From positions 5,833,244 to 5,897,243 of the forward strand of contig CM082597.2 in the NCBI GenBank assembly GCA_040954595.2: a DNA stretch of 64,000 nt, read 5' to 3'. The number at the start of each line of letters is the position of its first letter. Position 1 is the first letter of the stretch. The stretch comes from Balanoglossus misakiensis (lineage: Eukaryota > Animalia > Hemichordata). This document shows positions 1-64,000 of this stretch, piece by piece. The notes below the pieces were generated by a model that had not been told where the DNA came from, searched no databases, and saw only the letters and a program-made list of their open reading frames with translations. The position numbers were made by a program, and so were the translations under genes.

Positions 1-89
1 TGTGGAATTCTGGTTTGTGCAATGGTCCTGTACAGTGACTGGCTATTGGCCAGTGAGCAGAATGGGACCAAAATAAAAGGCAAAATGTT

Positions 90-1470
90 AGGCTCACCTG
101 TAACACCATCTTAACTCATTAAATATTTGCATACCTAATTCCTGGCTAACAAATAGGGCTAGAGGTTTCGTTCTTGTGGGACATGGACAAGTATGGGGTC
201 AACATTTGTTGCCCAAATTTTGGGTGACCTCAGGTGACCTTTGACCTACTTTCCTATATCTCAGCACCTAGAGCAGGTACAGACTTGGCATTTGGGGGGT
301 TGGGACTACAATCGAAAAGCCAAATTGGGGGTCACCTGTGACACCTGCTCATCTCATTAATTATGTACATACCTAATTCTGGGCTAACTAATAGGGCAGG
401 AGGTTTTATTCTTAATGAACATGGATCAGTATGGGGTCAAAATTTCTTGCCCAAATTTTGCATGACCTCAGGTGACCTTTGACCTACTTTATCATATCTT
501 GGCATCCAGAGCAGGTACAGACTTGGCGTTTGTAGGGTTGGGACTAAAATTGAAAAGCCAAAATTGGGGGTCACCTGTGACACCTGCATATCTCATTAAT
601 TATGTGCATACCTAATTCCAGACTAACCAATACGGCTATAGGTTTGTTTTTTGTTGAACATGGACCAGTATAGGGTCAAAATGTCTTGCCCAAATTTTGC
701 ATGACCTCAGGTGACCTTTGACCTACTTTCCTATATCTCGGCATCCAGAGCAGGTACAGACTTGGCGTCTGCAGGGTTGGGACTAAAATTGTAAAGCCTT
801 AAATGGGGGTCACCTGTGACACCTGCTTATCTCATTAATTATGTGCATACCTAATTCCAGGCTAACCAATAGGGCTATAGTTTTGGTTTTTGTTGAACAT
901 GGACCAGTAAACGGTCAAAATTTCTTGCCCAAATTTTGGGTGACCTCAGGTAACCTTTGACTTCTTTCCTATATCTTGGCATCCACAGCAGGTACAGACT
1001 TGGAGTTTGGATTGTTGGGACTAAAAATTGAAAGCCAAAATTGGGGGTCACCTGTGACACCTGCATATCTAATTAATTATGTGCATTCCTAATTCCAGGC
1101 TATCCAATAGGGCTATAGTTTTGGTTTTTGTTGAACATGGACCAGTATAGGGTCGAAATTTCTTGCCCAAATTTTGGGTGACCTCACGAGACCTTTGACT
1201 TCTTTCCTGTATCTTGGCATCCACAGCAGGTACAGACTTGGAGTTTGGATTGTTGAGACTAAAAATTGAAAGCCAAAATTGGGGGTCACCTGTGACACCT
1301 GCATATCTAATTAATTATGTGCACTCCTAATTCCAGGCTATCCAATAGGGCTATAGTTTTGGTTTTTGTTGAACATGGACCAGTATAGGGTCGAAATTTC
1401 TTGCCCAAATTTTGGGTGACCTCACGAGACCTTTGACCTACTTTGCCATATCTTGGCATCCAGAGCAGAT
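90..1470. repeat. Tandem satellite, ~238-240 bp unit, about 6 copies
   Basis: The motif CATACCTAATTC...AATAGGGCTA recurs at ~130, 368, 608, 847, 1085 and 1323. Units share GGTGACC/GGTCACC and GCAGGTACAGACTTGG. The duplicated ORFs 875-1066 and 1113-1304 simply reflect this periodicity. Confidence 0.92.
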
Positions 1471-2630
1471 ATGCTCATTGCTATGTTGATATGTGCTATG
1501 TTGGCTTGGGCCCGCTATTGCTGCTTGCAGCTATATTTTTCTCTGAAGCCGCTTGTCATATTGCATTGAACTTTGGCAGCATGTGCCTTGTAGTGATTAG
1601 AGTAAGATATTGTACAATTTTGGTGATATTTACATATTTGTGTTTTTGCCACTTTTGAACAAATCTTTTCTGTGAAACTGCTTGTTGGATTGCTTTGAAA
1701 TTTGTTTTTTTCTCTGATTGCTTTGAAATTGAGGATATAGTTTCATAACACATACATGTATATGTGCAACTTTTATTCGATTCTGATACAGGCACCAAAT
1801 TCAGGCACCAAACTTATCTGTTTTTAAATCAAATGTTAAAACTTTACTTTTTAAATCTGCTTTTAGCCAATTGTTGTAGTGTATTATTTGCTTTTAGCGT
1901 CATTGATCACATTTTTGTGGATACTGACGCTTTATAAATAAATTATTATTATTTATTTATAATATCAGGAATATTCAAAATTTAGCAAGTTATTTTGTAA
2001 GTTTCTTTTTTTTGGTTAGCAAATCTTCTCCTAAACCAATTGTCCAGTTGTTTTGAAAGTTACTGTTTACAAGGAGTTGTGACCCCCAACTTAGACATGT
2101 TTACATAACTTTAATAGGCCAGCTGTTACAGAGACCACCGGCTATTAAATTTTTAATCACCAGTGGCAGGTCAGTGTGTGTCTGTCTGTCTGTTCCAGAG
2201 CTGACTGAAAGAAGTTGCTTCTCATATGTGTTTGTACAGACAATTTTTGCTCAATTTTTTTTCTAGCACCACTTGTAAGACTGCCATGACACATGACAGT
2301 TTATTGGGCATGTTCCTTGTTAAATTTTTTTTAAATTCCATATTTCTATATCGTAAGATCATATCTGCTTGCAATGTCACCTGTAATTTTTATTCTGGTC
2401 TGTCACTGTTTCCGCATAATCCTCAAATGGGACCACAGTGTCCTTGACGCTATTTTTATATTGAACGATTCTGGAAACTAAGCCAGGGTATGCCTTATGA
2501 ATAATGATTTTATTCAAATAATGCAAAATGTGGCCTTATGACCAACCCGCATTCTATAGTGATCACTATTGACAATGTACAGCAATCATTGAACAAGTCT
2601 TAAACAAATCTTAAATAATTTGTTATACAG

Positions 2631-5600
2631 ATGCCACACTAATAGAACATTCAGTTGGTACACTTCAGACTGCAGTGACGATAACATGGTTATTTGCGAG
2701 GATAAAAGTAAGTAGATGGGACATCAGCCTTTCCTGCATAGTTGACCACCTGTGTAGTTCTGTGGTGTGTATACATATGCCATGATACATGGAAAGTCGA
2801 CAAATGCATACACATGGTAACTACATTTATCCGCGTTGGAAGGGAGTCACATTGGAAATGCCCGTATGTGTAATGGACCACCTCTTGTTGCTTTTGGTAA
2901 ATGGATAATTGAAACAAAAGTTGTATTGTTCCGCCACAAGACGGTTAAATGATGGTCCTGCAGTGTATAGGAAGAGAATCGAAGGAACAATGACTTAAAC
3001 TATTGCAGCGCCTTAACTTCAGTGTGGACATGAACATTCCGCTAGGTTATATAGGTTGAAAACTAAGTGAAACTCTAGATAATAGTCAAGTTGATTGAAG
3101 ACCATATTCGTCTGCTTGCCTTTGCATGTGTCATCTTAGTGCCGTGTACATACAAGGGAGTCGAATTATAATATCCAAATGTTTCATGGACAATATTGGC
3201 ATGATTAGAGCGTTTGATCTCGCGATGACTTTTGTATGAGATTATTTTTACCGATTTCATTAGTATACACAGATAAAGGAATGCATGACATTGAAATTAT
3301 TTATGACTGACTTGACATGAAAGGAGGTTGTTGACAACGGAGTAAAGATGTCCCCTGAAAATGTTATATATTCATGTACTATTTTTAAGTCACGAATGCC
3401 TTCTCAATGTTAGAAATACAACACATAATATTTTGGCACCTCTCACATCATCTGCCTTTTACATTTGCAACATTCAGATGACTTACTTCTGCTGCGGGAG
3501 AGCTTGGTCAGGATAAGTGACGATGAATTCAGAACAGCAGATGTGGTAAGAAAGGTTCCAATCATTTGAGACTGATGTAATGCACTGTAGCGTAAAAAGC
3601 CACAAGTTAGCGAAATGCACTGAAGAGACAGAACATTTTTTGACAACTAATGCTACATTCTAAATTAATTTCACATAATGCTATACACCACATACTATGT
3701 AATTGTCTTTACACGTTTATTAAAGGTCCTTATAGGATATGACTATTTTGTGACAACTAAAGCTATACACTAAATTATTCCATATAAAGCTATAAAGCCA
3801 AGTACTAAATAATTGTCTATTCTTTGTACAGGGTATTAGTGTAATTGACAAGATAGACACTTTAACATCTGATCTGTCAAATAAAAGTGTCATATTTGAA
3901 GGAAGAATTCTATTTGCAAAAGGTATTGTGATCTTTTTTATTTAAGACCACAATGATCCGTGACGTCATTTTGTATTTCAACACCGTCCGCATTAAATAT
4001 CATCCAATGATGTAAATACGATAATGGTATCATACGCAGAAATGTAGAACCCTACAATCCCTAAGCGTATCGAATATGTGTCAACTATACTTCGTTTGTT
4101 TCAATGAATCATGCAGATAATTGGTGTCCATCAAATATGTTATTCTCAGAAAAACTAAGCATTGGGCAATTCCAAAAGCTGATGGATACGAGAAAAGAGA
4201 CATACTTATTATCAACCGGCGTATGATGCAATAGCCGATGCAGACCGACAGAGTGAGAAAGTTTTAAATGTCAATAATTATAAATTTCAGAAACACTGAA
4301 TGTTATGCAAAATGTGGTAGACAGAATGCAGTCCCTAATTGACGCCAATCCGAGCGACAGGCTGAAACCCGGGAAGGCAAATCACCTGACAAAGATAACA
4401 ACGAAAGTATTCCGCCAGTTATCAATGTTTATACTGAACGAGACTAATTATGGACATGGACCAATCATCGTGAACACTTCTTCTCTTGTGCTGCATCTGG
4501 AAAAGAACTTTACGCAGGACTTGTGCGACACCAGTATAATGATTGGAGATGGAAGTGGATTCAATATTCCACCAGCAGATATTATGTTTCCACAATTGTC
4601 GCAGGACACAGTCTTGGACGTGATGGTTCGTATACAACGTCTATAATCAGAAAAAAAATATTTCATTTTCAATCATACACTGCTTTATACTTCTATATTG
4701 ATATTTGTATACTATTGGTCGTTAGGACTTTTCCGCCAGTAAACTATAATGTGACGTCCCAGTGATCTTGCTATCATTAATGGAATGAATTGTAGGCTGA
4801 TATTTGTGTTGAGTCAATGCATCCGTTGCAATTGATTTTAAAAAAATTAGTCCATACTATATTTTAATGATGATCTTTGGTTTTACGTACAGTATATGTT
4901 GTTGTCATCTTGTGTCCTTATGCTCAAGAATAATTAAAGTAATTTTTTGCCTTTAGATTTTCCGTTTGGGTGTAAATCCCCACAGATTGGCAAATGACAC
5001 ATATGGCTTTACTACCGATATACTGACCTTGGAATTCAGAGATGAAGATGGTAATGAGATTAAAGGTTGGTTTTCATTAAGGCCAAACGTGGCATCCTAA
5101 CATTCTTAGGGAACTCACAACAATACTTGAAATGTTCAGGGGAAAGAAGTTGCCTCTCTGGAACGCCTTGTCTTAAGGGGTTATTCATTAGGCATGGAGC
5201 ATGTCCTGTGTCACCATTGTCGTAACGATGCACAATTTAAACTGGAAAAGGCGAATTCCTTCTTTAAAACAACTTTACCTAGAAACTAAGCAACATATTT
5301 GTATAAACATACTCGCTAGCGTTTTCATCTTGGAGGGCGTAACTAGTTTATTGACCAATCTGTGAATATACTTTGGAATCAGTTTGAGTTATAACATAAC
5401 ATTTTTATTTTCAGTACAAAATGCATCAGAGGATCTCGGTGTATGGCTTGGTAATTATCAGACACCTATAAATGAAAGCATCGTCAGGGGATTATACGTG
5501 GAAAGTGAAGGAGTCACTAACTATGCATTGACAGTAACGGTAATCTTCACATACTATATGAAGTTCACTGATCATTACATGTTTTCTGATCTAGTCTTTA

Positions 5601-7065
5601 ACATAACCATTTGATCAACGGGGCAAAACTCAAACATGAGTATTAATGGTATTGGTGTTATTTCAAACATAGTGTTATCTGTTACCTCACAAATTTCATT
5701 ATGTGAAGTTTATCATGCGTCGATTTATCATTATTTTCGTTGCAGGCGCTATCGGCCTACTCTGCATTTCAAATCACCATGGAAGCATCAGCGCCTGTCT
5801 TCGAGACTACTACAGCATACATGTCACTGGAAAGACTTGACGCCGTCGGTGGCTACAGTGATTTCCATTATGCAACTGACTTGGTATTTGCAGGGTGTAC
5901 AGCATCCATATTTCTACCAGAAGCAAAGATCACCAGGACGGGCTTGTATTACATATTCTTTGACCTTACCAGTGGTAAGATTGTGGTATTTACATAATTA
6001 ATACAACTATTGCACAATGATCGTTGATTGAAACACATAGTTGTGTTTTCTTTTCTTTTTTTGCTGTTTATGCTTCTTTTTAATTTCAAAAACGAACATG
6101 CATATGTAGAAAGTTATACTACGATCTTGCGGTTTTAATATAGCTTTCCCAATTTTCTAATTTTACTATCGAGCTTAGATTGGTCAATCTAAATATGCTT
6201 ACTGATGTTTATCTAAATATGCTTACTGATTGTAATACATTTACTTCTTGTCGATGCCCAATTGTGACTGCATGTTGCGATTTGATCAAGTGATATATTA
6301 AACGGGCGCTCAACCCGTTTAATCGGCCTCCATACAAAGGTGTACACAAAACACGTGGTATGCGTTCTGTATTTCATTTGCCTTTAGCAGTATAATACAA
6401 AAGTTTATGAATTTCATTTTCTGGGTGCACACTACCTTACAGACACTCCAGTTGGTTTTATATGGAATATGTTGATGTAACCGCAGTTCTGTATATGTTT
6501 TTTTCACTACAGCCCGTGGGGTTGACATCAAGGTTCTCACTACTCAACACAGATGTTCCTACTTTGATGAGACTAACTGGCAAAATGATGGTTGTAAGGT
6601 ATACAAATTAATTTCTTCTAAATTTTGCAAAAGTTGAAATGCTCCATGTACTTGCGATTGATGAAATTTAAGACAAGTGGCAATCAGTGTGATTTCAGTG
6701 GGTTCTGTGGATAAATATGCAACAAAAACTTAAAATGCAGGAAAAAGGTACTGCACCTTACAATTAATACTGACACATGGAAAATACCGTAAACGTACAA
6801 AATGTAGTGATTCACGTGAGGGCGCTTTTCCTTGTTTAAATTAACGCTGGGATGTGAACCAGGTGTTTGATCTTGTTTCACTTGCAAAGAAACGCCCAAT
6901 GCTTTGTCATCACGTTTTTTTCTGCTTGATATCTTGCAGGTGTCACCAAAATCCGACTTCAATTCTACCCTGTGTCTGTGTAATCACCTGACCGTTTTCA
7001 GTGCAATGGTGGAAGTTGTTGAATCTGATGGACGATTCCACGATGAGCGCAGGGTCGTCCATTAG
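2631..7065 (+). CDS. Lectin-GAIN/GPS paralog 1 (only exons 5-13 visible): end of CTLD2 + PKD1/REJ-type GAIN domain, no TM
   Basis: Frame-consistent exons: 2631-2707, 3478-3545, 3832-3922, 4291-4625, 4957-5065, 5415-5539, 5746-5974, 6513-6598, 6940-7065. GPS motif RCSYFDETNWQNDGCK|VSPKSDFNSTLCLCNHL-TVFSAM, then stop at FHDERRVVH*. Homology to paralog 2 starts at ~2452; upstream exons are not in the window, so it is either truncated or continues beyond the satellite. Confidence 0.8.
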
Positions 7066-7479
7066 ATCTCGAGAAGTGACAAAATAAGCTTATGGGAGAA
7101 GTTCCGAACTAATAATGTACCATTGACATAATATGATGTCACTTGCCATTGTAATAAACCATAATTTCACTTGTCATCAGGGTGGAGTTATATTCTGTAA
7201 CTTCAAAACAAATTGTATGTGTTGATCTTGGATTACTCTGGATTATTCTGGTTGATATTAAAGCGTACACTTAAAGTGCAGTATGTATGTATGGCGCCTT
7301 TTCCCATCGAATCAAATTACGCTTCATGTGATGATGCTCTGATGGATGGAAGGGAGGGAGGGATGGAGGGACTCCCTATAGGGAGGGAGGGAGGGAATGA
7401 GGGAGGAATGGAGGGAGTTGCTGTTGTTGTTGTTGTTGTTGCTGTTGTTGTAAAAATAGCTTTTTCTAGATGGGGTTCT

Positions 7480-8560
7480 TTACAAAACTTTTGAAAAGTT
7501 TGCATACTATACATAAAGGCAGACAGTCGATTTTTTGGAAAATGGATATTTGAGGAATAAACTATGCCGTATTTGGGTGGATTTTGCAGATACTTTCTCA
7601 CTATATGTGCCGTTTTGAATTCCTGGACATATTTATCTTCACCGACATCTCCCGCAGCGGAAGTTAGTCATCACATGAATATTGCAAATGTGAAATGTAG
7701 ATGACATGACAGGCGATAAAATCTTACAATTGGATTTTTAGAGTTGCAATTTTTTGAATAAGAAATGTTGCCATAAATAATTTAAAGCCACTCTTTCAGG
7801 ATCTACCTCAGAACCCTAACCGATGGGTTAACCTCTGGGAATCCGTATTGTAGCATTATTGTTGACGTGGACAATGCACTAAAGACAAGTTATTGAATAT
7901 ATATCACATGTACACTCAAAGGAAATGTATAAGTGCGGGACAATTTGCCGAATTGTCATTGATTGGGGTCAGATGCAAAATTTGTCAACCGTGGATTGCC
8001 TGAGAAGACGTAAATTGTTACAATGTTGTCGTGAAATCCCTTTGACGTTAACGATCATCGCCACATTCGTCGAAAGCATTTAAAAATGTTGCATTCCTCA
8101 CGGAGTGGGAGACGATCGATTTTGGGAATGTTGATATTGAGGGGGTGTGTATGTCGTATTTGGGTAAATTTTGCAGATACTTTTGTATACCAGATGTGCT
8201 GAATTCATACTCGCATATGTCTTCAGCAACACATCCCGCAGCAGAAGTAAGTCAATATCTGAATAATGTAAATGTTAAATGCAGATGACATGAGAGGCGG
8301 TAGAATATTACAAATTGTATTTTTAGAACTACAGAATTTGAGAATAAAAATGTGACCATAAATAAATTAAAGCCACTCTCTTAAGATCTAATCCAGGGGC
8401 CCTTACCGGAGGATTAACCTCTGGGAAACCGCATTGTAGCATTATCATTGGTGTGCTCAATGCATGAAAGGCAAGGCATTAAATATATATCACATGTACA
8501 CACAAGATAACTGTATATTTGCAGGACAATATGCCGAAATTCCATTAGTTGGGTGAAACA
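7480..8560. repeat. Duplicated upstream (putative promoter) module of the lectin-GAIN genes, including a decayed exon-1 copy
   Basis: 7480-7960 resembles 8110-8550, 22025-22450 and, in part, 21200-21390 (GCAGATA...CCCGCAGCGGAAGT...CCATAAATAA...TTAACCTCTGGGAATCCGTATTGTAGC). Segment ~7985-8070 (GCCTGAGAAG...GTCGTGAAATCCCTTTGACGTTAACGATCATCGCCACATTCGTC) matches exon 1 but lacks the ATGs and the donor site. Confidence 0.7.
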
Positions 8561-9193
8561 GTTGAGGAATTAAAATTGATATTTACACGTACGTATTTCC
8601 TTGATTTAAACAATAGACCAGGGAAACTTGTCATTTGATATTTGCAATACTGTTTTCAAATTTAATTTCCAACGAATTGTATTTGTTCAAACATGCACCC
8701 CTTTACATTTTTCATTGTGCCCTTCAGCAGGTAACGTGTGTACATGCACAAAGACTATCTTCTTGTTATCTCGAGGGTAGGGACAATTGACGCACTAACG
8801 TCCCAGTTGGTTGGCCCTAACAACCCCTAGGGTGTATCTGCTAACAAAACATGAAAGAGCACGACATAGCGTCTCCATTTATCCCATGCTCTCTGCGGTG
8901 GTTGCAATTCTTTACAAAACATAATAATTTGTCAAGTCCCCTGTGCGCTTTTAATGTCTTTCAGCAGTTGAAGTGTGTACATACACAAAGACTTTCTCCT
9001 TGTTATCTTGAGAAAGGTGTAGGGGCGGGGCAATTGACGCAGCAACGTTCCAGTTCCAAACATCCCGAAGGCATAGCGTCTCCATGGTGCCTTGCTCTCT
9101 CTACCAATAGTTACAATTCTTTGCAAAACACGCATAACTTATCAAGCTTTTAATATACAGGTTGATCGCAGATTAGCCGCACAACTCGCAACC

Positions 9194-12100
9194 ATGGCTC
9201 GTCTGAGAAGGTGTAAAATGTTGCGAGATTGTCGTGAAATACCCTTAAAGTTAACGCTCATCGCTACATTCGTCATTCTGTCGGTGACATTAGTGCAGCA
9301 AGCAGGTAAGACATTTTAATTCCTCAAAACCAAGCCTAGGTAAGAAATATCAGCAAAGCGGCAGATCTACACCGTCTAGATGGAAAGAAAGGCTGTCAAG
9401 CAGCGAAATCGAGATAATTTAGCTGCGCAAGGGGTTTGTCAAGCAGCAAAACCTAGATAGTCTAGCTGCAATTCCCGGGGTTTTTCCCGAAATTCCGTTG
9501 GATTTTAAAATGGCGATCAGGAGTATAAACACTCGCTAACTGTCAGTTTTTCCTGATATTAGGTGTTTAAAAGCAAAATTTCGGAATAAAATGTAGCGCG
9601 TTCTGGGACTAGTGAATTTAACAATAGTTGTGCCAAACGATTTTGTTAAACTCTCAATACTCTTTTGAAGATAGAAAAAAATCGGAGTACGGACAAGTCT
9701 AGCTATGCATGGCTGCAGGACCCTTGTGTCTTAATGCCGGCGATACCGCCGAGGAGTTTTTTTTATCTTCTACAAAAGTATTGAGAGTTTCACAAAATCG
9801 TTTGGCACAAGTATTTTCAAACGCATTAGTCCCTGAACGCGCTACATGTTATTCGAAAATGTTGCGTTTCATTCATTCATTCATTCATGTAAATATCGGG
9901 ATAAACTTACAGTTACAGGGCTGTGTACCTTACGGTGATGCCTTGGGTGCTCACCGGCCGTAAGACACAAGGGCCCTGCAGCCATGCATAGCTAGAGACG
10001 TGCCCGTGCTCCGAGTTTTTTTATCTTCTACAAAAGTATTGAGAGTTTCACAAAATCGTTTGGCACTACTATATGTAAATTCACTAGTCCCTGAACGCGC
10101 TACATGTTATTCCAACATGTTGCTTTTCATTCATTCATTCATTCATTCATTCATTCAAGTAAATATCGGGATAAACTTACAGTTACAGGGATGTGTATCC
10201 TACGGTGATGCCTTGGGGGGCTCGCCGGCCGTAAGACACAAGGGCCCTGAAGCCTTGCATAGCTAGACATGTCCGTACTCCGAGTTTTTTTATCTTCTAC
10301 AAAAGTATTGAGAGTTTCACAAAATCGTTTGGCACTACTATATGCAAATTCACTAGTCCCTGAACGCGCTACATGTTATTCCAACATGTTGCTTTTCATT
10401 CATTCATTCATTCATTCATTCATTCATTCATTCATTCATTCATTCATTCATTCATTCATTCATTCATTCAAGTAAATATCGGGATAAACTTATAGTTACA
10501 GGGATGTGTATCCTACGGTGATGCCTTGGGGGGCTCGCCGGCCGTAAGACACAAGGGCCCTGAAGCCTTGCATAGCTAGACGTGTCCGTACTCCGAGTTT
10601 TTTTATCTTCTACAAAAGTATTGAGAGTTTCACAAAATCGTTTGGCACTACTATATGTAAATTCACTAGTCCCTGAATGCGCTACATGTTATTCCAACAT
10701 GTTGCTTTTCATTCATTCATTCATTCATTCATTCATTCATTCATTCATTCATTCATTCATTCATTCATTCATTCATTCATTCATTCATTCATTCATTCAT
10801 TCATTCAAGTAAATATCGGGATAAACTTACAGTTACAGGGATGTGTACCTTACGGTGATACCTTGGGTGCTCACCGGCCGTAAGACACAAGGGCCCTGCA
10901 GCCATGCATAGCTAGAGACGTGTCCGTGCTCCGAGTTTTTTTTTCTATCTTCTTCAGTAGTATTGAGAGTTCAACAAAATCGTTTGGCACAACTATTTTC
11001 AAACGCATTAGTCCCTGAACGCGCTACATGTTATTCCAAAATGTTGCGTTTCATTCATTCATTCATTCATGTAAATATCGGGATAAACTTACAGTTACAG
11101 GGCTGTGTACCTTACGGTGATGCCTTGGGTGCTCACCGGCCGTAAGACACAAGGGCCCTGCAGCCATGCATAGCTAGAGACGTGTCCGTGCTCCGAGTTT
11201 TTTTATCTTCTACAAAAGTATTGAGAGTTTCACAAAATCGTTTGGCACTACTATATGCAAATTCACTAGTCCCTGAACGCGCTACATGTTATTCCAACAT
11301 GTTGCTTTTCATTCATTCATTCATTCATTCATTCATTCATTCATTCATTCATTCATTCATTCAAGTAAATATCGGGATAAACTTACAGTTACAGGGATGT
11401 GTATCCTACGGTGATGCCTTGGGGGGCTCGCCGGCCGTAAGACACAAGGGCCCTGAAGCCTTGCATAGCTAGACGTGTCCGTACTCCGAGTTTTTTTATC
11501 TTCTACAAAAGTATTGAGAGTTTCACAAAATCGTTTGGCACTACTATATGTAAATTCACTAGTCCCTGAATGCGCTACATGTTATTCCAACATGTTGCTT
11601 TTCATTCATTCATTCATTCATTCATTCATTCATTCATTCATTCATTCATTCATTCATTCATTCATTCATTCATTCATTCATTCATTCAAGTAAATATCGG
11701 GATAAACTTACAGTTACAGGGATGTGTACCTTACGGTGATACCTTGGGTGCTCACCTGCCGTAAGACACAAGGGCCCTGCAGCCATGCATAGCTAGAGAC
11801 GTGTCCGTGCTCCGAGTTTTTTTTTTCTATCTTCTTCAGTAGTATTGAGAGTTCAACAAAATCGTTTGGCACAACTATTTTCAAACGCATTAGTCCCTGA
11901 ACGCGCTACATGTTATTCCAAAATGTTGCGTTTCATTCATTCATTCATTCATGTAAATATCGGGATAAACTTACAGTTACAGGGCTGTGTACCTTACGGT
12001 GATGCCTTGGGTGCTCACCGGCCGTAAGACACAAGGGCCCTGCAGCCATGCATAGCTAGAGACGTGTCCGTGCTCCGAGTTTTTTTATCTTCTACAAAAG

Positions 12101-15100
12101 TATTGAGAGTTTCACAAAATCGTTTGGCACTACTATATGCAAATTCACTAGTCCCTGAACGCGCTACATGTTATTCCAACATGTTGCTTTTCATTCATTC
12201 ATTCATTCATTCATTCATTCATTCATTCATTCATTCATTCATTCATTCATTCATTCAAGTAAATATCGGGATAAACTTATAGTTACAGGGATGTGTATCC
12301 TACGGTGATGCCTTGGGGGGCTCGCCGGCCGTAAGACACAAGGGCCCTGAAGCCTTGCATAGCTAGACATGTCCGTACTCCGAGTTTTTTTATCTTCTAC
12401 AAAAGTATTGAGAGTTTCACAAAATCGTTTGGCACTACTATATGTAAATTCACTAGTCCCTGAATGCGCTACATGTTATTCCAACATGTTGCTTTTCATT
12501 CATTCATTCATTCATTCATTCATTCATTCATTCATTCATTCATTCAAGTAAATATCGGGATAAACTTACAGTTACAGGGATGTGTACCTTACGGTGATAC
12601 CTTGGGTGCTCACCGGCCGTAAGACACAAGGGCCCTGCAGCCATGCATAGCTAGAGACGTGTCCGTGCTCCGAGTTTTTTTTTCTATCTTCTTCAGTAGT
12701 ATTGAGAGTTCAACAAAATCGTTTGGCACAACTATTTTCAAACGCATTAGTCCCTGAACGCGCTACATGTTATTCCAAAATGTTGCGTTTCATTCATTCA
12801 TTCATTCATGTAAATATCGGGATAAAGTTACAGTTACAGGGCTGTGTACCTTACGGTGATGCCTTGGGTGCTCACCGGCCGTAAGACACAAGGGCCCTGC
12901 AGCCATGCATAGCTAGAGACGTGTCCGTGCTCCGAGTTTTTTTATCTTCTACAAAAGTATTGAGAGTTTCACAAAATCGTTTGGCACTACTATATGCAAA
13001 TTCACTAGTCCCTGAACGCGCTACATGTTATTCCAACATGTTGCTTTTCATTCATTCATTCATTCATTCATTCATTCATTCAAGTAAATATCGGGATAAA
13101 CTTACAGTTACAGGGATGTGTACCTTACGGTGATGCCTTGGGGGGCTCGCCGGCCGTAAGACACAAGGGCCCTGAAGCCATGCATAGCTAGACGTGTCCG
13201 TACTCCGAGTTTTTTTTATCTTCTACAAAAGTATTGAGAGTTTCACAAAATCGTTTGGCACAACTATTTTTAAATTCACTAGTCCCAGAACGCGCTTCAT
13301 GTTATTCCATAATGTTGCTTTTAAACACATAAATATCAGGAAAAACTTGCAGTTAGCGAGTGTTTGTACTCCTGATCGCCATTTTGAAATCCAACGCAGT
13401 TTCGGGAAAAATCCAGGGAATTGCAGCTATACTATCTAGGTTTTGCTGCTTGACAGCCTTTCTTTCCATCTAGACGGTGTAGATTCGCCGCTTTGCTGAT
13501 ATTTCTTACCTAGGCCTGAAAACAGAAGCACATGAATCTTATTATTTTGTGATTGTTTAAACTGACTGTCATAAGAATAACGATTTTATTTCCAGGTTGC
13601 GTCACCTACCACGTTTTCGGGTATATGGATCAGCCTTCTGCCTACAGTTTTTGTGAGCGATTAGGTCTCCGTCTTGTTAAAGATGACAGCGAAGAAAAAC
13701 ACGCAGCTATAGTAAACAGTTTAAAAGGACGAGGCTTTATTCCATACACTGAATTATGGATAGATGCTCGACTGACTGACAACGGAAGCGTAGTCACAAG
13801 AGACGGGGAAATTTTGACTCACAAGCCCAGGGGTACAGATTTTTCAGAAAATGATGGAGAGTGTCTCGCACTGGCGTGAGTTCAGCGTTTTCAAACTATA
13901 TTATAATATGCAAAACTGTGTGATTTTTTTTGCTCATAATAATACAGCTCAACTTGAAGCAATCATTCTGTGTCATGCGCAGAAGCTGACAATGGAAAAT
14001 CAGTAGGGACAGAGTTTATTGACAATTTAAAGACATGCAGATGTTACAATAGACAATATATTCGGATCACAATTATATTTCTTTTGTAATTGCGTACACA
14101 TGTCTCCTTTTGTGGAAAAATTCAATTCGGTAACTGTAAGATATGTCCAGATTTATCTCATCGTTTACCAAACTTTCACAACAAAATGTGTTACAACAAT
14201 CTAACTCTGATTTATTTAAGTTTCTGCCAATTTTAGATCATGTAGACTTTATTCTCCATTGTCTTTGGATCTTAGTCAACCGTTAAGGAGAAATTGCAGA
14301 AAACGTTTTGTAGTATACATTATAATATACCTCATGCTAATACTGTGTTGTGATTCGCCATAATCCGTCACGTGATAGGAAAATATAATCGACGATGGAT
14401 CCCTAGGGAAAATTTCAATCGGAAACTGTGAGATATGTCCATTTTACCGTTGAACAAAAACCTGTCTCTGCAAAAATGTGGTACAACAATCTAACAAATT
14501 TATCTCATGTTTCTGACAATTTAAGATCACGTGGATTGAATTCTTCATTGTTGTTTGATGGTTGATCGGCGTTAATGAGTGGAGATAACATATTATTACT
14601 TGACGTTTCAATTACCAGGAATGACGCATGGATAAATATTAATTGTAACACGAACGGCACCGTCGGCCCTCTATTGGAGGTTCTGTGTGAAAATGCGAGT
14701 AAGTTCTAGTTCAATTAATTCTTTTACACTTACTTCATACTTTTCCTTATGACTGATCGACCTATCTTTGTTGGTTCAAGTGGAAAGACACGTTTTTAAT
14801 TTATGTATTTTTATAACATTTGCCTCTTTATGTATATGAAACAATCACCTTCTTAAATTGATATAACATGTATTTGGTTTATTTACGAAATATATGTAGA
14901 TACTTATCGGTGTTTTTTCGCCATTTTTATTATTATACAGACGACAAATAAACGCTTAATTAGAGACACTAAACCATTATAGACATTTATTTTAAAGCCT
15001 CTATAGCTGCCAAATTTCACATTATTTCCGCAGTAAAATACTTCAAATATATTCCCTATCCTCTAAAATCCTCACCATTATGCCGTATTACCTGCAATTG

Positions 15101-18100
15101 CATCAGTTTGTCATCTCTTGGCGTGGCATACCACGATAGCTGCGTACTGTTTGTATGGAGGCTGATTAAATCGGTGCGGCACCTGTTTAATACATGTTCA
15201 AAATTGCAATCGGGCATCGATAAGGTGTTCATGTATACCTATCAGCTAGTAGGCTTATTTAGATGGATCAATTTAAGTTGGAAAATAAAATCATGAAAAT
15301 AATGCAAAAAGTGGCAGCTTTAGAGGATTTTAAGGGAAATAAATTACGTTTATCTCATTTGCAGCTTCTTTCGACTTAACTACGACTCTCACGAGGAGCG
15401 TGGTTGATGCACACAAGGTATGTGAAAAGTTTGGGTTACGTCTTCTAACCGACACAACCCCATGGGATTACGACCAGTACTGTTTGGGCGGTCCATTGGT
15501 GCAGGATTTTGTGGGTTATATATGGATTGATGCTTTCATCGCGGCAGATGGCAAAGTCAAGACAGCCAGTGGTTTTATATTGGAATACACGCCTTTTATT
15601 GGCAACGTGCGATTAGAAGTCGGATTGTGCGTTTACGTAGAGTGAGTCATTCTTTGTTCACGCTGTTTTCCGCGTTGCTAGAACCGTATGCATGTTTTTC
15701 CATTTCTTTAATCATTTTAACTAGCTGTCATAGGCGTTGGAACTTGCGAGATTACTTTGGAGAAAAGATGGCAGTTAAATGTGTGTATGCTTGTTGCAAC
15801 ATGTGTTTCTTATCTTAAAGGTTACAATCAGTAATTTGCACTATTTCTGGTATTTTATCAACTTAATCTGCCATATCGTCTGAATTGCAAAGCATACTTT
15901 GAGCATGGTACTCTACAGCTAACGCTGATTGCATTACAATTCCAACATGTGCCCTACAACATGAAAGACAGTGGATGTAAGAAAGTAATCGGAACCCTGC
16001 GCATGTCAAGATTGAGTTTTTATATTGAACGATTTTGGAAAACTAAGCCAGGGTATGCTTCATGAATAATTATTTTATTCAAATAACGCAAAATGTGGCG
16101 TTATGACCAACCCGCATTCTGTAGAGATCACTATTGACACTGTACAGCAATCATTGAACAAGTCTTAAACAATAATTTGTTATACAGTTGCGACGACGAA
16201 ATAATTAGTAGAAAAACCATATGGTCCCTTGAAAACTGCACTGAGAATAGACTGGTTGTTTGCGAGGATAAAAGTAAGTAGTTGTGACATCAGCCTTTCC
16301 TGCATAGTTGACCACCTGTGTAGTTCTGTGGTGTGTATACATACAACATATGCCATAATACATGGAAAGTCGACAAATGCATACGCATGGTAACTACATT
16401 TATATGCGTTGGAAGGGAGTCACATTGGAAATGCCTGTATGTGTAATGGACCATCTCTTGTTGCTTTCGGTAAATGGATAATTGAAACAAAAGTTGTATT
16501 GTTCCGCCACAAGACGGTTAAATGATGGTCCTGCAGTGTATAGGAAGAGAATCGAAGGAACAATGACTTAAACTATTGCAGCGCCTTAACTTCAGTGTGG
16601 ACATGAACATTCCGCTAGGTTATATAGGTTGAAAACTAAGTGAAACTCTAGATAATAGTCAAGTTGTTTGAAGACCATATTCGTCTGCTTGCCTTTGCAT
16701 GTGTCAACTTAGTGCCGTGTACATACAAGGGAGTCGAATAATAATATCCAAATGTTTCATGGACATTATTGGCATGATTATTGGCATGTTTGATCTCGCG
16801 ATGACTTTTGTATGAGATTATTTTTACCGATTTCATTAGTATACACAGATAAAGGAATGCATGACATTGAAATTATTTATGACTGACTTGACATGAAAGG
16901 AGGTTGTTGACAACGGAGTAAAGATGTCCCCTGAAAATGTTATATATTCATGTACTATTTTTAAGTCACGAATGCCTTCTCAATTTTATAAATACAACAC
17001 ATAATATTTTGGCACCTCTCACATCATCTGTCTTTTACATTTGCAACATTCAGATGACTTACTTCTGCTGCGGGAGAGCTTGGTCAGGATAAGTGACGAT
17101 GAATTCAGAACAGCAGATGTGGTAAGAAAGGTTTCAATCATTTGAGACTGATGTAATGCACTGTAGTGTAAAAAGCCACAAGTTAGCGACGTCCACTGAA
17201 ACGTACTTTAAATGTCTTTATGGGATATGACTATTTTGTGACAACCACATACTAAATAGCTGTATTTTCTTTTGCCAGGGTATTAGTGTAATTGACAAGG
17301 TGGACACTTTAACCTCTGACCTCTTAAATAAAAGTGTCATATTTGAAGGAAGAATTCTATTTGCAAAAGGTATTGTGATCTTTTTTATTTAAGACCGCAA
17401 TGATCCGTGACGTCATTATGTATTTCAACACCGTCCGCATTAAATATCATTCAATGATGTAAATACGATAATGGTATCATACGCAGAAATGTAGAACCCT
17501 ACAATCCCTAAGCGTATCGAATATGTGTCAACTATACTTCGTTTGTTTCAATGAATCATGCAGATAATTGGTGTCCATCAATTATGTTATTCTCAGAAAA
17601 ACTAAGCATTGGGCAATTCCAAAAGCTGATGGATACGAGAAAAGAGACACACTTATTATCAACCGGCGTATGATGCAATAGCCGATGCAGACCGACAGAG
17701 TGAGAAAGTTTTAAATGTCAATAATTATAAATTTCAGAAACACTGAATGTTATGCAAAATGTGGTAGACAGAATGCAGTCCCTAATTGACGCCAATCCGA
17801 GCGACAGGCTGAAACCCGGGCAGGCAAATCACCTGACAAAGATAACAACGAAAGTATTCCGCCAGTTATCAATGTTTATACTGAACGAGACTAATTATGG
17901 ACATGGACCAATCATCGTGAAAACGTCTTCTCTTGTGCTGCATCTGGAAAAGAACTTTACGCAGGACTTGTGCGACACCAGTATAATGATTGGAGATGGA
18001 AGTGGATTCAATATTCCACCAGCAGACAGTATGTTTCCACAATTGTCGCAGGACACAGTCTTGAACGTGATGGTTCGTATACAACGTCTATAATCAGAAA

Positions 18101-20502
18101 AAAAAATATTTCATTTTCAATCATACACTGCTCTATACTTCTATATTGATATTTGTATACTATTGGTCGTTAGGACTTTTCCGCCAGTAAACTATAATAT
18201 GACGTCCCAGTGATCTTGCAATCATTAATGGAATGAATTGTAGGCTGATATTTGTGTTGAGTCAATGCATCCGTTGCAATTGATTTTTAAAAAATTAGCC
18301 CATACTATATTTTAATGATGATCTTTGGTTTTATGTACAGTATATGTTGTTGTCATCTTGTGTCCTTATGCTCAAGAATAATTAAAGTAATTTTTTGCCT
18401 TTAGATTTTCCGTTTGGGTGTAAATCCCCACAGATTGGCAAATGACACATATGGCTTTACTACCGATATACTGACCTTGGAATTCAGAGATGAAGATGGT
18501 AATGAGATTAAAGGTTGGTTTTCATTAAGGCCAAAAGTGGCATCCTAACATTCTTAGGGAACTCACAACAATACTTGAAATGTGCAGGGGAAAGAAGTTG
18601 CCTCTCTGGAACGCCTTGTCTTAAGGGGTTATTGATTAGGCATGGAGCATGTCCTGTGTCACCATTGTCGTAACGATGCACAATTTAAACTGGAAAAGGC
18701 GAATTCCTTCTTTAAAACAACTTTACCTAGAAACTAAGCAACATATTTGTATACAAATACTCGCTCATAATTTCATCTTGGAGGGCGTAACTAGATTAAT
18801 GACCAATCTGTGAATATACTTTTGAAATCAGTTTGAGTTATAACATAACATTTTTATTTTCAGTGAAAAATGCATCAGAGGATCTCGGTGTATGGCTTGG
18901 TAATTATCAGACACCTATAAATGAAAGCATCGTCAGGGGATTATACGTGGAAAGTGAAGGAGTCACTAACTATGCATTGACAGTAACGGTAATCTTCACA
19001 TACTATATGAAGTTCACTGATCATTACATGTTTTCTGATCTAGTCTTTAACATAACCATTTGATCAACAGGGCAAAACTCAAACATGAGTATTAATGGTA
19101 TTGGTGTTATTTCAAACATAGTGTTATCTGTTACCTCACAAATTTCATTATGTGAAGTTTATCATGCGTCGATTTCTCATTATTTTCGTTGCAGGCGCTA
19201 TCGGCCTACTCTGCATTTCAAATAATCCTGGAAGCATCAGCGCCTGTCTTCGAGACTACTACAGCATACATGTCACTGGAAAGACTTGACGCCGTCGGTG
19301 GCTACAGTGATTTCCATTATGTAACTGAGTTGGTATTTGCAGGGTGTACAGCATCCATATTTCTACCAGAAGCAAAGATCACCAGGACGGGCTTGTATTA
19401 CATATTCTTTGACCTTACCAGTGGTAAGATTGTGGTATTTACATAATTAATACGACTATTGCACAATGATCGTTGATTGCAACACATAGTTGTGTTTTCT
19501 TTTCTTTTCTTTTTTTTGCTGTTTATGCTTCTTTTTAATTTAAAAAACGAACATGCATATGTAGAAAGTTATACTACGATCTTGCGGTTTTAATATAGCT
19601 TTCCCAATTTTCTAATTTTACTATCGAGCTTAGATGGGTCCATCTAAATATGCTTACTTATGTTTATCTAAATATGCTTACTGATTGTTATACATTTACT
19701 TCTTGTCGATGCCCAATTGTGACTGTATGTTGCAATTTGATCAAGTGATATATTAAACGGGAGCTCAACCTGTTTAATCGGCCTCCATACAAAGGTGTAC
19801 ACAAAACACGTGGTATGCGTTCTGTATTTCTTTTGCCTTTAGCAGTATAATACAAAAAATTATGAATTTCATTTTCTGGGTGCACACAACCTTACAGACA
19901 CTCCAGTTGGTTTTATATGGAATATGTTGATGTAACCTCAGTTCTGTATATCTTTTTTTCACTACAGCCCGTGGGGTTGACATCACTGTTCTCACTACTC
20001 AACACAGATGTAGTTACTTTGACGAGACTAACTGGCAAAATGATGGTTGTAAGGTATACAAATTAATTTCTTCTAAATTTTGCACAAGTTGAAATGCTCC
20101 ATGTACTTGCGATTGATGAAATTTAAAGACAAGTGGCAATCAGTGTGATTTCAGTGGTTACTATGGATAAATTTGCAACAAAAACTTAAAATGCAGAACA
20201 AGGTACTGCATCTTACAATTAATACTGACACATGGAAAATACCGTAAACGTACAAAATGTACTGATTCACGTGGGGGCGCTTTTCCTTGTTTAAATTAAC
20301 GCTGGGATTTGAACCAGGTGTTTGATCTTGTTTCACTTGCAAAGAAACGCCCAATGCTTTGTCATCACGTTTTTTTCTGCTTGATATCTTGCAGGTGTCA
20401 CCAAAATCCGACTTCAATTCTACCCTGTGTCTGTGTAATCACCTGACTGTTTTCAGTGCAATGGTGGGAGTTGTTGAATCTGATGGACGATTCCACGTTT
20501 AG
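9194..20502 (+). CDS. Lectin-GAIN/GPS paralog 2: signal peptide + 2 C-type lectin-like domains + GAIN/GPS, ~653-661 aa, no TM
   Basis: 13 exons: 9194-9305, 13596-13875, 14619-14698, 15365-15641, 16188-16273, 17054-17121, 17279-17369, 17738-18072, 18405-18513, 18864-18988, 19195-19423, 19968-20053, 20395-20502. Total 1986 nt, phases consistent. Hydrophobic leader LTLIATFVILSVTLVQQA. CTLD motifs AYSFCERLGLRLV...LWIDA...C...W..INC...VLCE and AHKVCEKFGLRLL...IWIDA...C...W..ENC...VVCE. GPS CLCNHL-T, then stop. The start may be the second Met at 9218. Confidence 0.88.
9331..13518. mobile_element. Non-autonomous DNA transposon with ~400-bp imperfect TIRs, 5-bp TSD and internal satellite array, in intron 1 of paralog 2
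   Basis: Starts CAAGCCTAGGTAAGAAATATCAGCAAAGCGGC and ends GCCGCTTTGCTGATATTTCTTACCTAGGCCTG. AAAAC is duplicated at 9326-9330 and 13519-13523. The paralog-3 intron shows the empty site (CTCAAAACAGGAG at ~22680). Segment 9331-~9745 is the imperfect reverse complement of ~13145-13518. Confidence 0.9.
9752..13205 (+). repeat. Tandem array of 12 units of ~260-340 bp, each with a variable (TTCA)n tract
   Basis: Units start near 9752, 10013, 10281, 10594, 10932, 11195, 11487, 11813, 12076, 12381, 12671 and 12933. Length differences come from (TTCA)n. This produces the spurious HSFI-repeat ORFs. Confidence 0.95.
14992..15333. mobile_element. TTAA-flanked MITE (Kolobok-like); related pieces at ~34220-34570, ~53070-53288, ~55466-55660, ~6240-6335, ~19700-19790
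   Basis: TTAAAGCCTCTATAGCTGCCA...TGGCAGCTTTAGAGGATTTTAA termini. The core GAGGCTGATTAAATCGGTG...CAATCGGGCATCGATAAGGTG recurs elsewhere. Confidence 0.65.
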
Positions 20503-21511
20503 CACAGGGGCGACCTTTGGGTCTACATACATGTATGTGACAAGATAAGCTTTTCGGGCGAGTTCTAAACAGATGATGTAGCATTCAAAATGTGTTCGTG
20601 TTTTTTAGACTTTATGAAGCAAGAAATGTTCATATTGCAGTTTTGGAAAGAGTTTTTAGGTGATAATGAATCAAGTAAAAAGCATAGATGTATATTTAGC
20701 TAGAGGTGTCCGAAAGAGAAGCGTTTGGATGAAAATTTGATGTTTAAAAAAGAATTGCATTTTGTTAGGTTGCGTACGTCTATGATTGATTGTGTTTGTC
20801 TGTAGTCAGGCGGAGTAATACACTGTTTCATAATTGTACTGCGACACTTTTCGCACTCTTACATTGTTCTTGCCCAGTGCGCTTACGCTGGACAGAAACA
20901 CAAGGACCGATGGGTCTGAAATGAGCATTGACGGAGGTTTATAAAAATCATATAGTTCGATGTAATTTACACATGTCTTTGCAATGTGCCAGGATAGCAT
21001 ATATACATGTATACATTTATCAATGTTTCTGTTTTGTAATAACCAGTACTGTCACTTGCCATTGTAATAACCCGTTATTGTACTTGTCATTAATTGGCGG
21101 AGTTATAGTATTCTGTAATTGTGACATATCCCACAGCAGATGTAAATCATCAGTTGAATAATGAAAATGTGCTGATAACGTGAGAAGCGGTGGAACGTGA
21201 CAAATTGTCTGTCTAGAATTACACAGTTTGAGAATAAAAAGGGACCATAAATAAATTAAAAGCAACTCTCTCAATATCTAACCTCTGGGAATCTGTATTG
21301 TAGCATCATTGCCGTGTACAATGCATGGAAAGCAGGACATTGTATATCATATATAAGCCTACACTCAAGAGAGATGCATATTTACAAGACATATGCAGAA
21401 TTTCTATAAATTGAGTCAAACCAGCTACACATATTGTTATGCAAAACGGCCCACCCCAACATACATTCCACCATCTGCGTACCTGCATATGAACGCGCCT
21501 CCCCCCTTGTA

Positions 21512-21660
21512 CGTATGTATGTATGTATGTATGTATGTATGTATGTATGTATGTATGTATGTATGTATGTATGTATGTATGTATGTATGTATGTATGTAT
21601 GTATGTATGTATGTATGTATGTATGTATGTATGTATGATTAAATGAATGAATGAATGAAT
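21512..21660. repeat. (GTAT)n microsatellite followed by (GAAT)n
   Basis: Directly visible; source of the MYVC/HTYI ORFs. Confidence 0.97.
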
Positions 21661-22543
21661 GTAAAATTTGCATAGTAATTTGTAATAGCTGCGAAGTGAA
21701 TTTTGGTGAGGATCTAAATTCATTATTCTATACTTACAATGTAGGTAATGTGTTTACCTGACATACACAGGAATGAAAACAGAAAATGTATCCCTGATCT
21801 ATTGAACAGAAAACAAAAATAGTTTGTTTTTAAATCTCTCCATTGTCCATTCCTTGTCTAGATGAAAATGCTATTTTGGCCGACCTAAGTATAAAATCTT
21901 TAGTTTATATCAGACAAAGCAATTTGTTGGGTGGGTGGGTGGGTGGGTTGGGTGAGTGAGTGAGTGAGTGAGTGAGTGAATATTTCTTGAGTGAGTATGT
22001 CGTGATTAGATAGGTTATACAAAGCCTTTGAAAAATTGTGCATACTCTACATAGTGCCCGCCGATCGATTTTTTTGGAATGCGGATATAAGGGGGGGAAA
22101 AAACTATGCATTATGGGTATATTTTGCAGATATGTTTGTATCATATGTGCCGTAGACATATTTATCTTCACCGACATCGCCCGCAGCGGAAGTTAGTCAT
22201 CATCTGAATAATGCAAATGTGAAATGAAGATGACGTTAGAGGCGATAAAATCTTACAATTAGACTTCTAGAATTGCAATTTTTTGAATAAGAAATGTTGC
22301 CATAAATAAATTAAAGCCACTCTTTCAGGATTTACCTCAGAACCCTAACCGATGGGTTAACCTCTGGGAATCCGTATTGTAGCCTTATTATTGACGTGGA
22401 CAAAGCACTAAAGACAAGTTATTAAATATAGATTACATGTACACTCTTGGGTCATACGCATATTTTGTCACTTTGTTCATATATTAGATAATCGCAGATT
22501 AGTCGCAAAGCATTCAACTGTGGCTTGCCTGAGAAGCTGTAAA

Positions 22544-25500
22544 ATGTTAAAAGATTGTGGTAAAATACCTTCGACGTTGACTCTCGTCGCTACATTCGTG
22601 ATGTTGTCGGTGACATTGCTGCAGCAAGCAGGTAAGACACTAATTATGGATTTTTGCACGTTCAGAAAGTCTAAAGCTGCTCAAAACAGGAGCTCATAAG
22701 TCTTATCATCGTGTTATTGGAAAATGAATGATTGTAATAAGAATAACGATTTGATCTCCAGATTGCAACTTCTTGCGCGGGTGGTCGGATCACGCTACAG
22801 CTTACACGGTTTGTGAGCGATTGGGTCTTCGCCTTGTTAAAGTTGACAGTGAAAGAAAAAACGCAGCTATAGTAAACACTTTAGAGAAACGAGGCATCGC
22901 TGATTTATGGTACTGGATAGACGGACTGTTAATTGACGACGGAAGCGTAGTCACAAGAGAAGGGGAAATGTTGACCATCCAGTCGCAGGTTGAATTGAAA
23001 TGGGGAAATTGCGTCGCAATGAAGTGAGTTGAGAGTTTTGACAATATATTTAAATATGAAAAATAATGTCTTTGTGGTCATTTTAATATAGCTTAATCCA
23101 GTGCAGAGGCATGCAATCTGTAAAAATATATCAGTGGGGACAGAATTAATTTACATTTTAATGATATCCAGATGTTACAATCGGCAATGTTTCCAGAAAA
23201 ACATTATTGGCAATTGCACGCCCATATACCTCGAGTTTTATATGGGAAATTTCTATCTGCAACTTTGATATATGTCCAGTTTTCTATCAACGTTACTTTA
23301 GAACACCAAGCTTTGTCTGCAAAATGTGGTAAAACATTTAACCATATTTGTCTATTTTTTGCAAATTTTAGATCTAGTTGATCTAATTACCAATTATCTC
23401 CGGGTCTTAATACAATTAAAGGGAAAATGTAGAAAACGTTTCAATATAGTTTGTCAGATGTATGGGTTGACTTGCGTTAAGGGGTGAAACTTTAATATAC
23501 TTTCAAAACTTTTTAATTCACAGAACAGAGTGGGGCTATTTTAAGTGTTCGCGCGTCCATGGCGTTTTATGTGAAAATGCAAGTAAGTTACGGTTTAATA
23601 AAGATCTTTTAACCAAGTTCATGGTTGTTCCTAGCGAGTGATCTAATCTATCATGTTTTTTGGTATTCTATAACATTTTACTCACGTGATTCAGTATCTC
23701 ACGAGGTTATACTGGTATTATATGTGGTCGATTATCTGCTTAGGCCTATTTGCATATTTAATGACATTTTCTAATTTATGCTATATTTCCGAAATTACTG
23801 CACCGAATTTGATGAAATTTGCTACAGATATTGAATGTGGCCGACATGTGGTTGTGTTATGAGAAATTTAGCAATGAAATGTTAATTAATGGCTAATTTT
23901 CAGATTTAATGACTTTAATCAATCGGCCTCAAACGATCCAGAGATCATACAGCAAATCCGATGAATCTCTAGATATTGTTTTCACGTCTATTAAGCTGCA
24001 TTTAGTAATAACTTACAGCTCATTTGAATTTTATGAACCTGTTTTGTTTAGTGCTATGTTTCTGAAATAAATGTACCGAATTTGATGAAACATGCTAGAA
24101 ATGTTGATACGACAGGAATCTGACTATATTGTAAGACATTTCGCAGTGTCATGTTAATTAATGAATAATTTGCATATTTAACTAATTTGTGCAGTTAGCC
24201 CTTCGAATCCCGAGTTCCTGCACCAAATTTAATTGAAATTGTCAGCCAAACTGTTTCTATATCAATTATACTGTATTTAAAAATACTGTGCCTATTTCTA
24301 ATCAATGCAAGGCAAATTTGCATATTTTATGACTTGTTCTGATTAGTGCTCTGTTTCTGAAAATAATGCACTGAATGTGATGAAATGCTTAAATTATTAA
24401 TCTTCAAGTTTCCTTTAGCTATGGATAAGAGTCAATTCACGTCATTTTTTTTCTTTAAGTGGTCAAAATGTATTGGTTTATTTAGATAAATAATTTGAAA
24501 AAAAAATATGATAATTATCCCAAAAGTTGCAGCCTATATGCAATTGCACCAAAACAAAATATACTTTTTTCCGTATTCGAATTTGACGGGAAAGAAATGA
24601 CGTTTTTCCCCCAATATGCAGCATCTTTAGACTTTATTCCCACACGGGCGAGCATGATGTCTTCATACCAGCTATGTGAGAAGAGTGGGCTCCGTCTTCT
24701 GACTGACACCACTGAATGGAACATCGACCAGTATTGTGCGTCCATTTGTAAGGGATGGCACCCAAGATTTTGGATTGACGCCACCATCACGGCAGATGGC
24801 ACTGTGAAGACAAGCAGCGGTTTGGTATTGGAACACTCCCATTATGCCCCCGACCAGAATCTTGACGTCGGGTCGTGTATTTACGCAAGGTGGGTCGCTG
24901 TCTGTTCAAGCTACTTTCCTTAGTGCCACACAGAAGACATAGTTTTACATTTCTTTCATGACGTTACGTTAATTGTCATAGAGTTTCAACATAGGAGAAA
25001 TGATGGCAGTTGAATGATTTGAATAAGTGTGTATTGTTACGTTTTCTTATCCCAAAGGTAACTCTCTGCTGCTAAAAATCACTACTTTTGCACTATTTCT
25101 GGTATTTTGTCAAGTTTGAGTTCTATGTTTTGCCTTTTGGTAATTAACTTTACCTGCTATATCGTCTGAATCGCAAACCACAATGTGAGCATGATACTTT
25201 ACAGCTAACGCTGGCTGCAATATCATTCCAACATGCGTTTTACAGCATAGTAGACAGTGGATGTAGGAAATTTATCGGAACCATGCCCATACCAAATTTG
25301 ATTTTAAATATTCATAACGATTTTAGAACACTAAGCCAGGGTGTGGCAGCACGGTTAATGATTTTATTCATTAATGCAAACTTTGCAGGTTGGTCATGAG
25401 GCCATCCTATAGAGATCATTCTACACACGTATGATTATCAATATAGACACTGTGCAGTGACCATTGTAGACATTAACTTCAATAAGCGTTGTGAACAGTG

Positions 25501-28500
25501 AATCTTTTATTCAGGTGTTTCTCAGACAAATGTGAATGGTTAACTAGAGACTGTAACAGACCACTGGATTTAGTTTGCGAGGATAACGGTAAGTATTTTG
25601 AGACATCAGCGATTAATCTCGTTCTTAAATCTTCCCTTTCCTACACATTTGACCACCTGTGTAGTTCTGTGGTGTGTATACATTCAACATACGCCATGAT
25701 ACATGCAAAGTCGACAAATACATACACTTTAATTGTAAATATATATTTATCCGCGTGGAAGGGAGTCACATTGGAAATATGTATAATGGACGATTACCTG
25801 TTGTTTTCGGTAAATGGATAATTTGGCATTGACTGGCAAAGACGTCTCCTTAGAGAATGTGTAATATATTCCTGTTAGTGCCTTCGAAATTTTAGAAATT
25901 CAATTGATAATACTTTGCCACCCCTCACGTCATCTGAATTTCACATTTGCAACATTCAGATGATGACTTACTTCTGATGCGTGAGAGTTTGGTCAAGATA
26001 AGTGACGATGAATTCAGAACAGCAGATGTGGTAAGAAAGGTTCCAATCATTTGAGACTGATGTAATGCACTGTGTTGTAGAAAGCCAGCGAAATCCACAT
26101 AAGAGATAGAACATTTTTGAAAATGCTCCATACTAAACAATTCCACATAATGCTATTAACCACATACTATGACTATGTAATTGTATATTCTTTTGCCAGG
26201 GCATAAGCGTAATTGACAAGGTGGACACTTTAACCTCTGACCTTTCAAATAAAAGTGTCATATTTAAAGGAAGAATTCTTTTTGCTAAAGGTATTGTTAT
26301 ATTTTGTTGTTTTCACCAAAATGACTCTTTGACATCGGCATCCATCACAACACCGTCCGCATTCAATATCATCCAATGATGTATATGAGATAATTGTATC
26401 AGATGCAGAAAATTAGGGCTTTGCGATTATTAAGCGTATCGAAAATGCGTCAACTGCAGTTCGTTTGTTTCGACAAAACATGCAAATTATTGGTGATTGT
26501 ATTGCGTATTGTATTGGACATGTCAGACTATTGAATGATACACTGAATTAAAAGTAGAACGACAGGACTCCATTATCAGTCCATCATTTTTTTTTCCAAA
26601 TGGTTACAAGAAATGAAAGTCACTTAATATTTTTCGGGCATTGATGTAAAGCCGAGAAAGACAGTCAAACAGAGTGAGATAGTTTTAAATGCCAATGTTT
26701 GCATATTTCAGAAACACTGAATGTCATGCAAAAAGTGATGGACAGAATGCAATCCCTAATCGACACCAATCCGAGCCAGAGACTGAATCCCAGGCAGGCA
26801 AATCACCTGACAAAGATAACAACAAAAGTATTCCACCAGTTATCAATGTTTATACTGAACGAGACTGATTGTGGACATGAACCAATCATCCTGAAAACGT
26901 CTTCTCTTGTGCTGCATCTGGAAAAAAACTTTGCGCAGGAATTGTGCAACGTCACCATAATGATTGGAGATGGAAGTGGATTCAATATTCCACCAGCAGA
27001 TATTATGTTTCAACAATTGTCGTGGGACACAGTCTTGAGCAGAATGGTCCGTATACAAATTCGATGATAATAAGAAACAATATATAATGTTTGTTTATAT
27101 TCCTCTATTGTTGAACATGGATAAACATATAACTATCTGCCGCCAGTTAACTTTAATGTGACGTTCTGGTAAGATGTCATTTTTTATGGGATGAACTATA
27201 GGCTGTCATCTGTGTTGTGTCAATGCACCCATTGTCATTATATTCTACAAAATAAGATCATTTCTATGTGGCCTGGTGCTCGAGGAATAATTAAAGTAAG
27301 TTTTTTTTTTAGATTTCCCGTTTTGGTGGGAACCCCCACAGATTGGCAAATAGGACACATGGCTTCACTACCGATATACTGACCTTGGAATTCAGAGATG
27401 AAGATGGTAATGAGATTAAAGGTTGGTTTTCATTAAGGCCATCAGTGGTATCCTAACATTCGCATTGAACTCTCAATATTTTACCAGTTAACGTCGCACC
27501 ATTTAAACCGGAAATGGCGAATTCCTTTAACTAGAAACCCCGGCGACATACTTGTATAAACATACCATCTTGGAGGGCAGAAGTCGATTAATGACAAATT
27601 TGTGAATTTAGTTTTGGCATTATTTTAAAATTATCATGAAACATGTACCTTTTCAGTGAAAAATGCTTCCAAGGATCTTGGCGTATGGCTTGGTAATTAT
27701 CAGACACCTATAAATGAAAGCGTCGTCAGGGGATTATACGTGGAAAGTGAAGGAGTCACTCACTATGCATTGACAGTAACGGTAATGTTTACATACTCTA
27801 TGAAGTTTACTGATCATTGCATGTTTTCTGAACTCGTATTTAACATAACCATTTGATCATATATCATTATGGAATGATAAATAATTTGCATCATTGTTAC
27901 ATAGGTATTCCTGCCGCCCGAAATTGTTGTAGATCTTTGTAAACCTTTCAACGGGGCAAAACTCAAGATCTATACATGTCTCTCGCAGCAAGGGATATGC
28001 AACTTTCGGTTACAAACCTTCGGCTTTGATATCAATTTCCTCGTCATCAATTACAGGGGACATGGTCATAAATTTCGATTTTTCTATAGGTGTTTGATCT
28101 ATAATTTAAGACACTCTGAAAAGGGTATACACGTATAAGACATTGGTGCCATTTCAAACATAGTGTTATCATTTACCTCACAAATTCCATTATGTTAACT
28201 TCAAATGTTAATCTAAAATTCTCATCTTTTTACATTGTAGGCGCTATCGGCCTACTCTGCATTTCAAATCATCCTGGAAGCATCAGCGCCTGTCTTCGAG
28301 ACTACTACAGCATACATGTCACTGGAAAGACTTGACGCCGTCGGTGTCTACAATGGTTCCCATTATATAACTGAGTTGGTATTTGCAGGGTGTACAGCAT
28401 CCATATTTCTACCAGAAGCAAACATCACCAGGACGGGCTTGTATTACATAGCTTTTGACCTTACCAGTGGTAAATTGTTTTTGTTTTTTTTTGCTGTTTA

Positions 28501-29317
28501 TGGTACTGTCAAATTCAAAAATCAACATGTATAATAATATGTAATGCTACGATCTTGATATTTAATTAAAGCTCAACTCGTTGACATAAAAATCACTAAT
28601 TTACTATTTCTATATTGGATTACGCACATATTGGCGGTCATTTTAAATTTAAAATATTAGAAAATTGGGCCTTATGTCGAAATATTCCATCGTGACCCCT
28701 GTTTCACAACTTTAAAAGCCACTCCAGTTAATTTTAAATTAAATCGTTAAAATAAACCTTTTAAGTTTTCTTTTCTTTTTCACTACAGCCCGTGGGGTTG
28801 ACATCAAGGTTTTCACTACTCAACACAGATGTAGCTACTTTGATGAGATTAACTGGCAAAATGATGGTTGTAAGGTATAAACGCATTTCTTCAAATTTTG
28901 CAATAATTAATATGCTCCTTGTACTTCCAAGCGATGAAACTAAAGACATGTGACAATTAGTGCGATTTCAGGGGAAACTGTGGATAAATATGCAACAAAA
29001 CTAAAAATACAGAAGGTAATGCATGTTACGATTAATGCTGACACGTGGAAAATACTGCAAACGTAAAAAATGCACTGATGTAAGTGGGGACTCTTTTCCA
29101 TTATATATTACATCCCTGAGACGTAAACCAAGTGTTTGATCTTGTTTCACTTGCAAAAGAAACGCCCACTGCTGTGTCAATACGCATTTTTCTGCTCGAT
29201 TATTTGCAGGTGTCACCAAAATCCGACTTCAATTCTACTCTGTGTCTGTGTAATCACCTGACTGTTTTCAGTGCAATGGTGGGAGTTGTTGAATCTGATG
29301 GACGATTCCACATTTAG
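22544..29317 (+). CDS. Lectin-GAIN/GPS paralog 3: signal peptide + 2 CTLD + GAIN/GPS, ~634 aa, no TM
   Basis: 13 exons: 22544-22631, 22762-23023, 23524-23582, 24622-24889, 25515-25588, 25960-26030, 26200-26290, 26712-27046, 27313-27421, 27657-27781, 28241-28469, 28789-28874, 29210-29317. Total 1905 nt, same phases as paralog 2. Ends CLCNHLTVFSAMVGVVESDGRFHI*. Confidence 0.88.
23740..24400. repeat. Degenerate internally repetitive insertion in intron 3 of paralog 3
   Basis: TGCACCGAATTTGATGAAA-like and TTTGCATATTT motifs recur at ~23800, 24070, 24220 and 24370. The segment is absent from the equivalent intron of paralog 2. Confidence 0.5.
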
Positions 29318-30619
29318 CACAGGGGCGTCCGTTTGGTCTACAGAAGTTACAAAATAAGCATTTAGCTTATCATGCTTATGGAACGAGTTATAAACTAATA
29401 ATGTACCATTCAAAATGTGTTCATTTTAAATATCTATTATATAAACTTTATGAAATTTTCGCAATAGATTTTAGTAATAATGCATTAAATGTAAAATGAA
29501 GAGCATTTAGCTAGAGTTGACAAAAACTTGTCCGAAAGAGGGACGTTTTCATGAGAATTTAAAAAGAATTGCATTTTGTTAGGTTGAGTGCGTCTACGAT
29601 TAATTTTGTTCATATAGTAAGATGTAATTTATACATTTCTTTGTAATCTGCCAGGATTGGATATATACATGTATACATGGATCAGTATTTCTGTTTGTAA
29701 TAACCAGTACTGTCATTTGCTATTGTAATAATCCGTAATTGTACTTGTCATTAATTGGTGGAGTTAAACTAAAACAAAATAAAGATATTTAGTGTAAGAG
29801 CAGTTAAAAGTTCTGAACACTTGTGTAGAAATACATGTAATACAGCACATCATATCTTTCAGATAATAATATTGATTTATTTTCACTAAAACTACATTGC
29901 ATAATTTAACAGAAGTAGAAAAAAAACTGTGAATAAAACGATAATTATATAATCTTGTGTGTAAGAACATGATTAGGCTTATGGTAAATGTCTTGTGTAA
30001 TTTAAATTTCGCACTTTGTAAACTTAAAAAATAAAGATATCTGCTAAATAGCAGTTATATTAGGCTTTTATTGATTTATGTTCGCAAAAACACATGTTAC
30101 ATAAGCGAACAGATGTAGAGAAAATGTAAATAAACGTAATTGTGTGTAAGAACATGTTATAGCTCATGGTAAATGTCTTGTTGAATTCTGTAAACTTATA
30201 ACATAAAGATATCTGGTTAAAAAGCAGTTACAAGTTCTGGTATATAATGATTAATACTTACTGCAAATACATTTATACATAAATATATGCTGAATGTTAT
30301 GCCTATGAATAAAATACTTTACGTTCTTGTGTATAGGCATTGTCTTTCGCCCGAGCTACGGTTCTGTCGTATTTACTGAAGGTGGCTATTCTTCTGTGAA
30401 TGTAAATATAAGGTGAAAGGTTAACATTTCAAAAATGTCAGTCTATCTGTGCATGTTTTACTGAAATACCTTGCTACGCTTAATGTAACGGTTATGAAAT
30501 TTGAATCGACTAATCATCAAACTATATCGAAGTATTTTAAAAAACATGAAAGGTGAATAAGAAAATAACCGACAAATTTTCGCATTTTCGAATTGCTGTC
30601 AGTTAAACTATGTAAATGT

Positions 30620-32586
30620 TTATTCCTTCCTTGGTTTCCTCCCCCTGAAGTTGATGTTCCTGCATTTAAATGTTTTGTGTCGTCTGCTTCGCTTCCGGCC
30701 TCGCTTCTGCTTCCCGCCTCGACTATTCTGTCGTCTGCCAACTTTCTCTGTTTTGGAGTAAAAAAGATGACATGAGTTTCTTGTTTTGAAATTTAATATA
30801 AGTACATGTACATTATATAAAAATCAAAGTATACAGTTTGCATCGAGAATATAGTGAATGTGTTTCTCTTTGCGATTAACAATCAGTGGTCTTAATATCT
30901 CTGCTTAATAAATGTCAGATGCACGAATTATTAATACTAATTCCCTACCGTTAGCATTTTTATGGAACACAATATACTGAACATGTGTCAAATATCATTT
31001 GAAAATTAATATTGATACATTCCTTGTTGTATTTACATGATTTGTTAATAAAAAGAAAAATAAGACTTGATGAATATTGGTGAAATTATGAGAGGGTTGC
31101 ATGTCACTAGAACAATTTGGGGCCGAATGGATTGATAGAGTAACATTCTCACCGTGAGCTCGACCATTTTCTTCTATAGACTTTTGAATAATCAACTCCT
31201 TTGACTCCGTAATTGTCATTTCTCCCTGCCTCGCCGTGCATAATAGGGTCAAAGGTCGTGACCCTATTGCTTCCGGCAGAAACGTGAATTCACTGACACT
31301 TGTTATCACTGGTCCATCTTCCTCAACGCGCGATCTGCGCGTCCTGTGTGTGGTTATGTTTTCTATATGACGTTGGTGGCTTGTGGACCACTGTAAGTCC
31401 ACGTAATCTGTGTTAGTTGTTTGGCAGACTATAGTTTCGGCGGTGTTGCCATCAATGGTGATTGACTTGTCGTCGGCAGCCTCAATTCCTTTGGTCTTTT
31501 GATACATACTAACCCCAATATGTCTGTCTGTAATTGAGAAGAGCAGATGATGGCGAGTTTGGTCAGATTAAACTCTTGCGGTTGTCACTTAATTTTGGGA
31601 CAAAGTCTCTCTCTCGCTGCCCCTTTTCCCTTGATTATGTTTGATGCAAGGCACCGTTTATATTAGTGTACACGTGTATGTAGTGAATGAACGTTCGATC
31701 AAACGCAACTTCCATCCCGTTTGTAAGATTATAGAGTAAAAATTCGCCCAAAATGAATAAATGGTAGAGAACGATTTTTCATTTTGCCGAGATTTTAACT
31801 CTCATATGCTACAAACGGAGGGAAGTTGTGTGTGGTCGGACGTTGATTCACTATACATCCACATGAAGAATAACAAAAAAAATTATTATATGATAGAAAC
31901 TTAATAAGTTTGTTGTTTGTCAACTCTTCTGTCTTTCTCTTACTGATACGATTCTAACCGGAACACTGAGGCTTCTCTGCTTGTGCACAGTGTAAACAAT
32001 GGCACAGTAATTATATGCATGATAAAATGCGCCCTCTTTTGGTGAACCCTTCCTTCCGCCCAGTAAGGCAAGGTAGGAGGTCAGCTGGAGGTCAGGTGGT
32101 AGGGAGAGTACATGTACACCAATCACTCACACTCTCTCACTCACTGACTCACTGACTCACTCACTCACAATACCCCCACCCCCAATCCTCAGGTTAATAG
32201 ACGGATATACTTACTTGTTACCTGTAGCTCCACTGTATGTTGCAGTGTTATATATCCGCTGTCATCCTTGGGCTCTTTAAGCCGAAACACGACCAAACAA
32301 CGATAGCTGCCCTGATCTGCCAAACTGACATTTTGTATAACTAATTGGCCTTTAGGGGTGGCGCCGTATCTCTTGTGAATGATACCCCGTACGCTGAAGT
32401 CTTCAACGTGGACCAGGGTCGGATTCAGCGGGAGACCAGGCGTGTCTCTGCTCCAATCTATGGTGGTCCTGGTGTATGGCTGGCTGGGGTTGTCGTAGAC
32501 ACAGGGTAGGATAGTGTAGGCATCGCCGTCCTTTGCCGTCGTGCGGGTTTTGGTGGCAGGAGCTTGTGTGAGGAAACCCAGTGAAC
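30620..32586 (-). CDS. Ig-superfamily protein: V-set + C2-like domain + Arg/Lys-rich tail, no TM (leader exon not identified)
   Basis: Phase-1 exons 32586-32215, 31527-31153 and 30747-30620. V-set motifs ILPCVY...IDWSR...LVIQNVSLADQGSYRCLV...TVELQV. Second domain TIVCQT...LQWS...SEFTFLP...LLCTA. Last exon EKVGRRQNSRGGKQKRGRKRSRRHKTFKCRNINFRGRKPRKE*. Confidence 0.8.
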
Positions 32587-32610
32587 CTGTAAGAGTGGTC
32601 GCACATTGTC

Positions 32611-32843
32611 TTAAAGGGAAGGGGTCGTCGCACCGCGAGGGTGTCCCCCTTGATGAGAATATGCCCTCCCATACCAGCGCAAACCCCACTGCAGTCGCCA
32701 CGACCTACTAGGATCTTCAGTTGCTGCCATGCCCAGTCTACGCTACAGTTGGCTGCTTCGTTCATTCTAAGAATGGTCTAATTTGTTTTGGATAAATTGT
32801 AATGTTTATAAACAAACGCGGCGTGACGACCCCTTCACTTTAA
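32611..32843. mobile_element. TTAA-flanked MITE; second copy at 42236-42479
   Basis: TTAAAGGGAAGGGGTCGTCG...GACGACCCCTTCACTTTAA termini; the copy at 42236-42479 is highly similar. Confidence 0.85.
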
Positions 32844-32992
32844 TGATTACAAAAAAATCAACATCAGTGACTCAGTATCCAGCGGCGTATACAACTTTAC
32901 ACGAATCGCCAGATCAATGGTTGTGACGCTATATGTAGCACCTGAATGTATAAACGGGATAGATTTTAAAGGAACCCGATATTGCAATCGCA

Positions 32993-33160
32993 ATGACACC
33001 CTTTTCATAAGTCTAGCGCCCCCATGCAGCCATCATGAATTTGAACTCAAAGCGAGGCTAGTTGGGAAATCCCCTTGATGTGATTGGTCAACGTTCCCCC
33101 ATTGGCCTCGCTTTGAGTTAAAATTCATGAGGGCGCTAGACTTATGAAAAGGGTGTATGA
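32993..33160. mobile_element. Small palindromic MITE
   Basis: ACACCCTTTTCATAAGTCTAGCGCCC.CATG ... CATGAGGGCGCTAGACTTATGAAAAGGGTGT, with inner inverted CAAAGCGAGGC/GCCTCGCTTTG. Confidence 0.7.
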
Positions 33161-35606
33161 CATGTATGATACCAAGTATACCTCCTCGGATTGTGGTCAA
33201 TTGGTTCTTTGGAAATGATAAGTGTTGCAACACAAAGCATGAGTATACAACAGCGCATGCGTGGGTATAGAAACCACAGGCTGATAAAAAATCATGACAT
33301 TGGAGAACTACAGTGTTATGCCAGGTTTTGTTTCATGTTGTTGGACCTGTTTGCACCTGGTTAATACTATAAATAGCCATGCATAATATAAACGTTAAAC
33401 TTCCTGTTTCTACCAGTGACTCACTAAAACGTGATTGTCGTGATAGTTAAATTCCCGGTGATTTACTTCCCTCTCCGGTGCGAAAAAATATTTCCGTAAA
33501 TTCATAATAATTCAAACTGTCGTCAAAGTGTCAACGTGTCGTCAACTATATGCTGAAATTGATAATAATTACATTTAGCATTCTGATTCTTTGCATCAAT
33601 TACAGTTCATACACAATATTCTCAGTTTAATTTATAGCCGGGCTTTACTGACGGTACATTTAGGGCAGCAGGAATATGTAGCGTATACTCTGAATACTAT
33701 TTCTGAAAACAGCGATAGGCGATAACACTTAGGCCATGACCCTTAAATCACTAAATAAAACAGTCATGTTGTATGAGATAATGACCGGTGGTGACTTTCC
33801 TTTCTGTACTTAAAAAAAACGCAAACACAACAAAACAAAAAGCGACCACACGAAATATTGTCCGTACGTTTTGATCGTTTACAACACCGAAAACTTCTGT
33901 TGAAAATAATTATAGTGGCGCTCGCACTGTCAGAAATACTGGTATCGATCTATCGATCGGTAGAACGACTTATCCATTAATTGACTATAGTTCTTCGCTG
34001 AATGAGCTCTGAAAATGTACTCACCCACGAAAATCATATAAAGCCAACGGAATCTTGGTCCCATTGCGGAGGATTACATCGGCGTTCTTCACGCGCTCCG
34101 GGCTCGGTATCAAATGGGGTTTTCCAAATTAAAACTTCGCGTTTCCTGGTTTGGAATCACGCCCATCACGACACAGTATCACGCGCTCAAATTAAGTACA
34201 ACATTCGAACTTTCATTTAAAACATGTGATGCTGCCACTTTTTGCATTATTTTCATGATTTTATTTTCCTTCTTAAATTGGTCCATCTAAATAAGCTTAC
34301 TGATTGGTATGAACACCTTATCGATGCCCGATTGTGACTGCATGTTGCAATTTTGAACACATTATGTATTAAACAGGTGCCGCACCGATTGAATCAGCCT
34401 CCATACAAACAGTAAGCAGCTATCGTTGTATGCGTCGCCAAGAACTGACAAACTGACGCAAGTGAAAGTAATATGGCTTAATGGTGATGATTTTAGAGGA
34501 TAGGGAATATACTTGAAATATTTTACTGTGGAAAAATATGTGAAATTTGTCAGCTATAGGGGCTTTAAAGCCACCAATTCGTGTCATCAATTTGCACACA
34601 GCGTCATCTGCTTTTACTAAATATAGACCACGGAATGAAATCATTCAAACATTGATATTTATTGGGATAAATTGCTATTTGTCAATAGAACTAAAACGCT
34701 ATGAACAAAAGTGCGTTGTAAATTAAAAATTGACCTTAATCACACATCTCCTCACATGCTTTGATTTGATTAATGACCATAATCCATTAACAATCTACAA
34801 TTTCAGCATTTCACTTCTCCAGCACATTCCTCACGTTTCGCCTAATAATTTGAACAATTCAAAATAATAGCGTTTGTACGTATATAGTTTGATACATAAG
34901 TATAATAACCGGTTATTTTTCAATAATAATGGTGTACAATATTTGGCCAGTGTGCAAATTACATCGGTATTTCTTTGTCACTAAAAATCCGTCGAAGGAT
35001 GGATGTCGTCCCGTCTGCCGAAATACGGCATACAATGTCAGTTGAAGTGTAATGAATAATTCTGGCTACCTTAAATAGATTTTTTTTACTTCGTGCTAGG
35101 GGGTCAAATCACATTCTAATAATTGAATTCTGGGACAACTCACGGTTATTTCCATTTCTTAAACACGGCATAAATCGGCCATTTTGAAATTGTGACCATA
35201 TGAGATTTTCATCACTCACCTAGGTAGCTAAAACCTATTTAAGGTAGCGGAAATTCAAAATTCACACTTGTGAACACGAAATATGAATTAATCGCATAAT
35301 AGTTCTGTCGCAGTACTATATACGTAACAAAGAGAGAAAATATCGTTCGTAGTTCGTGTATATATTTTGTGAAAAAATTACATTCGAAAACGTTATTATA
35401 TTTTAATGTCAATCATTGTTATGAATATATTATTGATATGCTAATCTTACAGTTTTTACAGATTTACACGGCGATAATATGTGTTATATATTCTGATCAA
35501 TATGAAGTTAAAAAACGTTCTTGGACTTGTGAAAACTCTGCCTACACATGTCTGGTATGCTAACAGTTTGGAGCATTTTTACACTGTCCTTATGTGCGGC
35601 CTCTTT

Positions 35607-38600
35607 TCAAGGGCATTCGGTATTTCCATCCTGTTGACACGCGCTCTTGGACTTGACCTTGTGGCCTGCCTTGCGACCTCGTCTCCTTCGTCTACAGGAG
35701 CAGTGGTCTGTGCTGTTTTCACCTGTTGTAGAATTAAGGATACCAAGATGAATCAGTTCAACGGTGTTTTTAGTGTCAGCCACCCCGCCTCAAGAATATT
35801 CCAGGCCATGCCCAGAACACCCGCTGTAACAGTTCTTGTGAAATAGTCACCGTTACTCTAGTGGAAATTCCGAAATTCTCATTCCTCCGATAAGGAGAGT
35901 TTCAAATCCCCCAACCGTGGCAGATGTGTAGGCGACGCAATGGGAAGTACAGGTGATGTAGGGCTCACACGACATAATCAATAGGTCAGCTGTGTCATAG
36001 TTACAATGCAAATGTCACTTCAAAAGCGGAACAATTCCTTTTGTCAAGTACGTTGACACTTTCCTCAGTGTGTGGTTTTCCCTTTTCAGCTATTGCAGGG
36101 AACGTTCATTTTTAACGAGGGGTGGGCCGGATGAATCGGAGGGGGTATCGCATTCTACATGACCGGGTGACCCCTTTTTCCTCCGGCCCACCCCTCCATA
36201 ATAATTAATGAAAGCTACGTGAGGCTCGTGAGTATGTATCGCGAATTTTGTTGTGTCCGAGCAAGCCGTCCGAAGTCATCAGGGAGTAAATTCTTGTCTT
36301 TTACTTCAAGATAGGGACACCTCAGGCTTCACTTATATTTCTCAGTCCGGGCATAGAATTTACAATTTGGCATTTTCACAGCGATCGCATACCTCATTGA
36401 TCACAGGAATCGTACTTACTTCTTTACCGATTTCCATTTTAACTGGCTCTTGTCTGCCCGCAATGATTAAAAAAGGATATCCAACGCGTTTTCATGAACT
36501 GCATGTTTGCCATTGCCTGAGTTTGTCTCATATAGTGCGCTCTCGAGCGGTAATATACTAGTATCAACTAGGCCAAATCTATGGTCAGCGCATTCCGTCT
36601 GTGCAACTCAAACCGTTTTGATTGTAACTATGTAGAACTGGCTGACATGATCCTTGCGCGAATAAACGAATAACAAATTAAACAAGAGATAAAACCAGCT
36701 ACGTAACACTGTCTATACCAGTAACCCCGGATTGGCCTGCCGTCGAACTCGCTTGTTGAATGTTGATGTACTTTTTGTAGACCCACATTTCACGGCGAGT
36801 TCAATCATTTACCGATAGGGTGGTTTACATCTAAAATACACAGGGTTGACGTAAGCATTACCTCGGGGTCATCACTGGCATATAAACTACGTGTGCAACT
36901 TGACAAAATGTGGACTGAACGAAAAGCACCGGGCTCATAAATTTGACAGTGTTTGAATATATACAGAAACGACAAGTACACTTATAATTAGTATGTAGTT
37001 TGTAGCTCTGTTATGAAATACAAAAGAAAGGTTTGATAACAACATCGAAATACAACGTCCAATCATTTTATCCATTGGCGGTGTGAGACGGAGGGCATGC
37101 ACGCTTATTAAACAAAATGCTGAATTTGGGTGAAACTTTTTGACCCCACAAAAAACGGTGACGTCACGATTTGTGGGGGAATAAACTACCGCGCAGGGTC
37201 AAATGGACATGTGTATTTAGACAACGTGACTGGAAAGGGCGGAAGACAGTTCGAAAGAAGTTCGCCAGACACTTTTCTTGGAAACCGGTCCATGCTTGGT
37301 CTGGACTGCAAGCCCAGTGTTTTAGGGACAAAGTATCTCTCTCGCTGCCCCTTTTTCCATTAATTATGTCTGATACCAAGACACTGTTTGTGTTATTCTA
37401 CATATAGATATATAGTGAATCAACGTTTGGCAACACATAACTTCCATCCCGTTTGTAGGATATGAGAGTAAAAATCTCGCCGTGATGAATAAACGGTAAA
37501 CACCAATTATTCATTTTGGCGAGTTTTTCACTCTCGTGTCTACTAGTGGGATGGAAGTTGTGTGTGGTTGAACGTTCATTCACTACATATCCACATGTAG
37601 AATAACATAAACGGTGTCTTGTATCAAACAGAATTAATGGAAAAAGGGGCAGCGAGAGAGAGACTTTGTCCCTTTAAGATAGCCTGACTCAGGTGACTGA
37701 CACACAGGGTCTGTAGTCGCCGTCTACTATCGTCGATTTGACAATTTTGCATGTCAATCGAACTCCAAATGCGATGCCTCGGCAACGAGGTCACCACGTG
37801 ATCTTGACTCTGACGTCGTTCAAGTCAATCACATTACGTGACACACTACTGATTGGCCGGAGCAATGACCCGGGCATTGCTAATAGTTGGAAAATAATTA
37901 GCATATGGTCCAATGGGACATATACATATAAACCAAATGGGACCTAAAAATCCCTTCTATTTGGCCTTATAAATTCTTAACAAGTGGTAACTGACTTACC
38001 ATGTAAGACATGCAGTCGGAATTTCGCCGCCCCTTGGTCCAAGAACTGCTCTTCGTCCTTCTTCCTGGTATTGACCTTGATGACGTATTCACCTCGGTCG
38101 CGGAACTGACAATCTGAGATGATGACGGTGACCATGAGGTCCAGGTCGGAGACTCGGACATCGATGCAGAATTTGTTGGCCAGGCACCTGTCCGCCAGGC
38201 CGTACACGGTGCCCACTTCGTGCTTCGCGAACAAATTCTCCGCCTTGACTTTGTACAGAGTCGCGCTGACGTAGTCCTCCTCCAGGGCGACGCTGCCGGA
38301 GCCTGACAAGGTCGCGGTGACCGCCATGGGTTGACCTTGTGACACGGTCAAGTTCAAGTCACTGGGAAACATCACGGACACATCGGTCAAGTCCAGTCGG
38401 GGTGATGACCTGTGACCTCCGACAGTGATACCTGCAGACAAGACAGGGACTGTGCAGTAAGTTAGGGCTGTCAACACTGGCACTAAACGCGCAACGCACA
38501 AAGCAAACGATAGCAGAGGGGAAGAACTGTTTCATTGAGCCAAAAATCGACATAAAATGACGAAAGACTGATGAGCTAGTCTAGCAAGCCAAGTACGTTT

Positions 38601-39148
38601 GATTTAAATCCCGTGCTTAAGAATTGTGAGGATCCGACGGTGATTTTCTTACTATCTCATACAGGCTGTGAACTCAATAGTTGTAGCGGAAGGAGGTAGT
38701 TGTTAAGGGCCAGACTTTGTGCGAATGTTGTATGTAGTGTCTTAGAACTTGGGTAAAAGGGCCATTCGTTATTATCAAAGACCACTTTTCGGGAGATGTA
38801 GTTTTCAATGATTCACGCGTTGCGCTATGAAGGAAAAAACACGATCTCATACACGCAGCAGTTTCGCCAGAGCTGGGAGTGCATACACACCGTTTAGTTG
38901 TACTTAGACTCAAATAAACGGCTGAGAACGGCTGGGTTGATACGCTGGGAAATTATCAGCTATAGATTGGTAGTGTATCCGTTGATGACTGTAGGTTTGA
39001 CTGGGGCGATTACTGAGCTGGACCACTGTGAAGTTCGAGCGCCAGAATGTGAAATTAAAATCTGCAACAAAATGTAGAGAAAATAACCAGGTTTACCTCC
39101 GTGGAGATAGGTGACCAGCAGGAACAGGAGGCTGAGTCTGGCGTTCAT
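35607..39148 (-). CDS. Small secreted protein (~199 aa): signal peptide + atypical V-type Ig-like domain + basic Cys-containing tail
   Basis: Exons 39148-39097 (MNARLSLLFLLVTYLHG), 38431-38000 and 35722-35607; 600 nt, all introns phase 1. Ig-like signature VIISDCQFRDRGEYVIKV...FRLHV. Tail GENSTDHCSCRRRRRGRKAGHKVKSKSACQQDGNTECP*. Assignment of the last exon is inferred from acceptor and phase. Confidence 0.72.
37322..37677. mobile_element. ~350-bp palindromic TTAA-AGGGACA MITE (Kolobok-like), the most abundant family in the window
   Basis: Ends AGGGACAAAGT.TCTCTCTCGCTGCCCCTTTTTCCATTAATT and its reverse complement. Full copies also at 45943-46302 and 49706-50058; partial copies at ~31596-31880, ~45010-45256, 54153-54293, 56732-56957 and ~61960-62181. 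Confidence 0.88.
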
Positions 39149-39476
39149 GTTAGCCCATCTTCTCGTGAACGTCTTGTGATATAGGCAATGGCGACCTGCG
39201 ATGAAGCTATGGTTGACAATTAACGCGATGATTTGTGTCTGTGTTGCCTGGCTGCGATCATTCGTGATGTACAAACTCGGCTGACCTCGTCATCTGTCGG
39301 AAACAAACACATGCATACGTTGTTAACAGGGACAAAATCGCAAACTGTTCACATTAGTTTATGTTCATAGGCTTTTTATGTTTTTTTTCTATAACCTGTT
39401 GCCATGGCTCTAATCACGACACAACTGTACATTGAAATTTCCCATGGACTCTGCCATTGTTTAATTTGTGTCCATA

Positions 39477-39658
39477 TTAAAGGTATACGGTCACCTCCAA
39501 TTTACATACGTCCATATATGGCTGAAATGGCGTATTTGAGTGTTCTAAAGAACGCTTTATTTTCGTGTGTGCCACCCACTGAAAATCTGTGATTGGTTAG
39601 ATCTCGATTTACCATGGTAACTGTGGCTAAATTTGTATAGGTGACCGTATACCTTTAA
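39477..39658. mobile_element. TTAA-flanked MITE (Kolobok-like)
   Basis: Perfect inverted termini TTAAAGGTATACGGTCACCT ... AGGTGACCGTATACCTTTAA. Confidence 0.85.
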
Positions 39659-40359
39659 TATAACCAACCAAAATGATATATGTCAGACGTATACTCTCAT
39701 GGTGTATCCCAGCTTTTTCCAAGACTGCTGTGTGATACTGAAATGCGCGTCCGCGTTGCGTATAGAACTCCAGTGGACGCGACTCTAATCTAAGTGTACC
39801 CACGTATATAGAAGGGTGCGAGCTGAATTGTAGCGGCTTGTTTCAGTGAGCAGAAAAGCCCATCAAAAGAGATATAAATTATCAAAGTAAATCAAAAGTT
39901 AGCAGCTTTGTCCCTTTAAATTGAAAATATTTAATTTAAGCTTATCTATTCATTATGCAATTCAATGCAATAATTCTAGACTTTGCAGTAAATTGGTTGG
40001 CTCCAGCAAAAACTCTGGAACCTTGGATCGATAATGTGATATGCACATGTTATTCTGAAGTGCTTTTCATTGTACATGTTTTCTAAGGGGTGTACTTTGT
40101 ACATTTAGTGCTATGGTAATTATTCCACGTGTACGTTCTTGTTTGTAATTTCTCGAAATAAACAAGGTGTATTGCTATTGTTTACCCAGTCTACCTTTGC
40201 TATTGTTTACCCAGTCTAATTATTTAGTATAAATCTTTACCGCAGCAGAGTCTAATGTCCTCCCGAAGTTATAGTTGGCTGTATGGTAACCATCTCGCTA
40301 ACACGTGTAGTTTAATTACTAAACATATACAGCACTATATAACTGAGTCAGTTAAACAT

Positions 40360-40472
40360 CAATCTGATTAAAATTATAACGGCGACGTGGTTTTTTATTT
40401 AATGCTGTCGCCACACAGCGACAGCATAAAAAACACGTCGCCGTTCCCTACATCTGATTTTTAATCAGATTG
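40360..40472. mobile_element. 113-bp hairpin mini-element with 9-bp TSD
   Basis: GTTAAACAT on both sides (40351-40359, 40473-40481). TIR CAATCTGATTAAAA/TTTTAATCAGATTG. Inner inverted AACGGCGACGTG/CACGTCGCCGTT and ATGCTGTCGC/GCGACAGCAT. Confidence 0.85.
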
Positions 40473-42235
40473 GTTAAACATGTGATCATGATGTCCCAAT
40501 TTCATGTAGTATCTCGTACACAGTGCGTTCGACAGCACCGCCATAAGAAGACACATTTGTGACAGTTGCGCACTGCAATACAAGTGTAGATAGTGGCGCT
40601 ACATGCCCCCCCCCCTCCTCTCCCACCTCCTTCAGACGAGATTACACCGATCTGCATTTTCAGTGTTAAATTAATAATTAATCTACCGCGGGCCAGGTCC
40701 CTTGTCGCTTCTCCGGCCACTATTCATCTGTCGTGACGCGGGACAATAGACACGCACTCGCTCGGACATGTAAACAAGGAAAACGGAACCAAACGCGAAA
40801 AAATATATTAATAGATATTATGCCCGTTTATAAGTAGGATTCAGTCGTGATTGTGACGTCGTCTATTGATAGAATGCGTTTGGTTAATCACTGCGGTGAA
40901 AATATGCGGTTTCTGGAAGTTATTAGTATCAGGTTGGAGTGCGTCGTGACCGACAGGGGCGATACGCGGAAATCTGGACACTTCCCCCGGGACCAGGTAT
41001 AGATGTTTGTACACCGTGGTATTTTTTGCATATCTCGTCGTTCAACGTGGAAGCGGGTACAAAGGAACACTCAGGGCTTGTCACGACCCGCGTTCCAAAC
41101 GCACTCCACAAACCTCGCTGGACTTTCACAGCCAACAATGCAACGATATAACGGTTCAGTTTACCTGTGCCTCCGCCTGTCTGGTGATCATATCGCCATT
41201 TCAGCGCCCGCTTATTAATACCGACCACCGTACCTTGCACCGCTACAGCGTCACCAACGACACACTTTAAAGAACCACTCCGCGTCATTTTCAGTAATTC
41301 TGTTCTCTCCAAGGCGCCGGCAACTCCTCGGGTGAAAAAAATACCCAGCTGGCGAAGAAACAAGGTGAAACTTCACGCGAATATGCACGGATATGGCTGG
41401 TGGGTTTGATTGCGGTAAACTCTGTAATGGACCGGCGGGTTTTTCCCGTGTTATACCCATTTCCTCGTTCAGTGTATATTTAACTGTACAGGCCACGACT
41501 TGCTCCCTGTCCCACTCGTTTGGTGTGGAGACGAGTGGGCGTTTTTTTTTCTCATTTAAATTCGTATTGTGTGCTCATGGGCATTTCCCCTAATACAGAA
41601 TTAATGCCATGTTTGAGGAAAAGGCTTTATTCTTCTCAGTACATGTATTATTAAGGGTTAAAAATAACTGGGTGTATGGAAAGACAAAAACAAATAAAGA
41701 AGCAAATACGCCGACGAGGGCGCACTTAAAACACCGCGCTGACGTCACTAATTTCAAGTTTACAAGTCATGGCTGTGTAACTATAGGCAACACTTGACCA
41801 TTCGCGTCACAGGTGAACGTTGGAACATTGACTGCTGAACTGATGCAACCTTTGCCCGGCATAATCTTGACAGTTTGAAATGTCCTCTGACATGAATGAA
41901 GGCCACATCAACAGGTAGTCTGGTGAAACATCTCAAAATACATTTCCGTATACGTAAAGGCTATCTATTAATAACACGATTAGAACTATTTTGGGGATAA
42001 CTGCATACCCATAGAATGCGTACAAAAACGATAAGTATTTGCTGAGAATGTGGTATTTCTGTCATTGTTTGAACAAAACAAAATGATAAATATGTCGAGT
42101 GTGTAGGCTACATGTACTGTGCTGAGAGTTTTACAGAGTTTTATATTACCATGCAATTTAATTTACGTCCGTGCTACATCATGTAGACCTAAATCAAAGT
42201 TTATGACATACTCTTAGTCCAACCCTGAAGTCAAT

Positions 42236-42479
42236 TTAAAGGAAAGGGGTCGTCGCGCTGCGAGGGTGTCCCCCTTGAGGAGAATATGTCCACCCACACC
42301 AGCACAAACCCCACTGCAGTCGCCACGACCTACTAGGATCTTCAGTTGCTGTCATACCCAGTCTATGCTACGGTTGGCTGCTTTGTTCATTCTAAGAATG
42401 GTCTAATTTCAGGGATTTGTTGATGAATTGTAATGTTTATAAACAAACAAACGCGGCGCGACGACCCCCTTCACTTTAA
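42236..42479. mobile_element. TTAA-flanked MITE, same family as 32611-32843
   Basis: TTAAAGGAAAGGGGTCGTCGCG...CGCGACGACCCCCTTCACTTTAA. Confidence 0.85.
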
Positions 42480-43245
42480 ACCTCAGCCCTAGCCCCCCCC
42501 CCCCCCCCCCCCTTCATGTACTGGAATTTCCCTCAAGTGGTTTAGCGCCATCAACGGTTGTTGACTAAAAATGGTAAACGTAAACAAAATGGTGTACTGT
42601 GTCTGTCCGGAAGTTTGACCGAGCAAAATGTAAGAAAAAAGGCAGTGCAAACCATGACTGAAACTCTCCAGCTGAAGAAGTCGACTTCCAAAGGTTGCTG
42701 TGTTCCGTATGAGTTGGTTGAAAAAGCTGTAAGTTAAATTGAGATTCGGAATACCTCTCATTCCGTTATGATTTTTTTATCGTTCAACTAAGTTGCTGTT
42801 GCAAGTTGCAGATGTAAACATGTCATGATTGTTTACAGTACTTTAATAAACCCCAAGTTTCTTCTTTTTGTATCCTCATTGTTTGTCTGTGGACTCTTTA
42901 GAAATGCCAGGCAAGGAATGCTTGCATCTCTAACCTGCAGCTCTTCAATGTAGTGGGATATTATATATCCAAATGTGATTACATAATTACTTTGAACTTT
43001 GGCGATAGTGTTGCTCGTAGACATACTCAAACGTCTAGTTTATTGTATAAAATCGACGGTCGTGTATCATTCTCGAAAGGATGTTGTAAGCGTATCTTAT
43101 CACTAAGATTTTACTGGAGAAATCGTCAGTCACATGTGGTGTATTGAAATTGCAATAGCGAGGAACGATAGAAAAATTCCCCTTTGCTTTTTGAAAATGC
43201 CGCGGCCGCCCTGTAGTCAGCTTTGTAAAGTTTGTTTACCTTTTC

Positions 43246-46200
43246 ATGTCCGCCATTCGACTGATCTGCATCATAAAATTAATCGTATATGAAACCAAAG
43301 TAAGTTAATTCTTTGTTTTGTCTAATCAAAATTTATAAATTATCACAAAATCAGGTTGCCTTTATATTTGACCATTTCCTCGTGTCTCATCCTAGCAGTA
43401 GCTGTGGAAATGCAGCTGTTCCGCCCGGGGGAGGGAACCCCCCCCCCCCCCCCCCCCGGCGGAACAGCTGCGTTTCCACATCATGCACATTCCTACGAAC
43501 ATGTCCACACACAAAATTAATGTCACAGCCTTCAATCTACATTTTCTTCTCTTTTAAAATTGGTTTTCTTGTGTGCCAATCCACTGTCTCTAGTGACTAT
43601 CTTTGCAGTAAAACATAGGTAAATTATGAAAAACAACAACAAATTTTCCCCTTTTATATGACATGTTGGCACCCTCTAACAATTTGTCAAGGGGGACAAG
43701 CATCCCTTTTTGCCAGAATGGAACCCCCTTCCCCAAATTTTCTGGCAAAAGGAACACTGTTTTTAATCACAACATCTTCAACTATCTCTAGATATCCTTG
43801 GCAGAGGAGGTGAAAGTTAACTGTGGCGGTGTCTTGCAAGAATGGAATCAGATCAAACAAAATTGGCTGAAAGAAAATTATGAACAGCTTCCTCATATGT
43901 TGGTAAGTGGAAAGGCGACAGTACCTTGGTGTCGTTTGCTGATAATTGGCTGAGCTGTGTTCGAAACTTTGAACATGAAAATGACAATAGTAGCAGAAAT
44001 GGGTTCTGAACAATTCTGGCGTATTGTCATTTTCCTGATTTTTATATTGCATATCAAGGAATTTTAAATACAAAGAATGAGAAAAACTTTTAAAACAGTT
44101 TATAGTGGGTCACAAATATTGTGGAAAATGCAGAGTCAGCACTTTTCTCACACTCCTAATGCTATGGTTTTCCTATGGCAAAAAATATCTGAAAAGCTTT
44201 ATCAAAAAATCAAGCACAGTGACACAGTGTTTTCTTTATAACTTATATGCATGTATTTCCTCTTTTGGAAACTTTGGTGGTCTGGATATTTCAAGCTAAA
44301 ATAACAATATTGCAACGTTGTTTTCTTAAATTTCTATCGTGAGTACTATGTAATGTGATAGCCATGCTGTGAGTTTTTGCTTTTTTCCAGTATTTTAATT
44401 CTGTGTACTGAAAGCAATAAATTTGTTCTATGCCAAACATCACATTGATGATTGGTACCACATATCTTGTATGTTGTCGCATGTTGGGTGCTGTGTGGGG
44501 AATTGATTGATTCTCTGTTGCCAGCTACCGGATGGCCACCCTGTGAGTGACACAGTCAACGTACCAGCCAGACACTTGGAACGTCTGAAAGCAGAAATAA
44601 AACAGATGAAACAATTGCTACCAAAGGTTGTGAACCCAGACTACACAAATGTATTTCACAGACTACAATCTGCTGAAGAAGGTAATGTGAAAATTATCAT
44701 ATCATGGAAATGCCAAAGACCACTTTATTTCATTGATTTAACACAATAATATATGACCAGTGAGAGTGTTCCTTTCCGTTAAGGATGTACGCACAGAAAA
44801 TAAACTCATAAACAGTGCACGTGTGCCTGATCCCCATGAGGTTATATTGATATTTGCTAGAAAACAAACTTCTACTATTGTCATTTTCACGAAATTCTAC
44901 ACAAAGCTCAGTCAAGTAAATATAAATTCATTGGTCAAATAAAATTGTGTGGTCACCGCGCGCTCTAATCTGAGATAAATTTTGTTGAAATTGTTTGTCT
45001 ATAGACAAACCATTGGTGAAAATTCATTTTGGCGAGATTTTTACTCTCATATCGTACAAACGGGATGGAAGTTATGTAGGATATGAGAGTAAAAATCTTG
45101 CCAACACTCATACAGGTCTAAGTGAGATGGAAGTTGTGTGTGGTCGAACATTGATTCACTAGATATCCATATGCATATGTGCATTATAAACGGTGTCCTG
45201 TATCAAACATAATTAATGGAAAAAAGGGCAGCAAGAGAGAGACCTTATCCCTTTAATCTCTTTAGTGCAACCTATTTTTTCTCAAGTCAACAAAAAGTGA
45301 AATTTTGCTTCTGCAGATGTGAAGAGGCTAGAGAGAGAGGTTGGACATTGCAGCAATGAGAGAGAGCACTGGAAATCGAGATATCAAACAACATTGGATG
45401 AGTTAGAAAGAGAAAAAGCTGTGAGTCTATTTGCTTGTCCGTTGAGTGTTGTCAATAAAGGCCAAATAAAAAAATATGTGATGTTCCGATTACTCGACCT
45501 ACCCTAATTTTTGCCCGCCGACCTTAAACTTTCTCGAGCTTCGTAAACCGGAAGTAAAAATATTGATGTCAAAAATACAAAATTTATGAACATTCTGCGA
45601 ATCACGCAAGAACTATGATGTCATTATTCTACACTATGGCGGCCAAAGGTATAAAAAAAATTGCAAAATAAAAAATTTCCCTACCTACCTACCCTATTTT
45701 TGAAAACCAAGTAATCGGAACAACACATGTTATTTTTTGGCCTATTATACCTCTTTTTTCTGTCGTTTTATTTCAGGAAAAGTTAGAAGTCCAGTGTGAG
45801 ATGTCGGAGTTGAATAAACAGTTAGTCGATCAGTCTGAGTATTGTGCCACGTTAGGATCTGCAGTGTGTACAATATTGTGGAGAGTGTCGAGACATGAAG
45901 ATACCATAGAGTCATTCCTTGTTGGGGTGAGCAGTGATTCCGTTAAAGGGACAAAGACTCTCTCTCGCTGCCCTTTTTCGATTAATTATGTTTGATACAA
46001 GACACTGATTATGTTATTCTACATGTGGATATATTGTGAATTAATGTTCGACCACACACAATTTCCATCCCGTTTGTAGACACAAGAGTGAAAAAACTCG
46101 CCCAAATAAATAGTTGGTCTCTACCATTTATTCATTTTGGGCGAGTTTTTACTCTCATATCATACAAGCGGGATAGAAGTTGATCGTGGTTGAACGTTCA

Positions 46201-47545
46201 TTAACTATATATATCCACATGTACATTTTTAACATGAACAGTGTCTTGTATCAAACATAATTAATGGAAAAAGGGCAGCAGAGAGAGACTTTGTCCCTGT
46301 AATGCAAAATCCTGGGTATTTCACGCTTTTCTGACCATAATTATGCAAATATAATGGTAGATGCTAACACCAGTACGCATTGACTTTATAGTCACTTGAG
46401 ATATGCAAATTGTATTGAGCAAGGCTTACAAGTTAAAAATAATGCCATTTCTAATCATTCTGTTATTTTATTTGCATGCAGTCCAAAGTGGACGATTTCC
46501 TTGTCATGGTGCACCACACACTGGAAAGTTATGTCGCCACGTATCAAGATGAAATGCCCGAGGAACAATCTAATGAGGCACAGTTTGTGTTGGCTTTGTG
46601 TGGAATCATTACAAGTGAGTACAATTATGTACATGTGACTTCTTCCTGGCAATTTGCAATTCTAGATTTTTGCGGGGTGACCACAAGAAAAAAAGCGTGC
46701 TAGAAATAGGCATGCAAAGACTAGGTAAATTAAGAGTGATTGTACCTTTACAAATCGAGAACCAACTTTATTGTGCCTGAATTTATTTGTTTGACCATGT
46801 TTTGTAGAGTTACCATGGTTTTACCCTGCATGTAAATAGAACAATGCCAAATACCATAGTATGTCGTTGAGCAAGCATAAATTTGAGATAATAAATGTTG
46901 AGGATACCCTGGATATCATATATGCATATTAATTTTGTGTCCATAAAATGTGACGTTGTTTGTTTGCAAACATTTCAGACATTGCTGCTTCTGCCTATGG
47001 ACGCGAGTTTTTAGTGACCACTGCAAATGGCAAGACACTTCTTGGAACAATGTGTAGTGTCTTGTCCAATGTTCCTGTCAATCACAGTGCAAAGCTAAGA
47101 AAGTAAGTAGACCTCACGACTTGTCATTTGAACACCAAAATGGCGGTGCAACATTTTCTCATTTTTGCGTATTTTTATCCAATTTTTTCCTTAATTTTGG
47201 CTTACTTGGACATAGTTTTCCATTGTCCACAGTTCTTGATCAAAATTTTGGAAAAAATGTGAGAAAAGTTATGAAGTTTGATTTTGTGAAATACGACGAC
47301 TTGACATTGAAAGTGTTATTAAAATTATGATATCTCACAAGATCAGTTTTGGCCACTGATGAATCATGTTGATTTGTCAGAATGGGACTTCTATCGGTCA
47401 GGGTTTCGATGTTCAAATTCCTGAAACGTGATGAAATGCCCAGCCTTTAGCTTATAAACGCAACATAGATATGTATAGCCAGCATTGTTTTTGTGCCAAA
47501 TTTGAATTGGAGGGCCAGGGGTTCATTTGTCAACAATAACAGTGG

Positions 47546-47582
<37 letters not shown>

Positions 47583-48482
47583 TACAGAGCATGTTGATAA
47601 GTGCAGTACTGGGAACACAAGCATGCTATTTGGAGTAAAACAAGAAATTGCATGTGATACACAAAATAAAAATACTGGAAATAAAGCCAGAAATTACTGC
47701 TAATGTCCCTTTAATGTATAAACTGACATATTTTCTCCCCTTTCCAGTCTAATCTTAATGTGTCTGTATAATGTGAGTATCAACCAGAAAGGACTGAAGT
47801 ATGTCACCCACATGGACGGCATAATACCATTGCTGGCATGGCTTCTGACGGGCAAGTATTCTTCTGTCATTTGCTTTAACCCTTTCACCACCATGGTTTG
47901 GTCCAAATCTATTGTATTCTGTGGTTAAGTTGGATCTCAAAAGAGGGAACTGGGGGTGAAAGGGTTAAATATTGGACATACCTTGTTTTATTTACACGCG
48001 TAATTTAAAGTTGATCTTTTACAATTTCAGCTGAAAAAGAAGTTGAAAATCAAGCTCACACATTAATGTTACTACAGTCAATCACCAGTGCATCAGATGA
48101 TATATTCCTTCTTCATCAAGTCATTGAAGTGGTATGTAGACAGTGGTCACCATAATCTTTCTATCAGTTTATAACCCGTCGAACATCACTTATTTTATCG
48201 CCAAATTGTTGGTGCAAATTTTCTTTTTTGTGTGTATTTTTTTCTCATATTTGTCTTATTTTTCGACCAAAAGGACGTAAGTTTTCATTGCCTACAGATA
48301 TTTATCAAAATTAAAGAAAAAAAAAGTGGAACAATGAATTTGTAGAACTGACAAGAATTCTTGTTTAATGACAGTTGCCCATGGAAGTTTTGGAGAAATT
48401 TGCTAATTCCAGAAACCAAGATATCAAAGAGACCGCTTTGGAAATGATGGTGGATTTGAAAACTCTACAAACTGAGCCTTGA
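43246..48482 (+). CDS. HSF2BP: Heat shock factor 2-binding protein / MEILB2 homolog (coiled coil + armadillo repeats)
   Basis: Confident exons: 44525-44681, 45317-45420, 45777-45926, 46482-46614, 46979-47102, 47748-47851 (GC donor), 48031-48131, 48375-48482. Tentative 5' exons: 43246-43299 and 43792-43902. Motifs QSEYCATLGSAVCTILWRVS, EAQFVLALCGIITNIAASAYGREFLV and LILMCLYNVSINQKGLKYV match HSF2BP as I recall it. Confidence 0.88.
45458..45745. mobile_element. MITE with GGCCAAA termini (PIF/Harbinger-like)
   Basis: AGGCCAAATAAAAAAATATGTGATGTTCCGATTACT ... AGTAATCGGAACAACACATGTTATTTTTTGGCCT inverted ends. Confidence 0.6.
45943..46302. mobile_element. TTAA-AGGGACA MITE copy (HSF2BP intron)
   Basis: Same termini and internal inverted structure as 37322-37677. 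Confidence 0.85.
47876..47968. mobile_element. ~93-bp piggyBac-type MITE; copies at 52428-52521, ~56351-56445 and ~55735-55815
   Basis: TTAA-CCCTTTCACC...GGTGAAAGGG-TTAA. TTAA TSD with CCC/GGG ends is the piggyBac pattern. Confidence 0.8.
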
Positions 48483-49705
48483 CAGCAGAGGTGTGTATTT
48501 TTTATTGTGTACTATTATTTAGTCTATAAGATTTAAATGATATTCTAAAATCGGCATTTATTTGAATTCCAGGACACATTGCCAATAGGCATTAAGATTG
48601 ATGTTTATAATTTTGTTTCCTTGGCTTTTAATCAGATTGAGATAGACAGTGACATTAACAGTCTGTACTTATCTGAGAAAAAAAAACTAAACAAACCTGT
48701 GTCCACTTAAAATTAACCAGCACTGAACTCAGACTATTAATGTAAACCATTTTATTCAGTCGCAATCCCAACAATACAAAAAAGGTATATACAAACGAAA
48801 ACATTTCTATGGTTGGCAAAAGAAAATTAAGTAAAAGCACAGCACATTTTTGGCAAAAAAAATGACAAGAAAATAATCTGGAGTTGTTAAGTGAAAAAAC
48901 CAAGATTGTTTTGTGTCAAGTGGCCTTTGTACCACCAACTTCAAATAACTGTATCAATGTATACAACAGTTATAAAGTAAATCTAGAACTGACCACTTGT
49001 ACCCCTATTCATCTTCATATTATGGTACAACCCTATTGTTCTTATTGACATGGTTGGACTCAGACACAATGAAATAGGGATGAAAGGGTGTTCCATGTAG
49101 CTGCAACAGGAAAAGAAATTCATTTTCAAACTCATGACTTTATGTGCATCAAATATTTAATTAAGGATTTTTGTACCAGATTTTTACTCAAGCAACACTA
49201 GCATTCATGTTTGACCCACACTATTTCAAGTAATGAGAATTTTTCAAAACCTGCTATAAAAACTGGTTATACAGTGTCAAAGTAATTACAGCTGGTACAA
49301 TCAGAAAGTCTCAAACCAGTACATTTTGAAATGTCATAATTAAGAAAGTCTTTAAAATTGTGGAATGTAATTATGTTAGAGCAAAACTAAGGACGGAATA
49401 TAGACGGCATGAATACTGAGGTTGGCATAGGTATATTTAATGCTGAGAGTTTGAGTGAGAAAAAATACTGCAAAACACTTTGTAAGGAAACTCATTGTTG
49501 CTATGGAATGTTGTGTATCCAAGGTAAATAATCACATCCACAGTGTACAGTGGTTCCGTTAACGCAAAATCCTTGCGTAAAATTCATGCATTTCTGACTT
49601 AGTCAAATTCGTATGAGAATAATTGACGGTATAACTGTCGTCTGGCATGTTGTGGTTTGTGTCTGTGTAATACACATTGTTTCATTGGATAACATTTAGC
49701 ATGCG

Positions 49706-50058
49706 TTAAAGGGACAAAGTCTCTCTCTCGCTGCCCTTTTTCCATAAATCATGTTTTATACAAGACACTGTTTATGTTATTCTACATGTGGATGTATAGA
49801 GAATCCACATTCAATGACACACAACTTCCATCCCATTTGTTGGATATGAGAGTAAAAATCTCACTAAAATGAATAAATGGTAAACACCGATTATTCATTT
49901 TGATGGGTTTTTCACTCCCGTGTCTACAAGTGGGTTGGAAGTTGTGTGTGGTCGAACGTTGATTCACTATATACCCATGTAGAATAACATAAATGGTGTC
50001 TTGTATCAAACATAATTAATGGAAATAGGGCAACGAGAGAGAGACTTTGTCCCTTTAA
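49706..50058. mobile_element. TTAA-AGGGACA MITE copy
   Basis: TTAAAGGGACAAAGTCTCTCTCTCG...CGAGAGAGAGACTTTGTCCCTTTAA. Confidence 0.88.
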
Positions 50059-51502
50059 TGAAAGAACGATTTGTCATCCAATCAGCGCTCGCGTCACATA
50101 CAGCTGTGTGAGAAAATACAGCTCTACTGCCAAACTCCACGTATCTCTGTAAAAATAGTCTCTGGATAAAATAATTATTCCATCTTGTATTGAACACCAG
50201 GTAAATTTGGCACTTGTTATTGTTCAATTAATACTGACCTGATAAACTTCACCAACATATTGGTTATAGGATTTATACTACATTTGGCAAAACTGAATGT
50301 TACCGATGTTTTTAGTTACAGGAGTTAATGTATCTGGGGATTGGCAGAAATTTGTTGTGATAAAAAAAACAGAAGTGTTATTCTAGAAAGTCAATACATT
50401 GCTAAAGTGATATGAACAAACAGGAATATCTAAGACACACAAGCTGTAAAAAAAGGTTCGTTTACTGGGAAAAAAATATTTCAACCATGGCAAAACAAGC
50501 AGATTCGCCCCAATTAAAGGGACATTAGCTGTAACTTCTGGGTTTATTTTCAGTATTTTTTTCCATGTACCAAATGCTATTTCTTTCTCTACTCCAAACA
50601 ACGTGCTAATATACCCAGTATTACACCTGTCAACATATCCTGTTTGTGTGTAAAGACCATTGTTATTGTTGACAAATGAATTCTAGTCCGGACTTGAATT
50701 CAAATTTCGCACAATAACAATGAGGTGGAACAGTTTTTCATCTAGACGGGGGATGGGGGGGGGGGGGATTCACCCCTATTGACATGTAGGCACCCCTAGC
50801 AATTTGTCAAGGGGGGACCAGTGCCCCTTAAAATTATGTCATTCACATGTTGGAGATATAACAGTCCCCCTTACCAGAGTGAAATCCCCCCAAAAATATT
50901 CTTGCAAAGGGGACATATCCCCCCTCTTGATGGCATCCTGAATGAAACACTGGTGGTAGGGTTGGGTACTCTTTAGACATTAATTTCTATTCTTAACTGA
51001 ACAGTGTGTTCTCGAACTTCAACATTTTACATAACACTTGTACACTATCAATCTGTTTTGAAAATAATATTTACACCAAAATGTTCACTTCCAGGCTTAA
51101 AAAAACAGAAGTTTGTTTTTTGTATTCATTAAAAACTTTGCAGCTATATATAAAATAAAAACACAAGCTAATATTTTACAAAGTTTCTACAATCAGAAAT
51201 TTGCACAACAGTAGTAAGAATAACAGGTTCACCCTTGAAAATTAATCTATACAATTGTAAATTAACTGCATTTAATGGTCATTCTTGTGATGATCCTTCG
51301 TTGTGTGTAAACTTAAAAAAAAATTGCTGAAATTCATAATCATTTCGTAATCATTGTATTTCAGTCAAAACCTTTTTTGGGACAATGATTCTTAGGAATT
51401 TTATTTTTTGATTCAGTCCCTAATTGTGCTATAATTAAAAAGTTATTTATTGCTTTTGTTTTTCTGCTAATTTGTTTTGTTTTGTACACCCATAGCTGCA
51501 AG

Positions 51503-51627
51503 TACTGTAAAACAGGAAATTTTCGCGACAGAAAATTTTCGCAATATCAAAAGAGGCAACTGTTACGCGACGATTCTCGTATTTCACTGCATCGTTATCG
51601 CTTGCGAAAATTTCCCGTTTTACAGTA
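51503..51627. mobile_element. TA-flanked MITE family (TACTGTAAAAC...GTTTTACAGTA); copies at 52203-52403, 53972-54151 and 57231-57440
   Basis: Inverted termini TACTGTAAAAC/GTTTTACAGTA with internal TTTCGCGA motifs in four copies within and around the SAXO-like gene. Confidence 0.8.
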
Positions 51628-51708
51628 TTTCGGTGCATCCACGTCAGGGAGCAGAGTGAAAATGGGAACGTTCCATTACATTTCACGGGGTACACTTGGG
51701 CTAAACCA

Positions 51709-54700
51709 TTACGCCGTCGCCTCGATGTGCGTGTCCAGAGTCTGCTCTTTCCTGGCGAGCTTCAGCTTGCGGCGCTTCCGGATCTCCTGCTGCAGGAGGT
51801 AGGCCTGCGAGGGGCACATGGGGAGCTTGAGGCTGGTGTAGGTCTCCTTGTGCACGGTGGTGAAGTCGTGTTTTCCTTCCGTCGCCACGGGCTTCTCCTC
51901 CGGCTTGTAGTTCCTCACGGGCTCCGCCGTCTTGGCGGTGAACGTCTCGGCGTTTGTGGACGTCTTGCGCATCTCGCCCTTGGGCGGCACGTAGCTGTGC
52001 GCCTCGTGGAAGTCGCCGTAGCGTATGCGCGGCTGCACCCCCCAGTCCTGGAAGAACTTCTTGTGCATGGTCTTGTCGTCGAAGTTGCCTGGCTCCCGGG
52101 TGGCCGAGTATTCCGGGTTGACGCGCGGCGTCTGGTACACTGCTTGCACGTCGATGGGACGGTAGTCAACCTGCAGAAACCACAGAGTTCAAGTTCAATA
52201 TATACTGTAAAACAGGAAAAATTTTCGCGACAGGGAAATCAAAAGTGGCAACTGTTATGCAACGATTAATTTTCGCGTTCTCATATTTCACTGCATTGTT
52301 GTCTCCGAAAAACATTTTTACGTGTCTTTTTATTTTCATGTTTTTTAGCTCTCGTGTAGTTTGCGAAAAATTTATCGTTCATAAAATTTCCTGTTTTACA
52401 GTATATCAATTATCATAGTCATACCCATTAACCCTCTCACCACCATGGTTCAGTCCAAACCCCATTGTTTTTTATGGGAAAGTTGGACCTCTACAAAGTG
52501 AACTGGGGGTGAAAGGGTTAAAATATTTGAGAATTTGCAAAAAAAATTCGGCAACTGCTATGAATTTACAAAAATCTGTGTGAACAGTTCAGTAGATATA
52601 AGCTACTATGTGAGTAATGCAAAAATATTGTTGTGGAATAACTAAGGTGTGGAAAGTTGATTTAATGGTTCCTGAAATGCAGTGTTTATATTTACCTTGT
52701 TTGAAGTTTGAGTCTCGAATTTGACTGTTGGTGGTTCGTACTTGTCAGTTTCTTTCTTCATCAATTCCATTCGTGGATGTTTTCTTGTGTCAATGCCTTG
52801 GAATTCCTTTCTCTGCTCTGTCTCGAAATTTAACCTGCAAAATAAGCATAGTCAAAGCTTTAGAACAAAATTAAAAATAAAGTTCTGTTCTGTGGGGCTT
52901 TGATATACAGTCAAACCTGTGTTAGTGACCTCCTCTATATAGTGGCCACTTTGTTACAGTCCCTGTGCATTTCACATGTGCATTAATTGACCTGTCTATA
53001 AAGACCTGTCTATAAAGGCCAGTTTATGAAAGTCCCTGGACTGGCCATGGACTGCATGTTGGCAACGCACACCATGATAGCTGCATACTGCTTGTATAGA
53101 GGCTGATTAAATCGGTGTGACACCGTTTTAATACATAGCGTGTTCAAAATTGCAACATGCAGTCACAATCGGGCATCGATAAGGTGTCCATGTATACCTA
53201 TCAGTAAGCTTAATTAGATGGACCAATTTAAGTTGGAAAATATAATCATGAAAATAACGCAAAAAGTGGCAGCTCTAGAGGCTTTAAATTATTTTTCTTC
53301 AAATTGGCAATTTTTTTGCATTTTTCCAAATATCTGTCTCTCCAGTACACAGTATACGCATGATGACTGACAATGAGGGCAACAGTGTATTTTGATGACC
53401 GAGGGCACTGCTAGTCACAACTAAAACTGTTTTGGTGTGACTGGCAGTCCCGAGGTCATCAAAAGTACTCTGTTGCCCGAATATGTCAGTCATCATGTGT
53501 TCTATATAACACACCAAAAACGGAATTATATCAAGACGGGGCAACAGTACCGGGCAGAAACCAATTGAACTGATGCCCTAGGGAACAGTTCGAAATGACT
53601 AAGGTCATGTGACGTCGTATTGACGAATCACGATCGAGGGTTCGCTGCATGGTGTGTCATAAAGATGATTGCATACCTAGAGTCCATACTGAGACGTATT
53701 GTGGCCGGGGCAGGCGTGACCGCTTTCGGAGGCAATGGCTGGCTCTTGTATCCCGGAAAATCCCTCATGTGCTGAGTGACTCCGTCCAGCCGTACAGTTC
53801 TCTCCGGTTGTCTCATGCCTTCCCGGTGGCGGACCTTCTCCGCTTTGTGTCCGGGGCCCATGTCGGTGTACGTGTTCTTGTGTGTGGTCGCGTGATCAAA
53901 GTCACCTAGAGAGATGGCAGAGTCAAACGTACAATGAAACGCAACTGGTATTTGAGGGGCTTCTTAAGAAGTACTGTAAAACACTTTATTTTCGCGAGTT
54001 AAAACTTTCACGATATCGAGAGAGGCCACTGTTTCATTCACTGCATTGTTATCTTCAAAAAAAATTACACAACTTTTTATTTTCACGCTATTTTGGCTCT
54101 CACGTATTTTGCGAAAATTTATTGCTCGCGAAAATAAAGTGTTTTACAGTACTTAAAGGACAGTCTCTCTCACTGCCCTTTTTCCATTAATTATGTTTGA
54201 TACAAGACACCGTTAATGTTATTCTACATGTGGCTATATAGTGATTCAATGTTCGACCAGACTCAACTTCCATCCCGTTTGTAGGATATGAGACCGGGGG
54301 TTAGGGGGGATTCACCCCCTGTTGTCATATTGGTACCCCCTAGCAATTTGTCTGAGTGAGGAATCCCCTATATATTCTGGCAAAGGGGGACATATCCCTC
54401 CATGTTGTTGCCATTCTGGATAGAACACTGCGACAGTACCAAGACATGGGGCGCTAACTCACCTTCCAGTTTGATATTTCCGTCGGCCATTTTGGCCGGC
54501 TCTCGCTTATCAGCTTTGTATCCCGGGAAGTCTTTCTGTGTCATGGACTGCAGTTCACCCAGCTTGGTGCCTGGATACAGAATGGAACCTGAAAAAGGGA
54601 CAATTGTTTGAAATCACTGTCAGGAAATCTGTCTGACTATATAGGCGTATTTGCATAGCTGTTGTTTATACTTTGTGTTGATAAACAATCAGGATCAAAA

Positions 54701-57700
54701 TCGAAAATTTGTCATCTGTTGAAAGTTTTCATGAGCTATAACCCATGAAAAATAAGAAAATACGCTTAGCATGTCACGCAATCGGAAAATGGAATCACCC
54801 ACACCAAGTTGGGCGGAAGTTGGTCCAGGCGCTTTTTTTTCCATGATTCATGGTAAAGTAAACACCATATTGGAAATTCTGCCAACTTTCTCTTAATTTT
54901 GTAAAAGATCGCGCGACTCATACATGGCGAAAATGTTTTTTTCTGAAAGAGTGACCTCAAAGCTACCAAATTATGAAGAAATCAGCCACGCCGGATTTCC
55001 CCTTTAAGGGACTAGGGCAGACAACAGTGCCCTCTACGACCAAGTCTAAGGCAGGCAACAGCGCCCTCTACGACCAAGTCTAAGGGACATAGGCAGGCAA
55101 CAGCGCCCTCTACGACCCCCACTTGCCTGTAAAGCTGGGCAGCTCCCCGAACGAAATGGCCGGCTGTGGGACCCACGCCTTGAAGAAGTCCTTGTGCGCC
55201 GTTCGGGGGTCGAACTTGGCCGACGTGTGACGCCGGCTCTGGGTGCTGGGGCGGATGTAGTTGACGTCCGGGAAAGAGGTGTGGCCCGGATAGGTCTCTT
55301 TGTACACGGTGGTTTTCTCGAACGGGGCACTGCTTGGTTCGTACGACACTTCCTGCAAATGCACAAATGAAGATACAACAGTCATGTCGAGAGATAGACT
55401 GTATGTACATCACAATATTTCTCATCACACTACAAATAAAGATCTTCCTCTTAGGGTTACAACATTAAAGCCTCCAGAGCTGCCAAAAATTTCACGTATG
55501 TTTTTCCACGATAAAATACTTCAAATACATTCCCCATCCTTTTAAATCCTCACCATTATGCCATATTACTTGTATTTGCATCAGTTTGTCTTCTCTAAAT
55601 AGCTGTGTACTGATTGTATAATGGCTGATTAAATGGGTGTGGCACCCATTTAATATATAATCCCTAAAGAATAATGACATATCCAGAATGGTCTTAAACT
55701 GGCCACGTTATGAAGCAGAATACCTTCACCCTAGCCTTTCACCCCTATTTCCTATGATAGTGGTCCAATTGTACCGTAGAAAACAATGGTTTTGGACCAA
55801 ACCATGGTGGTGACAGGGTACGAAAACATTGATTACCTGTTTGATGAGTTTCCCCCTTCCACTCATAGACTGTGGGATGTAGTCAGTTCTGTTGCTGGTT
55901 ACCAGGTACATCGGTCCGGGGTGTGGGTCGCGCGCCGTTGGTGGTGGTCGTAGAGCTTGACGTGGTCTGGCCCCCACGTGTGGCGTGAAAGTTCGATCGT
56001 AGTGTGTGAGATTGCATTCCTTGTCGAAGAGTCCCGCCTTGCGTTGGGCTTTCTTGCAATCTTTGTGGTGTTTATGTCGTCTGGAAAAAAAAAATGATTT
56101 CGGACAATGAAAGATTGAAGTTTTGTTTTGTGGTCACGCTTCAGAACCGTCTTAGGGACCGTTCAGTTTTTATGTCCGGGGGGGGGGGGACTTCAAAATT
56201 TAAGTGACCCCCCCCCCCCCCGGCCGTAAAAAATGAACGGTCCCTTAATGGTGTGACATGCAGAATTTGTGGGGTGTAAGACCAATTGTTGGAACAGCAT
56301 AAATCAAACAAGTTACCAAGTCAGTGAAACACTGGGATCTCAAATTTGCTTTAACCTGTTCACCACCATGGTTCAGTCCAAACCCATAGTTTTCCATGGT
56401 AAGGTTGGAGCTCTAAAGAGGGAACTGGGGGGGGGGGTGAACTTCACATAAAAGCCCTTTTGAATAAAGCAGTTTTGAATAATTAAATCCTCAATGTATT
56501 TTTGTTTAATCCCTAATATTTAGAATATTTCAATCCTCAACGCTAGGACAAATGTAAAAAAAGGTCATTGACCCCCCCCCCCCCCCAAACCTGATAAGGA
56601 ATGCTTGTACTGAACATGTATTTGCCAAGGCAATCCCAGGATATCTGAAGCATTACATGTATGTGTGTCAACTGTTGCTAAGCTCTGGCATGCAGTCAAC
56701 ATACGTACACAATCCAGCCTGCAACCCTTAATTAAAGGGACAAAGTCTCTCTCTCGCTGCCCTTTTTCCATTATTGATGTTTGATACAAGACACCGTTTA
56801 TGTTATTCTGCATTTGGATATATAGTGATTCAATGTTCGACGTCACACAACTTCCATCCTGTTTGTAGACACGAGAGTGAAAAACTCGCCAAAATGAATA
56901 ATCGGTGTTTACCATTTCTTCATTTTGGCGGGATTTTTACTCTCATATCCTACAAACAAAATCATTTACTATAAAAAGGTATTATTTTTTTTTCTTCTTT
57001 CAGGTGAGAACACATTTTTGATCGCGAGGATAGTCAGTGATGTCAACCTCACATTTCTTTAAACTTCCACTATTGTTTATTTCAGTGTAATATTTTGAAA
57101 GATTTAATGAATTGTTAATGTCTTTGAATTTTGTTATTTATTATTTAAAAAAGTGCAGACTGGAATTTTTTTCCCCTATAATTCATTAGTTTGAAAATAC
57201 CATACCACAGTGTATGTGTTAAGTGTATACTACTGTAAAACACTTGATTTTCGCGAGCAATAAATTTTCGCCAAATACTCGAGAGCCAAAATAGCATGAA
57301 AATAAAAAGTTGCGTAATTTTTTTTAAGATAACGATGCAGTGAATGAAATAAGAGAACACGAAAATTAATACTCGCGAAACAGTGGCCTCTCTCGATATC
57401 GCAAAAATTTTGACTCGCGAAAATAAAGTGTTTTACAGTATGTGAAACTGTGGGTATATTTGTCTGTCTCTGTCTGTATATCTGTCTATTTGTCTATATA
57501 TCTGTCTGTCTGTGTAGTGCATGTTGTTTGAAGATTTAAAAATTGATAGGATAAAGACAATTTCTGCTGAACATTTTCAATTCTGTTTGGTTCCTGACAA
57601 TGACAGCCCCAACAAGAACAGAACAGAGTGAATTAAAAGTTAAATCAACTCGTCTGTCTATAAAGAATAACCAGAGTTGATTTTTTGACCCTTGAGCGCA

Positions 57701-58651
57701 CTATCAATGTCAACCACACGGTTGTAAGTGACTGCGTTGCTGGGAAGACGTACGACAATAGTTCTGTTGTTAGGGGGCCCTGTGAATTTTATGCATGTCA
57801 TGTGACAGGGCAATACTTCAGGCCTTGCTGGCTACGGTCTGCGCGTAATCACTAATGGAGGCGTGATAATGTTATTCCACCTAATAACCAGTGGTGATAC
57901 CCCACCAAGCCGTCGTCATGCCAACGCGACATTCTTGCCCTTGGTAACGGGAGCGCGTGTGTAGTATACGCGCACGCGGTTGTTCCGTTGCAGTTTACCT
58001 TGGCTACTGACGTCGCGGTCGTTGTTTGACCTCTCTCCTTTATGTTGGCCCCGAAAGACCCACCCCTTTGCCTCCCGTGTACACGGTTTGCCTTGTGTAC
58101 CACAATGACACCTGTTGTTGGCCTTGCCTCGCAGACTTGAACAAAGTCAGCTACTTCATGTTTGCTCATTGCAGGGAGTTTGAAATCAACTCGAAGCAGG
58201 TGCGTAGGGTTGACCGCCGCGCCAGCCCAACACATACACCAACCCACTCGATGGTCACCTGTCAGTCCAGTCGCGCCGTTATCTCCACACCTAATCAGAC
58301 CTGTATATTAACTAGTTAATTATTTTTGCATTGCTGAATGATTGCAATAAACCAGCCACAATCGTGTGAAATCTACAGTCCCCGGGTGGTCGTACACCTG
58401 TGATAACTAAAACGTGTAATGTTTCAACTATTAAGGTCATCAATTCGCGTGAAGTAAGAGACGAAGTCGTCCATTAGTCAAGGTGCAATGACCACTGCCA
58501 CTTACCCGCAGTCGCAAATTTCACATACACACAGGAAATCTGGAAACTCGGTCTGCATAACAGCGGTAATTTCGTCTTCGTTCAGCCCCAGGCCGAGACT
58601 GCTGCCCCGGCTGAACCCCCGGGAATTGCCCCTGCTGGCGTGGAAACTCAT
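51709..58651 (-). CDS. Stabilizer of axonemal microtubules (SAXO/FAM154 family) protein
   Basis: Frame-consistent exons: 58651-58506, 56080-55837, 55352-55127 (GC donor), 54588-54463, 53905-53677, 52834-52696, 52170-51709. N-terminal CVCEICDCGRHKH resembles SAXO1/2. Repeated T..(K/R).D/T-(F/Y) Mn-like modules (TSNRTDY, TVYKETY, TAHKDFF, TQKDF, TQHMRDF, TEQRKEF, TMHKKFF, TVHKETY) are separated by Pro-rich linkers. Confidence 0.85.
55012..55120. repeat. Short minisatellite, ~35-43 bp x3
   Basis: GGCAG.CAACAG.GCCCTCTACGACC(AAGTCTAAGG) occurs three times, next to the SAXO exon-3 donor. Confidence 0.8.
56153..56248. mobile_element. Small Harbinger-like MITE with poly-G/poly-C core
   Basis: AGGGACCGTTCA.TTTTTA ... 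TAAAAAATGAACGGTCCCT; a related decayed copy lies at ~36097-36212. Confidence 0.65.
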
Positions 58652-58997
58652 GTTGACCGACAATACCGTTGTATTTTTGGGGAGGTATTATCCGGTGTTT
58701 GTTGCAGTTTTCGCCGCGGTGTTGATGTATACACTTGACGCGAAACACACGGCTGAGCACACGCCGTGTTCGCTGTGAATTCGCTTCCCTTGTTGGGCGC
58801 AGACTGACAATGCCGAATCCAGGTGATTTTAAACACCAGACTATTCCTACACGCAGCACATAATTCCTATTTTTTCGACTGCAGGTCCAGTCGACTGATC
58901 GGTAGCTTTTTTCACGGTAGTCGCCGTTCACTAACACCAAAGGACTTTGTTATAACGCCGCTCCAGTCAACATGACAACAAGTGCGCCCCATTCCAT

Positions 58998-59014
58998 TGT
59001 TTACACCTAGCAAC
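58998..59014. promoter_or_regulatory. Candidate forkhead (TGTTTAC) + RFX X-box half-site (CCTAGCAAC) upstream of the SAXO-like gene
   Basis: TGTTTACACCTAGCAAC lies ~350 bp upstream of the ATG. RFX and FOXJ1 are established regulators of motile-cilia genes. This is a motif match only. Confidence 0.4.
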
Positions 59015-59332
59015 GCATCTCATTACTTCCGTCTACCTATGCCATTGTTAGGAGATCGACGTTTTAAGTGGCTGTTCCGTGCAACACCCTCCGGGAAAAA
59101 ATGACCTGTCAATTTCATAATTTATTCACGATACATAGCGCGCGCTGAGTGATCGACGCGTCTGTATTTTCTCTTTTCTGTCAAGAATACAGCATACACG
59201 AGTTCAACATATGCCTTCATGAATTATACTAGTATTTTCCTGGCAATAATCGAAGTCCCAAACCTCTAAAATAGTCGAATAGATAAAAAGGAAAGACATG
59301 TCGTGTACACAACCATTTATGTCCGTCTTTAC

Positions 59333-60500
59333 CACAGGGAACTCAGTAATTTTGTTATTGTTGTTGTTGTTGTTATTATTGTTGTTGTTGTTGTTGTTGT
59401 TGTTGTTAAGATTGGTAATAAAATTTTAAAAAAAATCAATGTGTCATTTCTTGCTATGTTTGTCGATGTTGTAGATAACTGTAAAAAAAAAACCCAACCA
59501 TAATCGTGGAAAACACGACCTAGGTCGCCGAATGTCACTACCGTCTTACATACAGGCAAGGGTGGAATCCACATGCCCTGATCTAGGCTCATGGGCCACC
59601 TTCAAGGCCCTGAAAAATCACCCCATTCACCAGCGAGCGATTAAATTATGCCACCATAGGCATTGAAATTTATCTCACTGACCTAATTTGGGCTTCACTT
59701 CATCTATCGACCTGCAAACGAGTGGAAAAACGGCGATTTCCAAGTCGTACCCAGTCAAATTCAATCACATTTGAATGACGCGACCGGTGGTGATGGCTCC
59801 ATTTCTCTGCCTATTTAAATTGACCAATCGGGCGCCCTGTAAAGGCTGCCTCGGCCACCGCTCAACTCGTACGAGTACGTGTAACTGCGTTCAAAATAAC
59901 GCGAAAAAAAGGAGGCGAAACCTTAAGAGTCATACAGATAAATGGATACTTCCCAACTTTGTCATAAAATCTACCATTTTACGTCTTGAATACAGTGCAG
60001 TCGATAGTCAGAACGTACACTTCCGGGTGTTGCTCGTACGAGTTGAGCGGTGGCCGAGGCAGCCTTTACAGGGCGCCCGATTGGTCAATTTAAATAGGCA
60101 GAGAAATGGAGCCATCACCACCGGTCGCGTCATTCAAATGTGATTGAATTTGACTGGGTACGACTTGGAAATCGCCGTTTTTCCACTCGTTTGCAGGTCG
60201 ATAGATGAAGTGAAGCCCAAATTAGGTCAGTGAGATAAATTTCAATGCCTATGGTGGCATAATTTAATCGCTCGCTGGTGAATGGGGTGATTTTTCAGGG
60301 CCTTGAAGGTGGCCCATGAGCCTAGATCAGGGCATGTGGATTCCACCCTTGCCTGTATGTAAGACGGTAGTGACATTCGGCGACCTAGGTCGTGTTTTCC
60401 ACGATTATGGTTGGGTTTTTTTTTTACAGTTATCTACAACATCGACAAACATAGCAAGAAATGACACATTGATTTTTTTTAAAATTTTATTACCAATCTT

Positions 60501-60548
<48 letters not shown>

Positions 60549-60593
60549 AACAACAACAACAATAACAATAACAAAATTACTGAGTTCCCTGTG
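59333..60593. mobile_element. 1.26-kb foldback element with ~550-bp near-perfect TIRs and 7-bp TSD (P-superfamily-like, non-autonomous)
   Basis: CACAGGGAACTCAG...CTGAGTTCCCTGTG. TCTTTAC is duplicated at 59326-59332 and 60594-60600. Arms 59333-59875 and 60033-60593 flank a 157-bp spacer. The mirrored ORFs 59329-59592(-) and 60316-60603(+) reflect this. Confidence 0.92.
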
Positions 60594-61277
60594 TCTTTAC
60601 TGAAGACAACTTGTCCATAACTGCCTGCCCTCCACTATTCTATATTACAGCCTGCGAGTGTTCGCTAACCTCCTCCCACTAGTCGCTTGGTGAATTTTGG
60701 AATCTCAATATACTTTGTGTGTGTTTGCGGTGATTTTTTGTCTTTATAAATAATCTCAATACTTTTTTTTAAGTGCATGCTTGCCTTGAGCGTGTTTTTG
60801 GTAGTGAGGCGGGTTTCGAATTTGGGACTGAGCTCATGGTGTCGGGCAGCGTCGACTACGCAGATCCGAGACACACGCGCTGAACTCGCTGTCTTTTACT
60901 CCACTCACGCTACATAGGAAGACTCGAAACAACTTTTTTTAAATGTTTATATTATGAAATAACGAAGCCCTTAGACTTGGAGCAAGTCCATATCGGAATG
61001 CAAATTGTATTTGTTGAATACACTTGTAAACAAGCAAACGCATCTCTTTATTGACAAACATTGAACACAGCCACGTCTTTATTGAATCTTCAATAAATAT
61101 AAACAAATCAGTCATGCCTAACAAACAAACAGAAGACGCCACGAAAATAAACAAGGAGCGGAATCACCTCATACCCGACCCCTTTACATTATTCCATGTA
61201 GCCTGAACTGTCCATATGTTTGTGTGGCCAATCGACTTTCTTTTTGAAGACACTTCTAGCACTATAGTCTCGGTTAC

Positions 61278-61850
61278 TGTTACGACACACCCTGTTTAGT
61301 TGCTTGGTCGAGAGAGGGATAGCTTTTCTTTGCATAACAAAGGGCCCTGCCTTTTCAACTAGTTCATTTAAATATTAGTTAACCAGATGGTCACCCATAT
61401 AAAAGGCCTTCTCACAAAAACCACGAGGCAAACTTCTCAACACTGACTCGGAGAAGCACGTGGCTTCAGCTCCACATCGCCTTGGGAATTAGGAATTTAC
61501 CTAGCTGGGCTGGATTCTGTGAGCAACGGACTTTGCGTGCGCAACGGACTTTCTGTGAGCAACGGACTTCATGAGCAACGGACTTTGTGTGAGCAACTGA
61601 CTTCTGTGAGCAACTGGCTTCTGTGAATGACGGACTTTGTCAGCAACGGACTTCTGTGCCTTGGCGAGGCTTGAGTTCGGCCAGGACTTTTGTGGACTCA
61701 ATAACTCCTCGACCAACCAGGGTAAAAACACATATAACATGTTTTTTTTCTGTGAGACCTTTTGATTTTAGAAGGCTAGTTGTTCAATTAAATATTCTGT
61801 TGTTGAACCACAGACTCCATTGTGTGCTCCCGTTTTTTTCTACCATAACA
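61278..61850 (+). mobile_element. Probable solo LTR (573 bp)
   Basis: TGTTA...TAACA inverted ends; flanks GTTAC/GTTAT (5-bp TSD, one mismatch); TATA-like TATAAAAGG at ~61398; ATTAAA near 61787; internal ~20-bp tandem repeats (TTCTGTGAGCAACGGAC) at 61513-61657. Confidence 0.7.
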
Positions 61851-62297
61851 GTTATCCAGGCCACTCTTTTATGTTTGAGGCTGCAACCATCATGCATCGC
61901 TTTTGTCTGAAGTCGGCCATCTTTGCCCGGAGATTTTTCTGTGGTATTTCCCCGGACCTAGACAGGAGAGTGAAAAAACTCGCCAAAATGGATAATCGTT
62001 CTTTACCATTTATTCATTTTGGGCGAGTTTTTACTCTTATATCATACAAGTGGGATGGAAGGTGTGTGTGGTTGAACATTTATTCACTATATATCCACAT
62101 GTACATTAACATAAACAGTGTCTTGTAACAAACATAATTGATGGAAAAAAGGGCAGCAAGAGAGAGACTTTGTCCCTTTAAGTGACCCCAGTGAACCATT
62201 TTGGCCACTAATACTGGTGAGTGACAGCATACTAGTATACATCAATAGCGCCCCCACCAACCACAGTGAAATCTTTCATTAGCTTCAAACAAAGTCT

Positions 62298-63983
62298 TTA
62301 ATCTTTCATCTTAATTTGATCCAGCGCCATTGTTGCCACTTCTTTCCGCTTGATCTTACCAGTTGGTGTTGTCGGAAAACTGTCAAAGAACAAGATATAC
62401 TTCGGAAGAAGGAACGGATCAAGCTTTTTCTTCAGGAGATCCAAAATTTCCTTCTTTGTGCATGATTCACCGTGCTGAAGAACAACGCATAGACAAATCT
62501 CGCTGCCCATTTCCTCGTCTGGCACGGCTACAGCCTGACACAGCTTCACAGTGGAATGACCAACAAAATGTCTCTCAATTGCAACGGGATAGATTTTCCT
62601 GGCATCTTTTATGATAAGATCATCTTTCCTCCCCAACACGCGAATTCTTCCATCCTCAAGCATGATTCCTATGTCTCCAGTGATAAACCAACCCGATTCT
62701 GTTTTCGCGGCCTTTGTCTTCTCGTCGTCTCCCATGTAATGCGAGAAGACACGTGGACCACGAACGCAGATTTCCCCTTCAGTATTGATTGGAACAATTC
62801 TGAAATCGTCGTCAACTATTTTCATCTCCACATGCGGAGCTGGTCGGCCAACTGTTGTGCAGTTTCCATCGTCGGGGTCACTTGCCGGATGATATGTACA
62901 GCCAAGAGCTTCTGTGCTGCCATATGTGTTTTGTATGTTAGGCGTCAGAGTTTCCTTCAATCTCTCTAGAATACCATCTGGCAGGACATTCCCTGCAATG
63001 ACCGCCAAATTCATCGAGGACAAATCATGTCTGTGCTCCAAGTTGGCTGTCTGAAAGGCAAGGGAAGGAAAAAGAGTTGTAGAAGTGCACCGTTCTTTCT
63101 CTAGGACTCTGGTGACTAAAGCAACATCAGCTGACTCTGTCATCACGAGACGGTCACCGCCCACAACCATCGACGACATATTCCCATCCAAACCAACACC
63201 AAAGCATGGTAAACAGAGAAGATGGCATCCCGGTTTTCCGCCATTCAGCTGGGCTTGTGTAGCGAAGACGAAAATGTAGAATTCCGCAAGAGCATGATGG
63301 GTATGGACGACGGCCTTGCTCATACCCGTACTGCCAGAAGTATAAAAAATCAGAGCATGGTCGTCTGGTTGAATTTCTTCTTGCACACTCTGAATTTGTG
63401 AATGTGGTGCACACATATTGATGACGTCATAGAAGGAAACCCAGGCCCTTTCTTTCTTCGTCGAATCAACACTGATGTAACAACGAACACTTGGCAGAGG
63501 CCCAGATGTGCTCAGACCAGTGACCCTATCTAGTTCGGGAACTATCTCAGAGAGCACAGGAAGATGATCATCGTCAACTACTAGAGCAGCGCAGCTGATT
63601 TTATTGATTTGTCTTGCGAGGTCCTCAGCCTTCAGCACCGTATGGAGTCGAACAGCAACCAATCCAGCTTTAGCCGCAGCCAAGTAAGTCACGATGTACT
63701 CGTATCTCCTGCCAAGAACAAGGCCCAGCCTTTCGCCCTTTTGCAGACCGAGTTTCACTAAGCCAGAAGCGAATCCATCCACTTGACGCCTCAATTCTTG
63801 GAAGGTTATCCGTTTGACGGAATCATTCTTTCGGTAGTCAGTTATTGCTTCTCTGTCAGGATAACAATCACTGGTTAAATCAAAGAGTTGACCGATGGTC
63901 TTTCCACAAAATCTTTGCTGTCCTGGTGTATGGCAGTAGCTTCTAGTCAGCTTCGGCATCGACGCAAGAACTTGTGCGGCCAT
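62298..63983 (-). CDS. Intronless acyl-CoA synthetase (ANL/AMP-binding superfamily, ACSF2-like), 561 aa
   Basis: Single ORF with the AMP-binding signature IFYTSGSTGMSKAV, YGSTE, GEICVRGP, GWFITGDIG, GRKDDLII and PTTPTGKI. The N-terminal LTRSYCH...GKTIGQLF...YPDREA resembles the start of the ACSF2-type catalytic region. Confidence 0.92.
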   Translation of the reverse strand: MAAQVLASMPKLTRSYCHTPGQQRFCGKTIGQLFDLTSDCYPDREAITDYRKNDSVKRITFQELRRQVDGFASGLVKLGLQKGERLGLVLGRRYEYIVTYLAAAKAGLVAVRLHTVLKAEDLARQINKISCAALVVDDDHLPVLSEIVPELDRVTGLSTSGPLPSVRCYISVDSTKKERAWVSFYDVINMCAPHSQIQSVQEEIQPDDHALIFYTSGSTGMSKAVVHTHHALAEFYIFVFATQAQLNGGKPGCHLLCLPCFGVGLDGNMSSMVVGGDRLVMTESADVALVTRVLEKERCTSTTLFPSLAFQTANLEHRHDLSSMNLAVIAGNVLPDGILERLKETLTPNIQNTYGSTEALGCTYHPASDPDDGNCTTVGRPAPHVEMKIVDDDFRIVPINTEGEICVRGPRVFSHYMGDDEKTKAAKTESGWFITGDIGIMLEDGRIRVLGRKDDLIIKDARKIYPVAIERHFVGHSTVKLCQAVAVPDEEMGSEICLCVVLQHGESCTKKEILDLLKKKLDPFLLPKYILFFDSFPTTPTGKIKRKEVATMALDQIKMKD

Positions 63984-64000
63984 TTTTTACCAAGTGATGA

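What the first reader, a model, noticed from the sequence alone, without database searches (positions are those of the whole stretch)
2452..16290. Hypervariable lectin exon embedded in near-identical introns (paralog 1 vs 2)
Seen: intron 2452-2630 matches 16017-16187, and 2708-3477 matches 16274-17053, almost base for base. The exon between them differs radically: CHTNRTFSWYTSDCSDDNMVICEDK (2631-2707) vs CDDEIISRKTIWSLENCTENRLVVCEDK (16188-16273). Paralog 3 has CFSDKCEWLTRDCNRPLDLVCEDN. Only the structural C, W, C and CED survive, and the indels preserve frame. This reverses the usual exon/intron conservation pattern and falls on the ligand-binding end of the CTLD. Inference: strong diversifying selection, intron homogenisation by gene conversion that spares the exon, or targeted exon-cassette replacement, as in immune, allorecognition or gamete-recognition loci.
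Basis: partly seen in the sequence, partly recalled or inferred. Interest (0 to 1): 0.88.

Follow-up and report, generated by a model that had tools for sequence, protein, structure and literature searches.

The report
Hypervariable lectin loop in GAIN family
In a multi-copy family of likely secreted lectin-plus-GAIN proteins from what is likely an acorn worm, one small exon differs strongly between copies by almost only amino-acid-changing mutations while the neighbouring introns stay about 97% identical, which likely reflects selection for new binding specificities rather than exon swapping.

Summary
Exon 5 of paralogs 1 and 2 differs at 22 of 77 aligned bases plus a 9-nt in-frame indel, against about 3% in the rest of the duplicated block. 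The exon is collinear, not foreign: about 20.5 changes alter amino acids and 0.5 are silent (dN 0.45, dS 0.04, equal to background). That favours diversifying selection, with mosaic conversion among copies as a helper, and argues against cassette replacement. Contigs from one public sample hold the paralog-1 intron-exon-intron junction and at least five exon types between the same splice sites, so it is not a mis-assembly and is family-wide. The genes encode a predicted signal peptide, two divergent C-type lectin domains and a GAIN domain, and stop just after the GPS site with no membrane segment. Closest relatives are uncharacterised Ptychodera flava proteins that also end at the GPS. The evolutionary pattern is known (opsins, venoms, sea urchin REJ); I found no description of this family. 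Statistical support for dN>dS is modest, and immune versus gamete function is untested.

The parts
2631..2707 (+). p1 exon 5: C-terminal part of the second C-type lectin domain (hypervariable)
   Evidence: AG/GT ends, phase 2 to 1, open; covered with both flanks by a 169-nt contig with 1 other letter (X2 record 10)
16188..16273 (+). p2 exon 5, 3 codons longer than in p1
   Evidence: a related contig differs at 9 letters plus a 3-nt deletion, all inside the exon
25515..25588 (+). p3 exon 5, older and saturated relative to p1 and p2
   Evidence: 8 of 24 residues identical to either
2453..2630 (+). remaining 3' part of p1 intron 4, matches 16017-16187
   Evidence: 9 mismatches in 170 aligned bases
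2708..3477 (+). p1 intron 5, matches 16274-17053
   Evidence: 19 mismatches in 770 aligned bases
2631..7065 (+). p1, exons 5-13 only, open frame to a stop after the GPS motif
   Evidence: nothing in 1-2452 matches upstream parts of p2 or p3
9218..20502 (+). p2, complete 13-exon model, 648 aa: predicted signal peptide, CTLD1 (exons 2-3), CTLD2 (exons 4-5), GAIN (exons 6-13)
   Evidence: model from splice signals and homology, no RNA
22544..29317 (+). p3, complete 13-exon model, 629 aa, same architecture
20395..20502 (+). p2 last exon with GPS motif (HL/T), tethered strand, short tail and stop
   Evidence: Pfam GPS E 0.0009, just under the curated cut-off; no hydrophobic segment above 1.6 after residue 40
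1480..2457 (.). very high-depth interspersed repeat, likely a mobile element, that interrupts or truncates p1 in intron 4
   Evidence: summed contig depth 2e4-5e5 in X1 and X2 with loose ends at 2417 and 2457
115..1468 (.). 238-bp tandem array upstream of the repeat
9749..13322 (.). 260-310-bp tandem array with TTCA runs in p2 intron 1

Best explanation
Exon 5 encodes the likely ligand-contacting end of the second C-type lectin domain of a multi-copy, likely secreted lectin-GAIN protein, and it has likely been driven apart between copies by diversifying selection on ordinary germline point mutations and in-frame indels, while recent duplication and inferred gene conversion keep the introns and GAIN exons alike. 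Shown: the divergence peak, its replacement-only make-up, several exon types between the same splice sites, the domain order and the stop after the GPS. Inferred: secretion (hydrophobic N-terminus only), position on the binding face (W-x4-C matches the place of the WND motif; recalled CTLD topology, low-confidence model of a homolog), and conversion. Function, my guess: recognition of microbes or parasites in mucus or body fluid (about 0.5), sperm-egg recognition (about 0.3), other (0.2). Canonical EPN/QPD/WND calcium-sugar motifs are absent, so the ligand may be protein.
For: Exon 5 p1/p2: Nd 20.5 of 60.9, Sd 0.5 of 14.1, dN 0.447, dS 0.036; exons 6-13: pN 0.020, pS 0.038. Indel-free half (W to end): 13 changes, 0 silent; neutral simulation P(at most 1 silent of 21) = 0.024. 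A p2-like contig in both runs differs at 9 letters and a 3-nt deletion, all in the exon, flanks identical; 8 are replacements and the ninth, at the deletion edge, is a replacement by my hand reading. Five loose-end reads of other exon types are open and keep the C, W, C, VVC frame (hand-translated); two 3' halves differ from p1 by 17 changes with at most 1 silent (hand count). Summed contig depth falls from 1200-2900 in the flanks to 57-146 in the exon core (X1). Differences outside exon 5 are clustered. GAIN fold: homolog P0006 (41% identical to p1) modelled at pLDDT 84.8 matches ADGRL3 and ADGRG6 GAIN at Z 17.6, rmsd 3.3 and 3.0, 232 and 213 residues.
Against: Power is low: only about 14 silent sites. 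Fisher P for dN>dS is 0.02-0.05 for the best indel placement and 0.04-0.38 for the seven others. The p2-like contig alone gives P 0.09-0.12. Two 5' halves from loose ends show about 4 silent of 19 changes (hand count), near the neutral 22%. p3 comparisons show dS at or above dN in lectin exons. The runs are one sample; summed depth is no copy number, and alleles cannot be told from paralogs. p1 may be a 5'-truncated copy. A phase-0 donor-like site after the tethered strand scores 5.7 in p2 and p3, inside the range of real donors (3.7-10.7), so splicing to an unseen membrane exon is not excluded.
Confidence: 0.7

Rival explanations
1. Old divergence spared from conversion: the exon types are ancient, and conversion has since homogenised everything around them, stopped in the exon by selection and by mismatch (opsin-type divergence peak).
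For: Mosaic differences; p2/p3 5' half much older than the 3' half (exon 1 dS 0.56, lectin exons 0.70, GAIN exons 0.12); short blocks shared in patchwork among exon types; pattern described for opsins (PMC3924837, passages).
Against: An old exon should carry silent differences; p1/p2 show 0.5 of 14.1, and flank divergence next to the exon is 3-7%, not a broad peak. With so few sites dS up to about 0.2 cannot be excluded, so a mixed history is plausible.
Confidence: 0.18
2. Programmed diversification: targeted cassette replacement or somatic or germline hypermutation of exon 5.
For: Sharp confinement to one exon with identical flanks; many types in one sample.
Against: No orphan exon-5 donor in the window (the rest of the genome was not available). 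Transitions 8 of 22 against 43 of 101 in introns (P 0.64) and no adenine bias. A mutator would not avoid silent sites. The p1 exon recurs nearly unchanged in a sample that differs from the window at many fixed places.
Confidence: 0.05
3. p1 and p2 are two haplotypes of one gene placed in tandem by the assembly, so the difference is allelic.
For: About 3% divergence is of the order of heterozygosity in marine invertebrates (recalled); p1 begins at a repeat.
Against: Sequence after p1 is only 75-80% like sequence after p2 and leads into a distinct exon 1; more than two exon types occur in one sample. Even if true the exon would still be hypervariable.
Confidence: 0.05
4. p1 is a truncated pseudogene whose exon decayed, or a chimeric mis-assembly.
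For: p1 lacks exons 1-4 in the window.
Against: Decay would hit introns and silent sites equally; exons 5-13 are open with canonical splice sites; a read-derived contig holds the p1 junctions.
Confidence: 0.02

Closest known systems
Sea urchin sperm receptors for egg jelly SpREJ1-3 (PKD1 family)
   Same: C-type lectin domains N-terminal to a GPS; their lectin domains are reported under positive selection (PMC1934368, passages). One P. flava hit is named 'sperm receptor for egg jelly-like', two 'polycystin-1-like'.
   Different: SpREJ proteins have a REJ module and 1-11 membrane segments. The window's models have no membrane segment, no room for a REJ module between lectin and GAIN, and occur as many near-identical copies.
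Ciona s-Themis (polycystin-1-like self-sterility receptors)
   Same: Hypervariable N-terminal region on a GPS-bearing protein (PMC9265791, passages).
   Different: s-Themis has REJ, LH2 and 5 or 11 membrane segments, and a partner gene in its first intron; neither is seen here (p2 intron 1 is mostly a tandem array).
Adhesion GPCR GAIN domains (ADGRL3, ADGRG6)
   Same: Homolog model matches at Z 17.6; GPS profile hit to ADGRG6, E 1.1e-6.
   Different: No seven-helix domain follows; the model has an inserted beta-sandwich of about 110 residues.
Exon-over-intron divergence in primate opsins and snake venom gene families
   Same: Divergence peak in an exon with similar flanking introns (PMC3924837; PMC2711939; passages).
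   Different: Here the peak is almost purely non-synonymous and is repeated over at least five exon types in a non-venom family.
Oyster bindin F-lectin repeats
   Same: Lectin diversified by positive selection at the binding pocket plus recombination (PMC5712786, passages).
   Different: Different fold; its intron is described as highly variable, here the introns are near-identical.
Uncharacterised Ptychodera flava GAIN-terminal proteins (P0002 = XP_070568693.1, isoform P0036)
   Same: Two lectin domains at 35% and GAIN at 44% identity to p2; ends at the GPS.
   Different: Carries HYR repeats between lectin and GAIN; only this locus came back as a close match, so the expansion may be specific to the window's lineage.

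Membership tests
C-type lectin-like domain | Fold and four core cysteines with WIG-like motif | tested here: met
   Single exons hit Lectin_C weakly (E 0.0085, below cut-off); homolog P0002 passes the cut-off (E 8.2e-10) and aligns at 35%; WID motif and cysteines present. The homolog model is low confidence (pLDDT 48) but all listed fold matches are C-type lectin structures.
Calcium-dependent carbohydrate-binding C-type lectin | EPN or QPD plus WND calcium-site motifs | tested here: not met
   None of these motifs in p2 or p3.
GAIN domain | Helical subdomain A, beta-sandwich subdomain B, C-terminal GPS with HL/T | tested here: met
   (fold tested on homolog P0006, 41% identical to p1).
GAIN domain | Autoproteolysis at the GPS | not testable with these tools
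   HL/T is present in all three models; cleavage needs protein work.
PKD1/REJ family | Membrane segments after the GPS, with PLAT domain | tested here: not met
   Stop 17-23 codons after HL in the three models, no hydrophobic segment; 16 of 35 homologs reach the GPS and all 16 end within 23 residues. Caveat: models, no RNA; donor-like site.
PKD1/REJ family | REJ module | tested here: not met
   Lectin exons join the GAIN exons directly; no REJ hit in 23 of 34 homologs scanned. Atlas neighbours carry GPS, PLAT or REJ, a lead for ancestry only.
Adhesion GPCR | Seven-transmembrane domain after GAIN | tested here: not met
   no plausible membrane exons between the paralogs; 12 hydrophobic open stretches further downstream look like low-complexity sequence and were not pursued.
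Diversity-generating retroelement-like or AID-like mutator | Adenine-specific or transition-biased changes, template copy | tested here: not met
   Spectrum equals that of introns; no template copy in the window.
Gamete-recognition or allorecognition locus | Gamete expression, allele-specific effect on fusion or fertilisation | not testable with these tools
   No RNA holder listed.

The most novel reading that the evidence does not exclude
Acorn worms encode a repertoire of hypervariable recognition heads as separate genes: lectin, HYR, SRCR, SUEL or F5/8 domains on a GAIN domain without a membrane part. Several P. flava members end exactly at the cleavage site (HL, HLT, HLK), as if pre-cleaved. 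Such heads could dock on the tethered strand of shared membrane-bound polycystin or adhesion-GPCR fragments and give a combinatorial, swappable receptor system for immunity or gamete recognition.
Probability: 0.08. Interest if true: 0.9.

Novelty: new variant of a known kind. Interest (0 to 1): 0.52.

Why it matters
Hemichordate recognition systems are barely described. An expanded family with a replacement-only hypervariable loop (apparent dN/dS near 12, imprecise) is a concrete candidate for an immune or gamete-recognition repertoire, and its near-identical introns let one primer pair amplify the whole repertoire. A GAIN domain made without any membrane part also offers a natural test of what GAIN does apart from receptor activation. 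The evolutionary pattern itself is already known from opsins, venoms and REJ proteins.

Tried and rejected
No whole genome is held, so donors and p1 exons 1-4 outside the window could not be sought. Word-based protein searches with exon 8 and with the P0002 lectin pair among shorter proteins found nothing; weak evidence. No RNA holder listed; run X3 has next to no cover of the gene. The PDB sequence search with exon 2 alone was uninformative; the A3 profile was dominated by the NHL repeats of P0029 and gave only weak lectin hits. The lectin-pair model was low confidence, so residue-level mapping of exon 5 rests on motifs. No terminal repeats stand out in 1400-2700, so the element type is unknown. 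P0034 (FG-GAP repeat protein) and P0035 were left out of the GPS count. No polycystin ectodomain appeared in the fold lists; inconclusive. Earlier findings of the scan: none. Paper searches for this family (listings only, plus passages of PMC13554239 and PMC13672419) gave no description; the library lacks most subscription papers and I read no supplements. Mah et al. 2005 was seen only as cited. No complex was predicted: no partner is known.

Full report
Observation. The window holds three tandem plus-strand paralogs. p1 and p2 are homologous from 2453/16017 to about 7124/20585. The flanks of exon 5 differ at 9 of 170 and 19 of 770 aligned bases; the exon differs at 22 of 77 plus a 9-nt in-frame indel, against 150 of 4457 elsewhere (Fisher P 2.4e-14; permutation maximum 15 per 75 bases). 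The only comparable window is the tail at 7040-7124 where homology ends.

What the genes are. Splice signals give 13-exon models of 648 aa (p2) and 629 aa (p3): hydrophobic N-terminus, two divergent C-type lectin domains each split over two exons, and about 370 residues ending in a GPS motif, a short tail and a stop. No membrane segment follows. A full HMMER search with exon 8 gave 34 hits; of 20 looked up, 19 are Ptychodera flava proteins and 1 is unnamed, at about 30-50% identity, so the window likely comes from another acorn worm (inference). The best full match, P0002, has the same lectin pair (35%) and C-terminal domain (44%), with HYR repeats between. A model of homolog P0006 (pLDDT 84.8) is a GAIN domain (Z 17.6 to ADGRL3 and ADGRG6). 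Of 35 homologs examined, 16 reach the GPS and all 16 end within 23 residues; the other 19 stop earlier. None of 23 scanned carries 7TM, PLAT, REJ or channel domains; their N-termini carry lectin, HYR, F5/8, SUEL, SRCR or PAN domains. These are gene models; a donor-like site after the tethered strand leaves splicing to a membrane exon open. p1 lacks exons 1-4 in the window and abuts a very high-depth repeat ending near 2457; it is either truncated or interrupted.

How the exon diverged. The two exons are collinear. Of 21 differences in 25 codon pairs, 20.5 are replacements (of 60.9 sites) and 0.5 silent (of 14.1): dN 0.45, dS 0.04, while exons 6-13 give pN 0.020 and pS 0.038. Silent divergence thus equals the intron background, and only replacements are in excess. 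The indel-free half has 13 changes, none silent. The formal support is modest: neutral simulation P 0.024; Fisher P 0.02-0.05 for the best indel placement and up to 0.38 for worse ones. The spectrum is ordinary (8 of 22 transitions against 43 of 101 in introns; no adenine bias), and no spare exon-5 copy lies in the window. Outside exon 5 the p1/p2 differences are clustered (P 0.001), and p2/p3 are much closer in the GAIN half (dS 0.12) than in exon 1 and the lectin exons (0.56, 0.70), which points to conversion or unequal crossing-over among copies.

Evidence from other data. Two runs of one public sample hold 45-47% of the sampled words and differ from the window at many fixed places, so they are probably another individual (inference). 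A 169-nt contig covers 2578-2746 with one other letter: the p1 junctions are real. On 16110-16350 the summed depth drops from 1200-2900 in the flanks to 57-146 in the exon core in X1, and likewise in X2; depth is no copy number, but it shows that most laid contigs share the flanks and not this exon. One contig in both runs is p2-like with 9 substitutions and a 3-nt deletion, all inside the exon; 8 are replacements and the ninth is one by hand reading; alone this has P about 0.1. Of 22 loose-end rows 12 were shown; five distinct ones read into other exon types, all open and with the cysteine and tryptophan frame kept (hand translation). Counting 3' halves gives at least five types besides the p3-like one. 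Against p1, two 3' halves show 17 changes with at most 1 silent, two 5' halves 19 changes with about 4 silent (hand counts; the latter is near neutral). Alleles and paralogs cannot be separated.

Mechanism. Most likely (0.7): a recently expanded, converting tandem family in which selection favours new residues and loop lengths at the C-terminal end of the second lectin domain. By recalled CTLD topology, exon 5 covers the beta3-beta4 hairpin, the strand that carries WND in classical lectins, and the last strand; the calcium-sugar motifs are absent. Rivals: old exon spared from conversion (0.18), programmed replacement or hypermutation (0.05), haplotypes placed in tandem (0.05), decay or mis-assembly (0.02). 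For function I lean to microbe or parasite recognition because of the copy number, the predicted secretion and the range of pattern-recognition-type heads in the P. flava family; sperm-egg recognition is the main rival because of the REJ likeness. Neither is tested.

Comparison with what is known. Exons outrunning introns is described for opsins under conversion (PMC3924837, passages) and snake venom families (PMC2711939, passages). Positively selected lectin domains on GPS-bearing proteins are reported for sea urchin REJ1-3 (PMC1934368, passages), and a hypervariable region for Ciona s-Themis (PMC9265791, passages); oyster bindin diversifies a different lectin fold (PMC5712786, passages). The genes here work like these in evolutionary terms but fail membership of the PKD1/REJ and adhesion-GPCR families for want of REJ and membrane domains. 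Five paper searches showed no description of a lectin-GAIN family without membrane part; the library is incomplete.

Verdict. Real, not an artefact; a known evolutionary pattern in a strong form, on an apparently undescribed hemichordate family. New variant of a known kind; interest 0.52.

Noticed in passing
window 7593-7689, 8195-8273, 21129-21168, 22162-22218 (minus strand): Inverted, decayed copies of exon 6 with its upstream intron end (75-80% identity) lie upstream of exon 1 of both p2 and p3; an extra exon-1-like piece lies at 8000-8071. Origin unexplained.
   Followed up: partly
P0002, P0004, P0006, P0009, P0017, P0023, P0036: These homologs end exactly at the GPS cleavage site (0-1 residues after the HL-type motif), without the tethered strand.
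   Followed up: partly
model of P0006, residues about 204-321: A beta-sandwich inserted in the GAIN domain, weakly like carbohydrate-binding and GOLD domains (Z 7.6-8.9); the window's exons 10-12 likely encode the same part.
   Followed up: no
window 7040-7124: The tail after the GPS diverges sharply between p1 and p2 (23 of 75 bases), and p1 has a longer C-terminus.
   Followed up: partly
window 3600-3880, 5300-5350, 6530-6570: Short patches of raised p1/p2 divergence, some shared with p3, likely conversion tracts.
   Followed up: partly
window 30998-31567, 32192-32704, 37980-38531 (minus strand): Long exons of a neighbouring gene or genes with immunoglobulin domains (V-set E 1.2e-8 for 32192-32704; weak or no hit for the others).
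   Followed up: no
window 62301-63986 (minus strand): Single-exon AMP-binding (acyl-CoA synthetase-like) frame of 562 residues.
   Followed up: no
window 59333-59875 and 60033-60593: A 560-bp inverted repeat at 96% identity.
   Followed up: no
window 31584-31879, 37321-37678, 45941-46307, 49702-50063, 56727-56957, 61959-62186: A family of 230-360-bp self-complementary interspersed repeats, MITE-like.
   Followed up: no
window 9331-9754 and 13136-13518: Inverted arms (82%) bracket the tandem array in p2 intron 1, suggesting a mobile element with an internal satellite.
   Followed up: no

Follow-up and report, generated by a model that had tools for sequence, protein, structure and literature searches.

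A 64,000-nucleotide stretch of DNA from Balanoglossus misakiensis (the window) carries three tandem copies, all on the + strand, of a gene whose predicted product joins lectin-like domains to a GAIN domain and then stops. We favour, with somewhat better than even confidence, the reading that these are three selected genes for likely secreted recognition proteins of acorn worms, probably descended from the ectodomain of a PKD1L-like receptor that became a gene in its own right. Because database gene models of relatives among acorn worms break off at a similar point, the copies likely represent a family of free receptor ectodomains not described so far. Gene models were predicted from genomic DNA, with exons picked by GT-AG splice boundaries rather than from transcripts. 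As the original prediction described, copies 2 and 3 read as open 13-exon frames encoding a leader, two C-type-lectin-like domains and GAIN, and copy 1 shows the same exons from the end of lectin domain 2 onward. The features are as follows.

2631..7065, +: copy 1, exons 5-13; predicted 414 aa from exon 5, with the end of lectin domain 2, GAIN and a 24-residue tail
2631-2707, 3478-3545, 3832-3922, 4291-4625, 4957-5065, +: copy 1, exons 5-9
5415-5539, 5746-5974, 6513-6598, 6940-7065, +: copy 1, exons 10-13
9218-20502, +: copy 2, 13 exons; predicted 653 aa, sole stop terminal
9218..9305, +: copy 2, exon 1; basic N-region and hydrophobic leader, a predicted signal peptide or signal anchor
13596-13875, 14619-14698, 15365-15641, 16188-16273, +: copy 2, exons 2-5; two C-type-lectin-like domains
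17054..20053, +: copy 2, exons 6-12; GAIN subdomain A (helical), subdomain B and an inserted beta-sandwich
20395..20502, +: copy 2, exon 13; end of the GPS, HL|T, 18-residue tail and TAG, with a candidate internal donor at 20464
22544-29317, +: copy 3, 13 exons; predicted 634 aa, sole stop terminal
22544-22631, 22762-23023, 23524-23582, 24622-24889, 25515-25588, +: copy 3, exons 1-5; leader and two lectin-like domains
25960-26030, 26200-26290, 26712-27046, 27313-27421, +: copy 3, exons 6-9; GAIN
27657-27781, 28241-28469, 28789-28874, 29210-29317, +: copy 3, exons 10-13; GAIN, HL|T, 18-residue tail and TAG
7137-7200, 20948-21118, 29610..29766, +: block common to all three copies behind the stop, with no common open frame

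Exons 1-4 of copy 1, its 5' part, are absent from the window. The start exon of copy 2 is separated from the rest of the gene by a 4.3-kb intron filled with satellite. A broken copy of the leader lies near 8015, and behind copy 3 we observed an Ig-domain gene on the opposite strand and another gene on the + strand.

All three copies contain a GPS motif with four cysteines, a tryptophan and H-L-T, and the tail after the scissile leucine measures 24, 18 and 18 residues in copies 1, 2 and 3, in agreement with the intact GPS and early stop first proposed. Each tail starts as the hydrophobic, strand-like TVFSAM, and tail bases are identical at 50-53 of 54 positions between copies. The final 10 residues of the window proteins are not hydrophobic, which makes a GPI signal unlikely. 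Exon by exon, the suggested Pfam check matched GPS and Lectin_C, but weakly, and 14 of 19 exons had no match: GPS was found on exon 13 of the three copies (E 9e-4 to 1.2e-3, 19.7-20.2 bits), below the cut-off of 22.5 because intron 12 splits the motif, and Lectin_C on exon 2 (E 0.0056 and 0.14). The ADGRG6 GPS match had an E value of 1e-4. Pfam GPS was above cut-off in the relative P0002, as was CTLD in P0005 and P0008; no Pfam REJ match was found among the window exons or the relatives. With a profile built from six lectin domains of relatives, copies 2 and 3 each show two lectin domains (iE in the range 5e-16 to 5e-25), the second connecting straight to GAIN in the window models. This agrees with a CTLD profile, including its WI motif and core cysteines. 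A PDB sequence search with exon 2 gave eight weak matches (E 0.09-0.87), of which four are proteins with lectin domains, and one with exon 11 gave none. The Ca2+/sugar motifs EPN, QPD and WND are missing from the window models, so the lectin domains do not imply sugar binding. No HYR exons like those of P0005 were found in window positions 1-30000.

Structure prediction, proposed as a further check, pointed to the GAIN fold. For a model of the relative P0001, which is 41-44% identical to the window GAIN, GAIN structures were four of the top five matches, led by latrophilin-3 (Z 10.1, rmsd 5.1, 168 aligned) and also including ADGRG6, BAI3 and GPR56 (Z 8.2), with the core of GAIN subdomain B and the GPS poorly modelled (pLDDT <50). 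For a first model (pLDDT 49), Foldseek gave generic beta-sandwich matches only, and VIA put latrophilin-3 on top (Z 9.1). The inserted beta-sandwich, about 110 residues encoded by exons 10-12 in the copy 2 model, reached a pLDDT of 73-85 in most blocks and matched CBM-like folds. Such an insertion in GAIN is a PKD1-type trait; no polycystin chain was among the fold-search matches listed. The Atlas search placed exon 8 in a GAIN-A cluster (0.93) and P0001 in GPS clusters, of which GPS+PLAT (0.85) and REJ+GPS (0.75) are leads below 0.9.

Purifying selection acts on the gene taken as a whole. Between copies 2 and 3, dN/dS was 0.62 (bootstrap 0.49-0.80), only moderately below 1, with 0.51 (0.33-0.88) for GAIN and 0.26 for the leader; the intervals of three sub-regions include 1. 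Neutral simulations left both frames open in 0 of 2000 runs and GAIN alone in 34 of 2000, all five differences in exon length keep the frame, each being a multiple of 3 (chance 0.004), and identity is 89-98% in exons 6-13 and 59-81% in introns. The lectin part is 48% identical, compared with 88% for GAIN, and contains no nonsense or frameshift change at a dS of 0.7, with splice sites intact. Lectin exon 5 shows accelerated amino-acid change, with nearly all of its divergence nonsynonymous: exon 5 of copy 1 (2631..2707, +) matches copy 2 at 55 of 77 bases, compared with 450 of 468 in the flanking introns, and the differences comprise 19.5 nonsynonymous and 0.5 synonymous changes (pN 0.35, pS 0.04), although, for exon 5 by itself, this contrast is of borderline significance (p 0.014-0.09). 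The stop shared by copies 2 and 3 had been taken as an argument against pseudogenes; on its own it counts for little, being inherited by both copies, whose exon 13 is 98% identical. The copies are supported as real genes under selection, and the relatives back this.

To look for the architecture elsewhere, as had been suggested, we searched protein collections and recovered eight relatives, all of them Ptychodera flava RefSeq models, on six contigs and with a GAIN identity of 41-48%; they include XP_070532992, XP_070558929, XP_070568692/3, XP_070548064 and XP_070547380. The window copies cluster with the two-lectin relative P0005 (95/93). Searches sensitive only to fairly close relatives, one of them limited to <=2000 aa, found none above thresholds in hemichordates other than P. 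flava, echinoderms or chordates, and a word-index search with exon 8 (31 candidates, 196-2000 aa) and exon 11 (68 candidates, 134-2000 aa) found no identical protein. A receptor membrane region is absent from all eight relatives, so the loss of the anchor is, going by these gene models, old and family-wide; a search of proteins of 624-2000 aa likewise found no membrane-bearing relative. Of these predicted models, P0004 and P0008 are incomplete, P0006 fuses two copies and two more begin inside GAIN. At the five relative loci that reach the cleavage site, the tail measures 1, 1, 1, 6 and 22 residues, and H-L-T is replaced at three of the five by QLT, HLK or YLA; both isoforms of one P. flava gene end in HLK-stop. 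Relative models ending in T-stop or K-stop could also reflect read-through of a phase-2 GTAA donor. As modelled, neither cleavage nor the tail is conserved across the family.

The absence of membrane exons behind any copy, which the original prediction noted, was borne out on the genomic models: no membrane-helix exon common to the copies was found downstream of the stops within the window, and neither the window models nor the relatives contain a 7TM domain, a PLAT domain or 1-11 membrane helices after the GPS. We consider it decidedly unlikely that the stop-containing version is a wrong model or only one splice variant, with the true gene continuing to a membrane anchor. A donor-like ATG|GTGGGA seven codons past the cleavage site (7009/20464/29279) appears usable, scoring 6.5 (3.8 in copy 1) where the gene's own donors score 3.2-10.3. 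The 36 bases behind it are conserved at 35 positions, but the corresponding bases of the true intron 6 are conserved as well, and such conservation does not tell exon from intron here. The internal donor of copy 1 could be joined in frame to an acceptor at 9161 ahead of the copy 2 leader, P0006 is such a read-through model, and soluble forms arising through intron retention are common in adhesion GPCRs (aGPCRs) (PMC11039983). However, only 2.0-2.2 kb separate a stop from the next leader, the sole in-frame acceptor for the copy 3 donor is pyrimidine-poor, and acceptor-led hydrophobic frames are few (2 of 45 behind copy 1, 4 of 57 behind copy 2 and 14 of 375 behind copy 3). Two of these frames are the leaders of the next copies, and the single block that the copies have in common is interrupted by a stop in both copy 1 and copy 3. 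A frame at 21047 resembling a second GPS with a hydrophobic stretch was rejected because copies 1 and 3 close it with a stop codon. AATAAA occurs in copy 1 at 7153 and in copy 3 at 29778, there directly after the shared post-stop block; the block is likely the end of the 3' UTR. That no relative shows a receptor membrane part also counts against a continuing gene.

Other readings keep the stop and differ on what the proteins do. It is unlikely that they act in trans as halves of split adhesion receptors, in which free secreted GAIN proteins clip onto the tethered-agonist strand of separately encoded receptors and serve as a swappable lectin head or silence them. The case is strongest for those relatives whose end coincides with the cleavage site, leaving what would be an empty strand groove: three of the five loci end one residue past the scissile leucine, giving a ready-made N-terminal fragment. 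Re-association and exchange of latrophilin fragments are reported (PMC12300799), and CTF-only transcripts of human aGPCRs are predicted (PMC11039983). Nevertheless, the window copies retain their own strand, the window holds no partner gene, and a GAIN that lacks its strand would be expected to be less stable (PMC3321182). We think it quite unlikely that these are type II membrane proteins displaying lectin and GAIN domains at the cell surface on an uncleaved signal anchor. The conserved leader is the only segment with a 19-residue hydropathy near 2 (1.9-2.2; the next-best, 1.4-1.6, is the GPS strand) and follows a basic N-region, to which an upstream in-frame ATG at 9194, without equivalent in copy 3, would add basic residues by starting copy 2 eight codons earlier; yet its hydrophobic core of about 15 residues, ending QQA-G/D, resembles a cleavable signal, and P0003 and P0006 start with short signal-like leaders. 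Between the secreted and the N-terminally anchored protein originally envisaged, secretion is the probable form and the anchor the less favoured. As for a releasable peptide of about 20 residues, we regard it as highly improbable that GAIN cuts itself to free the tail as a soluble agonist: HL|T and TVFSAM are intact in all three copies, but peptide delivery is unsupported because relatives keep neither the tail nor the catalytic residues. Moreover, cleaved strands of solved GAIN structures remain bound (PMC3321182) and untethered GAIN is reported to cleave poorly (PMC12488864); a protein that lacks an anchor also offers little resistance to a pull. There is only the slimmest chance that the copies are young truncated duplicates in decay. 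Copy 1 has a stop in a shifted position and may lack its 5' end, the leader copy near 8015 is broken, dN/dS is 0.5-0.65 and several relative models look fragmentary, but the intact lectin part and a family depth of about 45% identity speak against decay.

Under the favoured reading of secreted recognition proteins, the leader would export a glycoprotein whose variable heads may bind a changing target on the surface of microbes, gametes or matrix, probably by other means than a classical Ca2+/sugar site. GAIN with its inserted beta-sandwich would be the conserved body, either holding out the heads or binding a partner from the host. As the last beta-strand, the first 6-8 residues of the tail would occupy the groove and remain there with or without cleavage; cleavage would then likely be vestigial, with GAIN serving as a structural or binding module. 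A multi-locus family of this kind, membrane-less and with some members ending at the cleavage site, would show GAIN function apart from tethered agonism and cleavage. The rapid evolution of its heads suggests an arms race, be it over immunity, gametes or symbionts, in a deuterostome that has received little study. It also offers natural proteins for two questions, namely what becomes of GAIN after strand loss and what an ectodomain does in trans. Were the split-receptor alternative true, such receptors would have exchangeable, fast-evolving lectin heads, and tail-less members would provide natural examples of a GAIN domain folding in the absence of its last strand.

We found no published description of the lectin-GAIN-stop architecture in the literature covered, which was mostly outside subscription journals. 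GAIN is described as always directly preceding a membrane helix and as requiring its last strand for the fold (PMC3321182); in our genomic models the stop comes 18-24 residues on instead. PKD1L3 and zebrafish Pkd1l2b resemble the window genes in having an N-terminal C-type lectin domain and a GPS and no REJ (PMC1934368, PMC5318412), but they run on into PLAT and 11 membrane helices. The proposed derivation from a REJ/PKD1L module is supported as regards a PKD1L-like, membrane-less design, but a loss of REJ need not be assumed, as these proteins already lack it. The sea-urchin proteins SpREJ1, SpREJ2 and SpREJ10 likewise belong to the PKD1 family of a deuterostome and have a reduced membrane part (PMC1934368), although none has the lectin-GAIN-stop architecture: SpREJ1 and SpREJ2 have REJ and 1-2 helices, whereas SpREJ10, with a full cDNA and no predicted membrane helix, has REJ and neither GPS nor lectin domain. 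The same source reports positive selection on the lectin domains of SpREJ1-3. The ectodomains of aGPCRs (latrophilin-3, BAI3, ADGRG6 and GPR56) share the GAIN fold and GPS, but the window GAIN carries an extra inserted domain. In roughly half of the aGPCR genes of humans, premature stops are predicted to yield soluble N termini (PMC11039983); those forms are side products of 7TM genes, whereas here whole genes appear membrane-less. Microbial MAIN domains (10.64898/2026.05.12.724683) offer a further likeness, being GAIN-like and autoproteolytic with no signalling through a membrane helix bundle.

Comparing the window with itself revealed related blocks in triplicate at about 2.4–7.1, 13.5–20.8 and 22.5–29.8 kb, in a part of this animal DNA with a G+C content of about 37%. 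Exons assigned by hand using GT–AG boundaries and translated by script gave the following DNA-based models for three tandem lectin–GAIN gene copies:

Copy 1, + strand, from exon 5 on: 414 residues
Copy 2, 9218–20502, + strand: 13 exons encoding 653 residues; one stop, terminal
Copy 3, 22544–29317, + strand: 634 residues; one stop, terminal

All three copies read CLCNHL|T, where the bar marks the autoproteolysis site in the GPS, and end almost at once, with tails of 24, 18 and 18 residues after the scissile leucine in copies 1, 2 and 3. The lectin–GAIN feature with a stop soon after the site, as proposed in the original prediction, is real: the models are open and their tails span 18–24 residues. 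Upstream of copy 1, positions 63–1468 hold about six copies of a 238-bp tandem repeat (89% alike); exons 1–4 of copy 1 were not found between this array and exon 5. A leader exon at 7986–8071, a broken third copy, lies 1.2 kb ahead of the copy 2 leader. Intron 1 of copy 2 contains about 3.6 kb of a 260–310-bp tandem unit with embedded (TTCA)n (9750–13320), flanked by a roughly 420-bp inverted repeat (9331–9754 versus 13136–13518); this tract is a mobile or satellite insertion.

Exon 1 encodes a leader, basic then hydrophobic (hydropathy 1.9–2.2), exons 2–5 two C-type-lectin-like domains, and exons 6–13 the GAIN, with the GPS on exon 13 (Pfam) and GAIN-A features on exon 8 (Atlas). Pfam searches with single exons 2–5 gave a weak lectin match, and a profile built from six lectin domains of relatives identified two domains in each complete copy. 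The motifs EPN, QPD and WND are absent from the lectin-like domains of the window models, which carry 9–11 N-glycosylation sequons each. A structure model of P0001, a relative from Ptychodera flava (mean pLDDT 58.6), matched the fold of latrophilin-3 best (Z 10.1, rmsd 5.1, 168 aligned), with further matches to ADGRG6, BAI3 and GPR56 (Z 8.2). It also predicts a separate beta-sandwich of about 110 residues inserted within GAIN subdomain B. Inserts of this sort are a mark of PKD1-type GAINs, towards which Atlas clusters also pointed, as leads only.

Between copies 2 and 3, dN/dS was 0.62 (0.49–0.80; 633 codons), with 0.51 in the GAIN and 0.65 in the lectin part. All five exon length differences preserved the frame, and both frames stayed open in none of 2,000 neutral simulation runs. 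Exons 6–13 were 89–98% identical, against 59–81% with many gaps in introns. Because dS was 0.72 in the lectin part versus 0.12 in the GAIN, the comparison suggests that the GAIN half is homogenised by conversion or shuffling. With introns counted, copies 1 and 2 share about 96% identity, yet 55 of the 77 bases of exon 5 match, whereas the flanks match at 450 of 468 (p 2e-10); the exon has 19.5 nonsynonymous differences and 0.5 synonymous ones. This change was strong when tested against the intron rate (p 7e-11) and borderline for nonsynonymous versus synonymous differences taken alone (p 0.014–0.09), and points to diversifying selection on the lectin head.

The distance from a stop to the next leader is merely 2.0–2.2 kb, and downstream of copy 3 lies an Ig-domain gene on the opposite strand and then, starting at about 43.8 kb, a gene on the + strand. 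The neighbouring features are:

30500–39150, − strand: Ig-like gene, signal-like start near 39148, several Ig-like exons; convergent with copy 3
43800–48450, + strand: coiled-coil/armadillo-like multi-exon gene
31590–31880, 37320–37680, 45940–46310, 49700–50060, 56730–56960 and 61960–62190: MITE-like elements, about 350 bp, with long terminal inverted repeats
51700–56080, − strand: exons of high G+C content whose products contain internally repeated units rich in Pro, Tyr and Thr

The Ig-like gene has a V-set domain at 32192–32704 (Pfam E 1e-8). The gene at 43800–48450, tentatively HSF2BP/MEILB2-like, had no Pfam match for the single exon frame searched, and the exons at 51700–56080 may resemble ciliary microtubule inner proteins. 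In the regions behind copies 1, 2 and 3, 2 of 45, 4 of 57 and 14 of 375 acceptor-led frames were hydrophobic; two of these are the next leaders, and none in the three regions was open in all copies. One possible route to a membrane part is continuation through a candidate internal donor (ATG|GTGGGA, seven codons past the site). This donor scores like the gene's own donors and, in copy 1, would be in frame with an acceptor ahead of the copy 2 leader; base conservation 3′ of it is compatible with exon or intron, and no well-suited acceptor for it is present in copy 3.

An exon 11 profile searched against 1.84 billion proteins found five matches, and a profile of three exon 11 matches, run against proteins of 624–2000 residues, found five among 7953 candidates, three of them new. 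All eight relatives (P0001–P0008) are P. flava RefSeq models, on six contigs, with database names that are 'uncharacterized' or reflect an unrelated best match; on these matches, the window probably comes from an acorn worm. Identity to the window GAIN was 41–48% (P0001–P0005 compared), and the window copies cluster with P0005 (support 95/93). Their architectures include:

P0003: leader, one lectin domain, Ser/Thr stretch, GAIN
P0004: departs from the pattern at the last exon
P0005 and P0007: leader, two lectin domains, 4–6 HYR repeats, GAIN
P0006: two tandem copies joined
P0008: NHL repeats, two lectin domains, half a GAIN

P0004 and P0008 lie on the same contig, and the final part of P0008 is a near-exact repeat of the beginning of P0004; the annotation has probably divided a single two-lectin GAIN gene between them and fused it to a gene with NHL repeats. 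A receptor membrane part is absent from all eight relatives; P0006 has the sole hydrophobic stretch behind a GAIN, namely its second leader. Five loci extend as far as the site, and their ends are QLT-stop, HLT-stop, HLK-stop (both isoforms), HLT plus five, and YLA plus 21 polar residues. On these predicted proteins, the anchor-less state is therefore family-wide, spanning loci in which over half of the residues differ, with a variable tail and catalytic triad. Read-through of a phase-2 donor could produce T-stop or K-stop ends in such models. GT is missing at this place in the window genes, an argument against an intron conserved there, although not a decisive one.

The lectin–GAIN genes of the window are open and under selection; they encode a leader, variable heads and a conserved GAIN ending at or near the site. 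The proteins would be secreted, their heads may bind a changing target, and the GAIN may have a structural or partner-binding role. Delivery of a releasable peptide of about 20 residues, also proposed originally, is unlikely because the cut strand remains bound in solved GAINs, which are predicted to unfold without it (PMC3321182), because soluble ADGRE2 GAIN constructs cleave poorly (PMC12488864), and because tail and triad vary in the relatives. The sheet of the window copies would be completed by TVFSAM, the residues with which the tail begins. The real puzzle is the tail-less relatives, which, if their ends are true, would be natural strand-less GAINs. These might bind a strand in trans, which is conceivable given the fragment exchange reported for latrophilin (PMC12300799).

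The window proteins would act in the manner of soluble ectodomains of adhesion GPCRs or polycystins, whether shed or spliced (PMC11039983, PMC13197933, PMC4810088). For want of a membrane part the window genes fall outside both families, and for want of a REJ they fall outside the REJ group. Among the nearest designs, PKD1L3 and Pkd1l2b have lectin and GPS and no REJ, but 11 helices (PMC5318412), and SpREJ10 has no helix, but it has a REJ and lacks a GPS (PMC1934368). Microbial MAIN domains, unlike the window genes, are tethered at the C terminus (10.64898/2026.05.12.724683). In passages of a hemichordate cell atlas, C-type lectins figure only as immune markers (PMC13554239), and no description of a lectin–GAIN–stop family was found in the main texts searched; supplementary domain tables could list such proteins. 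Evidence from the DNA and from the family supports the anchor-less architecture well. The head diversification seen in exon 5 between copies 1 and 2 resembles that of sea-urchin REJ, for whose lectin domains diversifying selection has been reported (PMC1934368).

Follow-up and report, generated by a model that had tools for sequence, protein, structure and literature searches.

Based on the sequence of a 64,000-nt stretch of the Balanoglossus misakiensis genome (contig CM082597.2, hereafter the window), we identified three tandem genes, P1 to P3, that likely form a membrane-less, presumably secreted family of polycystin/REJ-type recognition proteins. Since exon 5 of these genes is far more diverged between close copies than its flanking introns and its changes are almost only amino-acid-changing, the family is likely to consist of diversifying secreted recognition proteins. 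The reading that we favour, with a probability of about 0.58, is that the genes combine two non-classical C-type lectin-like domains (CTLDs) and a membrane-less GAIN domain with a diversifying ligand face, and that they recognise microbial or other non-self surfaces. For hemichordates they would represent a candidate system of diversified recognition, and they offer a clean case of an exon outpacing its introns about tenfold.

Gene organisation and lectin-like domains

The gene models were reconstructed from the window sequence, with GT-AG introns all through and open frames (Table 1). In P2 the order is predicted signal peptide, CTLD1, CTLD2, GAIN/GPS, an 18-residue tail and the stop. The original prediction placed the variable and constant parts at 13596..25588, which is a real but partial range, as exon 1 of P2 lies ahead of it, P3 runs beyond it and P1, the source of the decisive evidence, was left out. 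Its lengths for exons 2-5 in P2/P3 (280/262, 80/59, 277/268 and 86/74 nt) were exact, and exons 7-13 indeed have the same length in both genes (91, 335, 109, 125, 229, 86 and 108 nt); exon 6 measures 68/71 nt. P1 and P2 are about 96-97% identical, introns included, with exon 5 as the exception. A misassembled P2 allele was ruled out as the origin of P1, the matching parts of the 3' flanks being only 65-81% alike. Upstream, a duplicated block at 7481-8070 resembles 22018-22599. Exon 1, which is 70% identical between P2 and P3, is by inspection a predicted signal peptide, with a signal anchor as the alternative. P3 has GTG where P2 starts with ATG, and an in-frame ATG follows eight codons further on. 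The downstream neighbours include a minus-strand Ig V-set exon (32192-32704).

Table 1. Features of the three tandem genes in the window.
Feature	Position	Strand	Description
Paralog 1 (P1)	2631..~7065	+	Exons 5-13, open; exons 1-4 outside the window
P1 exon 5	2631-2707	+	
Additional exon 1 copy	7991..8071	+	Truncated; within the duplicated upstream block
Paralog 2 (P2)	9194..20502	+	13 coding exons, 661 aa; open frame, GT-AG
P2 exon 1	9194..9305	+	Basic n-region and hydrophobic stretch
P2 exon 2	13596..13875	+	CTLD1, first strand through beta3
P2 exon 3	14619..14698	+	CTLD1 beta3-beta4 loop, WND-equivalent strand, beta5; variable
P2 exon 4	15365..15641	+	CTLD2, first strand through beta3
P2 exon 5	16188..16273	+	CTLD2 beta3-beta4 loop, WND-equivalent strand, beta5
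P2 exons 6-13	17054..20502	+	GAIN domain
P2 exon 13	20395-20502	+	GPS motif CLCNHL|T, then 18 residues and stop
Paralog 3 (P3)	22520..29317	+	13 exons as in P2
P3 exons 2-5	22762-23023, 23524-23582, 24622-24889, 25515-25588	+	

Exon 2 of P2 matched Pfam Lectin_C as a partial domain with E=0.0056, under the curated cut-off. It is 46% identical to the Ptychodera flava homolog P0002, whose CTLD1 clears this cut-off (E=8e-10), as do two stretches of the homolog P0027 (E=1e-13). Exon 4 shares its ancestry with exon 2 (tblastn of P2 exon 2 against P3 exon 4, E=3.6e-10), and P2 exon 4 alone had no Pfam match. Four framework cysteines and the W-I/L-D strand align in all eight domains compared. Searching PDB sequences with exon 2 yielded weak matches only, and a word-index protein search with the CTLD exon alignment gave no match. 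As had been predicted, EPN, QPD and WND are absent from all four window CTLDs, and the WIGL position reads WIDA, WIDG, WIDA and WIDA; one P. flava CTLD retains WRD. These features support the earlier assignment of the window domains as non-classical CTLDs. In the AlphaFold model of P0002 two helices lie where expected, with a CTLD pLDDT mostly below 60, which is too poor for surface mapping.

GAIN domain and missing membrane part

All three window copies carry CLCNHL|T, and exon 13 matched Pfam GPS with E=0.0009. Evidence for the GAIN fold, typically some 320 residues of helices plus a beta-sandwich, comes from the model of the homolog P0004, which is 41% identical to P2, whereas the window proteins are known from sequence. 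This model had a pLDDT of 82, its best five Foldseek matches were all GAIN domains, and it aligned with residues 579-827 of ADGRG6 (VIA Z 17.9, rmsd 3.3 Å, 219 residues). The structure matches and the PDB sequence matches of the GAIN part are adhesion-GPCR GAINs; hints of the polycystin type come from weak Atlas leads (GPS+PLAT 0.85, REJ 0.75).

In the window genes the frame closes about 18 residues past HL|T, and about 2 kb separates each stop from the next exon 1. After the GPS, the tail differs between P2 and P3 at 1 of 39 positions, rising to 27% past the stop. A hydrophobic or TM exon common to the copies was sought downstream in the window and not found, and a protocadherin-like shared downstream membrane module, sought among the next genes, was not found either. 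The gene models in the window contain CTLDs and GAIN only, with no 7TM, REJ module, PLAT or TM. The earlier reading had overlooked that the GAIN domain comes without a membrane part. The paper that defined the GAIN domain puts the GPS invariably just ahead of a transmembrane helix, and an expanded animal family that keeps GAIN and drops the membrane part raises the question of what GAIN does alone. Microbial GAIN relatives were reportedly described in 2026 and are said to be envelope-tethered.

HMMER returned 33 matches, and 27 of the 30 looked up were from P. flava. No 7TM, PLAT, REJ or channel Pfam domain was found in any of the 33. The GPS is reached by 14 homologs, all of which end 3-26 residues past CxC; seven end 3-5 residues past it, among them P0004 (4 residues) and one that ends exactly at CLCNHL. 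Members that end at the cleavage site offer natural cases in which to test how stable shed N-terminal fragments are and which partners they have. The heads include CTLD, SUEL, F5/8, SRCR, PAN and HYR. Annotation quality is uneven, as 19 of the 33 models end ahead of the GPS and P0027 looks like a two-gene fusion. The RefSeq entries of the P. flava homologs carry automatic names only, and four of the 28 named matches are called 'polycystin-1-like protein 2/3' or 'sperm receptor for egg jelly-like'. A search for longer fused forms, limited to 1706-4870 aa, gave six proteins, all with HYR and none with 7TM, PLAT or channel domains, and a word-index search of longer proteins with exon 8 gave no match. 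XP_070568693.1 (P0002), XP_070558929.1 and XP_070532992.1 belong to the same GAIN subfamily (41-45% identity). Like the window genes, these P. flava proteins have WID/WLD-type CTLDs and end at the GPS; P0002 (CTLD-CTLD-HYRx4-GAIN) differs by its four HYR repeats between the CTLDs and GAIN. In a tree the three window copies group together (100/100), apart from the P. flava homologs. No description of the family was found in the literature searched, which consisted of article texts without supplements such as the gene-family tables of hemichordate genome papers, and included few subscription journals.

Divergence of exon 5 and similarity of the GAIN exons

Between P1 and P2, exon 5 is 29% diverged compared to about 3% in the introns (101 differences in 3229 aligned bases, 3.1%), so that it changes about ten times faster. 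The 21 changes, in 25 codons, correspond to Nd 20.5 of 60.9 sites and Sd 0.5 of 14.1, and the non-synonymous excess over the introns was highly significant (binomial P=1.5e-15). By codon position the differences number 8/10/3, and a mutation hotspot was ruled out as 18 of the 21 fall at positions 1-2. The within-exon test gave P=0.002-0.06 when pooled and P=0.013-0.095 for P1/P2 alone. Exon 5 retains the W, the C and the CED end, and its hypervariable core in P2 spans about 16191-16253. A contig from a public run that covers exon 5 carries nine substitutions and a 3-nt deletion, all within the exon, with zero changes in 55 nt of flanking intron. Eight of the nine substitutions are non-synonymous; the ninth adjoins the deletion and its class depends on gap placement. 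Three of six loose ends among those listed begin or end at the core borders and can be read as more open exon-5 variants. Among the rows listed, 7 of 8 variants in exons 2-4 are non-synonymous, and likewise 7 of 8 in the GAIN exons. The evidence for selection covers exon 5 only, on 14 synonymous sites, and exons 2-4 are without a close comparison.

By sequence, exon 5 falls on the WND-equivalent ligand face of CTLD2, and this predicted face is likely under positive selection. Diversification of this segment, in line with the original prediction, is supported for exon 5 only, from P1/P2 and the public contig, and not by P2/P3, where dN/dS was 0.66 (exons 2-5) and 0.52 (exons 7-13). Both values are below 1, which speaks against our favoured reading; the prediction had counted a dN/dS at or below 1 with scattered variable sites against itself, and half of this was found. 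No clear clustering of variable sites on one surface was seen, as the N-terminal strand and also the alpha2-beta2 loop hold variable residues beyond the canonical face.

The CTLDs of P2 and P3 have diverged as predicted, to 47% amino-acid identity (54/106 and 50/113), whereas the GAIN part is 88% identical. The description of the GAIN exons as almost fixed goes too far, as exon 8 is 81% identical. Four-fold sites differ at 13/42 in the CTLD exons, 12/147 in exons 6-13 and 1/63 in exons 11-13. Introns 6-12 differ at 198/1112, and the four-fold sites of exons 6-13 are significantly less diverged (8% vs 18%, P=0.002). For the CTLD four-fold sites (0.31) the difference to introns 2 and 4 (0.22) was not significant (P=0.18). 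Compared to the P. flava homolog, the GAIN part is 44.5% identical and the CTLD part 35.7%. Because the silent sites are less diverged than the adjoining introns, and given these identities to P. flava, the 'constant' part appears to be mainly homogenised within the species, not strongly conserved. The homogenising process would be gene conversion; no intron identity gradient, a possible trace of DNA conversion tracts, was seen beside the GAIN exons.

Related systems and alternative explanations

In the favoured reading, positive selection would drive the predicted ligand face apart and gene conversion would keep the GAIN exons alike. Binding would be Ca2+-independent and involve the beta3-beta4-beta5 face. 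The protein may cleave itself at HL|T and retain the 18-residue tail as its last strand, and GAIN could serve all copies as a glycosylated stalk or as a handle for effectors. The targets would be surfaces of microbes or of other non-self origin, in a set that changes.

Amphioxus VCBP and snail FREP are secreted multi-copy proteins with a variable recognition part and a more uniform part. The window genes resemble these and sea urchin SpTransformer in being presumably secreted and multi-copy, with a variable and a more uniform part and likely conversion among tandem copies. An immune role is probable. None of VCBP, FREP and SpTransformer is known to combine a CTLD with GAIN. Adhesion GPCR and PKD1L2/3 ectodomains likewise carry adhesion or lectin modules on GAIN with the HL|T consensus, and the fold of the homolog model matches the GAIN of ADGRG6, latrophilin-3 and BAI3 (Z 15-18). 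Unlike adhesion GPCR/PKD1L, the window genes have no 7TM or 11TM and their frame ends about 18 residues past the cleavage site, and in several P. flava members the end coincides with this site. The comparison with antigen-receptor V/C organisation is an analogy only, as each gene has its own stalk with complete constant exons, with no shared downstream module found and no sign of rearrangement. In CLec-fold DGR proteins (Mtd, TvpA, AvpA) the available part of PMC5006420 places variation from beta3 to beta4/beta4', around a fixed central aromatic and an invariant beta5, which exon 5 resembles in its retained W, C and CED end. The likeness is one of fold use only; no reverse transcriptase or template repeat was seen with the window genes, whose variation would consist of selected point changes and indels in the germline.

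Gamete recognition as in sea urchin REJ1-3, with CTLDs that keep pace with rapidly evolving ligands of the egg coat or sperm in a broadcast-spawning animal, is equally compatible with the present data, and on balance we think it unlikely. SpREJ1-3, of the PKD1 family, have CTLDs ahead of GPS/GAIN, and their lectin domains are positively selected according to the accessible part of PMC1934368 (citing Mah 2005); one homolog bears the sperm-receptor name, and REJ/PLAT clusters occur among the weak Atlas leads (0.75-0.85). However, the window genes lack the REJ module, PKD repeats, PLAT and TM, and their relatives bear many kinds of lectin head. The REJ genes are, in the portion of PMC13672419 available, about ten ancient paralogs in orthologous pairs across species, whereas the window copies are recent, homogenised within the species and grouped apart (100/100). 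SpREJ10, the sole TM-less one, has no GPS; the window genes keep GAIN and drop the TM. That CTLD loops are relaxed or imported from older paralogs, with conversion alone making the 3' half look constant, seems improbable to us. It would suit the P2/P3 dN/dS values, the similar divergence of CTLD four-fold sites and introns, and P1, which is without exons 1-4 in the window and is perhaps a fragment. Yet relaxed constraint would give about 3% and not 29% in P1/P2 exon 5, a tract imported long ago should contain silent changes, which affect no more than 1 of 14 sites (P=0.024 if pS is 0.34), and the public contig shows the same pattern with different changes.

We see only a slim chance that acorn worms possess a free, germline-encoded set of 'pre-shed' polycystin/adhesion-GPCR ectodomains, in which hypervariable lectin heads share a uniform GAIN that docks on the tethered-agonist strand of a cleaved membrane receptor or frees its own tail as agonist, giving few signalling receptors tens of swappable specificities. 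The underlying mechanism is a soluble, swappable ectodomain whose GAIN docks like a shed N-terminal fragment on the exposed final strand of a polycystin or adhesion GPCR after cleavage, or lets go of a short tail as agonist, with many ligand specificities for one receptor; it is in our view hardly probable. The half of the GPS-reaching homologs (7/14) that end shortly past CxC, the one with a cleaved-fragment end, the ADGRG6 alignment of P0004 and a species-uniform stalk, which suits a single shared partner, are in line with it, and an exchange model exists (Silva 2009, described in the available section of PMC3776922). Against it, the same section states that fragment exchange is not needed in vivo, loss of the last strand is predicted to unfold the domain (PMC3321182, in part), the window genes retain this strand, and no partner receptor was identified. 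We likewise give little credence to membrane-bound proteins, made by splicing an internal exon 13 donor after FSAM to distant TM exons or by an uncleaved signal anchor. All three copies have a GT after the FSAM codons, the P1 stop is displaced by several codons, the n-region is long and basic, and PMC3321182 states that the GPS always stands ahead of a transmembrane helix. Tail conservation nevertheless runs to the stop, as in an exon, and downstream there is no room and no shared candidate exon. In the 33 homologs no membrane domain follows the GPS, and the hydrophobic stretch at residues 1-19 of P0005 and P0015 resembles ordinary signal peptides.

Structure of the gene copies

Within the window one gene is present as three tandem copies on the plus strand, P1, P2 and P3. 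The rebuilt gene models returned exactly the exon sizes of the original prediction. Exons 1-4 of P1 were not found inside the window. The predicted product runs from a hydrophobic N-terminal stretch, by inspection a putative signal peptide, through two C-type lectin-like domains (CTLD1 and CTLD2) and a GAIN domain to the cleavage-site motif (GPS, CLCNHL|T), followed by an 18-residue tail and a stop. Each CTLD is split across one long and one short exon (2+3 and 4+5), and the GAIN domain with its GPS corresponds to exons 6-13.

At 22520-22522 P3 carries GTG in place of the first ATG of P2, and an in-frame ATG common to both, eight codons downstream, is probably used as the P3 start. Intron 1 measures 4290 nt in P2 and 130 nt in P3; in P2 it is filled (9750-13320) with 260-310-bp repeats separated by TTCA microsatellites and flanked by an inverted pair (9331-9754 and 13136-13518), and this array looks like a transposon-derived satellite. 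The duplicated block between P1 and P2 is a remnant of a further gene copy. Inverted minus-strand copies upstream of exon 1 (7593-7726, 8195-8328 and 22162-22255), about 74-75% identical to 16984-17130, match the end of intron 5 and exon 6 of the same genes, which suggests that an inverted piece of a gene contributed to the upstream region. Contigs from the public DNA sequencing run X1 and from run X2 join 16777 directly to 18818 and skip exons 6-9, a joint that represents a family member with a deletion in that sample.

Features of the window
Feature	Position	Strand	Remarks
P1	2631-~7065	plus	exons 5-13
P2	9194-20502	plus	13 coding exons, all introns GT-AG, frames open
P3	22520-29317	plus	13 coding exons, all introns GT-AG, frames open
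Tandem array, 238-bp unit	63-1468		where P1 5' exons 1-4 are absent from the window
Duplicated upstream block	7481-8070		between P1 and P2; truncated exon 1 copy at 7991-8071
Ig-domain exons	30998-42500	minus	V-set at 32192-32704, E=1e-8
Other Ig-like frames	30998-31567 and 37980-38531	minus	by eye
Duplicated signal-like exon	32611-32843 / 42236-42479	minus	among Ig-domain exons
Coiled-coil exons	44500-47000	plus	no Pfam match
AMP-binding (acyl-CoA synthetase-like) reading frame	62301-63986	minus	intronless, 562 aa
Inverted repeat	59333-59875 / 60033-60593		96% identical, microsatellite ends
Palindromic element, roughly 350 bp	37324, 45943, 49706, 56732, 61959		scattered

Divergence of the lectin domains and selection on exon 5

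Diverged CTLDs on a near-fixed GAIN stalk had been described from P2 and P3, and the feature is real. The CTLDs are identical at 54/106 (CTLD1) and 50/113 (CTLD2) positions and GAIN is far closer (88%), though exon 8 reaches only 81%; the EPN, QPD and WND motifs are absent, as had been claimed. Positive selection was not detected in this pair: Nei-Gojobori dN/dS was 0.66 across the 216 codons of exons 2-5 and 0.52 across the 357 codons of exons 7-13. Between regions, silent and replacement divergence vary to a similar degree. Four-fold differences amount to 13/42 over exons 2-5, 12/147 over exons 6-13 and 1/63 over exons 11-13; of the alignable bases in introns 6-12, 198/1112 are different (P=0.002 in a comparison with the four-fold sites of exons 6-13). 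The original interpretation was partly right, on grounds it did not have.

Positive selection on exon 5 appears in comparisons closer than P2/P3. P1 and P2 differ at 101/3229 intron bases and 10/266 synonymous sites of exons 6-13, and their exon 5 shows 22 substitutions in 77 nt plus a 9-nt indel, between introns differing by 5.3% and 2.5%. Over 25 codons, Sd was 0.5/14.1 and Nd 20.5/60.9, with changes distributed 8/10/3 by codon position; the excess had P=1.5e-15 against introns and P=0.013-0.095 inside the exon alone. The pattern recurs in contigs of X1, one sample from one study with 47% of words shared. A 138-nt contig spanning exon 5, which may be an allele or close paralog, carries 9 substitutions plus a deletion of 3 nt. 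All of these are exonic, and the 55 nt of intron on the contig are unchanged (P=0.01); eight of the nine substitutions change an amino acid, and so does the ninth if the gap is set on a codon boundary. Of the 30 exon 5 changes pooled, 0-2 are silent, where 18.8% would be expected (P=0.002-0.06). Summed X1 contig depth, which is not copy number, was 1196-1969 upstream (16119-16163), 57-146 in the hypervariable core of P2 exon 5 (16191-16253) and 1746-2926 downstream. At least 3 of 14 loose contig ends sit at the core borders (among the 6 listed), and by eye these three read as other open variants in which C, W or Y-T, C and the residues leading into CED are kept. The exon 2-4 variants (7/8 non-synonymous among 40 of 717 rows listed) add little, because the GAIN variants are likewise 7/8.

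CTLD1 of P0002, a Ptychodera flava homolog (XP_070568693.1), gives a weak alignment to mannose receptor CRD4 (E=0.016), in which FPK stands in the place of EPN and WRD in that of WND. Judged from these positions, exons 3 and 5 would code for the loop between beta3 and beta4, for the WND-equivalent strand and for beta5, as strands are named in the CTLD fold, and thereby the predicted canonical ligand face. Retroelement CLec proteins are described as varying the same stretch (PMC5006420). Diversification is borne out for exon 5; clustering on one surface is not, as the N-terminal strand and alpha2-beta2 loop vary as well. The quality of the AlphaFold model over the CTLDs was too low to place variable residues on surfaces.

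Uniformity of the GAIN stalk and the missing membrane part

The closest P. flava homolog is 44.5% identical to the window genes in GAIN and 35.7% in the CTLD part. In a GAIN tree of 20 rows (the three window copies and the 17/33 homologs with the most complete GAIN), the window copies group as a single clade (100/100). This identity and separate clade argue for a stalk that is uniform within species rather than deeply conserved, with gene conversion as the likely cause. No identity gradient was seen in introns adjoining the GAIN exons. Between P1 and P2, divergence rises locally above that of the surroundings in intron 6/exon 7 (17202-17370) and exon 12 (19968-20053), with values of 0.13, 0.07 and 0.07, a patchwork that suggests short tracts from other paralogs.

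About 2 kb separate each stop from the next exon 1. The 3' regions contain seven hydrophobic open stretches, most of which are private or lie in simple repeats; a single pair is common to copies, but broken by a stop in P3. The P2 and P3 tails differ at 1/39 nt and the following 100 nt at 27. An HMMER search with an exon-8 profile gave 33 proteins, and the 30 looked up included 27 P. flava RefSeq models and one from Glandiceps talaboti, which makes an enteropneust the likely source of the window. Their heads include CTLD, HYR, SUEL, F5/8, SRCR and PAN, and no 7TM, PLAT or channel domains were found among the 33. The GPS is reached by 14, all ending 3-26 residues past CxC, seven of them after 3-5 residues and one exactly at CLCNHL; the other 19 stop before the GPS and are uninformative on what lies after it. 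The model of P0004, another homolog, had a pLDDT of 82, its top five Foldseek matches were GAIN domains, and it superposed on ADGRG6 with Z 17.9 and rmsd 3.3 Å over 219 residues. The GPS is said in PMC3321182 always to lie just before the first transmembrane helix, and a 2026 preprint describes microbial relatives as envelope-tethered (10.64898/2026.05.12.724683). The paper searches listed no account of hemichordate GAIN proteins that form a family without a membrane part.

Proposed role and alternatives

By the features tested, the window genes encode a CTLD-GAIN protein. The same features do not fit an adhesion GPCR (7TM absent), a member of the REJ (sperm receptor for egg jelly)/PKD1 family, a classical lectin (EPN, QPD and WND absent) or an antigen-receptor V/C system. 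Most likely, the genes work like a germline-diversified secreted recognition family. The protein would be secreted, and its two CTLDs, which lack the classical motifs, would bind without a classical Ca2+ site. Selection would keep altering the ligand face copy by copy, as seen for exon 5, and exchange among copies would keep GAIN as uniform as observed. Having the cleavage consensus, GAIN probably self-cleaves and retains its last strand, and with its 7-9 sequons it would probably act as a stalk bearing glycans or as a common handle.

The main rival is gamete recognition, which the positive selection reported for the CTLDs of REJ1-3 (PMC1934368) would favour; REJ paralogs are, however, described as ancient orthologous pairs (PMC13672419). 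In the present family copies are numerous, lectin heads are shuffled and homogenisation is specific to the species, and with these three features innate non-self recognition fits better than a REJ-type role. As context rather than evidence on these genes, hemichordates are described as having a mucus-secreting epidermis as well as putative immune cells that express C-type lectins (PMC13554239). A bolder reading has a GAIN without membrane part docking on cleaved receptors, in line with homologs that end at the cleavage site, but fragment exchange in vivo is argued against in PMC3776922.

The Ig-domain exons are possibly another tandem recognition family adjoining the CTLD-GAIN genes. The coiled-coil exons presumably resemble HSF2BP.
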